Position numbers and translations under genes: made by a program. Source: Phaeosaccion multiseriatum (taxonomy: Eukaryota > Protista > Ochrophyta, other classes). From it: a stretch of 64,000 nt of DNA. Of the stretch, positions 1-64,000 are shown one piece after another; position 1 is the stretch's first letter; the number at the start of each line of letters is the position of its first letter. Where the stretch lies: contig OZ218957.1 of assembly GCA_965112735.1 (NCBI GenBank), positions 1,674,001-1,738,000 of the forward strand. The letters are read 5' to 3'. The notes below the pieces were generated by a model. The model searched no databases. It worked only from the letters and a program-made list of their open reading frames with translations, and had not been told where the DNA came from.

Positions 1-73
1 CACCCCTAAGCCCCTCTACTGCTCCACTCCCACCATACTCCTCTAACTGCTTGTCCTGGCACCAGAGCCTCAC

Positions 74-205
74 CTTGACATCTGTTTCCAGGCAAGAGTA
101 CTTGACACCCCCTCCCTCCATCTGCAGCTCGGCCTGGGCAGAGAGAAACAGCAGCAGCCGGATACACAACACGTCGAGGAGAGCATGATGCACACGTTAG
201 TTCGC

Positions 206-237
<32 letters not shown>

Positions 238-921
238 CGATAGCAGCCGCAGCAATTGTTTTATGCAGCAACAGCAGCACCGACATCATCCACCAAGTCT
301 TGACCCGTAAGAAGGGGGAGGAGGACTCACGCAGCGTACAAGAGTGTTCTCAAGCTCTCAAGTAGTCACCTGCACAGTCACTCCGCTCGGCGCCTTGTCC
401 GGAATCGGGTACGTGACGGTGGCTGTGAAGGGCTCCCCTGCCTGCAGAGGACACACCACCCCCTCAACATCCTCCCCATTGCACAAGTCGAACTTCTCCT
501 TGGTGAGATGAATGCCGTAGAAAGAGATGGCCACTTTGAGCTGCACGCCAGTGTCGGACGGTATAGTGACTGACGGCGTACCCTCGAGGGTCACCTGTGG
601 AGCAGCAGGGGGGGAGCAGGGGGGTTGAGGTGGGGTCGACCAATTTGCAGGACAAGCGGGGGAAGGGTTTCAATCCATAAAGCTTCTCAGCTGCCCCGCA
701 TCTTAGCCAAGCAGGAGGAGAGGGGGTTTGCGGGTCTCTCAGCTACTTACCCTCAGGTTATCTCCTCGTTCGACCGGGTATGGGCTGAGCCGAACAGCGG
801 AGACTCCTAACAAGTCCTTCGTGGATTCCTTGCACAGCTCCCACTGCCCAGCATCATCTGCGCAACTGCCTCCCACAAAGAGCGTCCATGCCAACCCAGT
901 CAACCCTACGACGCCTCTCAT
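74..921 (-). CDS. ML (MD-2/NPC2-like lipid recognition) domain protein, spliced; 3' end runs off the left edge of the window
   Basis: Exons 921-751 (signal peptide, then WELC...LSPYPVERGDNLR), 594-370 (VTLEG...KFDLC...CPLQAGE...YPIPDKAPSG.TVQ) and 133-74 (AELQMEGGGVKYSCLETDVK). All junctions are GT-AG and phase 0. Cys spacing and the PxPxxxG, DLC and CPL motifs are typical of ML domains. Confidence 0.85.
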
Positions 922-1066
922 CCCTCTTCTGATGAGTGATAAAAGGATTTTGGAAGGAGTATGTAATCCCCTAATGATCTACTTTTAATGTCGAGATCGA
1001 AACCACCTAACTCACCCCAGGGGGGCTCTCGTAATATGCCCACCAGAGCGACGATTGCAGAAGAGG

Positions 1067-3627
1067 ATGGCGTCCGTGTGCCGCGTAGCTGCTGCTTCCA
1101 AGGTAAATGGCTGTGTAGAAGGAGCGATGCTTGCTTTTTCCCGGGCGCTTTCAGAGGCCCAAGCGGCGCAGCAGCAGCTCAGCAAAGTGATTCAGCGAGA
1201 GATGGAAAGAGGAGAGGGGGAGGGGGAGGAGAAGGACTATGAAAGCAGAGAGGGAGCAGTGGGCAGTCGCGTGGGAGTTGCAACAGGGCACTGCATGCGG
1301 CTGCCGTGCCTCCAATTGTATAAGGGGGGCAGGCGGTAGCACGGATGGGGGCCACGAGATGTAGAGCTGTATTCGCTGGGTGCAACGACGACAGAGGAGG
1401 CGGGCGATAGTCAGGAGCCTGGCGCTTGTCCGAGTGACTGCAGCTGGAGCTCCTACAGAGGCATGAAGGGCTCTGCGCAGAGTCGTCGGCCGTTTCCATT
1501 GTGCTTTGAAGTGAAGGGTCGCCAGTGACGTCTGGCAAAAAAGGGAAGGGAACATGAACCTCGGCTGTCAGCTCGTCGATTGAATGCAGTAGCCACGAGT
1601 GCAGCAACCGAGGCCGAGCAAATGGGTACCCCACCAGATCACTCAGGCTCGCTCCCACTGGCAATAATAATGCCCCTTCTCTCTCAAGTGAGAAAGTTAA
1701 ACACCCCTCCCTTCCCTTTCCTCTTCCATTTCACCTCCATACTGCTCTTGCTGCCGCAGGGTGCTGTGGCGAGAGTGGGGGCCCGCAGCGGTCTTCGCTT
1801 GCTGTCCAGCCGCCCTGACCCTGTTCTGAACGCCCCCGAGAGCCACGTCACTAAGCTCAGCAACGGTGAGTGAGTGAGTGAGGGACAGCGAACAGAATCG
1901 CCTGCTCTCTCTCTCTCCGGGATTTATGGATAGGACAAGAACGAAAGGAAAGAGATCAGAGTAGGGGGGATAGATGCATTTGGGAGGAAAGACCAGGGGG
2001 AGAGCATAGGACATGAATGAATGTGGGGTAGGCATGGAGAGAAGGGTTCGAGGGGTGGGCTACAACGGTTGAACGAGGAGCCGCTCTCCTCATCAAGGAC
2101 CTTCCGGCTGCCCTTGCCCTTGCTTCATCGTTGCTGCCGTGCTCTGCTGCCAACCATACGATACACGTACACTCACCCTCTCAAACCCATGCTCAACTCA
2201 TCATCCACATCGTCGCCAAACTGTTGTAGGAATCCGAGTGGCCTCGGAGGCTCGCTCGGGAGATGTGGCGAGTGTTTCCGTATCGGTAGACTGCGGCTCC
2301 CGGTACGAGACCGAGAGCAACAACGGTGCATCCGCAGTGCTCAAGGCCCTGGCCTTTGAGGGAAAGCAGAAAGAGGTGGCCCTGCTGGGAGGAGACTTTA
2401 CAGCACAGACGAGCAGGGAGGAGACGACCTTCACTGCCACTGTGCACAAGTCACAGTTGCCTAAGGCCATGGAGGTGCTCGCAGGGGCGGTCAAGGCGAC
2501 GGGGGTGTCGGAGGGGAGCATGGCGGCCGGCAAGGCAGCAGCTCATGCGGCCATCAGAGGTGGGGAGAGAGTAAGAGGGCGAGGGGTGAGAGAGAGGGAG
2601 AAGGGGGGGTCGACTTGGGGGGTTGGGGGGGGGGGAGGGGGTTGACTTGTATGCGTATCTTCCTCGCGAGCTCCTCCCTCCACGAAGCACCGTCACTCGA
2701 CTCGAAGAATCCCTCCCTTGATCCTGGATGGAGCAGGCAGGCTTCGTGTGTTTCTCTGTCTGGTTACTGCGTCTAAGATTATTCCTTCATCCCTCATCCC
2801 CCCCCCCCCCCCCTCTTCCTCCGCCTCCTCCCCTTCCAACCCAAACCAACGGGAATCCCCTCCGATTTGTCGTACACCCCCACCCCCCCCAAACCCAAAC
2901 CGCCCATCCCACACCGGTTGGTGATATACGCAACATTCACACAGCCGCCGCCATGAACCCCGACGCGGTAATCTTCGAGCATCTGCACGACGCCGCCTAC
3001 CTGGACAGCAGCATGGGGCTGAGTTCGCTGGGCACAGACGAGAGCGTGGCGGGACTCAGCGCTGACCAAGTGCAAGCCTTTGCCAAGCAGGGCTTCTCGG
3101 GCTCACGAGTCGTGGTGGGGGCGTCCGGCGCCGTTGATCAGGTGTGTGTGGGGGAGCTCCTTTGCTATGATGAGAGTATGTTGAAATAAATGTTACCAAT
3201 TCAGCTTTTATCGCAGATGATTTTAGGCGATACAACGCTTGGGTAGGGGGTAGAGGGGGCGGAGTGGTGTGGCGTGGCATGGGTTTGGGGGGTTAGTAGG
3301 GATTGAAGTTAGGCTTATTACACACGTATACTTCCCTCCTTCCCCTCTGTGCCTCCCCGCTCTCTCTCCGTCCTTCCTTGCATATACCCACACACCCACA
3401 CACACGCTCCCTCCTCCATGCGCCTTGGATCATCAGGCTGCTGTGTCAGACCTGACATCTAACCTGTTGGGTGACCTGCCCGTGGGCGACAAGCTCTCTC
3501 CCCCCATGGCCCCCGGCCTCTTCACTGGCTCGGACAAGCGGATGAGATTCGATAGCATGGAACTGTGAGTGCCCGTTTCTCTCTCTCTATCTCTCCCGTT
3601 CTCTCGCTCTGTCTATCTCCCTGTCTG

Positions 3628-3671
<44 letters not shown>

Positions 3672-4814
3672 CGCTTACCTCTCTCTCTCTCCTTGTCCGT
3701 GGTGGCGCACATTTACCATAGCACTTCCCTTCCGACTACTCGAGTCGAGTCTTGCTCTCTTATTGGTCTTACCCACTTGGGACAATGCGACACAAGCTGA
3801 CGCCTGACGACTTTCCCCTCTCCTTACGACCTACTGCCCCGTCGCCTTCCCCCTTGACACACGACCACCACAACAACACATCACCAGTTGCAACATTGCC
3901 ATCGCCTTTGAAGGGGCGAGCACCGGCAGCAAGGACGTCATCCCCTTGATGATGCTCCAATCCGTGCTCGGCTCCTACGACTACACCAGCGGAAAGGCGC
4001 AGTACAAGGCCTCCGCCTGGGCGCGAAGTCTGGCCGCAGACGAGGCCGCCATCTGTGGCTCGGTGTTCAACATTAACTACAAGGTAATTAATTAACACCT
4101 TCCTATCTGGGTAGCGGAAGTACCTACCGCATGCTAACTCCGCTGAACCTATTCCCCGTTAACCTCCGTTTCACAACCTCCGTTAATCTCCGTAATCCAC
4201 CGTTAACCGACCCCCCCCCCCCCTACCCTCCCCTCTCCTCTCTCCGACACAGGATACCGGTATGTTTGGCATCAGTGGGGTGACGGTGCCCAACAAGGCT
4301 CAGCTGTTCACAAGGCACGCATTGGAGCACCTTGTGCGGATGGTGCACGAACTCACGGACGAAGAGGTTGTCAGGGCTAAGCAGCAACTCAAGGTGTGTG
4401 GGGGCTGGCAGAGGATGTGGGTGGCAGTGGATGGCGGTGGGTGACAGTGGATGGGTACTAACACTATTGCCACCTGCCCCTGGCTCACAACACTTTGCCT
4501 CGTCTCCGTTCTTTGGTCCGGCACGCTCCCCTTTTTCTTCCACTTCCCCACTTCCACAGACCGATTTGCTGCTGAAGGAGCAGGGAGCAGCAGCAACAGC
4601 ATCGAGCATCAGCAGCCAAGTGCGAGCCTACGGTCGCCGAGTCGGCCTAGCGGAGATGCTGGCAAGGATCGACGCCGTGACCACCGAGGACATGACAGAC
4701 ATGGCCAACAGGACCATCAACGATAAGGACCACGCCCTTGCCGCAGTGGGGCCAATCCACGAACTGCCTGACTACAACTGGATCAGACGCCGATCTTACT
4801 GGCTGAGGTATTAG
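1067..4814 (+). CDS. M16-family mitochondrial processing peptidase beta / complex III core-1-like protein, multi-exon, catalytic motif degenerate
   Basis: Presequence-like MASVCRVAAASK|GAVARVGARSGLRLLSS, then VTKLSNG|IRVASE, VDCGSRYETESNNG, AQTSREET, FEHLHDAAY, FTGSDKR, NINYK|DTGMFGI and the C-terminus AVGPIHELPDYNWIRRRSYWLRY*. Exons are bounded by GT-AG. The first exon is less certain. Confidence 0.88.
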
Positions 4815-5507
4815 GCAAGGAGGCAGCAGGGGATATGGCCAGGCCGTCAGGCGAGGGGCAGGCAGGCGAGGAGGTCAGAAGCGAGCAGGCTAGGACCGGG
4901 TTGTGTGCATGTGGTCCATCTTCTCTCCACGTTCGGAGGAGGAGACAGGGTGGCGTGGGGTGGGGTGGGGTGGGGTGGGCAGCAGGAGAGAAAACGCGAG
5001 AACGAGAAGGAGACGCCTCTTCGAGTCTGGGCCACTTCATTCTCGGTACCATCATCGCGGCTGAGAAGCGCGTACGGAAGGAGGGCATATAGAAGATAGA
5101 CGGGCCTTCGTTGTGGATGCTCTTTGCTGTGGTCGTGTCTGCGTTGTGTGTTTCGTCGGCTTGAAACACTTGACTTCCATCTTCATCTCGTCTCTACCCC
5201 CTTCCCTTCCTGTAAGGCAGAGGGGGCAGTTTAAGGGAGAAGATGACTCTTATCCAATTGCTTTCGAATGTGTAACGATGCCATGAGGTTGGGAGGCAGG
5301 AGGGGAAGTTTGTGTGTGTTTTTGTATACTTTCGTTTTTTGTACGTACAGACCAGCAACGAGGGCGACAGGTGCAGAGAGGATGGCAGTGGATGGATGTT
5401 GTAGTCAAGCAGGCAGGGCAAGAGAGGCAGAGGTGGAGATGAGGTTTAATGTAATGAAGGGCGCGAAGTGTTTAACACTGTTAAAAGCTACTGGCCTCAA
5501 GGGGCAT

Positions 5508-6074
5508 ATCAAATCAAATCGGCAAGCTTGAGAGACTTGGCCACGAGGAAAGGCCCCTCCTCGTCGGTAGCCTTGACCCGGCTCATGCCTTCCGTGCTAC
5601 CGCCGCCTCCCTGCACAGCCAACACAACACACATGAATACATCCAGAGGGCAACAGCAGCAGAGCAGAGCAGAGCAGAGCAGCAGCGAGGGCCCGGCGTA
5701 AGGGCGACAGGGCGCAGCTGCTTCACACAAGTCCGTGTGTACGGGTCACGTCAAGCACGGGGCAGAATGTTAGAAGTCGTACTTTAACTAGACTGATACC
5801 TATCCTCTCAAATCAGACCCCGCTAGGGAATTCACAGGATAGGTACCAGTCTAGCAAAAGTACGACTTCTACCAAGAACACTCCCAGCATCCATCGTGGC
5901 AGTGGCAAGGCGTGAAAGTCACTCGCCCCATTACCCTCCTCCCTGTTGGCTTATTCCAACCCATAACCCCTTGGACAAGACTCGCAGACACTTCCTCCCC
6001 TCTCTCTCCTCGTCTATGCCCTCGGTCTTCCGCTGTCTCCTGCCCCAAGCCTCCGACCCCTAACACCCCCTAGC
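5508..6074. repeat. Direct-repeat copy 1 (paralog of 21655-22110), followed by a (CCCA)n tract
   Basis: Near-identical from ATCAAATCAAATCGG to ACCCCCTAGC, apart from the MITE present only in this copy. Confidence 0.9.
5768..5874. mobile_element. 107-bp MITE with ~39-bp imperfect TIRs, TG...CA ends and a 4-bp TSD (AGAA)
   Basis: Left end TGTTAGAAGTCGTACTTTAACTAGACTGATACCTATCCT; reverse complement of right end TGGTAGAAGTCGTACTTTTGCTAGACTGGTACCTATCCT. AGAA at 5764-5767 and 5875-5878. The paralogous site near 21905-21920 is empty. Confidence 0.85.
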
Positions 6075-7080
6075 CCTGTTGCGATACGTAAGGCCTCCCT
6101 TTATCGCAACAAGCCCCCCCCCGACCCACCCACACACACCCGCCCACCCACCCACCCACCCAGTCACCCGCTCACCCACCCACCCAGTCACCCGCTCACC
6201 CACCCACCTATCCACCCATCCACACCCACCCACCATGGTACGATGGTGCAAGCCAAGCTTCACCGTGGCGAAGATACGCAGGAGATGAGCTGGACGGCTT
6301 CGCGTCACTACATCCCCAGTCCCGAGGTATCAGCACCAGCACAAGCCCCTGCCACGCGCCCCACACGCACGCACGCTCGCAGCGCCTTCCGTCCCCGCCT
6401 CTTCTTCTCACTCGCCACCACCATGCCCTCCTCCAGCACCTCCCACTCGTCCTGCTGCTTCTCGTCATCCTCATCACCCCCTCCTCCTCCTGAGCGATAG
6501 CGCTGGTAGGCAGACACAAAGCCTCGAATCGTGCTCTCCAGGCTGGTCCCCTTCCTCTTGGTGCGCACAGCGTAGTGGGGCAGCAGCAACACCTTACTCT
6601 GGCCCACAGACACCACCACGCCATTCGACAACTCCCTGTCCCGGTGGCCCCAGCAGGCCATGGCAGCGTCGGCAGCAGCATCTTCCAGCTCTCTCCACAG
6701 ACCATTGGGAAGCTGAATCTCATCCCCGACATGAAGCCCCAGCCTAGCAAGCAAACCTCCTCCATCCCCATCCTGCTCCGCTGCTTCCTTCTCTTCCTGC
6801 TGCCTCTCCCCTCCCTCAACTGAAGGGGGGAACTTCGCCCTCTTCCTTCCTCTCGTATCGATGTCGGTGGCAGCTCCTCGCTTGGGTTCAGGCGTGCCCT
6901 GGGTTATCTCCCCCGTCTGCTCCGCTCCCTCCCTTTTCATTCGAGCATGGCGTGTACACATCCCACCACATCCACCTCTTCCTTGCTTCTCACACCCCTC
7001 CACAGTACACCTCTTAAGTATCCTCACAGCTCCATGCCTAGTGCACAATCCTCCTTGGACCCGCTGCTTCTCACACCCCT

Positions 7081-7223
7081 TTCCCCATTATCCTCTACTC
7101 TACCACCCTTACCATCCTCTTCTCCTCCACATCACGCTCCATCAATACCACACATACACACATCTACACATGGTTACAACTTACCTCGAGCGCTCCAATA
7201 CTGAGCCCATAAGCTCTAATATA
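7081..7223 (+). mobile_element. 5'-truncated retrotransposon copy A0 (143 bp of 3' UTR), 14-bp TSD
   Basis: Matches the last ~143 nt of the full element. CTTCTCACACCCCT at 7067-7080 and 7224-7237. Confidence 0.93.
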
Positions 7224-7311
7224 CTTCTCACACCCCTCCACAGTACAAGTCTTGACCACAGCTCCATGCCTAGTGCACAATCCTCCTTGGACCCGCTGCT
7301 TCTCACACCCC

Positions 7312-10300
7312 ATCTTTTTTTCTGCTTAAGACAGGGCCACCATGGAAGGGGACGACAGGGGGGCCACGCGGCCCCCCGGAGCCCAGGAGACACCAGCAAA
7401 CCTCACAGCAACCCAGCAGGAGCCACCTATGAGCCGCGATCAGCAGCGGCTCGAAAGAAGGGAGAGACGGGCAGCGGCAGCAGCAATTCGCCAAACACCA
7501 GCACGGGAAGGCGTGCCCACCCCCATCACGGCTCCACCAGCGGCCGCAGCACCCCGCAACACCCTCCCGCAGGACCCACAGCTCCCACCAGCACTCACGG
7601 AACCCACAGCAACAGCAGCGGAAGCCCACCCCCAGCAGCAGCAACCACAACCGATCTCAACGACACGGCAACAAACAGCACCAGCCGCCAGGAGATCTAC
7701 CACGCCCGCCAGCGAGACAACAGGCCCTACAACAGCACCACCCCCCACAGCGACCAGCCCAGCACCCATGCAGCCAACCACGAGGCCAAGGGGACGAAGC
7801 AGGACCCCCCGAGCACGCAGCCCGGAAAGGCCAACCGCCACTTTCCGAGCCTCAGATCCAGCCCAAACCACCAACGCGTCAACTCACAGAAACGCACACG
7901 GGATCACAGAGCAAATCGTCTCCATCCTCCAAGACGAATACGAAGACACCCACCTCACAGCCACGACCCCCATACGGCAACACCCGAACCTCTTCTTCAA
8001 CGAACAAGCGCCAGCATCCGCCAGCCGACGCATCAGCGCTGAGTTCGCAAGCCTAAACCTCACCGCGACGGAACTGACCCACCACAACACGGCCGAGGCC
8101 ATCGCCGACCTCGTACGACCACCCCCCACGACGCACGAGGAAGAGACAGCATCACTCGAAACAGACACGCATGGACACGCACCAACGACATGGAGCAACA
8201 CCATACGCCACCAGCGCGACGCGGCGCTCCCGCCTACCAACTCGCACTTCTATATGCCCCTCCTCAGACAAGCTCTAAGGAGCGGAGGCCCCCCCACCAC
8301 CCCCGGAAGACCACATGGGGGAGGAGATTACCCCCTTGGATGGCAACAGATCGTAGAGGCCTATGCCCACACGCTCGCAGGCCAAGAGATCACCTCCAAC
8401 GAGTTGGTCAACGACTACATCACCGCCTCACGACAGGAGGAACTCATCGCGGTATTACCCGACGTCCAAGCCATCGTTGAGCGCTACGGCCACGCCCTAC
8501 GCGACCACACCAACAACACCACCACCTCCCCCTTCGCCAACACCATGGCCACACCGTGGTGGGCGCCGGGGCAAGCCCTCGCCTTACGCACGAGGCAGGC
8601 CCCCCGGGGAACCGCACCAGGACCGCCAACACCCCCCACCCACAGTGACACAACCACGCCACAGACGGACGACACCCACAACAACACCACAGCGTACCGC
8701 AGGAACATTGACAACAACTACATCGCCACGGGAGTCCTCTGCAACTTCGAACAGTGCAATGACACCTTCGTCACGGTCGGCAGGTCCAGAGACCGCCTCA
8801 ACAGGCACCAGTTGAGCCACCACCCCAACCGCGGCCGAGAGTGGGAACGATGGATGCGCGAACACCACCCCCAGGCCGCGTCAATCCTGTGGTACCGCGC
8901 CAACGGCCCACAGAGCGGACCACAGAACAGAACGTATCAGCTACGTGACTGTATACGTGGATGCGGCAACCTGGCCCACAGAAACTCCGGCAGATCCCTC
9001 CTCAGAAGCTTCCCGCAAGCAGGCCTACGGCAGCCCATATGCCACACATGCATACGAGCATACGAAGCAGCACACCTCCCGGCATCGTCAACCATCCCAC
9101 CACGAGCTCGCAGCATGCCCCCACCGACAAGAGCAGGTGGGACAGACACTACACGGGAGCACGACCCGGAGGGAGAAGGGAGAGGAGAGCGAGCGGGACA
9201 CAGGGGAGGGGGACGAGGAGACCGCGACGGAAGAGTAGTAGCAGGGGGGGAGAGGGCGAAAACAGCAGAGGCGGAGGAGAGCGCCCAGCACTGGCACGGG
9301 AAGCAGCGGCAGAAGGAGGGGAAGGGCAAGCAGAGGGAGGAGGTGACGAAGCAGAAGGAGGAGGCGACCCCACCAACAACGAGGAGCTACCCAACTGCCC
9401 GGTGTGTATGGAACCGCTCACTGGCCAAGCACAAGTCGCCATGCACGAAGACGAACATCACGTGCACAACCACTGCGCATTGGGAGTCATGAGCACGTAC
9501 CCCAACCGCAACGACCACCTCTGCCCCTACTGCCGCAACCCCTGCTACCGGCACACGATCGAGCAGGCCATCACAGCACAAGGAGGGAGAGCTATGGGCC
9601 GCGCAAGGGATCGCCTAGCGAGGGAGCGCAGAGAGTCGCATCAGCAGCACGCGCAGGCCAGCCAAGGACGGCGCCGCCAGTCCCAGCCACCCCCCACCAC
9701 CCGACACACACCCCCACCCCAACCTACCGCCCCCCCAGCCCCGATATGCTGCATATGCATGTCTGACGCGGACCCCCCTTTCATCGCACCAACCACGGAG
9801 TGGCCAGTACGCACCCGACGCTGCCAACACACCGTTCACCCCGCGTGCCTCCTTCACCACCTGAACGACCAAGCCACACTGAGGAGAGCCAACCAGCAGC
9901 CCGTCATACCACCAGGCAACCTCCCCTGCCCCGCGCAAGGCTGCATGGCTGGCTACCAAGCTCAACGAGCCATCCCCGCCCTCAGGACCATCCTCACCCA
10001 AGGCAACGCAGCATCGGCCTACCAAGGCCCCCTCAACGACCTCGAGAACGCCTATCTAGGCCCAGACCCAAACGAGGACCCGTCGCGTACGGCAACGCCC
10101 CAGCACACGACAGCAACGGCCAGGCTCAACCCGTACCAACCCACCACCCCCACGGGCAGAGGAGGAGGGCGAGGGCACGCGGAAGGAGGAGGAGGAGGAG
10201 GAGGAGCAATCGCAGCAGCGCCAAGTGGAGTAGAAGGACGAAGAGGAGGACGAGGGAGGGGGGAAGGAAACGGACAAGGAGCAGCAGCAGAGAGGGGACC

Positions 10301-13300
10301 TCAGAGAGAAAGGGCAGGGGGAGATAGCACACGCACGCAAGGAACCACAGCAGCAGCAGCGAGACGAGGGGGAGGAGGACGGAGCAGAGGCCAAGGAGGT
10401 AGCGGCGGGGACGGAGGGGACGGAGAAGGGCCAGCCAACGACGATACACCCGAGGAAGGATGGCCCATGCAGCACCCAAACGTCCTCCGCCTAGGGGCCC
10501 TGGACCCGCAGGGTACCATCCTCTCAACACTCGTGTTTGAGACAGTAGCGCAGTGCAACCCCCGCCACGTAAGCTTGATTATCAGCTTACAGCAAAGAGC
10601 GCTCAACAACTGGAACAGGGCGCTGAGGGCCCACAAGAACGGACCCACCGACGCCACCCTCCACACCCTTCTGGCATGGGATGTCTTCCACCACCTCCTC
10701 CCTGCCATGCTCTTCTCTAAAGACGGAGCCTACAGCCGCCAGCAGCGGATACAGATGGTCCTCGACCTCGACATCGCCCCACTCGCACAAGCAGCGATAG
10801 CCACAGCACACGCACGCCGCCCACCACCCCCAGCACAGGCACAGACAGAGGAGCGACGGAGAGAAACCTGCGCCCACCTGCTCACCAAACCCGGAGGCCT
10901 GCACAAGGCCGCGGCGAGGCTCAGCACAAAGAGCAGAGACGGCCACCTCCCTCCCACACACGAGACCTTTCGACGCCTCCAGCAAGCGCACGTCGACGAG
11001 AGCCTCGAAGAGATCAACACAGCAGCAACAGCAGCCAGGGAGTACGCCAGAACCCAGGTGCAGGAGCACCCCGAGAATGGCAACGACGTCACCAGAGAGG
11101 AGATCAGCACAGCCATGCTGCTGACCTACCGGAGGGTCAACTACTGGAAGGGCCAAGGAGCAGACGGGCGCAGGGCGAGCCACGTCAAGTACCCCCCGGA
11201 CAGCCCCCAGGAGTACGCAATCGTGGAGGCTCTGACTGACACCTACGAGCTGCTCCGAACGGGGGACACTCCACTGCCTCCACAGCTCGCCAAACGGTGG
11301 TTCAGCACCAGCGCCGCAGCCCTCGGCGAGAAAGCGCGTCCTGTGACATCCCCCAACCTCTACCGCAGCCTCGTGGAGAGCTGTCACATGAAGCTCATCG
11401 CGGACAGGGTGGGCCCAGAGCTCAGAAGCGCAGGACAGCTAGCGGTAGCGGTCAGAGGCGGAGGGGAAACACACGCCGCAGCAGCCCAGCTAGCGCACGA
11501 TGCCGGCAAAACCGTCGTGCTGCATGACATCACCAAGGCCTACACCCGCGTGTCGCGTGCCAGAGGCGTCCTAGCCTCAGGCGCACTCCCTACCATCGAC
11601 CCAGCAGGCATCAACTACGCCATCGCCAGCCTCTCCCACGCCTCCGCCCACAACGCCCTCACACCAGACGGCACCCAGACCATCCACCAGAGCTCCGGAG
11701 TCAACCAAGGAGCACCAGAAGGGCCTCTCATGTTCGCAGCCGCCATCCACCCAGTGCTGAAAGTTCAGAACACAGCCGACACCGCAGCGAACCGCCCCAC
11801 CATCTCCGCCTACGCAGACGACCTCATGGACCAGCTGGAACCCGACGCACCCCTACAGACCTACGCCCCACGCCATGCCCATCTCCAAGCCCAATTCCGA
11901 GGCTTGGGCCTCGAGTTCAACGAGAGGAAAACGGTTTACCTCATGGGCAAAGGCAAGCAGCCAACACAGGCTGACAGGGACCACGCCCAACGGCAGGGCG
12001 CCACACTTGCCACCGAGGGTACCGTGGTAGCCGGCATCCCCGTCGGCACGGAGGAGTACATCGAAGAGTACCTCCGCAACATCCTCGGCCAAGAAGACCC
12101 CAGGGGCTACCTCCAACTCGCCAAACACTGCAGCGAGTGGGACAACACCCAGGCGGCCACCCTCGTCCTCCTCCAATGCCTCCCAGCCAGGCTCACACAC
12201 CTGGCGAGAGCCATTGACCCCTCCATCTTCCGACGCGCCCTCGGCAGCAGGGCAGACCGCACCAACAGGGCGACACTGGCCCACATCATGCGCCTCCCCG
12301 ATGCCCCCCCTCTGGAGCAGGCCGCAGATGCACAAGAGGAGCCATGGACGGAGACACAGCGCCTACAAATGCATACGGCACGGCGCTTCGGCGGCCTCGG
12401 CCTCACCAGCCTCCACGACATCGCCCCAGCAGCATACCTTGGCAACAAGATGCTCACCCTCCCCCCCCTGCTCAGCCGCACCGCACGCCGGGACGGCTCC
12501 CAAGAGAGCGCCCTACCGGACCAGCTGTTCACCAACGGAGCCCTCAAGAGCGTCGCCGACAGCGTCAACCTCCTGCACGAGGAGGGGGTCCCTGAGGCCC
12601 CCCTCATCCAAGCAGTGGGTCAGGCACAGTTCGACGAGGCCCGCTCACGCGTACTCGAGCCGCCTGACCACCAAGCCCAAGACACAGCGCGACGCAACGT
12701 GCGCAGGAGCCATCAGGCAGGCCGTCAACCGACCCACGGCGTCCAGAAGGCCCTCACCACCTTCATCCACAAACGCCGCCATGAGGAGCTGACGCAGAGC
12801 ATCGCCACCATCGACGTCACACCGGCAGAGGCACAGAGGGGAGAGGAGACACAGGAAATGGCAACAGCCCGACTCCACTCACAGCGAGGAAGGGGCGCCA
12901 TGGCCTTCCTCGGAGCGCTCCCCCACGGCCACAACACCATGGCCCCCGCAGAATGGACCATGGCCCTTCGTCGCAACCTCGGTGTCAACACGCCATACGC
13001 GGACCCGCCCCCACCCTGCCTCGGCACAGGCTGCGCCCGCACGGCAAGCACCACCCACGCCACCATCTGCCCCCGCACCGGCCTCCACAACCACACACAC
13101 CACCTCCTCGTCAAGGCCTTCGGGAGGATGATGCACAGCGTGGGCATTGGAGGAGCACGTGTAGAGGACCAGACCTGCTTCGACGGCCCCACGGGCACCC
13201 GAGCAGGCCGAGACCTACGCATGGACCTGACCTATCCCGCAGGTAGCTTCCCGGGAGCGGACGCACCCCTGCGGAGAAACCTCCTCTGCGACATCACCGT

Positions 13301-14038
13301 CACCAACCCCACCGCCCCCACTCACGTGGGACGGGCCTCCACCACGCCAGGCCACGCAGCAGCCGCCGCCGAAGAACGCAAGCGCACCCACTACCTGGGC
13401 AGTTTTCTGCCCGGGACTTCAACCCTGAAGTGCATTGCAATCGAGACGTACGGCAGACTGGGCCACCAAACGGACGAGCTCATCGAGGCGATGGCCATCC
13501 ACAAGGCATCAAGAGGGCTCGGCCCCGCAGCGGCGGCAGCCACGGGCCCCATCAAGGGCCTCCTGCGCCAACAACTGTCCCTCGCCCTTCAACGCGCCCT
13601 CTCACAGCGGGAGATCAGGTATGGCACCCTCCTTCGAGCCACCATGACGCAGCACGAAGCAGCAGAAACCCTCGACTGGGGGCTCATGGGAGCCATCGAC
13701 GGAGCGGCCGCCTGAGGAGCAGGAGTACACCAGCCAGCAGACAGCGAGACCATCAGCACACAGCATAGCAACCACAGTTAGTCACGCCTTGTCACCCGCA
13801 CCACCCACAGTAGGCTAGTTCACATATCACCTCCACCACCTCACTCCTTCCCACACCCCTTCATCTCCTCCTCCCCCCTTCACTCCCTTCCCATTCCCCA
13901 TTATCCTCTACTCTACCACCCTTACCATCCTCTTCCCCTCCACCTCACGCTCCATCAATACCACACATACACGCATCTACACATGGTTACAACTTACCTC
14001 GAGCGCTCCAATACTGAGCCCATAAGCTCTAATATACA
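7312..14038 (+). mobile_element. Full-length site-specific non-LTR retrotransposon, copy A1 (CRE-like, RLE type), 6727 bp, 11-bp TSD
   Basis: TSD TCTCACACCCC at 7301-7311 and 14039-14049. 30-nt 5' leader, one long ORF, ~320-nt C/T-rich 3' UTR ending GCTCTAATATACA, no poly(A). Confidence 0.95.
7342..13715 (+). CDS. Retrotransposon polyprotein (~2124 aa if the G-run at 9244-9250 is G8): C2H2 finger, 2 RING-like fingers, reverse transcriptase, CCHC, restriction-like endonuclease
   Basis: GCCACCATGG start. C2H2-like CNFEQC...HQLSHH near 8740; RING-like motifs at ~9396-9533 and ~9747-9944. RT motifs ARPV, GQLAVAVRGGGE, DITKAY, GVNQGAPEGP, AYADD (11811-11822), GLEFNERKT, GIPVG and RFGGLGL. C-terminal C-x4-C-x8-H-x3-C, then RMD...CDITV...EERKRTHY...AIETYGRLG. 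Copies B1 and B2 have G8 and read through this junction in frame. Confidence 0.93.
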
Positions 14039-14271
14039 TCTCACACCCCTCCACAGTACACCTCTTGACCACAGCCCCGTGCCTAACGCATAATCCTCCC
14101 TGCTGCGACTGCTTCTCACACCCCTCCACAGTACAAGTCTTTACCACAGCTCCATGCCTAGTGCACAATCCTCCTCGGACCTGCTGCTTCTCACACCCCT
14201 CCACAGTACAAGTCTTGACCACAGCTCCATGCCTAGTGCACAACCCTCCTTGGACCCGATACATCTCACAC
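14039..14271 (-). repeat. Three 75-bp zinc-finger-coding repeat units between copies A1 and A2
   Basis: Translate as CEMYRVQGGLCTRHGAVVKT / CTVEGCEKQQVRGGLCTRHGAVVKT / CTVEGCEKQSQQGGLCVRHGAVVKR / CTVEGCE. Confidence 0.92.
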
Positions 14272-14279
14272 CACACCCC

Positions 14280-17200
14280 ATCTTTTTTTCTGCTTAAGAC
14301 AGGGCCACCATGGAAGGGGACGACAGGGGGGCCACGCGGCCCCCCGGAGCCCAGGAGACACCAGCAAACCTCACAGCAACCCAGCAGGAGCCACCTATGA
14401 GCCGCGATCAGCAGCGGCTCGAAAGAAGGGAGAGACGGGCAGCGGCAGCAGCAATTCGCCAAACACCAGCACGGGAAGGCGTGCCCACCCCCATCACGGC
14501 TCCACCAGCGGCCGCAGCACCCCGCAACACCCTCCCGCAGGACCCACAGCTCCCACCAGCACTCACGGAACCCACAGCAACAGCAGCGGAAGCCCACCCC
14601 CAGCAGCAGCAACCACAACCGATCTCAACGACACGGCAACAAACAGCACCAGCCGCCAGGAGATCTACCACGCCCGCCAGCGAGACAACAGGCCCTACAA
14701 CAGCACCACCCCCCACAGCGACCAGCCCAGCACCCATGCAGCCAACCACGAGGCCAAGGGGACGAAGCAGGACCCCCCGAGCACGCAGCCCGGAAAGGCC
14801 AACCGCCACTTTCCGAGCCTCAGATCCAGCCCAAACCACCAACGCGTCAACTCACAGAAACGCACACGGGATCACAGAGCAAATCGTCTCCATCCTCCAA
14901 GACGAATACGAAGACACCCACCTCACAGCCACGACCCCCATACGGCAACACCCGAACCTCTTCTTCAACGAACAAGCGCCAGCATCCGCCAGCCGACGCA
15001 TCAGCGCTGAGTTCGCAAGCCTAAACCTCACCGCGACGGAACTGACCCACCACAACACGGCCGAGGCCATCGCCGACCTCGTACGACCACCCCCCACGAC
15101 GCACGAGGAAGAGACAGCATCACTCGAAACAGACACGCATGGACACGCACCAACGACATGGAGCAACACCATACGCCACCAGCGCGACGCGGCGCTCCCG
15201 CCTACCAACTCGCACTTCTATATGCCCCTCCTCAGACAAGCTCTAAGGAGCGGAGGCCCCCCCACCACCCCCGGAAGACCACATGGGGGAGGAGATTACC
15301 CCCTTGGATGGCAACAGATCGTAGAGGCCTATGCCCACACGCTCGCAGGCCAAGAGATCACCTCCAACGAGTTGGTCAACGACTACATCACCGCCTCACG
15401 ACAGGAGGAACTCATCGCGGTATTACCCGACGTCCAAGCCATCGTTGAGCGCTACGGCCACGCCCTACGCGACCACACCAACAACACCACCACCTCCCCC
15501 TTCGCCAACACCATGGCCACACCGTGGTGGGCGCCGGGGCAAGCCCTCGCCTTACGCACGAGGCAGGCCCCCCGGGGAACCGCACCAGGACCGCCAACAC
15601 CCCCCACCCAAAGTGACACAACCACGCCACAGACGGACGACACCCACAACAACACCACAGCGTACCGCAGGAACATTGACAACAACTACATCGCCACGGG
15701 AGTCCTCTGCAACTTCGAACAGTGCAATGACACCTTCGTCACGGTCGGCAGGTCCAGAGACCGCCTCAACAGGCACCAGTTGAGCCACCACCCCAACCGC
15801 GGCCGAGAGTGGGAACGATGGATGCGCGAACACCACCCCCAGGCCGCGTCAATCCTGTGGTACCGCGCCAACGGCCCACAGAGCGGACCACAGAACAGAA
15901 CGTATCAGCTACGTGACTGTATACGTGGATGCGGCAACCTGGCCCACAGAAACTCCGGCAGATCCCTCCTCAGAAGCTTCCCGCAAGCAGGCCTACGGCA
16001 GCCCATATGCCACACATGCATACGAGCATACGAAGCAGCACACCTCCCGGCATCGTCAACCATCCCACCACGAGCTCGCAGCATGCCCCCACCGACAAGA
16101 GCAGGTGGGACAGACACTACACGGGAGCACGACCCGGAGGGAGAAGGGAGAGGAGAGCGAGCGGGACACAGGGGAGGGGGACGAGGAGACCGCGACGGAA
16201 GAGTAGTAGCAGGGGGGAGAGGGCGAAAACAGCAGAGGCGGAGGAGAGCGCCCAGCACTGGCACGGGAAGCAGCGGCAGAAGGAGGGGAAGGGCAAGCAG
16301 AGGGAGGAGGTGACGAAGCAGAAGGAGGAGGCGACCCCACCAACAACGAGGAGCTACCCAACTGCCCGGTGTGTATGGAACCGCTCACTGGCCAAGCACA
16401 AGTCGCCATGCACGAAGACGAACATCACGTGCACAACCACTGCGCATTGGGAGTCATGAGCACGTACCCCAACCGCAACGACCACCTCTGCCCCTACTGC
16501 CGCAACCCCTGCTACCGGCACACGATCGAGCAGGCCATCACAGCACAAGGAGGGAGAGCTATGGGCCGCGCAAGGGATCGCCTAGCGAGGGAGCGCAGAG
16601 AGTCGCATCAGCAGCACGCGCAGGCCAGCCAAGGACGGCGCCGCCAGTCCCAGCCACCCCCCACCACCCGACACACACCCCCACCCCAACCTACCGCCCC
16701 CCCAGCCCCGATATGCTGCATATGCATGTCTGACGCGGACCCCCCTTTCATCGCACCAACCACGGAGTGGCCAGTACGCACCCGACGCTGCCAACACACC
16801 GTTCACCCCGCGTGCCTCCTTCACCACCTGAACGACCAAGCCACACTGAGGAGAGCCAACCAGCAGCCCGTCATACCACCAGGCAACCTCCCCTGCCCCG
16901 CGCAAGGCTGCATGGCTGGCTACCAAGCTCAACGAGCCATCCCCGCCCTCAGGACCATCCTCACCCAAGGCAACGCAGCATCGGCCTACCAAGGCCCCCT
17001 CAACGACCTCGAGAACGCCTATCTAGGCCCAGACCCAAACGAGGACCCGTCGCGTACGGCAACGCCCCAGCACACGACAGCAACGGCCAGGCTCAACCCG
17101 TACCAACCCACCACCCCCACGGGCAGAGGAGGAGGGCGAGGGCACGCGGAAGGAGGAGGAGGAGGAGGAGGAGCAATCGCAGCAGCGCCAAGTGGAGTAG

Positions 17201-20200
17201 AAGGACGAAGAGGAGGACGAGGGAGGGGGAAGGAAACGGACAAGGAGCAGCAGCAGAGAGGGGACCTCAGAGAGAAAGGGCAGGGGGAGATAGCACACGC
17301 ACGCAAGGAACCACAGCAGCAGCAGCGAGACGAGGGGGAGGAGGACGGAGCAGAGGCCAAGGAGGTAGCGGCGGGGACGGAGGGGACGGAGAAGGGCCAG
17401 CCAACGACGATACACCCGAGGAAGGATGGCCCATGCAGCACCCAAACGTCCTCCGCCTAGGGGCCCTGGACCCGCAGGGTACCATCCTCTCAACACTCGT
17501 GTTTGAGACAGTAGCGCAGTGCAACCCCCGCCACGTAAGCTTGATTATCAGCTTACAGCAAAGAGCGCTCAACAACTGGAACAGGGCGCTGAGGGCCCAC
17601 AAGAACGGACCCACCGACGCCACCCTCCACACCCTTCTGGCATGGGATGTCTTCCACCACCTCCTCCCTGCCATGCTCTTCTCTAAAGACGGAGCCTACA
17701 GCCGCCAGCAGCGGATACAGATGGTCCTCGACCTCGACATCGCCCCACTCGCACAAGCAGCGATAGCCACAGCACACGCACGCCGCCCACCACCCCCAGC
17801 ACAGGCACAGACAGAGGAGCGACGGAGAGAAACCTGCGCCCACCTGCTCACCAAACCCGGAGGCCTGCACAAGGCCGCGGCGAGGCTCAGCACAAAGAGC
17901 AGAGACGGCCACCTCCCTCCCACACACGAGACCTTTCGACGCCTCCAGCAAGCGCACGTCGACGAGAGCCTCGAAGAGATCAACACAGCAGCAACAGCAG
18001 CCAGGGAGTACGCCAGAACCCAGGTGCAGGAGCACCCCGAGAATGGCAACGACGTCACCAGAGAGGAGATCAGCACAGCCATGCTGCTGACCTACCGGAG
18101 GGTCAACTACTGGAAGGGCCAAGGAGCAGACGGGCGCAGGGCGAGCCACGTCAAGTACCCCCCGGACAGCCCCCAGGAGTACGCAATCGTGGAGGCTCTG
18201 ACTGACACCTACGAGCTGCTCCGAACGGGGGACACTCCACTGCCTCCACAGCTCGCCAAACGGTGGTTCAGCACCAGCGCCGCAGCCCTCGGCGAGAAAG
18301 CGCGTCCTGTGACATCCCCCAACCTCTACCGCAGCCTCGTGGAGAGCTGTCACATGAAGCTCATCGCGGACAGGGTGGGCCCAGAGCTCAGAAGCGCAGG
18401 ACAGCTAGCGGTAGCGGTCAGAGGCGGAGGGGAAACACACGCCGCAGCAGCCCAGCTAGCGCACGATGCCGGCAAAACCGTCGTGCTGCATGACATCACC
18501 AAGGCCTACACCCGCGTGTCGCGTGCCAGAGGCGTCCTAGCCTCAGGCGCACTCCCTACCATCGACCCAGCAGGCATCAACTACGCCATCGCCAGCCTCT
18601 CCCACGCCTCCGCCCACAACGCCCTCACACCAGACGGCACCCAGACCATCCACCAGAGCTCCGGAGTCAACCAAGGAGCACCAGAAGGGCCTCTCATGTT
18701 CGCAGCCGCCATCCACCCAGTGCTGAAAGTTCAGAACACAGCCGACACCGCAGCGAACCGCCCCACCATCTCCGCCTACGCAGACGACCTCATGGACCAG
18801 CTGGAACCCGACGCACCCCTAGAGACCTACGCCCCACGCCATGCCCATCTCCAAGCCCAATTCCGAGGCTTGGGCCTCGAGTTCAACGAGAGGAAAACGG
18901 TTTACCTCATGGGCAAAGGCAAGCAGCCAACACAGGCTGACAGGGACCACGCCCAACGGCAGGGCGCCACACTTGCCACCGAGGGTACCGTGGTAGCCGG
19001 CATCCCCGTCGGCACAGAGGAGTACATCGAAGAGTACCTCCGCAACATCCTCGGCCAAGAAGACCCCAGGGGCTACCTCCAACTCGCCAAACACTGCAGC
19101 GAGTGGGACAACACCCAGGCGGCCACCCTCGTCCTCCTCCAATGCCTCCCAGCCAGGCTCACACACCTGGCGAGAGCCATTGACCCCTCCATCTTCCGAC
19201 GCGCCCTCGGCAGCAGGGCAGACCGCACCAACAGGGCGACACTGGCCCACATCATGCGACTCCCCGATGCCCCCCCTCTGGAGCAGGCCGCAGATGCACA
19301 AGAGGAGCCATGGACGGAGACACAGCGCCTACAAATGCATACGGCACGGCGCTTCGGCGGCCTCGGCCTCACCAGCCCCCACGACATCGCCCCAGCAGCA
19401 TACCTTGGCAACAAGATGCTCACCCTCCCCCCTGCTCAGCCGCACCGCACGCCGGGAAGGCTCCCAAGAGAGCGCCCTACCGGACCAGCTGTTCACCAAC
19501 GGAGCCCTCAAGAGCGTCGCCGACAGCGTCAACCTCCTGCACGAGGAGGGGGTCCCTGAGGCCCCCCTCATCCAAGCAGTGGGTCAGGCACAGTTCGACG
19601 AGGCCCGCTCACGCGTACTCGAGCCGCCTGACCACCAAGCCCAAGACACAGCGCGACGCAACGTGCGCAGGAGCCATCAGGCAGGCCGTCAACCGACCCA
19701 CGGCGTCCAGAAGGCCCTCACCACCTTCATCCACAAACGCCGCCATGAGGAGCTGACGCAGAGCATCGCCACCATCGACGTCACACCGGCAGAGGCACAG
19801 AGGGGAGAGGAGACACAGGAAATGGCAACAGCCCGACTCCACTCACAGCGAGGAAGGGGCGCCATGGCCTTCCTCGGAGCGCTCCCCCACGGCCACAACA
19901 CCATGGCCCCCGCAGAATGGACCATGGCCCTTCGTCGCAACCTCGGTGTCAACACGCCATACGCGGACCCGCCCCCACCCTGCCTCGGCACAGGCTGCGC
20001 CCGCACGGCAAGCACCACCCACGCCACCATCTGCCCCCGCACCGGCCTCCACAACCACACACACCACCTCCTCGTCAAGGCCTTCGGGAGGATGATGCAC
20101 AGCGTGGGCATTGGAGGAGCACGTGTAGAGGACCAGACCTGCTTCGACGGCCCCACGGGCACCCGAGCAGGCCGAGACCTACGCATGGATCTGACCTATC

Positions 20201-21000
20201 CCGCAGGTAGCTTCCCGGGAGCGGACGCACCCCTGCGGAGAAACCTCCTCTGCGACATCACCGTCACCAACCCCACCGCCCCCACCCACGTGGGACGGGC
20301 CTCCACCACGCCAGGCCACGCAGCAGCCGCCGCCGAAGAGCGCAAGCGCATTCACTACCTGGGCAGTTTTCTGCCCGGGACTTCAACCCTGAAGTGCATT
20401 GCAATCGAGACGTACGGCAGACTGGGCCACCAAACGGACGAGCTCATCGAGGCGATGGCCATCCACAAGGCATCAAGAGGGCTCGGCCCCGCAGCGGCGG
20501 CAGCCACGGGCCCCATCAAGGGCCTCCTGCGCCAACAACTGTCCCTCGCCCTTCAACGCGCCCTCTCACAGCGGGAGATCAGGTATGGCACCCTCCTTCG
20601 AGCCACGATGACGCAGCACGAAGCAGCAGAAACCCTCGACTGGGGGCTCATGGGAGCCATCGACGGAGCGGCCGCCTGAGGAGCAGGAGTACACCAGCCA
20701 GCAGACAGCGAGACCATCAGCACACAGCATAGCAACCACAGTTAGTCACGCCTTGTCACCCGCACCACCCCCAGTAGGATAGTTCACATATCACCTCCAC
20801 CACCTCACTCCTTCCCACCCCCCTTCATCTCCTCCTCCCCCTCACTCCCTTCCCATTCCCCATTATCCTCTACTCTACCACCCTTACCATCCTCTTCCCC
20901 TCCACATCACGCTCCATCAATACCACACATACACGCATCTACACATGGTTACAACTTACCTCGAGCGCTCCAATACTGAGCCCATAAGCTCTAATATACA
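14280..21000 (+). mobile_element. Full-length retrotransposon copy A2 (6721 bp; ORF 14310-20679 with homopolymer frameshifts)
   Basis: Nearly identical to A1, with the same 5' start ATCTTTTTTTCTGC and the same 3' end. Flanked by TCTCACAC on both sides, with an extra CACACCCC at the 5' junction. Confidence 0.95.
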
Positions 21001-21416
21001 TCTCACACCCCTCCCCAGTCCACGATTTTTTGATCCCGGCTGCGAGGCAGAGGGTCTTCTCCTCTGAGAGCTCTTCAACAGATCAACGGGATAAGATATC
21101 AGGGTATGATGATGGAAACCTCAGCTCTGAGTGGCTCCTCCCTCACGTTCTTTCCCGCAGATCGATGTGGAGAGATTGTCTTCTAGTTCCCCCCCAAGGC
21201 CTTCAAAACAAAACAAATTCGCCTCAGGAGATGAGGGTCTCACGCCCATCCACCGCACACCAGCTCTTGAGTGGCTCTTCCGTCTCGTCTCCTCCCGCAC
21301 CCGGCTGAAAGACAAGGCTTTGTGCAGAGTATTGCGTGTGAAAGGGGAAAAGGTGAATATAGAAATGGGAAATGGATCGGGCGCGTCTGGTGCCATCTGT
21401 GCTGGCCAAATTTATA
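21001..21416 (-). repeat. 5' region of host gene A; inverted paralog of 46397-46812
   Basis: About 415 bp of high similarity to the reverse complement of 46397-46812, e.g. shared GATCGATGTGGAGAGATTGTCTTCTAGTTCC and GCTGGCCAAATTTATA. Confidence 0.9.
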
Positions 21417-21654
21417 TTTTTCTTCAATCGCACTCACTGCCTGTTTACCTAACGACCTGTTCGCCACACCGCCTCGAGTGTCGTGTGCATGAGCTCCCTG
21501 CTCCCTCCGACGTCAGTCACATCGCCATGATGAGTATGGGAGCCTGACAGCAAGAGAGCAGCCCAGCCTACGGCAGCCCAGCCTAATGGTCTCACAGCCT
21601 GAGAGCCTCTCCTCCCCATCCCACAACCGAATCAAAGAAGATGCAAGTGATCTA

Positions 21655-22110
21655 ATCAAATCAAATCGGCGAGCTTGAGAGACTTGGCCACGAGGAAAGG
21701 CCCCTCCTCGTCAGTAGCTTTGACCCGGCTCATGCCTTCCGTGCTCCCGCCGCCTCCCTGCACAGCCAACACAGCACACATGAATACATCCAGAGGGCAA
21801 CAGCGGCAGAGCAGAGCAGAGCAGAGCAGCAGCGAGGGCCCGGCGTAAGGGCGATAGGGCGCAGCTGCTTCACACGAGTCCGTGTGTACGGGTGACGGCA
21901 AGCAGAGAGCAAAACACTCCCAGCATCCATCGTGGCAGTGGCAAGGCGTGAAAGTCACTCGCCCCATTACCCTCCTCCCTGTTGGCTTATTCCAACCCAT
22001 AACCCCTTGGACAAGACTCGCAGACACTTCCACCCCTCTCTCTCCTCGTCTATGCCCTCGGTCTTCCGCTGTCTCCTGCCCCAAGCCTCCGACCCCCAAC
22101 ACCCCCTAGC
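21655..22110. repeat. Direct-repeat copy 2 (paralog of 5508-6074); 3' region of the RluA gene
   Basis: Same sequence as 5508-6074 without the MITE, also followed by a (CCCA)n tract. Confidence 0.9.
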
Positions 22111-22290
22111 GCCAGCCCCCGACCCAGCCAGCCTCCCTACCCACCCACCGACCCAGCCACCCACCCATCCTACCCACCTACCCACCCACCCACCCACCCA
22201 CTCCCCCACCCACCCACCCACCCACTCACCCACCCACCCACCCACCCGCCCATCCGCCCATCAGTCATCCATCCACGCCTCTACCCCACT

Positions 22291-22661
22291 CTAACCGACA
22301 CTCACCTCCCTCTCCTGTGCAAAGTGGAGCAGTGGACCTGCTTGTCCCGCCCTCTCCAGCACCCCCCTCGCAGCGCCCCACATGTCCGAGGGGATTGGGG
22401 CCGTCAGGCAGAGCTGCTCCCCTGTAAAGGGGTGTTGTAGTTCGAGGTAGTGGGCGTGGAGGAGTACTCGCTTCACACCCTGCTGCTCTGCTCGCTTGTT
22501 CCACTCCCTGTTGGTGTTGGGTGTGGTGTGGGGGAGGGAGGGGAGGGGAGGAGCGGGGTGGGGTGGGGTGGTTTGGGTTGGTGGACATTGAGCGAGAAGG
22601 ACATAATTCACCGAAAAGCCAATGAGGACACTGAGTGGGTGCGTGGTGCTATACACGCGCG

Positions 22662-22730
<69 letters not shown>

Positions 22731-23111
22731 TGTGCTTGTATCAAGGCCTATCCAAACAAAGGATGATGACTGACGACTGATACTGATCTAGACATGGTAT
22801 GGCGTGCACATGCGCGTGTGGTGGAGACATGGAGAAGGGCGTTGGGACGAAATCAACCACCGCACTACTCCACATCCCCCCCTGCCTGTCTGTCTGTGCC
22901 TCCCTACCTCCACCCATATGCCTGTCCATAAGCCTGCTTTATGTGCCTGCCCATATGCCTCTGCCTGCCTCGCTTCACTCACTTGTCCCCAAAGAGGGTA
23001 TCGCCCAAGATCGGGGAATTGACGGAAGCTAAGTGGCATCGGATCTGGTGCATTCGGCCCGTGAACAGGGTCACCTGCGGTAAGCAAGGGGCAGCCGCAA
23101 TGGGCAGCAGT

Positions 23112-23156
<45 letters not shown>

Positions 23157-25622
23157 CAGGGAGGGCGTGAGGGAGGGAGTAAGGGTAAGAGATTGTTTTG
23201 CATTTTCTGCGCCCTCCGCCTCACCCCATCCCCGCCCACCCATACGCCCCCATCGCACCTGAACGAAGGAGAGCCCCGTAGCTCCTGTAGAGGCCATGGG
23301 CAGAACGCGGGTGTGCGCTGGTTTGGCCTTGGCTTCGATGGCCGCGGTCTTGCCCTCTGCCCCCTTGGGGACCGTGGCCATTCGCCCGCTGCTTCGGCGG
23401 TACATTGGAGTCTCGATGTCGAGTTGGCCTCGAACGGCTTTGCCTGCGGTGACTGCGAGGTACGTCTTGGCGACTCGGCGGTTACGGAAAAGCTTGGAAA
23501 GCTTGCTTGAGGCCTTTTGAGGGAGGAAAGCGCCGGAGGGGGCGCGAGGGAGAGAGAGGGTGGAGAGAGAGAGAGAGAAGCACACGCAGAGGCAGAGGTG
23601 CGAATTGACGACGGTCAGAAACGCCACACACATGGAGAGAGAGGGAGGAAGGGAGCAATCGCGCCGTTGTCACAAAGTACACTCATTCCCCCTGCCCTAC
23701 CTTCCTCTACCTTCCTCCCTCCCCTCCCCTCCCTCCCTCCCTCCTCGTCCCAACCCGTTGGCCCAACACGCACCCACCTTGAGCGTCTTGGCAATCATCA
23801 GCACGCCACTCGTGTCCTTGTCAAGCCTATGTACAATGCCCTGCAACAAACCCTGCTGCTTCCGCGCCCTCGTCACGTCATCCCACTTGGGCACCGTGTT
23901 GCCCTCCTCCTTCTGCTGCTTGGGCAGCTGCCCCTCCGACTTCAGCAAGTGATGCCACACACCGTGCAGCGCCGTGCCCTCCTGTGCGCCATCGCAGGGC
24001 ATGACCACCACTCCCGCGGGCTTGTTGATGACCACGTAGTGTTCATCCTCGAAGAGTACATCAAGGGCAAGGTCTTTGGCGGCAAGTTTATCCCCCCTGC
24101 TCACCGTCATGCCGCTGCTCGAAGCCGCCGCTGCTGCCGCCCAGGACGACGCCGAGGCAGAGGATTTGGCACCCAGCGTCCCGTCCCACTTGTTGGCATT
24201 CTTACCAGTCGGCTTGGCCCCCTTTCCTCCCTTACCGCCCTTGCCGCTGCCCCCTGTTGCTCCTGCTGCTGTATCACCAACTGCTCCAGCCCCTCCCAAC
24301 CCTCCGCCCCCCGCCGGACCTCCTCTCCCCCCTGCCAGTGCGTCGTCAGGAAGCACCACGCCTTCCACAATGCGCAGCTCCTCAAGCGCCGGCATGGTAA
24401 TGGTCATCCCCTTCTTGACGCGGATGAAGCGAGCGCTGACCCTCCCGTTGACAGACACCTCTCTATTCGTCAGCATTTTCCGAAAGAAGCGCCTGCAGAG
24501 AGAGAGAGAGAGAGAGAGGTTGAATAGTCCCCACAATACCAATGATGAGGTGAGAGAGAGAAAGAAAGGAGGGGGAGAGAGAGAAAGACATATCGCGAGT
24601 AAGAGGGAGAGGGAGTGAGAGCGAGCACGCAAAGAGGGTCCGGAGAGTGGAGATGGAGAAGAAGGAGAGAGTCGGAGGGGAAGGGGTCTTACACCGCACA
24701 CATGCACATGTGCAAAGCGAGGGAGCCACGCGCGGTAAGCTACGCGGCGGCAAGCTCTTTGAACGGAGGGAATGACACCGGCGTGTGGAAGGGCGCGGAA
24801 CGACTAGCCAATGAAGCTACCCCGTCATACAGAGAGAGAGGGGAGAGGCCCTGTCATCCACCGCAAGCCCTGCTATGTCAGGCGATTGAGCTTTTGTGAA
24901 CGAACTGGACACAGCATCAAGCCTCCGTCTTTCTTACCTTGACTTGGAGGGGATACGGCGGGCCAACAGCCACTGGGCAGCGAAAGGAGATGCGACAACG
25001 AGGGGCCAGGATCACGGGCGAGCAACGACAAGACTCGGGGAGTCAGAGCAGGCAGATGAAAGAAGGCGAGCCTCTGTCGTCCATCATCCCTGGGCTCCTC
25101 CACACACAGCCCCTCAACCACCCCGCCACTCACATCAATGGGCGCCTTGTCGTCCCGTGGCCCGACCAGCACCTCCGTAAGTACCTCATTCAAGTACACC
25201 ATCGTATCCAAGTCCCTATTGCGTGGCTTCTTGGGTCTAACGCTGCTGCTGCTGCTGCTGCTGCTGCTACTGCTCTCGCCGCCATCACTTCTATCGCCCC
25301 TCGGCCCCTCCTCCGCCATGCTAAGCCTTCGCTTCCGCGCACTGCTTGGGCGCGACAAGAACGACGACGGGGAACGGCGACACGAAGAGGAGGAGGCTGT
25401 GCACTCTCCCTGCTGCGTGTACTGCCCTCGCCCCTTGGGGTGGAAGAGGGGCTTGGAGGGCGCCTGGCCAGTGAAGCCCTCTGCAAAGGATAGAGGGTGG
25501 AGGCAGCTCTGGAGTCCGCACAAAACAGCAAGCAACAAATCCGCCTTCCCCCTCCGACTCCTGCTGCTGCTGCTGCTGCGCCTCATCCTTCTCCCCCTCA
25601 TTATTCTACACCCAGCTTCCAT
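22291..25622 (-). CDS. RluA/RluD-family RNA pseudouridine synthase, multi-exon, probably plastid-targeted
   Basis: S4-like VSVNG segment, VLFEDEHYVVINKPAGVVV, catalytic GIVHRLDKDTSG, KTYLA, TGRMHQIRCH, PILGDTLFG and LLHAHYLELQHPFTGEQL. A hydrophobic N-terminal stretch followed by AEG-F resembles a heterokont bipartite presequence. The last exon could extend to 21656. Confidence 0.9.
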
Positions 25623-26033
25623 GCCTCACACTCGGCCCGATCCGCCGTCGGAGAGAATCACAGATGGGCAACCAGATGGGCAACAGAAAAAGGTCGGCTC
25701 GAAACTGTCATTGACATAATTGTGCGAGGGCGAGCCTTTCCTCAAACTCGCCCCAGAGGCAGCGGCAGAAAGGCGCTGATGAAGACGACTTGATACTGCC
25801 GTAATCGAGTGGGGGGAGATGCTTTTGTGGTAGGGAAAGCGGCACTGAACCGATAGTGGAGCAGCGTTTGTGTGTTGTGTTGACATGGTCTCCCCGGAGC
25901 GAGGCCATGGCCCGATCGGTCGGGCCCGTGTCAGTCTTCCTAGGAGGATGCACAAGATGAGATAGAGTGTAGCAGGGGAAGAAGAAGAAGAAGAGGCAGG
26001 GGGTGAAGAGGCGCGTCCAAAGCTCACAAAACA

Positions 26034-29000
26034 ATGAGACGACCTCTTAATAACTTCACCTCTGCGGCAGGCAACCTCACCTCTGCAGCTGCAGGTAAAA
26101 TTTCCTCTGCTGCAGAGAAGGCTACATCTGCTGCAGGAAAAGCAACGTCTGCAGCAGCAGATGCAGCAGGTACCCTCACCTCTGCGGCAGGGAAAGCAAC
26201 CTCCGCAGCCGGGAACTTCACCGTTGCTGCTGCAGAAAATCTCACTTCTGCAGCAGGCAACATTACCTCGGTAGTGGGAGATGCCGCAGCCGACCTCACG
26301 CTTGCTGCTGGAGCGATTGTGACCAGCATTTCCACCTCGGCGGGGCTTCCAACTGGTCAACCGCGTGAGAGAGGGATGAGAGGTAGCCTGTCCCTCAGAA
26401 GAAGCGGTGAGAGAGGCATGAGGGGAAGTCTGTCCCTGAGAAGGTCACCGGACAGAGGCATGAGGGGCAGTCTATCCTACACGGAGAAAAGCGAGGCGGA
26501 GGAGAGCACCACCGACCTCCCAGCTGCAGCGTTGAAGGACAAGGGGGATGCAGCTGTCGCCAAGCGAGAAGGTGCGTAAGAGGACCCGCAAAAGCTTGCT
26601 AAAGTTTGCTTGAGCTCACTACAGCTAAAGAGGTCCTAAGGGCAACGAGGAGGGCATGCCCGGCAACCCCATCATCGATCTCCATACTGTAGCGCATACG
26701 CCCCTGTTCCTCCCCCGTGCTACTTACGACAGTAGCACACACTTTTCCGAAAGGCGTTTCGTGGTTGATTTGTCCCGCTGAGCTTGCTTGTCTTTCTTTA
26801 CTCCCATGCCAGCGTGGGACAAGCCATACTCCCCATCCCTCCCTCCCTCACCCCCTTCTTCTCTGCCGTTCGCTGCCCCCCACCCCCTGTGCTGCGTACC
26901 TGCCTACGTACCTACGTACCTACCTACGTACCTACCTACCTACCTACCTACCTACCTACCTACCTACCTACCTACCTACCTACCAACCAACCTATATCTA
27001 CCTACCCACCTCGCAGAATGCATGCAGAGCCTGAAGCGGGTGGTGATGGTGGGGGGAGAGCCCTCAGACACCAAGTTAGCGGAGGTGAGGGACCTTGTAA
27101 GGGGTCTGCGCGCATCATCCCTCGATGCCGTTGAAGTCATTCAACTGTGGCGCAATGCCGTGGCCCTCGCCAGATACAAAGCTTCTGTGGCAGCCGCAGC
27201 AGGAGGAGCAGGGGGGGGAGCAGGAGGAGGGGCGAAAGGCAAGGGAGAAAGCGAGATCAGTGAGGGAGGGAATGTGTTGTCAACAGCGAAGGCGACGGGA
27301 TCTTCAGCGGAGGGTGAAACTGCAACAAGAGCAGCACCCGCCGCAACAACAGCCGGAGGGGAAGCAATAGCTCAGTCTCAGTCTCAGTCTTCAGCATCAG
27401 CACCTCCCTTGCAACGTGGGGGTGGCTTGCTGAGGCGCTCCCTCGTCGGCGGCGAGGGTGCACAGAAAGCAACAACAACGACAGGCTCCGGCTCAAGCTC
27501 ACGCCCAGGGTCGGGGGTAGGGTTGGGGTCAGGGTCAGGGTCAGGGTCGGGGTCAGGATCAGAGTTACCTGCCATTTCGACATCTCCCGGGGGCGGCAGC
27601 AGTTCTTCGCCAGGCCCCGAGGTGCTCGCTGCCTTTCTACCCGTCTTTTGGTGGGTACCCTCCGCCCAACTCGAATCCTCAGACAAGACGGAAGGAGGAG
27701 GAGGAGGAGGAGGAGGAGGAGGAGAAGAAGCAGCTGGAGGAGGGGGGGGAGGAGGAGCAGCAGCAGGAGGGGGAGGAGGCGTGATAACAGCGATGGTTTC
27801 TTCGGTGTGGAAGCAGAAGATGCCGCCCCCTCAGGGACGCATCAACTATCTCGTGCGGATGGCAACCGACACCGACTTCATCGCGGAGGTGAGGACAAGG
27901 GAGGGAGGGAGGGAGGGAGGGAGGGAGGGAGGGAGCAAGGGAGGGAGGGAGCAAGGGAGGGAGGGAAGGGAGCGTCCAAGACTTCGTCCGTCTGGACACA
28001 GACAGTACCATCAACACCTCACTCCTCCTCCTCCTCCTCCTCCTCCTCCTCCTCCTCCTCCTCCTCCTCCTCCTCCTCCTCCTCCTCCTCCTCCTCCTCC
28101 TCCTCCTCCTCCTCCTCCTCCTCCTCCTCCTCCTCCTCCCAAACAGGAGGGCTCTATCGTGCTGGAGTTATTCCCTCCCGACATCAAGCTGTGGCGCAAC
28201 CCATTTGTCCTCTCGCACAACCTTGACGACACCGTGGCCATGGGGACAATGATCAGTGGACAGCATCAGGTAAAGGGGGAGGATGGGCAGGTATATGGGG
28301 AGGATGAGTAGGTATATGGGGAGGATGGGCAGGTACATGGGGAGGATGGGCAGGTATATGGGGAGGATGGGCAGGTATATGGGGAGGATGGGTAGGTATG
28401 TGGGGAGGATGGGCAGGTATATGGGGAGGATGGGCAGGTATGTGGGCATATGGGCACACATATGGACTGGCACATGCACTGGCACATGCACAAAAGAGGA
28501 TTATGGGTAGGGAAGTGGTAGCAGCAGGCATATGGGTCAAGGGTTTAGGGCGCTCACACTCACACTCACCTCCACACAAACTCACACTCGCACTCACACC
28601 CCCTTCCCCTCTACAGGCATATGGGCCGCAGCCATACGGGCACCAGCAGCTCCGAGGAGCAGGCTCCAGGAGAGGTCCCCGGGGGGCGGACACGGCTCGA
28701 CTGCTGCAGGCATCAGAGGCCATTATAGAGGCAGAGAGACGCTTCAAAGAGGGCAAGGAGGGGGGAGGGGGGGGGGGAGGCATTGGGGGTATGGGTATAG
28801 GTGGGCAGGGGGGTCCAGGGGGGCAAGGGGGAGGGGCGGAAGAGGAGGAGGGCGAGCGGAGGTTGCTGGGCACGGAAGAGGGAGCGGTTCGGGAGGAGAT
28901 CGCTCTCGCGGCCGAAGGGGGGGGGGGAGCAGGAGCAGCAGCAGCAGGAAGAGGAGGAGGAGGAGGAGGAGGAGGAGGAGGAGGAGGTGGTGGAGGAGGG

Positions 29001-30099
29001 GGTGGAGGAGGAGCTGTAGTAGGAGGAGGAGGGGAGGGGGGCTCGCGAAGGAGGTCCTCAAGCAGTAGCAGGGGCAGGCCCGCGTCGGCAAGTGATTCAC
29101 GGGGCAGGTCTCCGAGTCGGCATCTTCGTCACCCTATGGAGCTGCCGGAGGATGTGAGCCTGCGCGTGGCGGTGAATCTGGAGGCGTCTGTAGTTGGGTT
29201 GTTAGAGGTGCCTCCGGCGGCCACGCTGGCCGATGTGAGGCACATGATTGATCAGCATGTGGGGTTAGGGCCGATGTTGAAGGTGAGTAGAGAGGGGGGG
29301 TGGGGAGGGGGGGATAAAGAGAGGGAGGGAGGGAGGGAGGGAGAGAGGGGGTGAGTGGGAGGGGAGGGAGACGGGGAGGGGGGGAGATGGCTCCTATGTT
29401 TGCGTCCTTTCGTCCACCGCACGCTACATACATACATACATACATACATACATACATACATACATACATACATACATACATACATACATACATACATACA
29501 TACATACATACATACATACATACATACATACATACTCACCAACAGAATCTCCTCGTGTGTGTGAATTCGTGCGTGTCTGTTGTGTGCATCTCTCTCTCCC
29601 TCTCTCTGTGCGTGTGTGCGCGCATGTGTGTGTGCGTATGTGTGTGTGTCTGCATGCGTATGTCCCTCTCCCTATGCAACCCCCCCTCACCCCCCCCGGC
29701 CCTCCCCTCACTCTCTCCCCCACAGCACCTCGAATACCACTTCATGTTAACGGGCGTTAAGGTCGAACGCACCCTCGAACCGCACTGCAGAGCCGCTCAA
29801 CTGCCGGGCCGTCTCGTGCTGCTCAAGTGCAAACACTTCCACCACCACCCTCCCCACCATGCCGACCACACAGGGCCTCGGGGCAGTCACATCAGCGGCA
29901 CTAGTACCGGTTCTGGTGGTGGTGGTGGTGGTGGTGGTGGTGGTGGGGCGATGAGCGACTCCGTTGTGGGGGGCGGCGCAGGTGCTGCGGGTACGGTGCT
30001 CGGAGGGGGAGGGCAAGGGGCACATGGCAAGACGAAGGGGGGCGCCAAGAGGGGTAACACACCAGGGAAAGGGAGGTGAGTGAGGAAGTGTGTGTGTGC

Positions 30100-30132
<33 letters not shown>

Positions 30133-31929
30133 GTTGGGTGGGGTGGGTGGGGAGGGGGTTGAATGAGGAGGCAGGTGCATGTGGTGGGTTGGAGGATGTG
30201 TGGCTCGCTCTCTCGCTCTCTCTCGCTCTCTCTGTCTCTCTCTGTCTCTCTCTCTGTCTATCTCTTTCTCTCTTTCTCTCTTTGTCGCGCCCACTCGCTT
30301 TCTCTCTCTTCGGTTGACTTGTTCCTCCGTTGGGATGCATGGCAGGCGAAACTCACCTTTCTGCCCCCCCCCTCCCCCCCCCTCCCCTCACTCCCCTCCC
30401 GTCTTGTGCTGTCCCCTCCTCTCTCGTGACTGAGCAGCAAGCGCAAGAAGGAGGATGCCGACGGTCAACACCCCGGCGGTTACGACGCGCTCATCCCCGT
30501 GCAAATCGACACACACATCTGCGCTGTGCACGGGCTCAATGAGATTATCACGGTGAGTGAGTGAGTGAATAACTGAGTGAGTGAGTGAGTGAGTGAGTGA
30601 GTGAGTGAGTGAGTAAGTAAGTGAGTGAGTGAGTGAGTGAGTAAGTAAGTGAGTGAGTGAATAACTGAGTGAGTGAGTGAGTGAGTGATAGAGTGCGTGA
30701 GGGGAGTGAGGGAGTGATGGAGTGATGGAGTGAGGGAGGGAGGGAGGGGGGGAGGGGGGGAGGGAGGACCCTCATTCTGACTCTCTCTCCTTCTATTCTT
30801 CCACCCCTCACCCACCCTGTTGTCTCTTTTTGTATACCTCTCTCTCTCGGTGCGTCTCTCTCTGTCTCTCTTCCCCCTGCCCTCTCTGCCTACCCCTCTC
30901 TCTCCCTCTCCCCTCCCCTCCCCTCCCCTCCCCTCCCCTCCCCTCCCCTCCCCTCCCCTCCCCTCCCCTCCCCTCCCCTCCCCTCCCCTCCCCTCCCCTC
31001 CCCTCCCCTCCCCTCCCCTCCCCTCCCCTCCCCTCCCCTCCCCTCCATTCCCCTTCCCCATAGGAGGCGGATGTCACCTACGTGCTCAACAAGGGCGACT
31101 TGATCAGGATCGGAAGCGTGTCGGGACACACGTGGAGCGTGGTGGCGCTGACCATTGTGCCCAACGGAAGGGGCCGCTGTCGCATCACCCTCGCAGAGCC
31201 CTACAATCACTACAAGGTAGGTACAGGTTGGGTTTGAGTTTGAGTTTGAGTTTGAGTTTTCGGTCCAGGTTGAGTTTGAGTTTGAGTTTGAGTTTGAGTT
31301 TTCGGTCCAGGTTGAGTTTTCGGTCCAGGTTGAGTTTGAGTTTGAGTTTCGTGTCGTCTTGCTCCCTCAGAGCCCTGCAATCGCACAAGGCAACGGTTAT
31401 TTTGAGTTCGAGTTCGAGTATTGAGTTTGGAATCCTCAGTGTGAGTCTCAGTCATAGTTTCAGTTTCAAGTCGTGCCTGTGTTTGGCTCTATGTGGGGGA
31501 TATCGTGTATGTCTCATTGACTGAGCCTCACACCCCGCCCCCCTCCACTCCCCTCCCTCCACTCCCCTCCCTCCACTCCCCTCCCTCTACTCCCCTCCCT
31601 CTGCAGGCCAACGGAATAGAACCACCCGACGCCGCCTGTGGTCATCATCACGAGGGAAGCGACGAAGAGGGCCTCGACTCAAACTCGCACTCACATTCAC
31701 ACTCACAACTCCTCCATGACAGCGGTAGCGTCGCATCTGCAGGAGGAGGAGGAAGAGGAGGAAGAGGAGGGACAGCAGGGCCAAGTAAAGCGGGAGGGGG
31801 AGGAGGTCGAGCAGGGACGTCGAAGAAGCGCCCCATTTCAAAGGCGTCAGGGTCGGCCAAGGGGGGGGGAAAGGACACGCTGGAGGAGGAGGAGGAGGAG
31901 GAGGAGGGGGGGGGGGCAAAGGTAATCAC

Positions 31930-31962
<33 letters not shown>

Positions 31963-32972
31963 AAGGACAAGAGCAAGAAGGAGGCTTCCTTGGAGCGGCT
32001 GGATAACATGGTGTCTTCGTTGGGGGTGAAGCAACACATCGAAGCGGAAACCGACGAGAGTCGCCAGTACCTTCTTCCACCGGGCCATCAACATCGTGCT
32101 CATGCTCATCACGCCAAGCGTAAGAGCTTCAGTGCTGGGAGTGGCCTCGGCTCCGGTGGGGGGGAGGGAGAGAGCGGAGGAGGAGGAGGAGGAGGAGGAG
32201 GAGGAGGAGAAGGAGGAGGAGGAGGAGGAGGAGAAGGAGGAGGAGAAGGAGGAGGAGCGGTGGCGGGGCGGCGGCGGCAGAATGGCCCGAGCAAGAGGCA
32301 TCAGTCCGTCCTCATGGTACGTGTGTGTGTGTGTGTGTGCGTGTGTGTACATACGTGTGCGTGTGTCTGTGTGTGGGCATGTGCGTGCGTGTATGTGTGT
32401 GTGCGCGCACGTGTGTGTATTTCTTCTCGCAATCTCCGCTTGCCGACTCAGTGGCCTCCCTCTGACACCTCCCCTCCCCTCCCCTCCCCTCCCCTTCCAT
32501 CCCCTCCCCTCCGCTCACCTCCCCACCTCACCCCACCCCACCCACACACCTTAGACTGCCAATCTCGGAAAGCCTCTGTCCCCTACCTCTACGTTATCTC
32601 CTCCGGGCGCCAAGCACACTCAAACTCAAACTATCGGAGGAGCGGCAGGAGCAAGACGCGTGCCTCGCCGCGCCACCGTTGGCCCCACTGACATAGTTGG
32701 AACCCTCCCGGGCAGCAGTCGGGGCAGCAGCACGAATAGAGTCACTCAGAAGGGTGTTGGTGGTCCAACAGATGGTGAACACGGCCGACATGGACAGGAC
32801 CAACATGCACATCACGAGTGGGAGGGGAGGGGCTCCGGCTCCGGCTCGGGCTTCTCCTCCTCCTCTGTGAGAGGGGAGGGGTTTCCGCATCGGCATCACA
32901 GCAAGGGGTTTAAGAAGGGAAGGAAGAGGAAGGCGTCGGTGCTGGGCTTGGCCCTTCATGCACTACAAGCGC

Positions 32973-33022
<50 letters not shown>

Positions 33023-36000
33023 GAGTGTGTGTATGTGTGTGTGTGAGAGAGAGTGTGTGTATTTGTGTGTATGTGTGTGATTGTGCGCATGTGTGTGAAT
33101 ACGTATGTGTGTGGGTGTGTGTTTGTGTGTGTTTGTTTGTGTGTGTGTATGTGTGTGTGCGTGTCTGTGTGTGCGTGTGTGTGTGTGTGTGTGCGTGTCT
33201 GTGTGTGTGTATGTGTGTGCGTGTCTGCGCGTGTGTGTTTGTGTGTGTGTCTGTGTGTGTGTGTATGTGTGTGTGTATATGCGTGCATGGGGGATATGGG
33301 GGCGTGCGTGTGAGTGTGGGTGTTGTGTGTGCGTGTGTCGGAGACAGAGAGAGAGAAGCAGAGAGAAGAAGAGGGGGATGGAGGAATGGAGAGATATGAA
33401 TGGATAGGGAGAGATATGAATGGATAGGGAGAGAGCAGCGACAAGCTGTAAGGGAGAGAGTGACACGCGGAGAGAGAGATACCAACCAACCAACCAACCA
33501 ACCAACCAACCAAACTATATACCTACCAGCGAACCAACCAACCAACCAACCAACCAACCAACCAACCAACCAACTAACCAACTAACCAACCAACCAACCA
33601 ACCAACCTACATACCTACCCACCAACCAACCAACCAACCAACCAACCAACCAACCAACCAACCAACCAACCAACCAACCAACCAACCAACCAACCAACCA
33701 ACCAACCAACCAACCAACCAACCAACCAACCAACCAACCAACCAACCAACCACCCACCCAACCCGTCCACCGATCAAGCAGGACGGAGATGTGCAGCTCG
33801 GAGACTCGCGCGTGCTCCGCGTATGGAAGATGACGCCTGAGTCCAGGGATTGCCGACCAAGATGGCAGAGGGACTTTGAAGAAGGGAAGGTGCCCGAGCA
33901 TGAGGTCTATCGATTCTCTCCAGAGACAGTGGCAGCGGCTCTTGCAGAGTCTCACCACCACCATCATCATCATCATCCTAACAACCACCACGGACAGAGC
34001 AACCATCACGGTCAGAACAGTCATCACGGAGGAGCGGGGGCAGCTGGAGGACACGGGCATCATGGCGCCGGGGGAGTAGGGGGAGGGGCGGGCGGGCACA
34101 AGCAGGACGCATATCACCACCTCCCCTCAATCCATGACATCCGGCGGCAGGAGAAGGTCATGTTCACCCACTTTCGCGTCGCTGTGGCGGCGAGGGAAGT
34201 GGAGCCTTTGGTGGTGGACGCTCCACCACGTAAGCGGTTTGGACATCTTTATCCGGAGCAGCGGATTGACTACATCGGCAAGATCTCTCCGGCGGAGCTT
34301 AGTGGGGTGGCGTTTAAGCAGCTGTTGAAGCTTGGTCCGGAGAGTAAAGGAGGCTTGCTTGATCAGAGGAAGTGGCTCAAGGTGGTGGAGGCGCTGGGAT
34401 TGTTCCCGGACCTCAAGAGTAGTCAGGTAAGGGGGGGGGGGGAGGGAAGGGAAGGGAGGGGAGGGGAGGGGAGTGGAGTGGAGGGGAGTGGAGGGGAGTG
34501 GAGGGGAGTGGAGGGGAGCGGAGGGGAGTGGAGGGGAGTGGAGTGGAGGGGAGGGGAGGGTAGGGGACTTGCCACCACCTGTGCACACATCCATACACTC
34601 ACTTCCATCTGCTGCCATCTGTATACACCTGCACACTTCCATTTACTGCCACCTGTATACACCTGCACACTTCCATTTACTGCCATCTGTCCAACCCCCC
34701 CCCACCCCCTCCATCTACTGCCATCTGTACAAATCCATTTGCTGCCATCTGTCCACAATAGGTGGTGCGACATGACGTGGAGAGTGTGTTCAAGATGTGT
34801 TCGTGTCAGTACAGAGAACTCAAGGCGGAGGTCATGGCCAGAGACGCAAGGGAGGAGGCGAGGGAGGCATCCAGAGAGGCACACCGCCAAGAAGGGGGAG
34901 GAGGAGGAGGAGGAGGAGGAGGAGGAGGAGGAGGAGGAGGAGGAGGAGGAGGAGGAGGAGGAGGAGGAGGGGGGTGGGGAGGGGAAGGGGGAGAAGGTGG
35001 TGGAAGTGGGGGGGGGGTTGGAAGCCAGCAAGTAAGTCTGAGCAGCCCTCCTCCTTCTCGTGGGGGGGTCCACAGCAGAGGAGGACACCGGGGGGGTACG
35101 ACCCCGGGGGGCGGGCACGGACATCACAAGAAGGGAGCGGGGAATAGCAGCAGGGGGCAGGGCATCGTCTTGAAGAACGTCAGCGATCAAGAGCTGCGCA
35201 TGGATGCCGACGGTTTCAGAGAGAGCCTGGTGGAGCTCGGCAAGATGAGCTTCAGGGGTGGTGACGGTGGATCCGCTTCCTCCTTCCATGATGGAGGCAA
35301 GCAGGACGCGGTGCTGAGCCGAGTGATTCTTCGACATGTGCTCGGCAGCGGGGCTGACTATCTGCAGGTAAGTGTGTGTGTGTGTGTGTGTCTGTGAGTG
35401 TGTGTGTTTGTGTGTGCATGTGTTTGTGTGTGTGTGCGTACGTGCATGTGCGTGCATGTGTGTGTGCGCGTGTCGTTGTGCGGAAATACTTTTTTGTTCG
35501 TGCATGTATTGTATATGTGTGCGTGTGTCTATATGTAAGTGAGTGCGTACGTCGCGTGTGTGCGTGAGTGTCGCCTTATATCCCCCCCCCTCCCCCTCTC
35601 CCTCCCCATCCAAAGTCCGTTGTCGACCGTGTGTGGCACCGTGCAAAGACACATGCCATCCAACGCGAAGGCCTCAAGCAATGCGCAGCAGTACGACTAC
35701 AGGCCCGGCTCAGGGGCTGGACCAAACGACGCCTCTACACCCAGAAAGACCGCTGTGGACTACAGTTACAAACGTGGTGGCGTATGGCCACAAAGAGACA
35801 AGCACTGCTGAGGAGGAGGAGGGCCATCGAGGCGGCGCATCGATTTAAGATAGAGAGCGCCGCGGCGATGAGGATACAGGGGTGGACAAGGAGTAACTGT
35901 TGGAGATACGACTTCCTCCGGGTACGTGGGTGTGCATGTGTGTGCGTGTGTGTGCGTGCATGTGCGTGTGTGTATGTGTGTGTATGGGCGTGTGCGTGTG

Positions 36001-39000
36001 CTTATGCATGTGGTATGTTCATCTGTGTGTGTGCGTGTGCGTGCGTGTGGGCGTGTGTACGTTTGCGTGTGGGTGTGTGTGCGTGTGCGTGTGCGTGTGT
36101 GTGTATGAGAGAGTGGCTGCGGTGACCATGAGATGGCGCAGTCAGTGCAGTGCAAGCGCTTCCTTCCTTCCTTCCTTCCTTCCTTCCTTCCTTCCTTCCT
36201 TCCTTCCTTCCTTCCTTCCTTCCTTCCTTCCTTCCTTCCTTCCTTCCTTCCTTCCTTCCTTCCTTCCTTCCTTCCTTCCTTCCTTCCTTCCTTCCTTCCT
36301 TCCTTCCTTCCTTCCTTCCTTCCTTCCTTCCTTCCTTCCTTCCTTCCTTCCTTCCTTCCTTCCTTCCTTCCTTCCTTCCTTCCTTCCTTCCTTCCTTCCT
36401 TCCTTCCTTCCTTCCTTCCTTCCTTCCTTCCTTCCTTCATTCATTCATTCCTTCCTTCCGTCCTTCCTTCCGTCCTTCCTTCCTTCCTTCCTTCCTTCCT
36501 TCCTTCCTTCCTTCCTTCCTTCCTTCCTTCCTTCCTTCCTTCCTTCCCTCCTTCCTTCCTTCCTTCCTTCCGTCCTTCCTTCCTTCCTTCCTTCCTTCCC
36601 GCCTTCCTTCCCCCCCTGCTTCCCACCCCTCTCACCCGTTCCCCTCCCCCTTATCCTCTTCCCCTAACTAGCGCTGCGAGAAACGCCGAGAAGAGGCGCT
36701 GCGTGCGCTTTCTGAGTGGCGCACTCGCCTGCACAAGAGGCGGAGGTACGAGCGACTGTGTCACAGCAGAAATCCTTCTGACGTATCTACCTCACATCAA
36801 TCATCGTGTACAAGTGTACTCACGTAACTATATGTATGTAAGTTAAGTTGCCGTACACATCTCTGAGAATGTGCTCTACCCTATGCTCTGTGCCATTTGT
36901 GAACCCCGGTGGTGGTTAACAACAGGTGGAGGGAGGAGGCAACAATCTTCCGGCACAACCGCACCATCAACGGCGTCATGGGGGTCAGTAACCTCTCTTA
37001 CACTGACTGATGTCCTCCCTGCCCCTCACTGACTTACTGACTGCTCCTCACGGACTTACTGTGTCTCACTGCCTGACTCATACACCCTCACCGACTTACT
37101 GACTATTCACTGATTGGTTGATTGGCAGGTGATGTGCCTTCACTGACTTACTGACTTTCACTGATTGATTGGCTGGCAGGTGGTGTGCCTGGTCACTGCT
37201 CAGAGCCACGAGATAACCCTCACTGGCTCACTGACTGACATACTAGCTACCCCCCTCACCGTGACTTATTGATTGACTCGCTGTAACAGGTGGTCTGCCT
37301 GGTGCTCAGGGAAGTGGGGCCCACAGCTCGTAGCCTTGACATGACTCTCAAAGCCTATGCGCCTGTCACACAACAGACATTCACTTTCTTCATGAAGGAG
37401 GAAGAGGTCAAGTAAGTCAGAAAAGGAGAGAGGGGCGGGAGGGGAGGAGAGGATATGGGGAGGGGAGAGGGGAGGGGAGGAGAGGAGATGGGGAGAGGGG
37501 AGGGGAGGAGAGGTGGTGCGGGGTGGGGTTGGGCAAGAGGATTAGGCAGACATGGAGACCGGCCTACGGGCATACAGCCAGGCATGGGTAGGCAGGCAGG
37601 CAGACATACAGGCCTTCACGTCTTTCCTTCACCCCTGTCCTGACACCCCCCCCCCCCCCCCCGCTGCGTCCTGACACCCACCCACTCCAGAGCACATCTG
37701 CACCGTACGTTGGGTGTGGACAGTCTGAGTGTGGGGGAGATGTTGACGGAGAGCAACCTGCGCATCCTTGCAGATCGAGTCATCCTCCGTCAGCAGAAGG
37801 GCAACAAGCTGTCGTCTTCAGCACACCCTCCCCACCCCCCCGCGTCCTCCTCCTCCCCCACCTCCTCCCCTTCCTCCTCCTCCTCCTCCTCCGCCGCCGC
37901 CGCCGCCGCCTTGATCGACTCCTGGAGCTCTGTTGGTGTGCATCTTGGTCGTCCAGAGGATGAGCAGGGGGAGGAGGAGGAGGAGGAGGATTGGGACGAC
38001 GAGTGGGAGGACGAGGAAGAGGAGGAGGAAGACGAGGACGACGACCAGGAGGAGGAGGAGGAGGAGGAGGTCTACAGCAGCAGCAGCAGGAGGAGGAGGA
38101 GGAGGAGTAGAAAGAGGAGGAGGTCCAGTCGGCGAAGATCAGGGCTAGACTCGTTCTCAGAGCAAGGGTCGGGGTCAGGGTCAGGGCTAGGGTCAGGGTC
38201 AGAGTCAGGGTCAGGGTCAGGATCGAAGGCGAGGACTCGAGCGGCCTCCACGGTGTGGCCCACTCCACCCTTGACTGAGTCGGGCCGCCGCACCTCCCAA
38301 CCAGGGGCAGCAGGAGCAGGAGGAGAAGCATCAACACTATCCGAAGGGGGGTCAGGGCCAGGGCCAGTGTCAGGGTCAGGGTCAGGGTCAGGGCCAGTGT
38401 CAGGGTCAGGGTCAGGGTCAGGGCCAATGCCTGGAGCAGGCACAGAGGAAGGCGCCTCACCGCATGAGTGTGCCGCCGCGGCCAAAGAGAGGGACAAGGA
38501 GCGACGCACCGCCTTGCGCGTGAGCGGCTTGCTTGCCATGAGGCTTCCTGCAGAGAGGGGCGCATTGGTACGTGTGTATGTGTGTGTACTGTGTGTGTAC
38601 GTGTGTATGTGTGTGTACTATGTGTGTACGTGTGTATGTGTGTGTACTGTGTGTGTACGTGTGTATGTGTGTGTACTGTGTGTGTACGTGTGTATGTGTG
38701 TGTACTGTGTGCGTACGTGTGTGTGCGCGTGTGTGCGTGTGTGCGTGGGTACATGAGTGCGTGTGTATGTGTGCTGTCTGACCTTCCTTCCACAGTCTCT
38801 CGAGGAATGGCTGCCCTGCGTCATTCCATGCGCCTCACCCCTCCCCTCTCCTTCCCTCTCCTTCCCTCTCCTCCCTTCTCCTCCCTTCTCTTCCCCTCCC
38901 CTCCTCTCCCCTCCTCTCCCCTCCCCCCCCCTCCCCTCCCCTCCCCTCCTCCGCGCCAGCTGTACAAGGCCGTGAAGCACCTCTCTGGTGAGCGTTATTA

Positions 39001-40986
39001 CGTGTCTGTGTATCGCTCCGTCGAGGACATGGCCTTTCGCCTCTATTGCCCAAAGACGTGCACTACTCTCAGAAAAGGTGAGTTAACGACTCGACCCATT
39101 CCATTAAACGACCTGTTGACATGATAGCATCCGTTCACCACCCACGCATACAGACACATCCACACATACATACACGCACACACACACACTCCGCTGCACC
39201 CATAAGAACACACACAAACGTAAACTGTAAATTCACACCGCCCCCCCCCCGACCTCCCCCCCCCACACACATACATACTTACACACACATACATACCTAC
39301 ACACATACACACATACCTACACACATACATACCTACACACATACATACTTACACACATACACACATACCTACACACATACATACCTACACACACATACAT
39401 ACATACCTACACACATACATACATACACACACATACACACATACCTACACACACACATACCTACACACATACACACATACCTACACACATACATACTTAC
39501 ACACATATACACACATACCTACACACATACATACCTACACACATACATACTTACACACACGCACACACATACCTACACACATACATACCTACACACACAT
39601 ACTTACACACACATACACACATACCTACACACACACACCTACACACATACATACCTACACACATACGCACATACCTACATATATACCTACACGCATACAT
39701 ACTTACACACACATACACACATACCTACACACATACATACCTACACACACACATGCATCTGCCTACACAGCCCTTCCCATTGCGGGTCCGCGTGGCATGA
39801 TAACGTGGTTGAAGCAGGAGATGGCAGAGACGTATCGCGCCAGGAGGAGGGAGGTGGCCAGGCGGATTGCTCACGCTAGGAAGGTGGGGACGGGAGGGAA
39901 AGGAGGGAGGGAGGGAGGGAGGGAGGGAGGGAGGGAGGGAGGGAGGGAGGGAGGGAGGGAGGGAGGGAGGGAGGGAGGGAGGGAGGGAGGGAGGGAGGGA
40001 GGGAGGGAGGGAGGGAGGGAGGGAGGGAGGGGGGGGTGGGAGAGAGGAAGGGAGAGAGGGAGGGACCTTTCATTGACTTGATTGATCTGCCACTTCATTT
40101 GACGTAAGCCATATTCGTTGACTTGTGCCATGCGTTTCGACTCTTGACTCCTGACGCTTGGCAGGTGCTGCGACTACACGATGAGCTGGGCCTTGAGAAG
40201 AACAAGGAGAACCTCGCCGCAGCAGGGAGGATACACCAGGTTAGAGGCGTATGGGCAGGGGGGGAGACAGGCGGGCGGATGGGCAGGGAAGAGGTGTATG
40301 GGCAGGAAGATGTCATCATATGGGTGAATGGGCATAAGGGCGGAGCAGGCCAGATTCTTCTCGTCTCCTCTCTTCGATTCTTGCGACGATCGCTTCTATC
40401 CCTTCTTTGTGCAACCCTTCGTTCACCGCTTGCTTAACCTTCCTCCCTCTGCCCGTCCCTCTCTCTCCTTCTCTCCTTCCCTCTGTCCCTCCCTGCCTGC
40501 CTCCCTCCCTCCCTCCCTCCCCAAACCTTCACACAGCATGCCACTGAGATGGAGAAACGCATCGAGGAAGCGGTGGCAAGTGCAGTGGCAGAGAGGAAGG
40601 AGAGGAAGAGGAAAGAGTCCGTCAGGCTAGTTGCTGCTGCTGCTGCTGCAGTAGGGCCTCCGGGGGGGGTGCAGGGGGGTGGGACCGTAGGAGGGGGCGG
40701 CGAGCGAGGGAAGGAGGAGGGGGCGAAGGAGGGGGGGGCGGAGATGAAGGAGGAGAAGGAGGAGAACAAGGCGGAGGAGCAGAAGACGAAGAAGAAGAAG
40801 GAGGAGGAGAAGAAGGAGGAGAGGAAGAAGAAGGAGAAGGACGAAGAGAAGGAGGAGGAGGAAGGCAAGACGAAGGGCGGGACAGAGCAGCTTGGTGGGG
40901 AGGGGACAAGTAGCGGCCGAGAACAAGTCGTAGGGGCAGTCGTTGGTCATACAACGGTGGGTGTGGGTGATGCAGTGGTTGGTGAT

Positions 40987-41019
<33 letters not shown>

Positions 41020-42146
41020 GCGGCGGCGGCGGCGGCGGCGGCGGCAAGAGCGGTAAGAAGAGCCTCCCTCGCAGAGCGGACGATGGATAACATGTGGGAG
41101 GGAATGATGGTTAGGGGGGAGGAGGAGGAAGAGGAGGAGAAGGGGGGGAGGGGGGGAGAGGGGGGAGAGGGGGAGGGAGGAAGAGATAAAAGCGCAAGCA
41201 CAGGGAAGAGCAAGGAGCAGGGTGGAGAGAGCGACACCGACCAAGTCGATGACGAAGAGGAGGAGATGAAGAGGAAGCAGGACAAGCACGGAGCTGATGG
41301 CATGGGGGAGGGGCAAGAGGACGCGACTCGAGGTGTAAGGCAATGTGTGGACAGCTTCTCGCCGCCGCCGGAGCTGCTGGACATGGGCCTTGTGCCGTTA
41401 CTGCTCTACCCCGGGGTAGTACAGGATTTGAAGCGGATGGAGGCGAGGGACAGCGTGCCGTTGAAGAGGAGTGACGACCCGGCTCGGAGTCGCTTAGAAC
41501 TACTCAAGCGGGGCAGTGAAAAGGATCTGCTGCCGTGGTTGCTCGGACGCTTGACGGTGTTGGAGTTGAAGCGGAGGCAGTGGCATTCCAAGACGAGGTT
41601 CACTGACGTCTACACGCAAGAGGTGCAAACGACCTTTGACGTGGAGGTGAACAAGAGGGACGAAGGAGCGAGTCGATTGAGCGGGATGCATCGCATTTGG
41701 AAGGCCAAGGAGAGGGCACGGCGCTTGGTGATGCAGCAGTGGGAGAAGCGCTTCGACAGCACCACGGCCAGGACGTACTACTTCAACCTAAAGTCCAGCA
41801 CCATGTCGTGGCAGAAACCCCACGTCCTCCTCCCTGAGCAAGACTTGCCCCCCCCCGCCAATCGATGGCTCGTAGAGACGGACGCTAGTGGCAAGACCTT
41901 CTACCTCAACCCTGCCACCGGACAAACGTCGTACAAGTCGGAGGCGGAGGCGGTGGTCTTGCTACAGAGGATGGCACGACGGCACCTTAGTATGCGGAGT
42001 ATAGAGGGAAGGCCGAGCTTGGAAGGCGTCAAAACGGCGCTTCGCTTCTCGAGTGAGGCAGAGGCCAAGTACCTCGCCACGCCTTCGCGCCTCTCGTCCA
42101 TGCTCAACCACGCCCTCGTGCTTTGGTGCGTGTGTGTGTGCGTGTG

Positions 42147-42180
<34 letters not shown>

Positions 42181-43969
42181 GGCGTGTGTGTGTGTGCCTG
42201 CGTGTGTGTGTGTATTTGTGTATGAGTGTGTATGTGTGTGTATGTGTGTGTTGCGTGTGTGAGAGAGAGACAGTGTGTGTGTGCGCGTATTTGTGTATGT
42301 GTGTGTATGTGTCTGTTGTGTGTGTGGGCGTGTGTGTGTGCCTGCGTGTGTGTGCGCGCGTGTATTTGTGTATGAGTGTGTATGTGTGTGTGCGTGTGTG
42401 TTGCGTGTGTGTGAGAGAGAGATAGTGTGTGTGTGCGCGTATTTGTGTATGTGTGTGTATGTGTCTGTTGTGTGTGTGCGTGAGAGAGAGAGAGTTTGTG
42501 TGATTGTACGCGGACCCTCAACAATGAACCCGTTAACGAGCCCCACCAATCAACGCCACATCGAACCCCATGACCCCGTTAACGCACCCCATTATTCAGG
42601 TGCCACTGCAACAAGCTTGAGGAGAGTAAACCCCTCTTCGAGCAATGCTCTCGCCTCTCCGCCGACAACCCCTTGGTGCAGCGGGCATACGGACTCTTCC
42701 TCCTCGCCACTTGTGAGTTCCCGAGAGCAAAGAGCTACGCCAAGGCCACCGCCATGCTCAGCGCCGCCAACTTTAGGTAAGGAGGTTGGGTGGTGTCTCT
42801 ACAAGAAGGTTAGGTGCCTCTACGTTAGGGGTTCTCTTCTTCGTAAGGACGTTGAGTGTCTCTACGGGGTTTTCTTCTTTATTGTTTGCTCCTTTATAGC
42901 GTCTGCCAACTTGAAAATTCTTCACCTCCCCTTCGCTACCCTCCCCTCCTCTCCCCTCCCCTCCCCTCCCCCGCTCCCCCCCATCCAACTTCACAACAAC
43001 AGGGACCGTGACCTGGACATGTTCACACTCGCCGAAGAGTCGTTCTATCACTGGGGGCTGGTCATCGCCCCTCAATCCCCTCGGGCGCTTCTCAACATGG
43101 CGCTGGTGTACGAGCACGTACACCAAGACTACGAACGGGCCGCCATTTGTTACCGCCGCGCCCTCCTCTTAAACAAGGAGGATCAAAACCTCTTGACGAA
43201 CTACGCCTCCTTCCAACGAAACCGTCTCCCGGGCGGCAAGTACCCCGGTGGGGGCCCTGGAGGAGCCGCCATGAAGAGAGGCCAGGTGGTCAGGAGGAAG
43301 CGTGAGTGGGAGCAGTGGGTGCAAATGTTCGATCCGGAGGCAGGGCCGTTCGGGGCAGGGCCAGGAGGAGGAGCGGCGGGTGGATCACCAACTGCTGGGG
43401 CGGGGGCGGGGGCTGGTGGGGCGAAGGTGGGATCGAAGGTGGGGGCGAAAGCCAAGGGATCGAAGGCGAAGGCAAGGGGTGTATCACCAACTGCTTGGGG
43501 TGACGCGGCGGCTTCGGCGGAGTCCGAGTTTGGTACCTTTTACTTCAACACGGTGACACAGGCTACGCTGTGGGCCCCACCGGACGAGCAAAGCATGTGG
43601 ACAGCCCGCTTGGCGAGGGCGGCTTTCGTGCAAGAGCTTCCCTCGGACTGGGTGGAATACAGAGACCCCGATCCTTACAAGCCCAGCGGAGGCCTGGTGG
43701 GAGGGGGCAGCATCGACGGTATGGAGGGGGGAGGGGGAGGGGGAGGGAGTGCGGACATGTTTTATTACAACAGCAAGACCGGGTTGAGTCAGTTCGAGCA
43801 TCCCACCGACCGTCACGGGGCTGGTGGTGATGATGGTGGTGGGGATGCAGCAGTTGGTGATACAGGAGCATCAGCAGCAGCAAAGGGGCAGAATACAGCA
43901 GAGGCGGCGGGTGGAGCGGCGGCCGTGATAGCAGCAGCGCGGAGCACACGCGGAAGGGCGGGGGGGTGA
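26034..43969 (+). CDS. Very large multi-exon protein with IQ motifs, several WW domains and TPR-like repeats
   Basis: Exon 26034-26571 joins 27017 in phase (G|AA). IQ-like [17 protein letters not shown] and RIQGWTR at ~35680-35890. WW-like WEKRFD...YYFN...[28 protein letters not shown] and FYYNSKTG...FEHP. TPR-like [30 protein letters not shown]. Not every junction was verified, and this could be more than one gene. Confidence 0.7.
28267..28445 (+). repeat. 21-bp minisatellite (CAGGTATATGGGGAGGATGGG)n built from an exon/intron junction
   Basis: About 8 tandem units starting at the CAG|GTAAAG donor. Confidence 0.8.
32974..33760. repeat. Intronic (GT)n tract followed by (CCAA)n tract
   Basis: Directly visible microsatellites. 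Confidence 0.9.
36159..36610. repeat. (CCTT)n microsatellite of about 450 bp, intronic
   Basis: Directly visible. Confidence 0.95.
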
Positions 43970-44890
43970 GGGGGGGTTGACCGTTGGACGGCAAGGCATA
44001 GAGGCCGTCCCAGTACACGCCCCTGACAGAGAGAGAGGGAGGGAGGGAGGGAGGTAGGGAGGGAGGAAGAGAGAAGGAGGAAGGCAGAGAGGGAGAAAGA
44101 GAGGAGAAAGGCAGGGAGGGAGGAAGAGAGAAGGAGGAAGGCAGGGAGGGAGGAAGGGAGAAGGAGGAAGGCAGGGAAACGGCCTAGTGGCAGTACACAC
44201 CCCTGACAGAGAGAGCAGCCGTAGGGTCCCATCTGCCCCCCCCTGTGTGCATCTATGTGCGGCAGCATAGACGCGGTTAATATACGGTTAATATGAATAG
44301 AAGGGAGAGGGATGCTACTTAACGTTCAATAATGACAAGCCTGCACGTATTGTTACGTAACGAAGACCAGCCTAGACCAGCCTAGACCAGCATGTACCCT
44401 TCGCACATGCACACGCACAAACGCACACGCAAACGCAAACACACACGCACACACGCACACACTCACACACACACACACTCACACACACACACACGCACAC
44501 ACTCACACGCATACACGCATACACACATATACATACGCACACACACAAAAAAAACGCACACACGCACAGAGAGAGAGACACACGCACACGCATACCCACG
44601 CATGCACACACGCACACACATGGCACGGAGATGTGATGGTAGTTCCGTTCCACCGACCTGTGCTTCCTTCCTATATATAATCTATAGATAGTAACATGTG
44701 TGGTGGGTAGAGGTGGAGAGGAGGAGAGGAGGAGTGGAGGAAGAAGTAGGAGTGGTCAACAAGGCCCCTTGGGCTGAGGGAAGTGAAAAAGGGTTCACTG
44801 GGTGGAGCGTGTGGACATGTAAAACGACATGCGCTGTCGCCTACAGATAGGATAGAACTAGACACACGGACAAGGTATCGGCTCCAGACT

Positions 44891-45035
44891 GGCCTAGAAG
44901 CCTAGGCCTAGAGACGAAGTTCGGCCGGCCTAGGGGGGCCGCAGGCCCCCGGCCTAGGCCTAGAGGGGGCCGCAGGTCCCCGGCCTAGGCCTATTTTTGG
45001 CGCAGCCCCCCCGGCCTAGGCCTAGATCGACCCTG
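44891..45035. repeat. Cluster of GGCCTAGGCC palindromic repeats, possibly a transposon end
   Basis: CCGGCCTAGGCCTA recurs with GGGGGCCGCAGG spacers, ending at GATCGACCCTG. Confidence 0.55.
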
Positions 45036-45120
45036 GACAAGATTGCGGTGTGCCCCCACGCAACACAAGCTGATTCGCCTACTGAAGCTCAACTGTCGCA
45101 AAATTTTTTTTTCCTACAAT

Positions 45121-46396
45121 TTTTGAGTGGCACTTTATTTTTTTTGACGCCAAATGACGACTTTTTTTACAACGTTTGACGACGTTTGACGACGTTTGAC
45201 GGCGCTTTAGCCCCCTATTTGACGCCCTTTGACGCCCTTTTATCTTAATTCGCCTTAATTTCGTCTAAAAAAAATCACGGAAAAAAATCACGGAAAAGGG
45301 CGTCAAAGGGCGTCAAAGAGCGTCAAAAGGCGTCAAAGGGCGTCAAATAGGGGGCTAAAGCGTCGTCAAACGTCGTCAAACGTCGTCAAACGTCGTCAAA
45401 AAAATCGTCATTCGGCGTAAAAAAAAACTAATGGGGCGTCAAAAGTGCCACTCAACCGCGAAATCACAGTAAAAAAATCACGTAAAAAAAAAACACGGAA
45501 AAGGGCGTCAAAGGGCGTCAAAGAGCGTCAAATACTGCGATTTCGCGGTATTAATGGGGCGTCAAAAGTGCCACTCAACCGCGAAATCACAGTAAAAAAA
45601 TCACGTACTGTGATTTCGCGGTTGAGTGGCACTTTTTACGCCCAATTACGCCCCATTAATTATTTTTTACGCCAAATGACGACTTTTTTGACGACGTTTG
45701 ACGACGTTTGACGACGCTTTAGCCCCCTATTTGACGCCCTTTTACGCCCTTTTACGCCCTTTTACGCCCTTTAACGCCCTCTTCCGTGATTTTTTTTTAC
45801 GTGATATTTTTTAGACGAAATTAAGGCGTCAAAGAGCGTAAAAGGGCGTAAAAGGGCGTAAAAGGGCGTCAAATAGGGGGCTAAAGCGTCGTCAAACGTC
45901 GTCAAACGTCGTCAAAAAAGTCGTCATTTGGCGTAAAAAATAATTAATGGGGCGTAATTGGGCGTAAAAAGTGCCACTCAACCGCGAAATCACAGTAAAA
46001 AAAAAACGGAAAAGGGCGTCAAAGGGCGTCAAAGAGTCAAATACAACGTACGTACTGCGATTTCGCGGTTGAGTGGCACTTTTGATGCCCCATTAATTTT
46101 TTTTGACGCCAAATGACGATTTTTTTTATTTTTTTGGCGACGTTTGACGACGTTTGACGACGCTTTAGCCCCCTATTTGACGCCCTTTGACGCCTTTTGA
46201 CGCTCTTTGACGCCCTTTGACGCCCTTTTCCGTGTTTTTTTTTTACATGATTTTTTTTAGACGAGATTGAGGCGAATTAAGATAAAAGGGCGTCAAAGTG
46301 CGTCAAACGTCGTCAAACGTCGTAAAAACAATCGTCATTTGGCGTCAAAAAAAATTAATGGGGCGTCAAAAGTGCCACTCAACCGCGAAATCAGTT
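45121..46396. mobile_element. Cluster of 3-4 tandem or partial foldback MITEs (~350-390 bp each) with internal 10-bp subrepeats
   Basis: The best unit (~45606-45996) reads TA-CTGTGATTTCGCGGTTGAGTGGCACT...AGTGCCACTCAACCGCGAAATCACAG-TA. Internal arms of (TTTGACGACG)n and (TTTGACGCCC)n are mirrored by (CGTCGTCAAA)n and (GGGCGTCAAA)n. TA flanks suggest the Tc1/mariner type. Confidence 0.75.
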
Positions 46397-47045
46397 TATA
46401 AATTTGGCCAGCACAGATGGCACCAGACGCGCCCCATCCCTTTTCCCTTTCTATCTCCATTCACCTTTTCCCCTTTCACACGCAATGCTCTGCACAAAGC
46501 CTTGTCTTTCAGCCGGGTGCGGGAGGAGACGAGAGGGAAGAGCCACTCAAGAGCTGGTGTGCGGTGGATGGGCGTGAGACCCTCATCTCCTGAGGCGAAT
46601 TTGTTTTGTTTTGAAGGCCTTGGGGGGGAACTAGAAGACAATCTCTCCACATCGATCTGCGGGAAAGAACTTGAGGAAGGAGCCACTCAGAGGAGCTGAG
46701 GCTCCCATCATCATACCCTGATATCTTATCCCGTTGATCTGTTGAAGAACTCTCAGAGGAGAAGACCCTCTGCCTCGCAGCCGGGATCCAATAATCGTGG
46801 GGAGGGCGGTGAGAAGCAGTCGCAGCAGGGAGGATTGTGCAGTAGCCACGGAGCTGCGAGAATGCGGAAGGGGTGTACTGTGGAGGGGTGTGAGAATCAG
46901 CGGGTCCAAGGAGGATTGTGCACTAGGCATGGAGCTGTGAGAAAGACGTGTGCTGTGGAGGGGTGTGAGAAGCATCAGGTCCAAGGAGGATTGTGCACTA
47001 GGCATGGGGCTGTGGTCAACAGGTGTAGTGTGGAGGGGTGTGAGA

Positions 47046-47120
47046 TGTATATTAGAGCTTATGGGCTCAGTATTGGAGCGCTCGAGGTAAGTTGTAACCA
47101 TGTGTAGATGCGTGTATGTG
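47046..47120 (-). mobile_element. 75-bp 5'-truncated retrotransposon copy, at most a 1-bp TSD
   Basis: Reverse complement of the element's last 75 nt, between GAG A and AAG CAG of a repeat unit. Confidence 0.9.
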
Positions 47121-47198
47121 AAGCAGCAACAGCAGGGGGGATTGTGCATTAGGCACGGAGCTGTGGTCAAGAGGTGTACTGTGGAGGGGTGTGAGAAG

Positions 47199-47250
47199 TA
47201 TATTAGAGCTTATGGGCTCAGTATTGGAGCGCTCGAGGTAAGTTGTAACC
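47199..47250 (-). mobile_element. 52-bp 5'-truncated retrotransposon copy, 17-bp TSD
   Basis: TGGAGGGGTGTGAGAAG at 47182-47198 and 47251-47267. Confidence 0.93.
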
Positions 47251-47340
47251 TGGAGGGGTGTGAGAAGCATTCGCGGCAGGGAGGATTGTGCACTAGGCAT
47301 GGAGCTGTGGTCAAGACATGTACTGTGAAGGGCTGTGAGA

Positions 47341-50300
47341 TGTATATTAGAGCTTATGGGCTCAGTATTGGAGCGCTCGAGGTAAGTTGTAACCATGTGT
47401 AGATGCGTGTATGTGTGGTATTGATGGAGCGTGATGTGGAGGGGAAGAGGATGGTAAGGGTGGTAGAGTAGAGGATAATGGGGAATGGGAAGGGAGTGAG
47501 GGGGGGAGGAGGAGATGAAGGGGGGTGGGAAGGAGTGAGGTGGTGGAGGTGATATGTGAACTATCCTACTGGGGGTGGTGCGGGTGACAAGGCGTGACTA
47601 ACTGTGGTTGCTATGCTGTGTGCTGATGGTCTCGCTGTCTGCTGGCTGGTGTACTCCTGCTCCTCAGGCGGCCGCTCCGTCGATGGCTCCCATGAGCCCC
47701 CAGTCGAGGGTTTCTGCTGCTTCGTGCTGCGTCATCGTGGCTCGAAGGAGGGTGCCATACCTGATCTCCCGCTGTGAGAGGGCGCGTTGAAGGGCGAGGG
47801 ACAGTTGTTGGCGCAGGAGGCCCTTGATGGGGCCCGTGGCTGCCGCCGCTGCGGGGCCGAGCCCTCTTGATGCCTTGTGGATGGCCATCGCCTCGATGAG
47901 CTCGTCCGTTTGGTGGCCCAGTCTGCCGTACGTCTCGATTGCAATGCACTTCAGGGTTGAAGTCCCGGGCAGAAAACTGCCCAGGTAGTGAATGCGCTTG
48001 CGCTCTTCGGCGGCGGCTGCTGCGTGGCCTGGCGTGGTGGAGGCCCGTCCCACGTGGGTGGGGGCGGTGGGGTTGGTGACGGTGATGTCGCAGAGGAGGT
48101 TTCTCCGCAGGGGTGCGTCCGCTCCCGGGAAGCTACCTGCGGGATAGGTCAGATCCATGCGTAGGTCTCGGCCTGCTCGGGTGCCCGTGGGGCCGTCGAA
48201 GCAGGTCTGGTCCTCTACACGTGCTCCTCCAATGCCCACGCTGTGCATCATCCTCCCGAAGGCCTTGACGAGGAGGTGGTGTGTGTGGTTGTGGAGGCCG
48301 GTGCGGGGGCAGATGGTGGCGTGGGTGGTGCTTGCCGTGCGGGCGCAGCCTGTGCCGAGGCAGGGTGGGGGCGGGTCCGCGTATGGCGTGTTGACACCGA
48401 GGTTGCGACGAAGGGCCATGGTCCATTCTGCGGGGGCCATGGTGTTGTGGCCGTGGGGGAGCGCTCCGAGGAAGGCCATGGCGCCCCTTCCTCGCTGTGA
48501 GTGGAGTCGGGCTGTTGCCATTTCCTGTGTCTCCTCTCCCCTCTGTGCCTCTGCCGGTGTGACGTCGATGGTGGCGATGCTCTGCGTCAGCTCCTCATGG
48601 CGGCGTTTGTGGATGAAGGTGGTGAGGGCCTTCTGGACGCCGTGGGTCGGTTGACGGCCTGCCTGATGGCTCCTGCGCACGTTGCGTCGCGCTGTGTCTT
48701 GGGCTTGGTGGTCAGGCGGCTCGAGTACGCGTGAGCGGGCCTCGTCGAACTGTGCCTGACCCACTGCTTGGATGAGGGGGGCCTCAGGGACCCCCTCCTC
48801 GTGCAGGAGGTTGACGCTGTCGGCGACGCTCTTGAGGGCTCCGTTGGTGAACAGCTGGTCCGGTAGGGCGCTCTCTTGGGAGCCTTCCCGGCGTGCGGTG
48901 CGGCTGAGCAGGGGGGGGAGGGTGAGCATCTTGTTGCCAAGGTATGCTGCTGGGGCGATGTCGTGGAGGCTGGTGAGGCCGAGGCCGCCGAAGCGCCGTG
49001 CCGTATGCATTTGTAGGCGCTGTGTCTCCGTCCATGGCTCCTCTTGTGCATCTGCGGCCTGCTCCAGAGGGGGGGCATCGGGGAGTCGCATGATGTGGGC
49101 CAGTGTCGCCCTGTTGGTGCGGTCTGCCCTGCTGCCGAGGGCGCGTCGGAAGATGGAGGGGTCAATGGCTCTCGCCAGGTGTGTGAGCCTGGCTGGGAGG
49201 CATTGGAGGAGGACGAGGGTGGCCGCCTGGGTGTTGTCCCACTCGCTGCAGTGTTTGGCGAGTTGGAGGTAGCCCCTGGGGTCTTCTTGGCCGAGGATGT
49301 TGCGGAGGTACTCTTCGATGTACTCCTCTGTGCCGACGGGGATGCCGGCTACCACGGTACCCTCGGTGGCAAGTGTGGCGCCCTGCCGTTGGGCGTGGTC
49401 CCTGTCAGCCTGTGTTGGCTGCTTGCCTTTGCCCATGAGGTAAACCGTTTTCCTCTCGTTGAACTCGAGGCCCAAGCCTCGGAATTGGGCTTGGAGATGG
49501 GCATGGCGTGGGGCGTAGGTCTGTAGGGGTGCGTCGGGTTCCAGCTGGTCCATGAGGTCGTCTGCGTAGGCGGAGATGGTGGGGCGGTTCGCTGCGGTGT
49601 CGGCTGTGTTCTGAACTTTCAGCACTGGGTGGATGGCGGCTGCGAACATGAGAGGCCCTTCTGGTGCTCCTTGGTTGACTCCGGAGCTCTGGTGGATGGT
49701 CTGGGTGCCGTCTGGTGTGAGGGCGTTGTGGGCGGAGGCGTGGGAGAGGCTGGCGATGGCGTAGTTGATGCCTGCTGGGTCGATGGTAGGGAGTGCGCCT
49801 GAGGCTAGGACGCCTCTGGCACGCGACACGCGGGTGTAGGCCTTGGTGATGTCATGCAGCACGACGGTTTTGCCGGCATCGTGCGCTAGCTGGGCTGCTG
49901 CGGCGTGTGTTTCCCCTCCGCCTCTGACCGCTACCGCTAGCTGTCCTGCGCTTCTGAGCTCTGGGCCCACCCTGTCCGCGATGAGCTTCATGTGACAGCT
50001 CTCCACGAGGCTGCGGTAGAGGTTGGGGGATGTCACAGGACGCGCTTTCTCGCCGAGGGCTGCGGCGCTGGTGCTGAACCACCGTTTGGCGAGCTGTGGA
50101 GGCAGTGGAGTGTCCCCCGTTCGGAGCAGCTCGTAGGTGTCAGTCAGAGCCTCCACGATTGCGTACTCCTGGGGGCTGTCCGGGGGTACTTGACGTGGCT
50201 CGCCCTGCGCCCGTCTGCTCCTTGGCCCTTCCAGTAGTTGACCCTCCGGTAGGTCAGCAGCATGGCTGTGCTGATCTCCTCTCTGGTGACGTCGTTGCCA

Positions 50301-52485
50301 TTCTCGGGGTGCTCCTGCACCTGGGTTCTGGCGTACTCCCTGGCTGCTGTTGCTGCTGTGTTGATCTCTTCGAGGCTCTCGTCGACGTGCGCTTGCTGGA
50401 GGCGTCGAAAGGTCTCGTGTGTGGGAGGGAGGTGGCCGTCTCTGCTCTTTGTGCTGAGCCTCGCCGCGGCCTTGTGCAGGCCTCCGGGTTTGGTGAGCAG
50501 GTGGGCGCAGGTTTCTCTCCGTCGCTCCTCTGTCTGTGCCTGTGCTGGGGGTGGTGGGCGGCGTGCGTGTGCTGTGGCTATCGCTGCTTGTGCGAGTGGG
50601 GCGATGTCGAGGTCGAGGACCATCTGTATCCGCTGCTGGCGGCTGTAGGCTCCGTCTTTAGAGAAGAGCATGGCAGGGAGGAGGTGGTGGAAGACATCCC
50701 ATGCCAGAAGGGTGTGGAGGGTGGCGTCGGTGGGTCCGTTCTTGTGGGCCCTCAGCGCCCTGTTCCAGTTGTTGAGCGCTCTTTGCTGTAAGCTGATAAT
50801 CAAGCTTACGTGGCGGGGGTTGCACTGCGCTACTGTCTCAAACACGAGTGTTGAGAGGATGGTACCCTGCGGGTCCAGGGCCCCTAGGCGGAGGACGTTT
50901 GGGTGCTGCATGGGCCATCCTTCCTCGGGTGTATCGTCGTTGGCTGGCCCTTCTCCGTCCCCTCCGTCCCCGCCGCTACCTCCTTGGCCTCTGCTCCGTC
51001 CTCCTCCCCCTCGTCTCGCTGCTGCTGCTGTGGTTCCTTGCGTGCGTGTGCTATCTCCCCCTGCCCTTTCTCTCTGAGGTCCCCTCTCTGCTGCTGCTCC
51101 TTGTCCGTTTCCTTCCCCCTCCCTCGTCCTCCTCTTCGTCCTTCTACTCCACTTGGCGCTGCTGCGATTGCTCCTCCTCCTCCTCCTCCTCCTTCCGCGT
51201 GCCCTCGCCCTCCTCCTCTGCCCGTGGGGGTGGTGGGTTGGTACGGGTTGAGCCTGGCCGTTGCTGTCGTGTGCTGGGGCGTTGCCGTACGCGACGGGTC
51301 CTCGTTTGGGTCTGGGCCTAGATAGGCGTTCTCGAGGTCGTTGAGGGGGCCTTGGTAGGCCGATGCTGCGTTGCCTTGGGTGAGGATGGTCCTGAGGGCG
51401 GGGATGGCTCGTTGAGCTTGGTAGCCAGCCATGCAGCCTTGCGCGGGGCAGGGGAGGTTGCCTGGTGGTATGACGGGCTGCTGGTTGGCTCTCCTCAGTG
51501 TGGCTTGGTCGTTCAGGTGGTGAAGGAGGCACGCGGGGTGAACGGTGTGTTGGCAGCGTCGGGTGCGTACTGGCCACTCCGTGGTTGGTGCGATGAAAGG
51601 GGGGTCCGCGTCAGACATGCATATGCAGCATATCGGGGCTGGGGGGGCGGTAGGTTGGGGTGGGGGTGTGTGTCGGGTGGTGGGGGGTGGCTGGGACTGG
51701 CGGCGCCGTCCTTGGCTGGCCTGCGCGTGCTGCTGATGCGACTCTCTGCGCTCCCTCGCTAGGCGATCCCTTGCGCGGCCCATAGCTCTCCCTCCTTGTG
51801 CTGTGATGGCCTGCTCGATCGTGTGCCGGTAGCAGGGGTTGCGGCAGTAGGGGCAGAGGTGGTCGTTGCGGTTGGGGTACGTGCTCATGACTCCCAATGC
51901 GCAGTGGTTGTGCACGTGATGTTCGTCTTCGTGCATGGCGACTTGTGCTTGGCCAGTGAGCGGTTCCATACACACCGGGCAGTTGGGTAGCTCCTCGTTG
52001 TTGGTGGGGTCGCCTCCTCCTTCTGCTTCGTCACCTCCTCCCTCTGCTTGCCCTTCCCCTCCTTCTGCCGCTGCTTCCCGTGCCAGTGCTGGGCGCTCTC
52101 CTCCGCCTCTGCTGTTTTCGCCCTCTCCCCCCCCTGCTACTACTCTTCCGTCGCGGTCTCCTCGTCCCCCTCCCCTGTGTCCCGCTCGCTCTCCTCTCCC
52201 TTCTCCCTCCGGGTCGTGCTCCCGTGTAGTGTCTGTCCCACCTGCTCTTGTCGGTGGGGGCATGCTGCGAGCTCGTGGTGGGATGGTTGACGATGCCGGG
52301 AGGTGTGCTGCTTCGTATGCTCGTATGCATGTGTGGCATATGGGCTGCCGTAGGCCTGCTTGCGGGAAGCTTCTGAGGAGGGATCTGCCGGAGTTTCTGT
52401 GGGCCAGGTTGCCGCATCCACGTATACAGTCACGTAGCTGATACGTTCTGTTCTGTGGTCCGCTCTGTGGGCCGTTGGCGCGGTA
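47341..52485 (-). mobile_element. 5'-truncated retrotransposon copy B1 (5145 bp), 11-12-bp TSD
   Basis: TSD (A)GGGCTGTGAGA at 47330-47340 and 52486-52496 carries the unit-specific GGC variant on both sides. RT and RLE coding regions are retained. Confidence 0.95.
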
Positions 52486-52577
52486 GGGCTGTGAGAAGCA
52501 TTCGCAGCAGGGAGGATTGTGCAGTAGCCACGGAGCTGCGAGAATGCGTAAGAGGTGTACTGTGGAGGGGTGTGAGA

Positions 52578-55500
52578 TGTATATTAGAGCTTATGGACTC
52601 AGTATTGGAGCGCTCGAGGTAAGTTGTAACCATGTGTAGATGCGTGTATGTGTGGTATTGATGGAGCGTGAGGTGGAGGGGAAGAGGATGGTAAGGGTGG
52701 TAGAGTAGAGGATAATGGGGAATGGGAAGGGAGTGAAGGGGGGAGGAGGAGATGAAGGGGTGTGGGAAGGAGTGAGGTGGTGGAGGTGATATGTGAACTA
52801 ACCTACTGTGGGTGGTGCGGGTGACAAGGCGTGACTAACTGTGGTTGCTATGCTGTGTGCTGATGGTCTCGCTGTCTGCTGGCTGGTGTACTCCTGCTCC
52901 TCAGGCGGCCGCTCCGTCGATGGCTCCCATGAGCCCCCAGTCGAGGGTTTCTGCTGCTTCGTGCTGCGTCATGGTGGCTCGAAGGAGGGTGCCATACCTG
53001 ATCTCCCGCTGTGAGAGGGCGCGTTGAAGGGCGAGGGACAGTTGTTGGCGCAGGAGGCCCTTGATGGGGCCCGTGGCTGCCGCCGCTGCGGGGCCGAGCC
53101 CTCTTGATGCCTTGTGGATGGCCATCGCCTCGATGAGCTCGTCCGTTTGGTGGCCCAGTCTGCCGTACGTCTCGATTGCAATGCACTTCAGGGTTGAAGT
53201 CCCGGGCAGAAAACTGCCCAGGTAGTGGGTGCGCTTGCGTTCTTCGGCGGCGGCTGCTGCGTGGCCTGGCGTGGTGGAGGCCCGTCCCACGTGAGTGGGG
53301 GCGGTGGGGTTGGTGACGGTGATGTCGCAGAGGAGGTTTCTCCGCAGGGGTGCGTCCGCTCCCGGGAAGCTACCTGCGGGATAGGTCAGATCCATGCGTA
53401 GGTCTCGGCCTGCTCGGGTGCCCGTGGGGCCGTCGAAGCAGGTCTGGTCCTCTACACGTGCTCCTCCAATGCCCACGCTGTGCATCATCCTCCCGAAGGC
53501 CTTGACGAGGAGGTGGTGTGTGTGGTTGTGGAGGCCGGTGCGGGGGCAGATGGTGGCGTGGGTGGTGCTTGCCGTGCGGGCGCAGCCTGTGCCGAGGCAG
53601 GGTGGGGGCGGGTCCGCGTATGGCGTGTTGACACCGAGGTTGCGACGAAGGGCCATGGTCCATTCTGCGGGGGCCATGGTGTTGTGGCCGTGGGGGAGCG
53701 CTCCGAGGAAGGCCATGGCGCCCCTTCCTCGCTGTGAGTGGAGTCGGGCTGTTGCCATTTCCTGTGTCTCCTCTCCCCTCTGTGCCTCTGCCGGTGTGAC
53801 GTCGATGGTGGCGATGCTCTGCGTCAGCTCCTCATGGCGGCGTTTGTGGATGAAGGTGGTGAGGGCCTTCTGGACGCCGTGGGTCGGTTGACGGCCTGCC
53901 TGATGGCTCCTGCGCACGTTGCGTCGCGCTGTGTCTTGGGCTTGGTGGTCAGGCGGCTCGAGTACGCGTGAGCGGGCCTCGTCGAACTGTGCCTGACCCA
54001 CTGCTTGGATGAGGGGGGCCTCAGGGACCCCCTCCTCGTGCAGGAGGTTGACGCTGTCGGCGCCGCTCTTGAGGGCTCCGTTGGTGAACAGCTGGTCCGG
54101 TAGGGCGCTCTCTTGGGAGCCGTCCCGGCGTGCGGTGCGGCTGAGCAGGGGGGGGAGGGTGAGCATCTTGTTGCCAAGGTATGCTGCTGGGGCGATGTCG
54201 TGGAGGCTGGTGAGGCCGAGGCCGCCGAAGCGCCGTGCCGTATGCATTTGTAGGCGCTGTGTCTCCGTCCATGGCTCCTCTTGTGCATCTGCGGCCTGCT
54301 CCAGAGGGGGGCATCGGGGAGGCGCATGATGTGGGCCAGTGTCGCCCTGTTGGTGCGGTCTGCCCTGCTGCCGAGGGCGCGTCGGAAGATGGAGGGGTCA
54401 ATGGCTCTCGCCAGGTGTGTGAGCCTGGCTGGGAGGCATTGGAGGAGGACGAGGGTGGCCGCCTGGGTGTTGTCCCACTCGCTGCAGTGTTTGGCGAGTT
54501 GGAGGTAGCCCCTGGGGTCTTCTTGGCCGAGGATGTTGCGGAGGTACTCTTCGATGTACTCCTCCGTGCCGACGGGGATGCCGGCTACCACGGTACCCTC
54601 GGTGGCAAGTGTGGCGCCCTGCCGTTGGGCGTGGTCCCTGTCAGCCTGTGTTGGCTGCTTGCCTTTGCCCATGAGGTAAACCGTTTTCCTCTCGTTGAAC
54701 TCGAGGCCCAAGCCTCGGAATTGGGCTTGGAGATGGGCATGGCGTGGGGCGTAGGTCTGTAGGGGTGCGTCGGGTTCCAGCTGGTCCATGAGGTCGTCTG
54801 CGTAGGCGGAGATGGTGGGGCGGTTCGCTGCGGTGTCGGCTGTGTTCTGAACTTTCAGCACTGGGTGGATGGCGGCTGCGAACATGAGAGGCCCTTCTGG
54901 TGCTCCTTGGTTGACTCCGGAGCTCTGGTGGATGGTCTGGGTGCCGTCTGGTGTGAGGGCGTTGTGGGCGGAGGCGTGGGAGAGGCTGGCGATGGCGTAG
55001 TTGATGCCTGCTGGGTCGATGGTAGGGAGTGCGCCTGAGGCAAGGACGCCTCTGGCACGCGACACGCGGGTGTAGGCCTTGGTGATGTCATGCAGCACGA
55101 CGGTTTTGCCGGCATCGTGCGCTAGCTGGGCTGCTGCGGCGTGTGTTTCCCCTCCGCCTCTGACCGCTACCGCTAGCTGTCCTGCGCTTCTGAGCTCTGG
55201 GCCCACCCTGTCCGCGATGAGCTTCATGTGACAGCTCTCCACGAGGCTGCGGTAGAGGTTGGGGGATGTCACAGGACGCGCTTTCTCGCCGAGGGCTGCG
55301 GCGCTGGTGCTGAACCACCGTTTGGCGAGCTGTGGAGGCAGTGGAGTGTCCCCCGTTCGGAGCAGCTCGTAGGTGTCAGTCAGAGCCTCCACGATTGCGT
55401 ACTCCTGGGGGCTGTCCGGGGGGTACTTGACGTGGCTCGCCCTGCGCCCGTCTGCTCCTTGGCCCTTCCAGTAGTTGACCCTCCGGTAGGTCAGCAGCAT

Positions 55501-57599
55501 GGCTGTGCTGATCTCCTCTCTGGTGACGTCGTTGCCATTCTCGGGGTGCTCCTGCACCTGGGTTCTGGCGTACTCCCTGGCTGCTGTTGCTGCTGTGTTG
55601 ATCTCTTCGAGGCTCTCGTCGACGTGCGCTTGCTGGAGGCGTCGAAAGGTCTCGTGTGTGGGAGGGAGGTGGCCGTCTCTGCTCTTTGTGCTGAGCCTCG
55701 CCGCGGCCTTGTGCAGGCCTCCGGGTTTGGTGAGCAGGTGGGCGCAGGTTTCTCTCCGTCGCTCCTCTGTCTGTGCCTGTGCTGGGGGTGGTGGGCGGCG
55801 TGCGTGTGCTGTGGCTATCGCTGCTTGTGCGAGTGGGGCGATGTCGAGGTCGAGGACCATCTGTATCCGCTGCTGGCGGCTGTAGGCTCCGTCTTTAGAG
55901 AAGAGCATGGCAGGGAGGAGGTGGTGGAAGACATCCCATGCCAGAAGGGTGTGGAGGGTGGCGTCGGTGGGTCCGTTCTTGTGGGCCCTCAGCGCCCTGT
56001 TCCAGTTGTTGAGCGCTCTTTGCTGTAAGCTGATAATCAAGCTTACGTGGCGGGGGTTGCACTGCGCTACTGTCTCAAACACGAGTGTTGAGAGGATGGT
56101 ACCCTGCGGGTCCAGGGCCCCTAGGCGGAGGACGTTTGGGTGCTGCATGGGCCATCCTTCCTCGGGTGTATCGTCGTTGGCTGGCCCTTCTCCGTCCCCT
56201 CCGTCCCCGCCGCTACCTCCTTGGCCTCTGCTCCGTCCTCCTCCCCCTCGTCTCGCTGCTGCTGCTGTGGTTCCTTGCGTGCGTGTGCTATCTCCCCCTG
56301 CCCTTTCTCTCTGAGGTCCCCTCTCTGCTGCTGCTCCTTGTCCGTTTCCTTCCCCCTCCCTCGTCCTCCTCTTCCTCCTTCTACTCCACTTGGCGCTGCT
56401 GCGATTGCGCCTCCTCCTCCTCCTCCTCCTTCTTCCGCGTGCCCTCGCCCTCCTCCTCTGCCCGTGGGGGTGGTGGGTTGGTACGGGTTGAGCCTGGCCG
56501 TTGCTGTCGTGTGCTGGGGCGTTGCCGTACGCGACGGGTCCTCGTTTGGGTCTGGGCCTAGATAGGCGTTCTCGAGGTCGTTGAGGGGGCCTTGGTAGGC
56601 CGATGCTGCGTTGCCTTGGGTGAGGATGGTCCTGAGGGCGGGGATGGCTCGTTGAGCTTGGTAGCCAGCCATGCAGCCTTGCGCGGGGCAGGGGAGGTTG
56701 CCTGGTGGTATGACGGGCTGCTGGTTGGCTCTCCTCAGTGTGGCTTGGTCGTTCAGGTGGTGAAGGAGGCACGCGGGGTGAACGGTGTGTTGGCAGCGTC
56801 GGGTGCGTACTGGCCACTCCGTGGTTGGTGCGATGAAAGGGGGGTCCGCGTCAGACATGCATATGCAGCATATCGGGGCTGGGGGGGCGGTAGGTTGGGG
56901 TGGGGGTGTGTGTCGGGTGGTGGGGGGTGGCTGGGACTGGCGGCGCCGTCCTTGGCTGGCCTGCGCGTGCTGCTGATGCGACTCTCTGCGCTCCCTCGCT
57001 AGGCGATCCCTTGCGCGGCCCATAGCTCTCCCTCCTTGTGCTGTGATGGCCTGCTCGATCGTGTGCCGGTAGCAGGGGTTGCGGCAGTAGGGGCAGAGGT
57101 GGTCGTTGCGGTTGGGGTACGTGCTCATGACTCCCAATGCGCAGTGGTTGTGCACGTGATGTTCGTCTTCGTGCATGGCGACTTGTGCTTGGCCAGTGAG
57201 CGGTTCCATACACACCGGGCAGTTGGGTAGCTCCTCGTTGTTGGTGGGGTCGCCTCCTCCTTCTGCTTCGTCACCTCCTCCCTCTGCTTGCCCTTCCCCT
57301 CCTTCTGCCGCTGCTTCCCGTGCCAGTGCTGGGCGCTCTCCTCCGCCTCTGCTGTTTTCGCCCTCTCCCCCCCCTGCTACTACTCTTCCGTCGCGGTCTC
57401 CTCGTCCCCCTCCCCTGTGTCCCGCTCGCTCTCCTCTCCCTTCTCCCTCCGGGTCGTGCTCCCGTGTAGTGTCTGTCCCACCTGCTCTTGTCGGTGGGGG
57501 CATGCTGCGAGCTCGTGGTGGGATGGTTGACGATGCCGGGAGGTGTGCTGCTTCGTATGCTCGTATGCATGTGTGGCATATGGGCTGCCGTAGGCCTGC
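52578..57599 (-). mobile_element. 5'-truncated retrotransposon copy B2 (~5.0 kb), TSD TGTGAGA
   Basis: Matches the element from the equivalent of ~9020 to the 3' end. TGTGAGA at 52571-52577 and 57600-57606. Confidence 0.95.
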
Positions 57600-57606
57600 T
57601 GTGAGA

Positions 57607-58087
57607 TGTATATTAGAGCTTATGGGCTCAGTATTGGAGCGCTCGAGGTAAGTTGTAACCATGTGTAGATGCGTGTATGTGTGGTATTGATGGAGCGTGA
57701 TGTGGAGGGGAAGAGGATGGTAAGGGTGGTAGAGTAGAGGATAATGGGGAATGGGAAGGGAGTGAGGGGGGGAGGAGGAGATGAAGGGGGGTGGGAAGGA
57801 GTGAGGTGGTGGAGGTGATATGTGAACTATCCTACTGGGGGTGGTGCGGGTGACAAGGCGTGACTAACTGTGGTTGCTATGCTGTGTGCTGATGGTCTCG
57901 CTGTCTGCTGGCTGGTGTACTCCTGCTCCTCAGGCGGCCGCTCCGTCGATGGCTCCCATGAGCCCCCAGTCGAGGGTTTCTGCTGCTTCGTGCTGCGTCA
58001 TCGTGGCTCGAAGGAGGGTGCCATACCTGATCTCCCGCTGTGAGAGGGCGCGTTGAAGGGCGAGGGACAGTTGTTGGCGCAGGAGGC
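57607..58087 (-). mobile_element. 5'-truncated retrotransposon copy B3 (481 bp), directly tandem to B2
   Basis: End of the ORF plus the 3' UTR, flanked by TGTGAGA at 57600-57606 and 58088-58094. Confidence 0.93.
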
Positions 58088-58169
58088 TGTGAGATGTATC
58101 GGGTCCAAGGAGGGTTGTGCACTAGGCATGGAGCTGTGGTCAAGACTTGTACTGTGGAGGGGTGTGAGA

Positions 58170-61100
58170 TGTATATTAGAGCTTATGGGCTCAGTATTGG
58201 AGCGCTCGAGGTAAGTTGTAACCATGTGTAGATGCGTGTATGTGTGGTATTGATGGAGCGTGAGGTGGAGGGGAAGAGGATGGTAAGGGTGGTAGAGTAG
58301 AGGATAATGGGGAATGGGAAGGGAGTGAAGGGGGGAGGAGGAGATGAAGGGGTGTGGGAAGGAGTGAGGTGGTGGAGGTGATATGTGAACTAGCCTACTG
58401 TGGGTGGTGCGGGTGACAAGGCGTGACTAACTGTGGTTGCTATGCTGTGTGCTGATGGTCTCGCTGTCTGCTGGCTGGTGTACTCCTGCTCCTCAGGCGG
58501 CCGCTCCGTCGATGGCTCCCATGAGCCCCCAGTCGAGGGTTTCTGCTGCTTCGTGCTGCGTCATGGTGGCTCGAAGGAGGGTGCCATACCTGATCTCCCG
58601 CTGTGAGAGGGCGCGTTGAAGGGCGAGGGACAGTTGTTGGCGCAGGAGGCCCTTGATGGGGCCCGTGGCTGCCGCCGCTGCGGGGCCGAGCCCTCTTGAT
58701 GCCTTGTGGATGGCCATCGCCTCGATGAGCTCGTCCGTTTGGTGGCCCAGTCTGCCGTACGTCTCGATTGCAATGCACTTCAGGGTTGAAGTCCCGGGCA
58801 GAAAACTGCCCAGGTAGTGGGTGCGCTTGCGTTCTTCGGCGGCGGCTGCTGCGTGGCCTGGCGTGGTGGAGGCCCGTCCCACGTGAGTGGGGGCGGTGGG
58901 GTTGGTGACGGTGATGTCGCAGAGGAGGTTTCTCCGCAGGGGTGCGTCCGCTCCCGGGAAGCTACCTGCGGGATAGGTCAGGTCCATGCGTAGGTCTCGG
59001 CCTGCTCGGGTGCCCGTGGGGCCGTCGAAGCAGGTCTGGTCCTCTACACGTGCTCCTCCAATGCCCACGCTGTGCATCATCCTCCCGAAGGCCTTGACGA
59101 GGAGGTGGTGTGTGTGGTTGTGGAGGCCGGTGCGGGGGCAGATGGTGGCGTGGGTGGTGCTTGCCGTGCGGGCGCAGCCTGTGCCGAGGCAGGGTGGGGG
59201 CGGGTCCGCGTATGGCGTGTTGACACCGAGGTTGCGACGAAGGGCCATGGTCCATTCTGCGGGGGCCATGGTGTTGTGGCCGTGGGGGAGCGCTCCGAGG
59301 AAGGCCATGGCGCCCCTTCCTCGCTGTGAGTGGAGTCGGGCTGTTGCCATTTCCTGTGTCTCCTCTCCCCTCTGTGCCTCTGCCGGTGTGACGTCGATGG
59401 TGGCGATGCTCTGCGTCAGCTCCTCATGGCGGCGTTTGTGGATGAAGGTGGTGAGGGCCTTCTGGACGCCGTGGGTCGGTTGACGGCCTGCCTGATGGCT
59501 CCTGCGCACGTTGCGTCGCGCTGTGTCTTGGGCTTGGTGGTCAGGCGGCTCGAGTACGCGTGAGCGGGCCTCGTCGAACTGTGCCTGACCCACTGCTTGG
59601 ATGAGGGGGGCCTCAGGGACCCCCTCCTCGTGCAGGAGGTTGACGCTGTCGGCGACGCTCTTGAGGGCTCCGTTGGTGAACAGCTGGTCCGGTAGGGCGC
59701 TCTCTTGGGAGCCGTCCCGGCGTGCGGTGCGGCTGAGCAGGGGGGGAGGGTGAGCATCTTGTTGCCAAGGTATGCTGCTGGGGCGATGTCGTGGAGGCTG
59801 GTGAGGCCGAGGCCGCCGAAGCGCCGTGCCGTATGCATTTGTAGGCGCTGTGTCTCCGTCCATGGCTCCTCTTGTGCATCTGCGGCCTGCTCCAGAGGGG
59901 GGCATCGGGGAGGCGCATGATGTGGGCCAGTGTCGCCCTGTTGGTGCGGTCTGCCCTGCTGCCGAGGGCGCGTCGGAAGATGGAGGGGTCAATGGCTCTC
60001 GCCAGGTGTGTGAGCCTGGCTGGGAGGCATTGGAGGAGGACGAGGGTGGCCGCCTGGGTGTTGTCCCACTCGCTGCAGTGTTTGGCGAGTTGGAGGTAGC
60101 CCCTGGGGTCTTCTTGGCCGAGGATGTTGCGGAGGTACTCTTCGATGTACTCCTCCGTGCCGACGGGGATGCCGGCTACCACGGTACCCTCGGTGGCAAG
60201 TGTGGCGCCCTGCCGTTGGGCGTGGTCCCTGTCAGCCTGTGTTGGCTGCTTGCCTTTGCCCATGAGGTAAACCGTTTTCCTCTCGTTGAACTCGAGGCCC
60301 AAGCCTCGGAATTGGGCTTGGAGATGGGCATGGCGTGGGGCGTAGGTCTGTAGGGGTGCGTCGGGTTCCAGCTGGTCCATGAGGTCGTCTGCGTAGGCGG
60401 AGATGGTGGGGCGGTTCGCTGCGGTGTCGGCTGTGTTCTGAACTTTCAGCACTGGGTGGATGGCGGCTGCGAACATGAGAGGCCCTTCTGGTGCTCCTTG
60501 GTTGACTCCGGAGCTCTGGTGGATGGTCTGGGTGCCGTCTGGTGTGAGGGCGTTGTGGGCGGAGGCGTGGGAGAGGCTGGCGATGGCGTAGTTGATGCCT
60601 GCTGGGTCGATGGTAGGGAGTGCGCCTGAGGCTAGGACGCCTCTGGCACGCGACACGCGGGTGTAGGCCTTGGTGATGTCATGCAGCACGACGGTTTTGC
60701 CGGCATCGTGCGCTAGCTGGGCTGCTGCGGCGTGTGTTTCCCCTCCGCCTCTGACCGCTACCGCTAGCTGTCCTGCGCTTCTGAGCTCTGGGCCCACCCT
60801 GTCCGCGATGAGCTTCATGTGACAGCTCTCCACGAGGCTGCGGTAGAGGTTGGGGGATGTCACAGGACGCGCTTTCTCGCCGAGGGCTGCGGCGCTGGTG
60901 CTGAACCACCGTTTGGCGAGCTGTGGAGGCAGTGGAGTGTCCCCCGTTCGGAGCAGCTCGTAGGTGTCAGTCAGAGCCTCCACGATTGCGTACTCCTGGG
61001 GGCTGTCCGGGGGGTACTTGACGTGGCTCGCCCTGCGCCCGTCTGCTCCTTGGCCCTTCCAGTAGTTGACCCTCCGGTAGGTCAGCAGCATGGCTGTGCT

Positions 61101-64000
61101 GATCTCCTCTCTGGTGACGTCGTTGCCATTCTCGGGGTGCTCCTGCACCTGGGTTCTGGCGTACTCCCTGGCTGCTGTTGCTGCTGTGTTGATCTCTTCG
61201 AGGCTCTCGTCGACGTGCGCTTGCTGGAGGCGTCGAAAGGTCTCGTGTGTGGGAGGGAGGTGGCCGTCTCTGCTCTTTGTGCTGAGCCTCGCCGCGGCCT
61301 TGTGCAGGCCTCCGGGTTTGGTGAGCAGGTGGGCGCAGGTTTCTCTCCGTCGCTCCTCTGTCTGTGCCTGTGCTGGGGGTGGTGGGCGGCGTGCGTGTGC
61401 TGTGGCTATCGCTGCTTGTGCGAGTGGGGCGATGTCGAGGTCGAGGACCATCTGTATCCGCTGCTGGCGGCTGTAGGCTCCGTCTTTAGAGAAGAGCATG
61501 GCAGGGAGGAGGTGGTGGAAGACATCCCATGCCAGAAGGGTGTGGAGGGTGGCGTCGGTGGGTCCGTTCTTGTGGGCCCTCAGCGCCCTGTTCCAGTTGT
61601 TGAGCGCTCTTTGCTGTAAGCTGATAATCAAGCTTACGTGGCGGGGGTTGCACTGCGCTACTGTCTCAAACACGAGTGTTGAGAGGATGGTACCCTGCGG
61701 GTCCAGGGCCCCTAGGCGGAGGACGTTTGGGTGCTGCATGGGCCATCCTTCCTCGGGTGTATCGTCGTTGGCTGGCCCTTCTCCGTCCCCTCCGTCCCCG
61801 CCGCTACCTCCTTGGCCTCTGCTCCGTCCTCCTCCCCCTCGTCTCGCTGCTGCTGCTGTGGTTCCTTGCGTGCGTGTGCTATCTCCCCCTGCCCTTTCTC
61901 TCTGAGGTCCCCTCTCTGCTGCTGCTCCTTGTCCGTTTCCTTCCCCCCTCCCTCGTCCTCCTCTTCGTCCTTCTACTCCACTTGGCGCTGCTGCGATTGC
62001 TCCTCCTCCTCCTCCTCCTCCTTCCGCGTGCCCTCGCCCTCCTCCTCTGCCCGTGGGGGTGGTGGGTTGGTACGGGTTGAGCCTGGCCGTTGCTGTCGTG
62101 TGCTGGGGCGTTGCCGTACGCGACGGGTCCTCGTTTGGGTCTGGGCCTAGATAGGCGTTCTCGAGGTCGTTGAGGGGGCCTTGGTAGGCCGATGCTGCGT
62201 TGCCTTGGGTGAGGATGGTCCTGAGGGCGGGGATGGCTCGTTGAGCTTGGTAGCCAGCCATGCAGCCTTGCGCGGGGCAGGGGAGGTTGCCTGGTGGTAT
62301 GACGGGCTGCTGGTTGGCTCTCCTCAGTGTGGCTTGGTCGTTCAGGTGGTGAAGGAGGCACGCGGGGTGAACGGTGTGTTGGCAGCGTCGGGTGCGTACT
62401 GGCCACTCCGTGGTTGGTGCGATGAAAGGGGGGTCCGCGTCAGACATGCATATGCAGCATATCGGGGCTGGGGGGGCGGTAGGTTGGGGTGGGGGTGTGT
62501 GTCGGGTGGTGGGGGGTGGCTGGGACTGGCGGCGCCGTCCTTGGCTGGCCTGCGCGTGCTGCTGATGCGACTCTCTGCGCTCCCTCGCTAGGCGATCCCT
62601 TGCGCGGCCCATAGCTCTCCCTCCTTGTGCTGTGATGGCCTGCTCGATCGTGTGCCGGTAGCAGGGGTTGCGGCAGTAGGGGCAGAGGTGGTCGTTGCGG
62701 TTGGGGTACGTGCTCATGACTCCCAATGCGCAGTGGTTGTGCACGTGATGTTCGTCTTCGTGCATGGCGACTTGTGCTTGGCCAGTGAGCGGTTCCATAC
62801 ACACCGGGCAGTTGGGTAGCTCCTCGTTGTTGGTGGGGTCGCCTCCTCCTTCTGCTTCGTCACCTCCTCCCTCTGCTTGCCCTTCCCCTCCTTCTGCCGC
62901 TGCTTCCCGTGCCAGTGCTGGGCGCTCTCCTCCGCCTCTGCTGTTTTCGCCCTCTCCCCCCTGCTACTACTCTTCCGTCGCGGTCTCCTCGTCCCCCTCC
63001 CCTGTGTCCCGCTCGCTCTCCTCTCCCTTCTCCCTCCGGGTCGTGCTCCCGTGTAGTGTCTGTCCCACCTGCTCTTGTCGGTGGGGGCATGCTGCGAGCT
63101 CGTGGTGGGATGGTTGACGATGCCGGGAGGTGTGCTGCTTCGTATGCTCGTATGCATGTGTGGCATATGGGCTGCCGTAGGCCTGCTTGCGGGAAGCTTC
63201 TGAGGAGGGATCTGCCGGAGTTTCTGTGGGCCAGGTTGCCGCATCCACGTATACAGTCACGTAGCTGATACGTTCTGTTCTGTGGTCCGCTCTGTGGGCC
63301 GTTGGCGCGGTACCACAGGATTGACGCGGCCTGGGGGTGGTGTTCGCGCATCCATCGTTCCCACTCTCGGCCGCGGTTGGGGTGGTGGCTCAACTGGTGC
63401 CTGTTGAGGCGGTCTCTGGACCTGCCGACCGTGACGAAGGTGTCATTGCACTGTTCGAAGTTGCAGAGGACTCCCGTGGCGATGTAGTTGTTGTCAATGT
63501 TCCTGCGGTACGCTGTGGTGTTGTTGTGGGTGTCGTCCGTCTGTGGCGTGGTTGTGTCACTGTGGGTGGGGGTGTTGGCGGTCCTGGTGCGGTTCCCCGG
63601 GGGGCCTGCCTCGTGCGTAAGGCGAGGGCTTGCCCCGGCGCCCACCACGGTGTGGCCATGGTGTTGGCGAAGGGGGAGGTGGTGGTGTTGTTGGTGTGGT
63701 CGCGTAGGGCGTGGCCGTAGCGCTCAACGATGGCTTGGACGTCGGGTAATACCGCGATGAGTTCCTCCTGTCGTGAGGCGGTGATGTAGTCGTTGACCAA
63801 CTCGTTGGAGGTGATCTCTTGGCCTGCGAGCGTGTGGGCATAGGCCTCTACGATCTGTTGCCATCCAAGGGGGTAATCTCCTCCCCCATGTGGTCTTCCG
63901 GGGGTGGTGGGGGGGCCTCCGCTCCTTAGAGCTTGTCTGAGGAGGGGCATATAGAAGTGCGAGTTGGTAGGCGGGAGCGCCGCGTCGCGCTGGTGGCGTA
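58170..64000 (-). mobile_element. Retrotransposon copy B4 (over 5.8 kb; 5' end outside the window)
   Basis: Same 3' junction after GGGGTGTGAGA, and collinear with A1 to the window end. Confidence 0.95.

Follow-up and report, generated by a model that had tools for sequence, protein, structure and literature searches.

Zinc-finger genes and element copies in the window

The analysed stretch of the Phaeosaccion multiseriatum genome (64 kb, hereafter the window) carries parts of two host zinc-finger genes, A and B, on opposite strands, both interrupted by copies of one element (Table 1). A blastn search of the window with a full-length copy as query gave exactly nine copies and nothing else real, in agreement with the sequence-only reading. 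A further match of 81 bp (75% identity, 28934-29011) is a GGA simple repeat. Two copies are full length, six are truncated at the 5' end, and one is clipped at the window end; the sizes first read (52, 75, 143, 481, about 5020 and 5145 bp, and full length) were correct to within a few bases. The nine copies have eight different 5' ends and one common 3' junction. The two element ends are unrelated in sequence, terminal repeats are absent, and copy 2 terminates in ...TAATATACA without poly(A). The reading frame is broken in both full-length copies, in several places in copy 3. Copy 7 was inserted at the target site regenerated beside copy 8.

Table 1 Features of the window. Positions are counted from its first nucleotide; element positions refer to copy 2.
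Feature	Position	Strand	Description
Host gene A, 3' part	6308..7311	-	last zinc-finger units and orphan C-terminal domain, open frame 6308-7048
Copy 1	7077..7224	+	148 bp, 5'-truncated, element positions 6579-6726, 97% identity to copy 2
Copy 2	7312..14038	+	6727 bp, full length, reference; 30-nt leader, 323-nt 3' UTR
Frame part one	7342..9243	+	frame 1; Cys/His cluster CNFEQC...HQLSHH at 8740-8823; no Pfam match
G7 run	9244..9250	+	break point of copy 2 reading frame
Frame part two	9251..13715	+	frame 3, open from 8949, first ATG 8961
RING-like clusters	9396..9944	+	CPVC...CPYC 9396-9545; CCIC...CPAQGC 9747-9944
RT core	11325..11945	+	motifs GEKARPV, GQLAVAVRGGGE, HDITKAY, GVNQGAPEGPLMF, YADDL
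CCHC finger and restriction-like endonuclease	13017..13463	+	finger at 13017-13070
Host gene A, other units	14039-14279 and 21001-21078 (start region)	-	same gene
Copy 3	14280..21000	+	6721 bp, full length, 99.7% identity to copy 2
Host gene B	46742..47045	+	start codon and first three Zf_WRKY19 units
Copy 4	47046..47120	-	75-bp 3' fragment, target-site duplication absent
Host gene B, further units	47121-47197, 47251-47340, 52486-52577, 58088-58169	+	same gene
Copy 5	47198..47250	-	53-bp 3' fragment, target-site duplication 16 bp
Copy 6	47341..52485	-	5147 bp, starts at element position 1582
Copy 7	52578..57600	-	5025 bp, starts at element position 1707
Copy 8	57607..58087	-	481 bp, starts at element position 6247
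Copy 9	58170..64000	-	at least 5835 bp, clipped at window end

The copy positions and the translated repeat place all nine copies in a 75-bp coding repeat, antisense to the host frame, as had been claimed. Tandem Repeats Finder detected the 75-bp period at 14039-14272 and 46873-47045, and the repeat codes CTVEGCEKQ...GGLC..HGAVVK on the strand opposite to the element. The three units at the start of host gene B match Zf_WRKY19 (PF24906, E 1.8e-13, 50.4 bits against a cut-off of 27). In 91 distinct units C1, C6, C16, and H19 are invariant, these ligands being required by the search pattern itself. Diversity at the first, second, and third codon positions is 0.22, 0.17, and 0.34, respectively, and variation at Val3, Leu15, and Gln12 is almost wholly synonymous.

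The C-terminal domain of the host protein has 125 matches in the genome, most of them stop-free, and the genes stand in tandem clusters; the target family comprises about 70-125 paralogous genes. Paralogues keep open frames of 240-610 aa down to 60% identity, and dN/dS between clusters is 0.42-0.48. The Pfam match above cut-off, the third-position excess, and the dN/dS values all bear out the claim that the target is a zinc-finger repeat of protein-coding genes, and open frames, dN/dS, and third-position excess support, at the sequence level, a protein-coding target family.

Protein and relatives of the element

The reading frame of copy 2 breaks at a run of G that has one extra G in other copies, and copies elsewhere have unbroken frames of 2132-2172 aa; the intact protein measures about 2120-2170 aa. 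Separate frames ORF1 and ORF2 were considered and rejected; the element has a single frame, interrupted at the G run. Pfam searches took the two parts of this frame one at a time. Part two contains, in order, two RING-like Cys/His clusters, the reverse transcriptase (RT), the CCHC finger, and the nuclease. The RING-like clusters gave only a weak match to zf-RING_2 (E 0.006, below cut-off) and are a candidate DNA- or protein-binding module; no Pfam domain was found in the N-termini of ten relatives.

The RT matches PF00078 (E 6e-7, 29.8 bits against a cut-off of 29.6), with conserved motifs, and the family profile matches L1 ORF2p and R2 RT at about 1e-13, above the RTs of group II introns, retrons, and retroviruses. 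The nuclease region carries the motifs RMD (13215-13232), CDITV (13281-13301), K..HY (13371-13394), and IETYGRLG (13440-13463), and across 35 relatives C64, H77, C81, H91, D133, D155, and a G column are invariant. The AlphaFold2 (AF2) model of the CCHC finger and nuclease has a pLDDT of 91.6. Its best seven PDB matches are all R2 proteins (probability 0.97-1.00), followed by other PD-(D/E)XK nucleases and Prp8. No Exo_endo_phos match, which would indicate an APE endonuclease, was found in either frame piece by Pfam at E up to 1.

Both parts of the original classification hold. The constant 3' end, many 5' truncations, target-site duplications, and LINE-type RT identify a non-LTR retrotransposon, and the CCHC finger with a predicted PD-(D/E)XK-like fold closest to R2, together with the Pfam result for APE, points to a restriction-like endonuclease (RLE). 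The RT, the CCHC finger and modelled nuclease, and the lack of an APE match thus support assignment to the RLE-bearing non-LTR (LINE) retrotransposons.

An exhaustive HMMER search gave 841 relatives with at most 32% identity, the nearest being unnamed environmental proteins. A word-indexed protein search with the RT-nuclease part gave no matches, and a protein profile search gave seven, none informatively named; the 20 relatives looked up are all unnamed or "hypothetical protein". The ESM Atlas returned "hypothetical protein" clusters only, one near cluster being most frequent in Euglenozoa, a weak hint. Zinc-finger repeats are absent from the environmental contigs of four relatives, which end at or near the ORF. 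A truncated head-to-tail copy is present on one of these four contigs.

Target word and junctions across the genome

Two types of 3' joint had been described in the window and both are confirmed (a slash marks the joint): ...TAATATACA/TCTCACACCCC in seven copies and ...TAATATAC/TTCTCAC in two, so that every copy can be summarized as ...TAATATAC(A)/TCTCACACCCC. Target-site duplications are present at most copies, as first read, but their lengths are 6-16 bp rather than 7-17 bp, and copy 4 has none; window and fetched islands together give 5-16 bp. Copy 6 has a true duplication, because the rare variant TCTCACAGCCC is present in both halves.

The sequence GGGGTGTGAGA, allowing up to one mismatch, occurs 25 times in the window, a count reached in 0 of 100 shuffles, against 3.0 expected. 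By our count, 14 target units were originally present, nine of which are occupied. The joined sequence TCTC[A/G]CACCCCTC is the reverse complement of GAG GGG TGY GAN A, that is, of the codons Glu-Gly-Cys-Glu/Asp(-Lys), the most conserved stretch of the 25-residue Zf_WRKY19-type repeat.

Exact 3' ends of the element occur 101 times in the genome, on eight contigs (C1, C2, C5, C7, C8, C11, C12, and C13). The junction census covered 24 fetched islands (266 kb) and with them roughly half of all copies in the genome. Of the 60 copies in these islands, 54 retain a 3' end, corresponding to 49 distinct junctions. Genome-wide specificity is borne out, since 48 of the 49 junctions in these islands lie at T-N-T-C-R-C-A-C...; tabulation of the flanks leaves one junction off site, inside a target-like (CA)n repeat. 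About 30 distinct 5' truncation points are found in the islands, all with the one 3' end. A strict 18-mer target was counted 162 times in 67 Mb, against 0 for the reversed 18-mer as control. Of the 99 sites listed for C1, at least 18 lie directly 3' of an element end.

Two old copies with 82-83% identity carry the same junction, which indicates that the specificity is older than the present burst; in a C2 copy with 85% identity the 3' UTR has diverged and no junction can be defined. The targets fall into three dialects differing by synonymous changes, and among the fetched copies no link was seen between these and the two cassette types. A related RLE LINE family of the same genome served as internal control. 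It ends in ...TTAAGTCAATAAAG, has an internal (CA)n tract and many near-identical copies, and shows eight unrelated 3' flanks in eight copies.

An exact-match test found no duplication in 21 of 48 copies; most of these differ by a single base at position 2, contain extra bases, or adjoin another copy. These failures suggest that recombination between copies also shaped the arrays.

Mechanism, alternatives, and known systems

We consider it highly probable that this is a young site-specific RLE LINE of an early-branching kind, homing to zinc-finger codons in P. multiseriatum. By analogy with R2, the element protein would recognize a word of about 13 bp, with a role for the N-terminal fingers that the junctions and R2 suggest. 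The host coding strand would be nicked between GAGA and AG, as the junctions and R2 indicate, and the predicted nick substrate is a duplex containing GAGGGGTGYGAGAAGCAG. The 3'-OH of the nick would prime reverse transcription of the element RNA from its 3' UTR (target-primed reverse transcription). Cleavage of the second strand 6-16 bp away may then give the target-site duplication, and incomplete copying the 5' truncations. Each insertion restores the target word at its 3' flank, which lets further copies insert beside existing ones and form head-to-tail arrays. The element lands in a lineage-specific family of paralogous genes, where equivalent sites are plentiful and the cost is shared among redundant genes.

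Alternatively, segmental duplication, unequal crossing-over, and gene conversion within tandem gene arrays might have multiplied a single chance insertion, or a small number of them, with no sequence-specific integration. The tandem clustering of the host genes would favor this, as would the mismatched duplication halves of several copies, which suggest recombination between copies, and the region C1:680-693 kb, where the same two truncated copies recur 3-4 times with a period of about 4.1 kb and are plain segmental duplicates. Against this stand the roughly 30 truncation points with a common 3' junction, the duplications that follow the local target variant (e.g. TCTCACAGCCC, TGTTACACC, TATCGCACCCC), the spread over eight contigs and all three target dialects, and the target-like (CA)n tract occupied by the off-target copy. 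Spread by duplication is already largely refuted and, in our view, extremely unlikely; apart from some copies at C1:680-693 kb, the claim of independent insertions rather than segmental duplication stands. Targeting could also depend mainly on base pairing of target-like element RNA ends with the nicked DNA, rather than on recognition by the protein. Full-length copies indeed begin with a variable C-rich (C)ACACCC(C) resembling the target CACACCCC, and duplication halves often differ at position 2. At one C1 site this C-rich start has an A of the C8 type at a position where the local target reads G, which implies that it came with the element. Nevertheless, the invariant junction is the 3' one, whose end ...TAATATACA is unlike the target, 5'-truncated copies without the C-rich start use the same site, and the related family with the same kind of nuclease has no site specificity. 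Base pairing as the main determinant is very unlikely.

The remaining alternative concerns the target, which might consist of selfish, transposon-associated, or decaying repeats whose frames merely stay open. In that case the element would be one of the known class that inserts into other repeats or transposons, as Tx1L does into Tx1D. The host C-terminal domain is an orphan, with no homologue among 5.8 billion proteins in the length window, no match in the ESM Atlas or Pfam, and an unusable AF2 model (pLDDT 35). The target family has about 100 clustered copies, and a dN/dS near 0.45 indicates only moderate constraint. With PF18721 (CxC6), a KDZ transposase-associated cluster, the repeat also scores 26.8 bits, just below the 27.5 cut-off. 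On the other side, the frames stay open across the paralogues, dN/dS is clearly under 1, the zinc ligands are invariant next to residues that change synonymously, and an inter-gene unit of about 5 kb has no transposase-like ORF, only a PHD-like exon. We regard a selfish target as rather unlikely.

It is conceivable, if quite improbable, that the element is tolerated since the host can splice copies out. Read on the host strand, the 3' end of the element is an open in-frame piece of 14 codons (MYIRAYGLSIGALE) ending in GAG/GTAAGT, and the host ...GAGAAGCAG/ just beyond the element's 5' end could be a candidate splice acceptor. Splicing from one to the other would excise every copy, irrespective of how far it is truncated or how long its duplication is, and the message would be 12 codons longer on balance, with its frame intact. 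In that case the zinc-finger family would offer a true safe harbour, with the element supplying new introns and peptide inserts. Four contig runs of unspecified kind from one sample, probably the source DNA, have joints on 46720-52719 that are consistent with other copies in the genome, and no joint connects the two candidate splice sites; these runs are uninformative on expression.

The element shows that RLE LINEs can become specific for a sequence dictated by protein constraint, here the Glu-Gly-Cys codons of a zinc finger, and that a redundant family of protein genes is usable as an element reservoir, which widens the idea of a multicopy safe harbour from RNA genes to coding repeats. It also provides a natural example of how a mobile element reshapes and inactivates, and may diversify, a family of zinc-finger genes. 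The specificity of about 13 bp would be new for RLE-type enzymes, which are under development for break-free gene insertion, and the non-specific related family of the same genome offers a ready comparison for locating the protein part that sets specificity.

R2 is the 28S rDNA-specific RLE LINE of animals. The present element shares with it a single long protein with N-terminal fingers, RT, CCHC finger, and C-terminal PD-(D/E)XK nuclease, a predicted nuclease fold that matches R2 structures best, a constant 3' junction with variable 5' truncation, no poly(A), and head-to-tail arrays in a multicopy target. In contrast, sequence similarity to R2 is confined to the RT palm (E 0.22 with a single sequence), and the family profile matches R2 RT no better than L1. 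No Myb domain was found by Pfam in the frame pieces, and no HDV-like ribozyme by Rfam at E up to 1 in 6900-14400. R2 lies in the 28S rRNA gene, whereas this element lies antisense in a protein-coding zinc-finger repeat, and co-transcription with the target RNA therefore cannot supply its RNA.

The CRE clade, a candidate placement suggested by the sequence-only reading, has its membership defined by RT phylogeny and includes CRE1/2, SLACS, and CZAR in spliced-leader genes and MoTeR/FoTeR in telomeres. Like these, the element is a protist/fungal type of RLE LINE with N-terminal Cys/His fingers and a multicopy target, but the target differs and its nearest relatives, at 32% identity or less, are unnamed environmental proteins. 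Among stramenopiles, the brown alga Ectocarpus has thousands of CRE-clade LINE copies (PMC12477816). NeSL and Utopia, including oomycete families, are RLE LINEs specific to spliced-leader and U2 snRNA genes (Kojima and Jurka 2015, PMC4640811). They resemble the present element as site-specific RLE LINEs in stramenopiles that occupy arrays of a target of low to middle copy number, each array holding several element copies, with a strength of specificity that varies by family, whereas the target of Utopia is an RNA gene (PMC4640811). Oomycete Utopia has an RNase H and NeSL a C48 protease, neither of which was found in the element by Pfam.

The related family of the same genome is similar in its nuclease domain (34% identity, E about 1e-26) but dispersed, with unrelated 3' flanks in all copies compared, which suggests that site specificity belongs to this lineage and not to all RLE elements of the genome. 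The targets listed for site-specific LINEs in the literature consulted are RNA genes (rRNA, spliced leader, tRNA, snRNA), other transposons, microsatellites, and telomeres (PMC4640811). A protein-coding zinc-finger repeat as LINE target is not reported for relatives in the literature searched, and the novelty of the target, first suggested from the sequence, is upheld by a full-text literature search, which found no element with a protein-coding repeat target.

Copies of the element and their junctions

Comparison of the window with its own full-length copy revealed a 6727-bp element in nine copies, all 97.3-100% identical to the reference (copy 2), and no other match. Six are shortened at the 5′ end, each at a different point (53, 75, 148, 481, 5025, and 5147 bp remaining), and the ninth extends past the window edge. 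The sequence-only reading had described nine antisense copies in the 75-bp repeat with shared 3′ junctions, as we observe, but its lengths were slightly off. All copies end in ...GCTCTAATATAC(A), followed by TCTCACACCCCTCCACAG. Flanking duplications of 6-16 bp occur in seven of the eight copies readable on both sides and, in copy 6, both halves contain the rare variant TCTCACAGCCC; nothing but a true duplication of the target at that site explains this. Nine of the 14 target units in the window are occupied, and copy 7 is inserted in a regenerated target word (the sequence adjoining the element's 3′ end) alongside copy 8, with which it forms a head-to-tail pair. We also observe that, directly 5′ of copies 3 and 8 (14258-14279 and 58088-58100), the host unit has the sequence ...CCGATACA/TCTCACA (GAG ATG TAT CGG on the host strand), with five host bases substituted by ATACA, the element's own last five bases. 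This looks like the footprint of an aborted 5-nt insertion, which would change Lys-Gln of the finger to Met-Tyr.

Coordinates of the host genes, of the element copies and protein regions (copy 2), and of a second RLE family
Feature	Position	Strand	Remark
Host gene 1	~21078 down to 6308	-	
Host gene 2	46742 onward	+	
Element, three copies	7.1-21.0 kb	+	
Element, six copies	47.0-64.0 kb	-	
Full-length copies	7312-14038 and 14280-21000	+	
Cys/His cluster	8740-8823	+	first in protein
Two RING-like clusters	9396-9944	+	weak Pfam support
Reverse transcriptase	between RING-like clusters and CCHC finger	+	PF00078
CCHC finger	13017-13070	+	
Nuclease region	13215-13463	+	
Second RLE family, copies L059-L066	C1:4.58 Mb; C2:1.47 and 4.84 Mb; C7:2.03 Mb; C9:1.35 and 1.68 Mb; C12:2.44 Mb; C13:3.09 Mb		

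A genome-wide search with the element's terminal 17 bases (3′ side) gave 101 occurrences, spread over eight contigs. We surveyed 24 islands totalling 266 kb; of the 60 copies there, 54 retain the 3′ end. After obvious segmental duplicates were taken out, 48 of 49 distinct junctions lie at T-N-T-C-R-C-A-C-C-C-C-T-C and not at unrelated sites, so the proposed site specificity holds on the flanks surveyed across the genome. The single exception, a 219-bp 3′ fragment (C13:1085659-1085877), lies in a (CA)n microsatellite whose sequence, TCACACAC, is similar to the core of the usual word and hints at the bases that may matter most for recognition. The surveyed copies show ~30 different 5′ truncation points, indicating independent events. 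Three target dialects, differing synonymously or conservatively (TGT or TGC for Cys; GAG, GAC or GAA for the residue after it), are all used. We counted 162 sites for the strict 18-mer TCTCRCACCCCTCMACAG in 67 Mb, and 0 for its reversed control; when the lists of 17-base ends and 18-mer sites were compared, at least 18 of the 99 18-mer sites listed on contig C1 directly adjoin an element end. Two old copies, 82-83% identical (C1 near 452.7 and 453.6 kb), share the junction of the young ones, so the specificity predates the current burst.

A second LINE family of the restriction-like endonuclease (RLE) type, with 34% identity in the nuclease domain and many near-identical copies, served as a control. 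Its copies are dispersed, and the eight 3′ flanks that were read are all unrelated, which shows that the method does reveal non-specific insertion where present. This family has a length-variable (CA)n tract within its 3′ UTR and ends in ...TTAAGTCAATAAAG. A third related family (31% identity) was found in the same search.

The target repeat and its host genes

The element's flanks are part of a 75-bp tandem repeat whose opposite strand encodes CTVEGCEKQRVQGGLCTRHGAVVKR, corresponding to Zf_WRKY19 (PF24906) in Pfam (E 1.8e-13, 50.4 bits, cut-off 27). Reverse-complemented, the 13 bases adjoining the element's 3′ end read GAG GGG TGY GAN A: codons Glu4-Gly5-Cys6-Glu/Asp7 plus the initial base of Lys8, the least variable part of the repeat. 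Diversity across 91 distinct units is 0.22, 0.17, and 0.34 at the first, second, and third codon positions, and the variation at Val3, Leu15, and Gln12, residues left free by the search pattern, is almost only synonymous. The C-terminal 200-residue domain of the host genes has 125 matches in the genome, most without stops; open frames of the family span 240-610 aa. Identity is 91-97% in the C8 cluster, 72-76% in C1, and 60-67% in C13/C2, with a dN/dS of 0.42-0.48 between clusters. The PF24906 match, the third-position excess, the mostly stop-free frames, and this dN/dS bear out the earlier claim that the target is a protein-coding zinc-finger repeat.

The C-terminal domain gave no relatives outside the genome in a protein search and the ESM Atlas, and no usable predicted fold; the host family is lineage-specific. 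That this family is itself a selfish repeat, rather than a normal cellular gene family, seems improbable to us, and no transposase-like ORF was seen in the ~5-kb inter-gene unit on C1. A PHD-finger-like exon (CAVC...C..EYHVRC) lies between two host-family genes there (C1:372783-373142; L037:6238-6597).

The host family probably consists of cellular genes, two of which lie inverted in the window as paralogs. Their up- and downstream regions are duplicated too, indicating an inverted segmental duplication, and the insertions differ between both genes and are thus younger. One pair of duplicates is direct (5508-5767 and 21655-21914, 95%), and the other inverted (21121-21547 and 46298-46700).

Read in the direction of the host genes, the 3′ end of the element stays open and in frame as MYIRAYGLSIGALE, up to GAG/GTAAGT (window 47046-47086, 13998-14038, and every copy's 3′ end). 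Past the element's 5′ end, host GAGAAGCAG/ provides a candidate acceptor, the host's own AAGCAG. In a less likely reading, the host might splice the element out between these sites, which would always restore the frame with a predicted net gain of 36 nt (12 codons), independent of truncation or duplication length.

The element protein and a proposed insertion mechanism

Two overlapping frames are predicted in copy 2 (7342-9492 and 8961-13715); set against other copies, these prove to be a single frame, interrupted at a G7 run (9244-9250). An additional G is present in five of the eight copies that align over this run, and this one-base difference explains the apparent ORF1/ORF2 overlap. At least two copies elsewhere have unbroken frames of 2132 and 2172 aa through the nuclease domain (C8:1548532 and C8:1572695). 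All contigs of X3 and X4, runs from one sample, have an extra base at 50181 and 51114, and some frame breaks may be assembly homopolymer errors or minority variants.

An exhaustive HMMER search gave 841 relatives, the best of which shares 32% identity across the entire RT-nuclease part (E 2e-77); those looked up are all unnamed environmental proteins. When aligned, the relatives share the typical RT motifs and an invariant series of C...C...H...C, H, E, (R)MD, LxD(V/I)T, K..HY, and E..GR.G. With the family profile, the RT palms of human L1 ORF2p and R2 proteins score alike (~1e-13), which places the predicted RT among LINE RTs and gives no clade. For the C-terminal 295 residues, the structural model has high confidence (pLDDT 91.6), and its seven best PDB matches are all R2 retrotransposon proteins (probability 0.97-1.00), followed by cap-snatching PD-(D/E)XK nucleases and Prp8. 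We detected no APE, Myb, RNase H, or protease domain in the element frames with Pfam, and no ribozyme with Rfam (window 6900-14400). The PF00078 RT, the fixed 3′ end with 5′ truncations, and the R2-like predicted nuclease fold support a non-LTR retrotransposon with an RLE, as first read.

A ~0.9-kb cassette (~1490-2400 of the element, ~8800-9710 of the window for copy 2), which takes in the final part of the first Cys/His cluster together with the first RING-like one, exists in two versions (L067, L068). These are 94.6% identical versus ~99.6% for the rest of the element, a mosaic pattern, and both occur at C1- and C8-type targets. On an environmental contig (L056:4640-5460), the 24%-identical relative P0152 is followed by a head-to-tail, 5′-truncated self-copy ending at the same ...GTACATATTACT, which suggests that relatives may also be site-specific, with another target.

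From the invariant 3′ junction, antisense orientation, short duplications, 5′ truncations, a protein with RT and R2-like nuclease, and the R2 mechanism, we propose that the element protein would bind the word GAGGGGTGYGAGA and nick the host coding strand after GAGA. Synthesis of cDNA would then be primed on the element's own RNA, the other strand cut 6-16 bp away, and the 5′ end joined. Each insertion recreates the word on its 3′ side, so tandem arrays build up. Full-length copies start with a variable, target-like C-rich stretch, (C)ACACCC(C), and the C-rich fillers between host TCTCRCAC and element TTCTTTTTTT vary at 16 junctions (ACCC, CCCACACCC, CCCTAGCACCCCCC, and others; e.g. window 7295-7320, 14258-14290). 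At C1:204432, the filler contains an A of the C8 type in place of the G of the local target, indicating that the element's 5′ end brings target-like bases with it. This suggests that such bases at the RNA 5′ end may aid the last joining step by microhomology. Recombination between near-identical copies is probably behind one-base mismatches of duplication halves and the duplicated C1 blocks.

Comparison with known systems

In kind, the element is a site-specific RLE LINE, as are R2, CRE/SLACS, NeSL/Utopia, and R4. A CRE affinity is plausible by analogy, because Ectocarpus, a brown alga and fellow stramenopile, holds thousands of CRE-clade LINE copies (PMC12477816). Our literature search, including a 2026 R2 review (PMC13586686), gave no example of a protein-coding repeat as the target of such an element, in line with the sequence-only reading, which was not aware of a described one. 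RLE LINEs as a kind are already known; what appears new here is a protein-coding repeat as the landing site.
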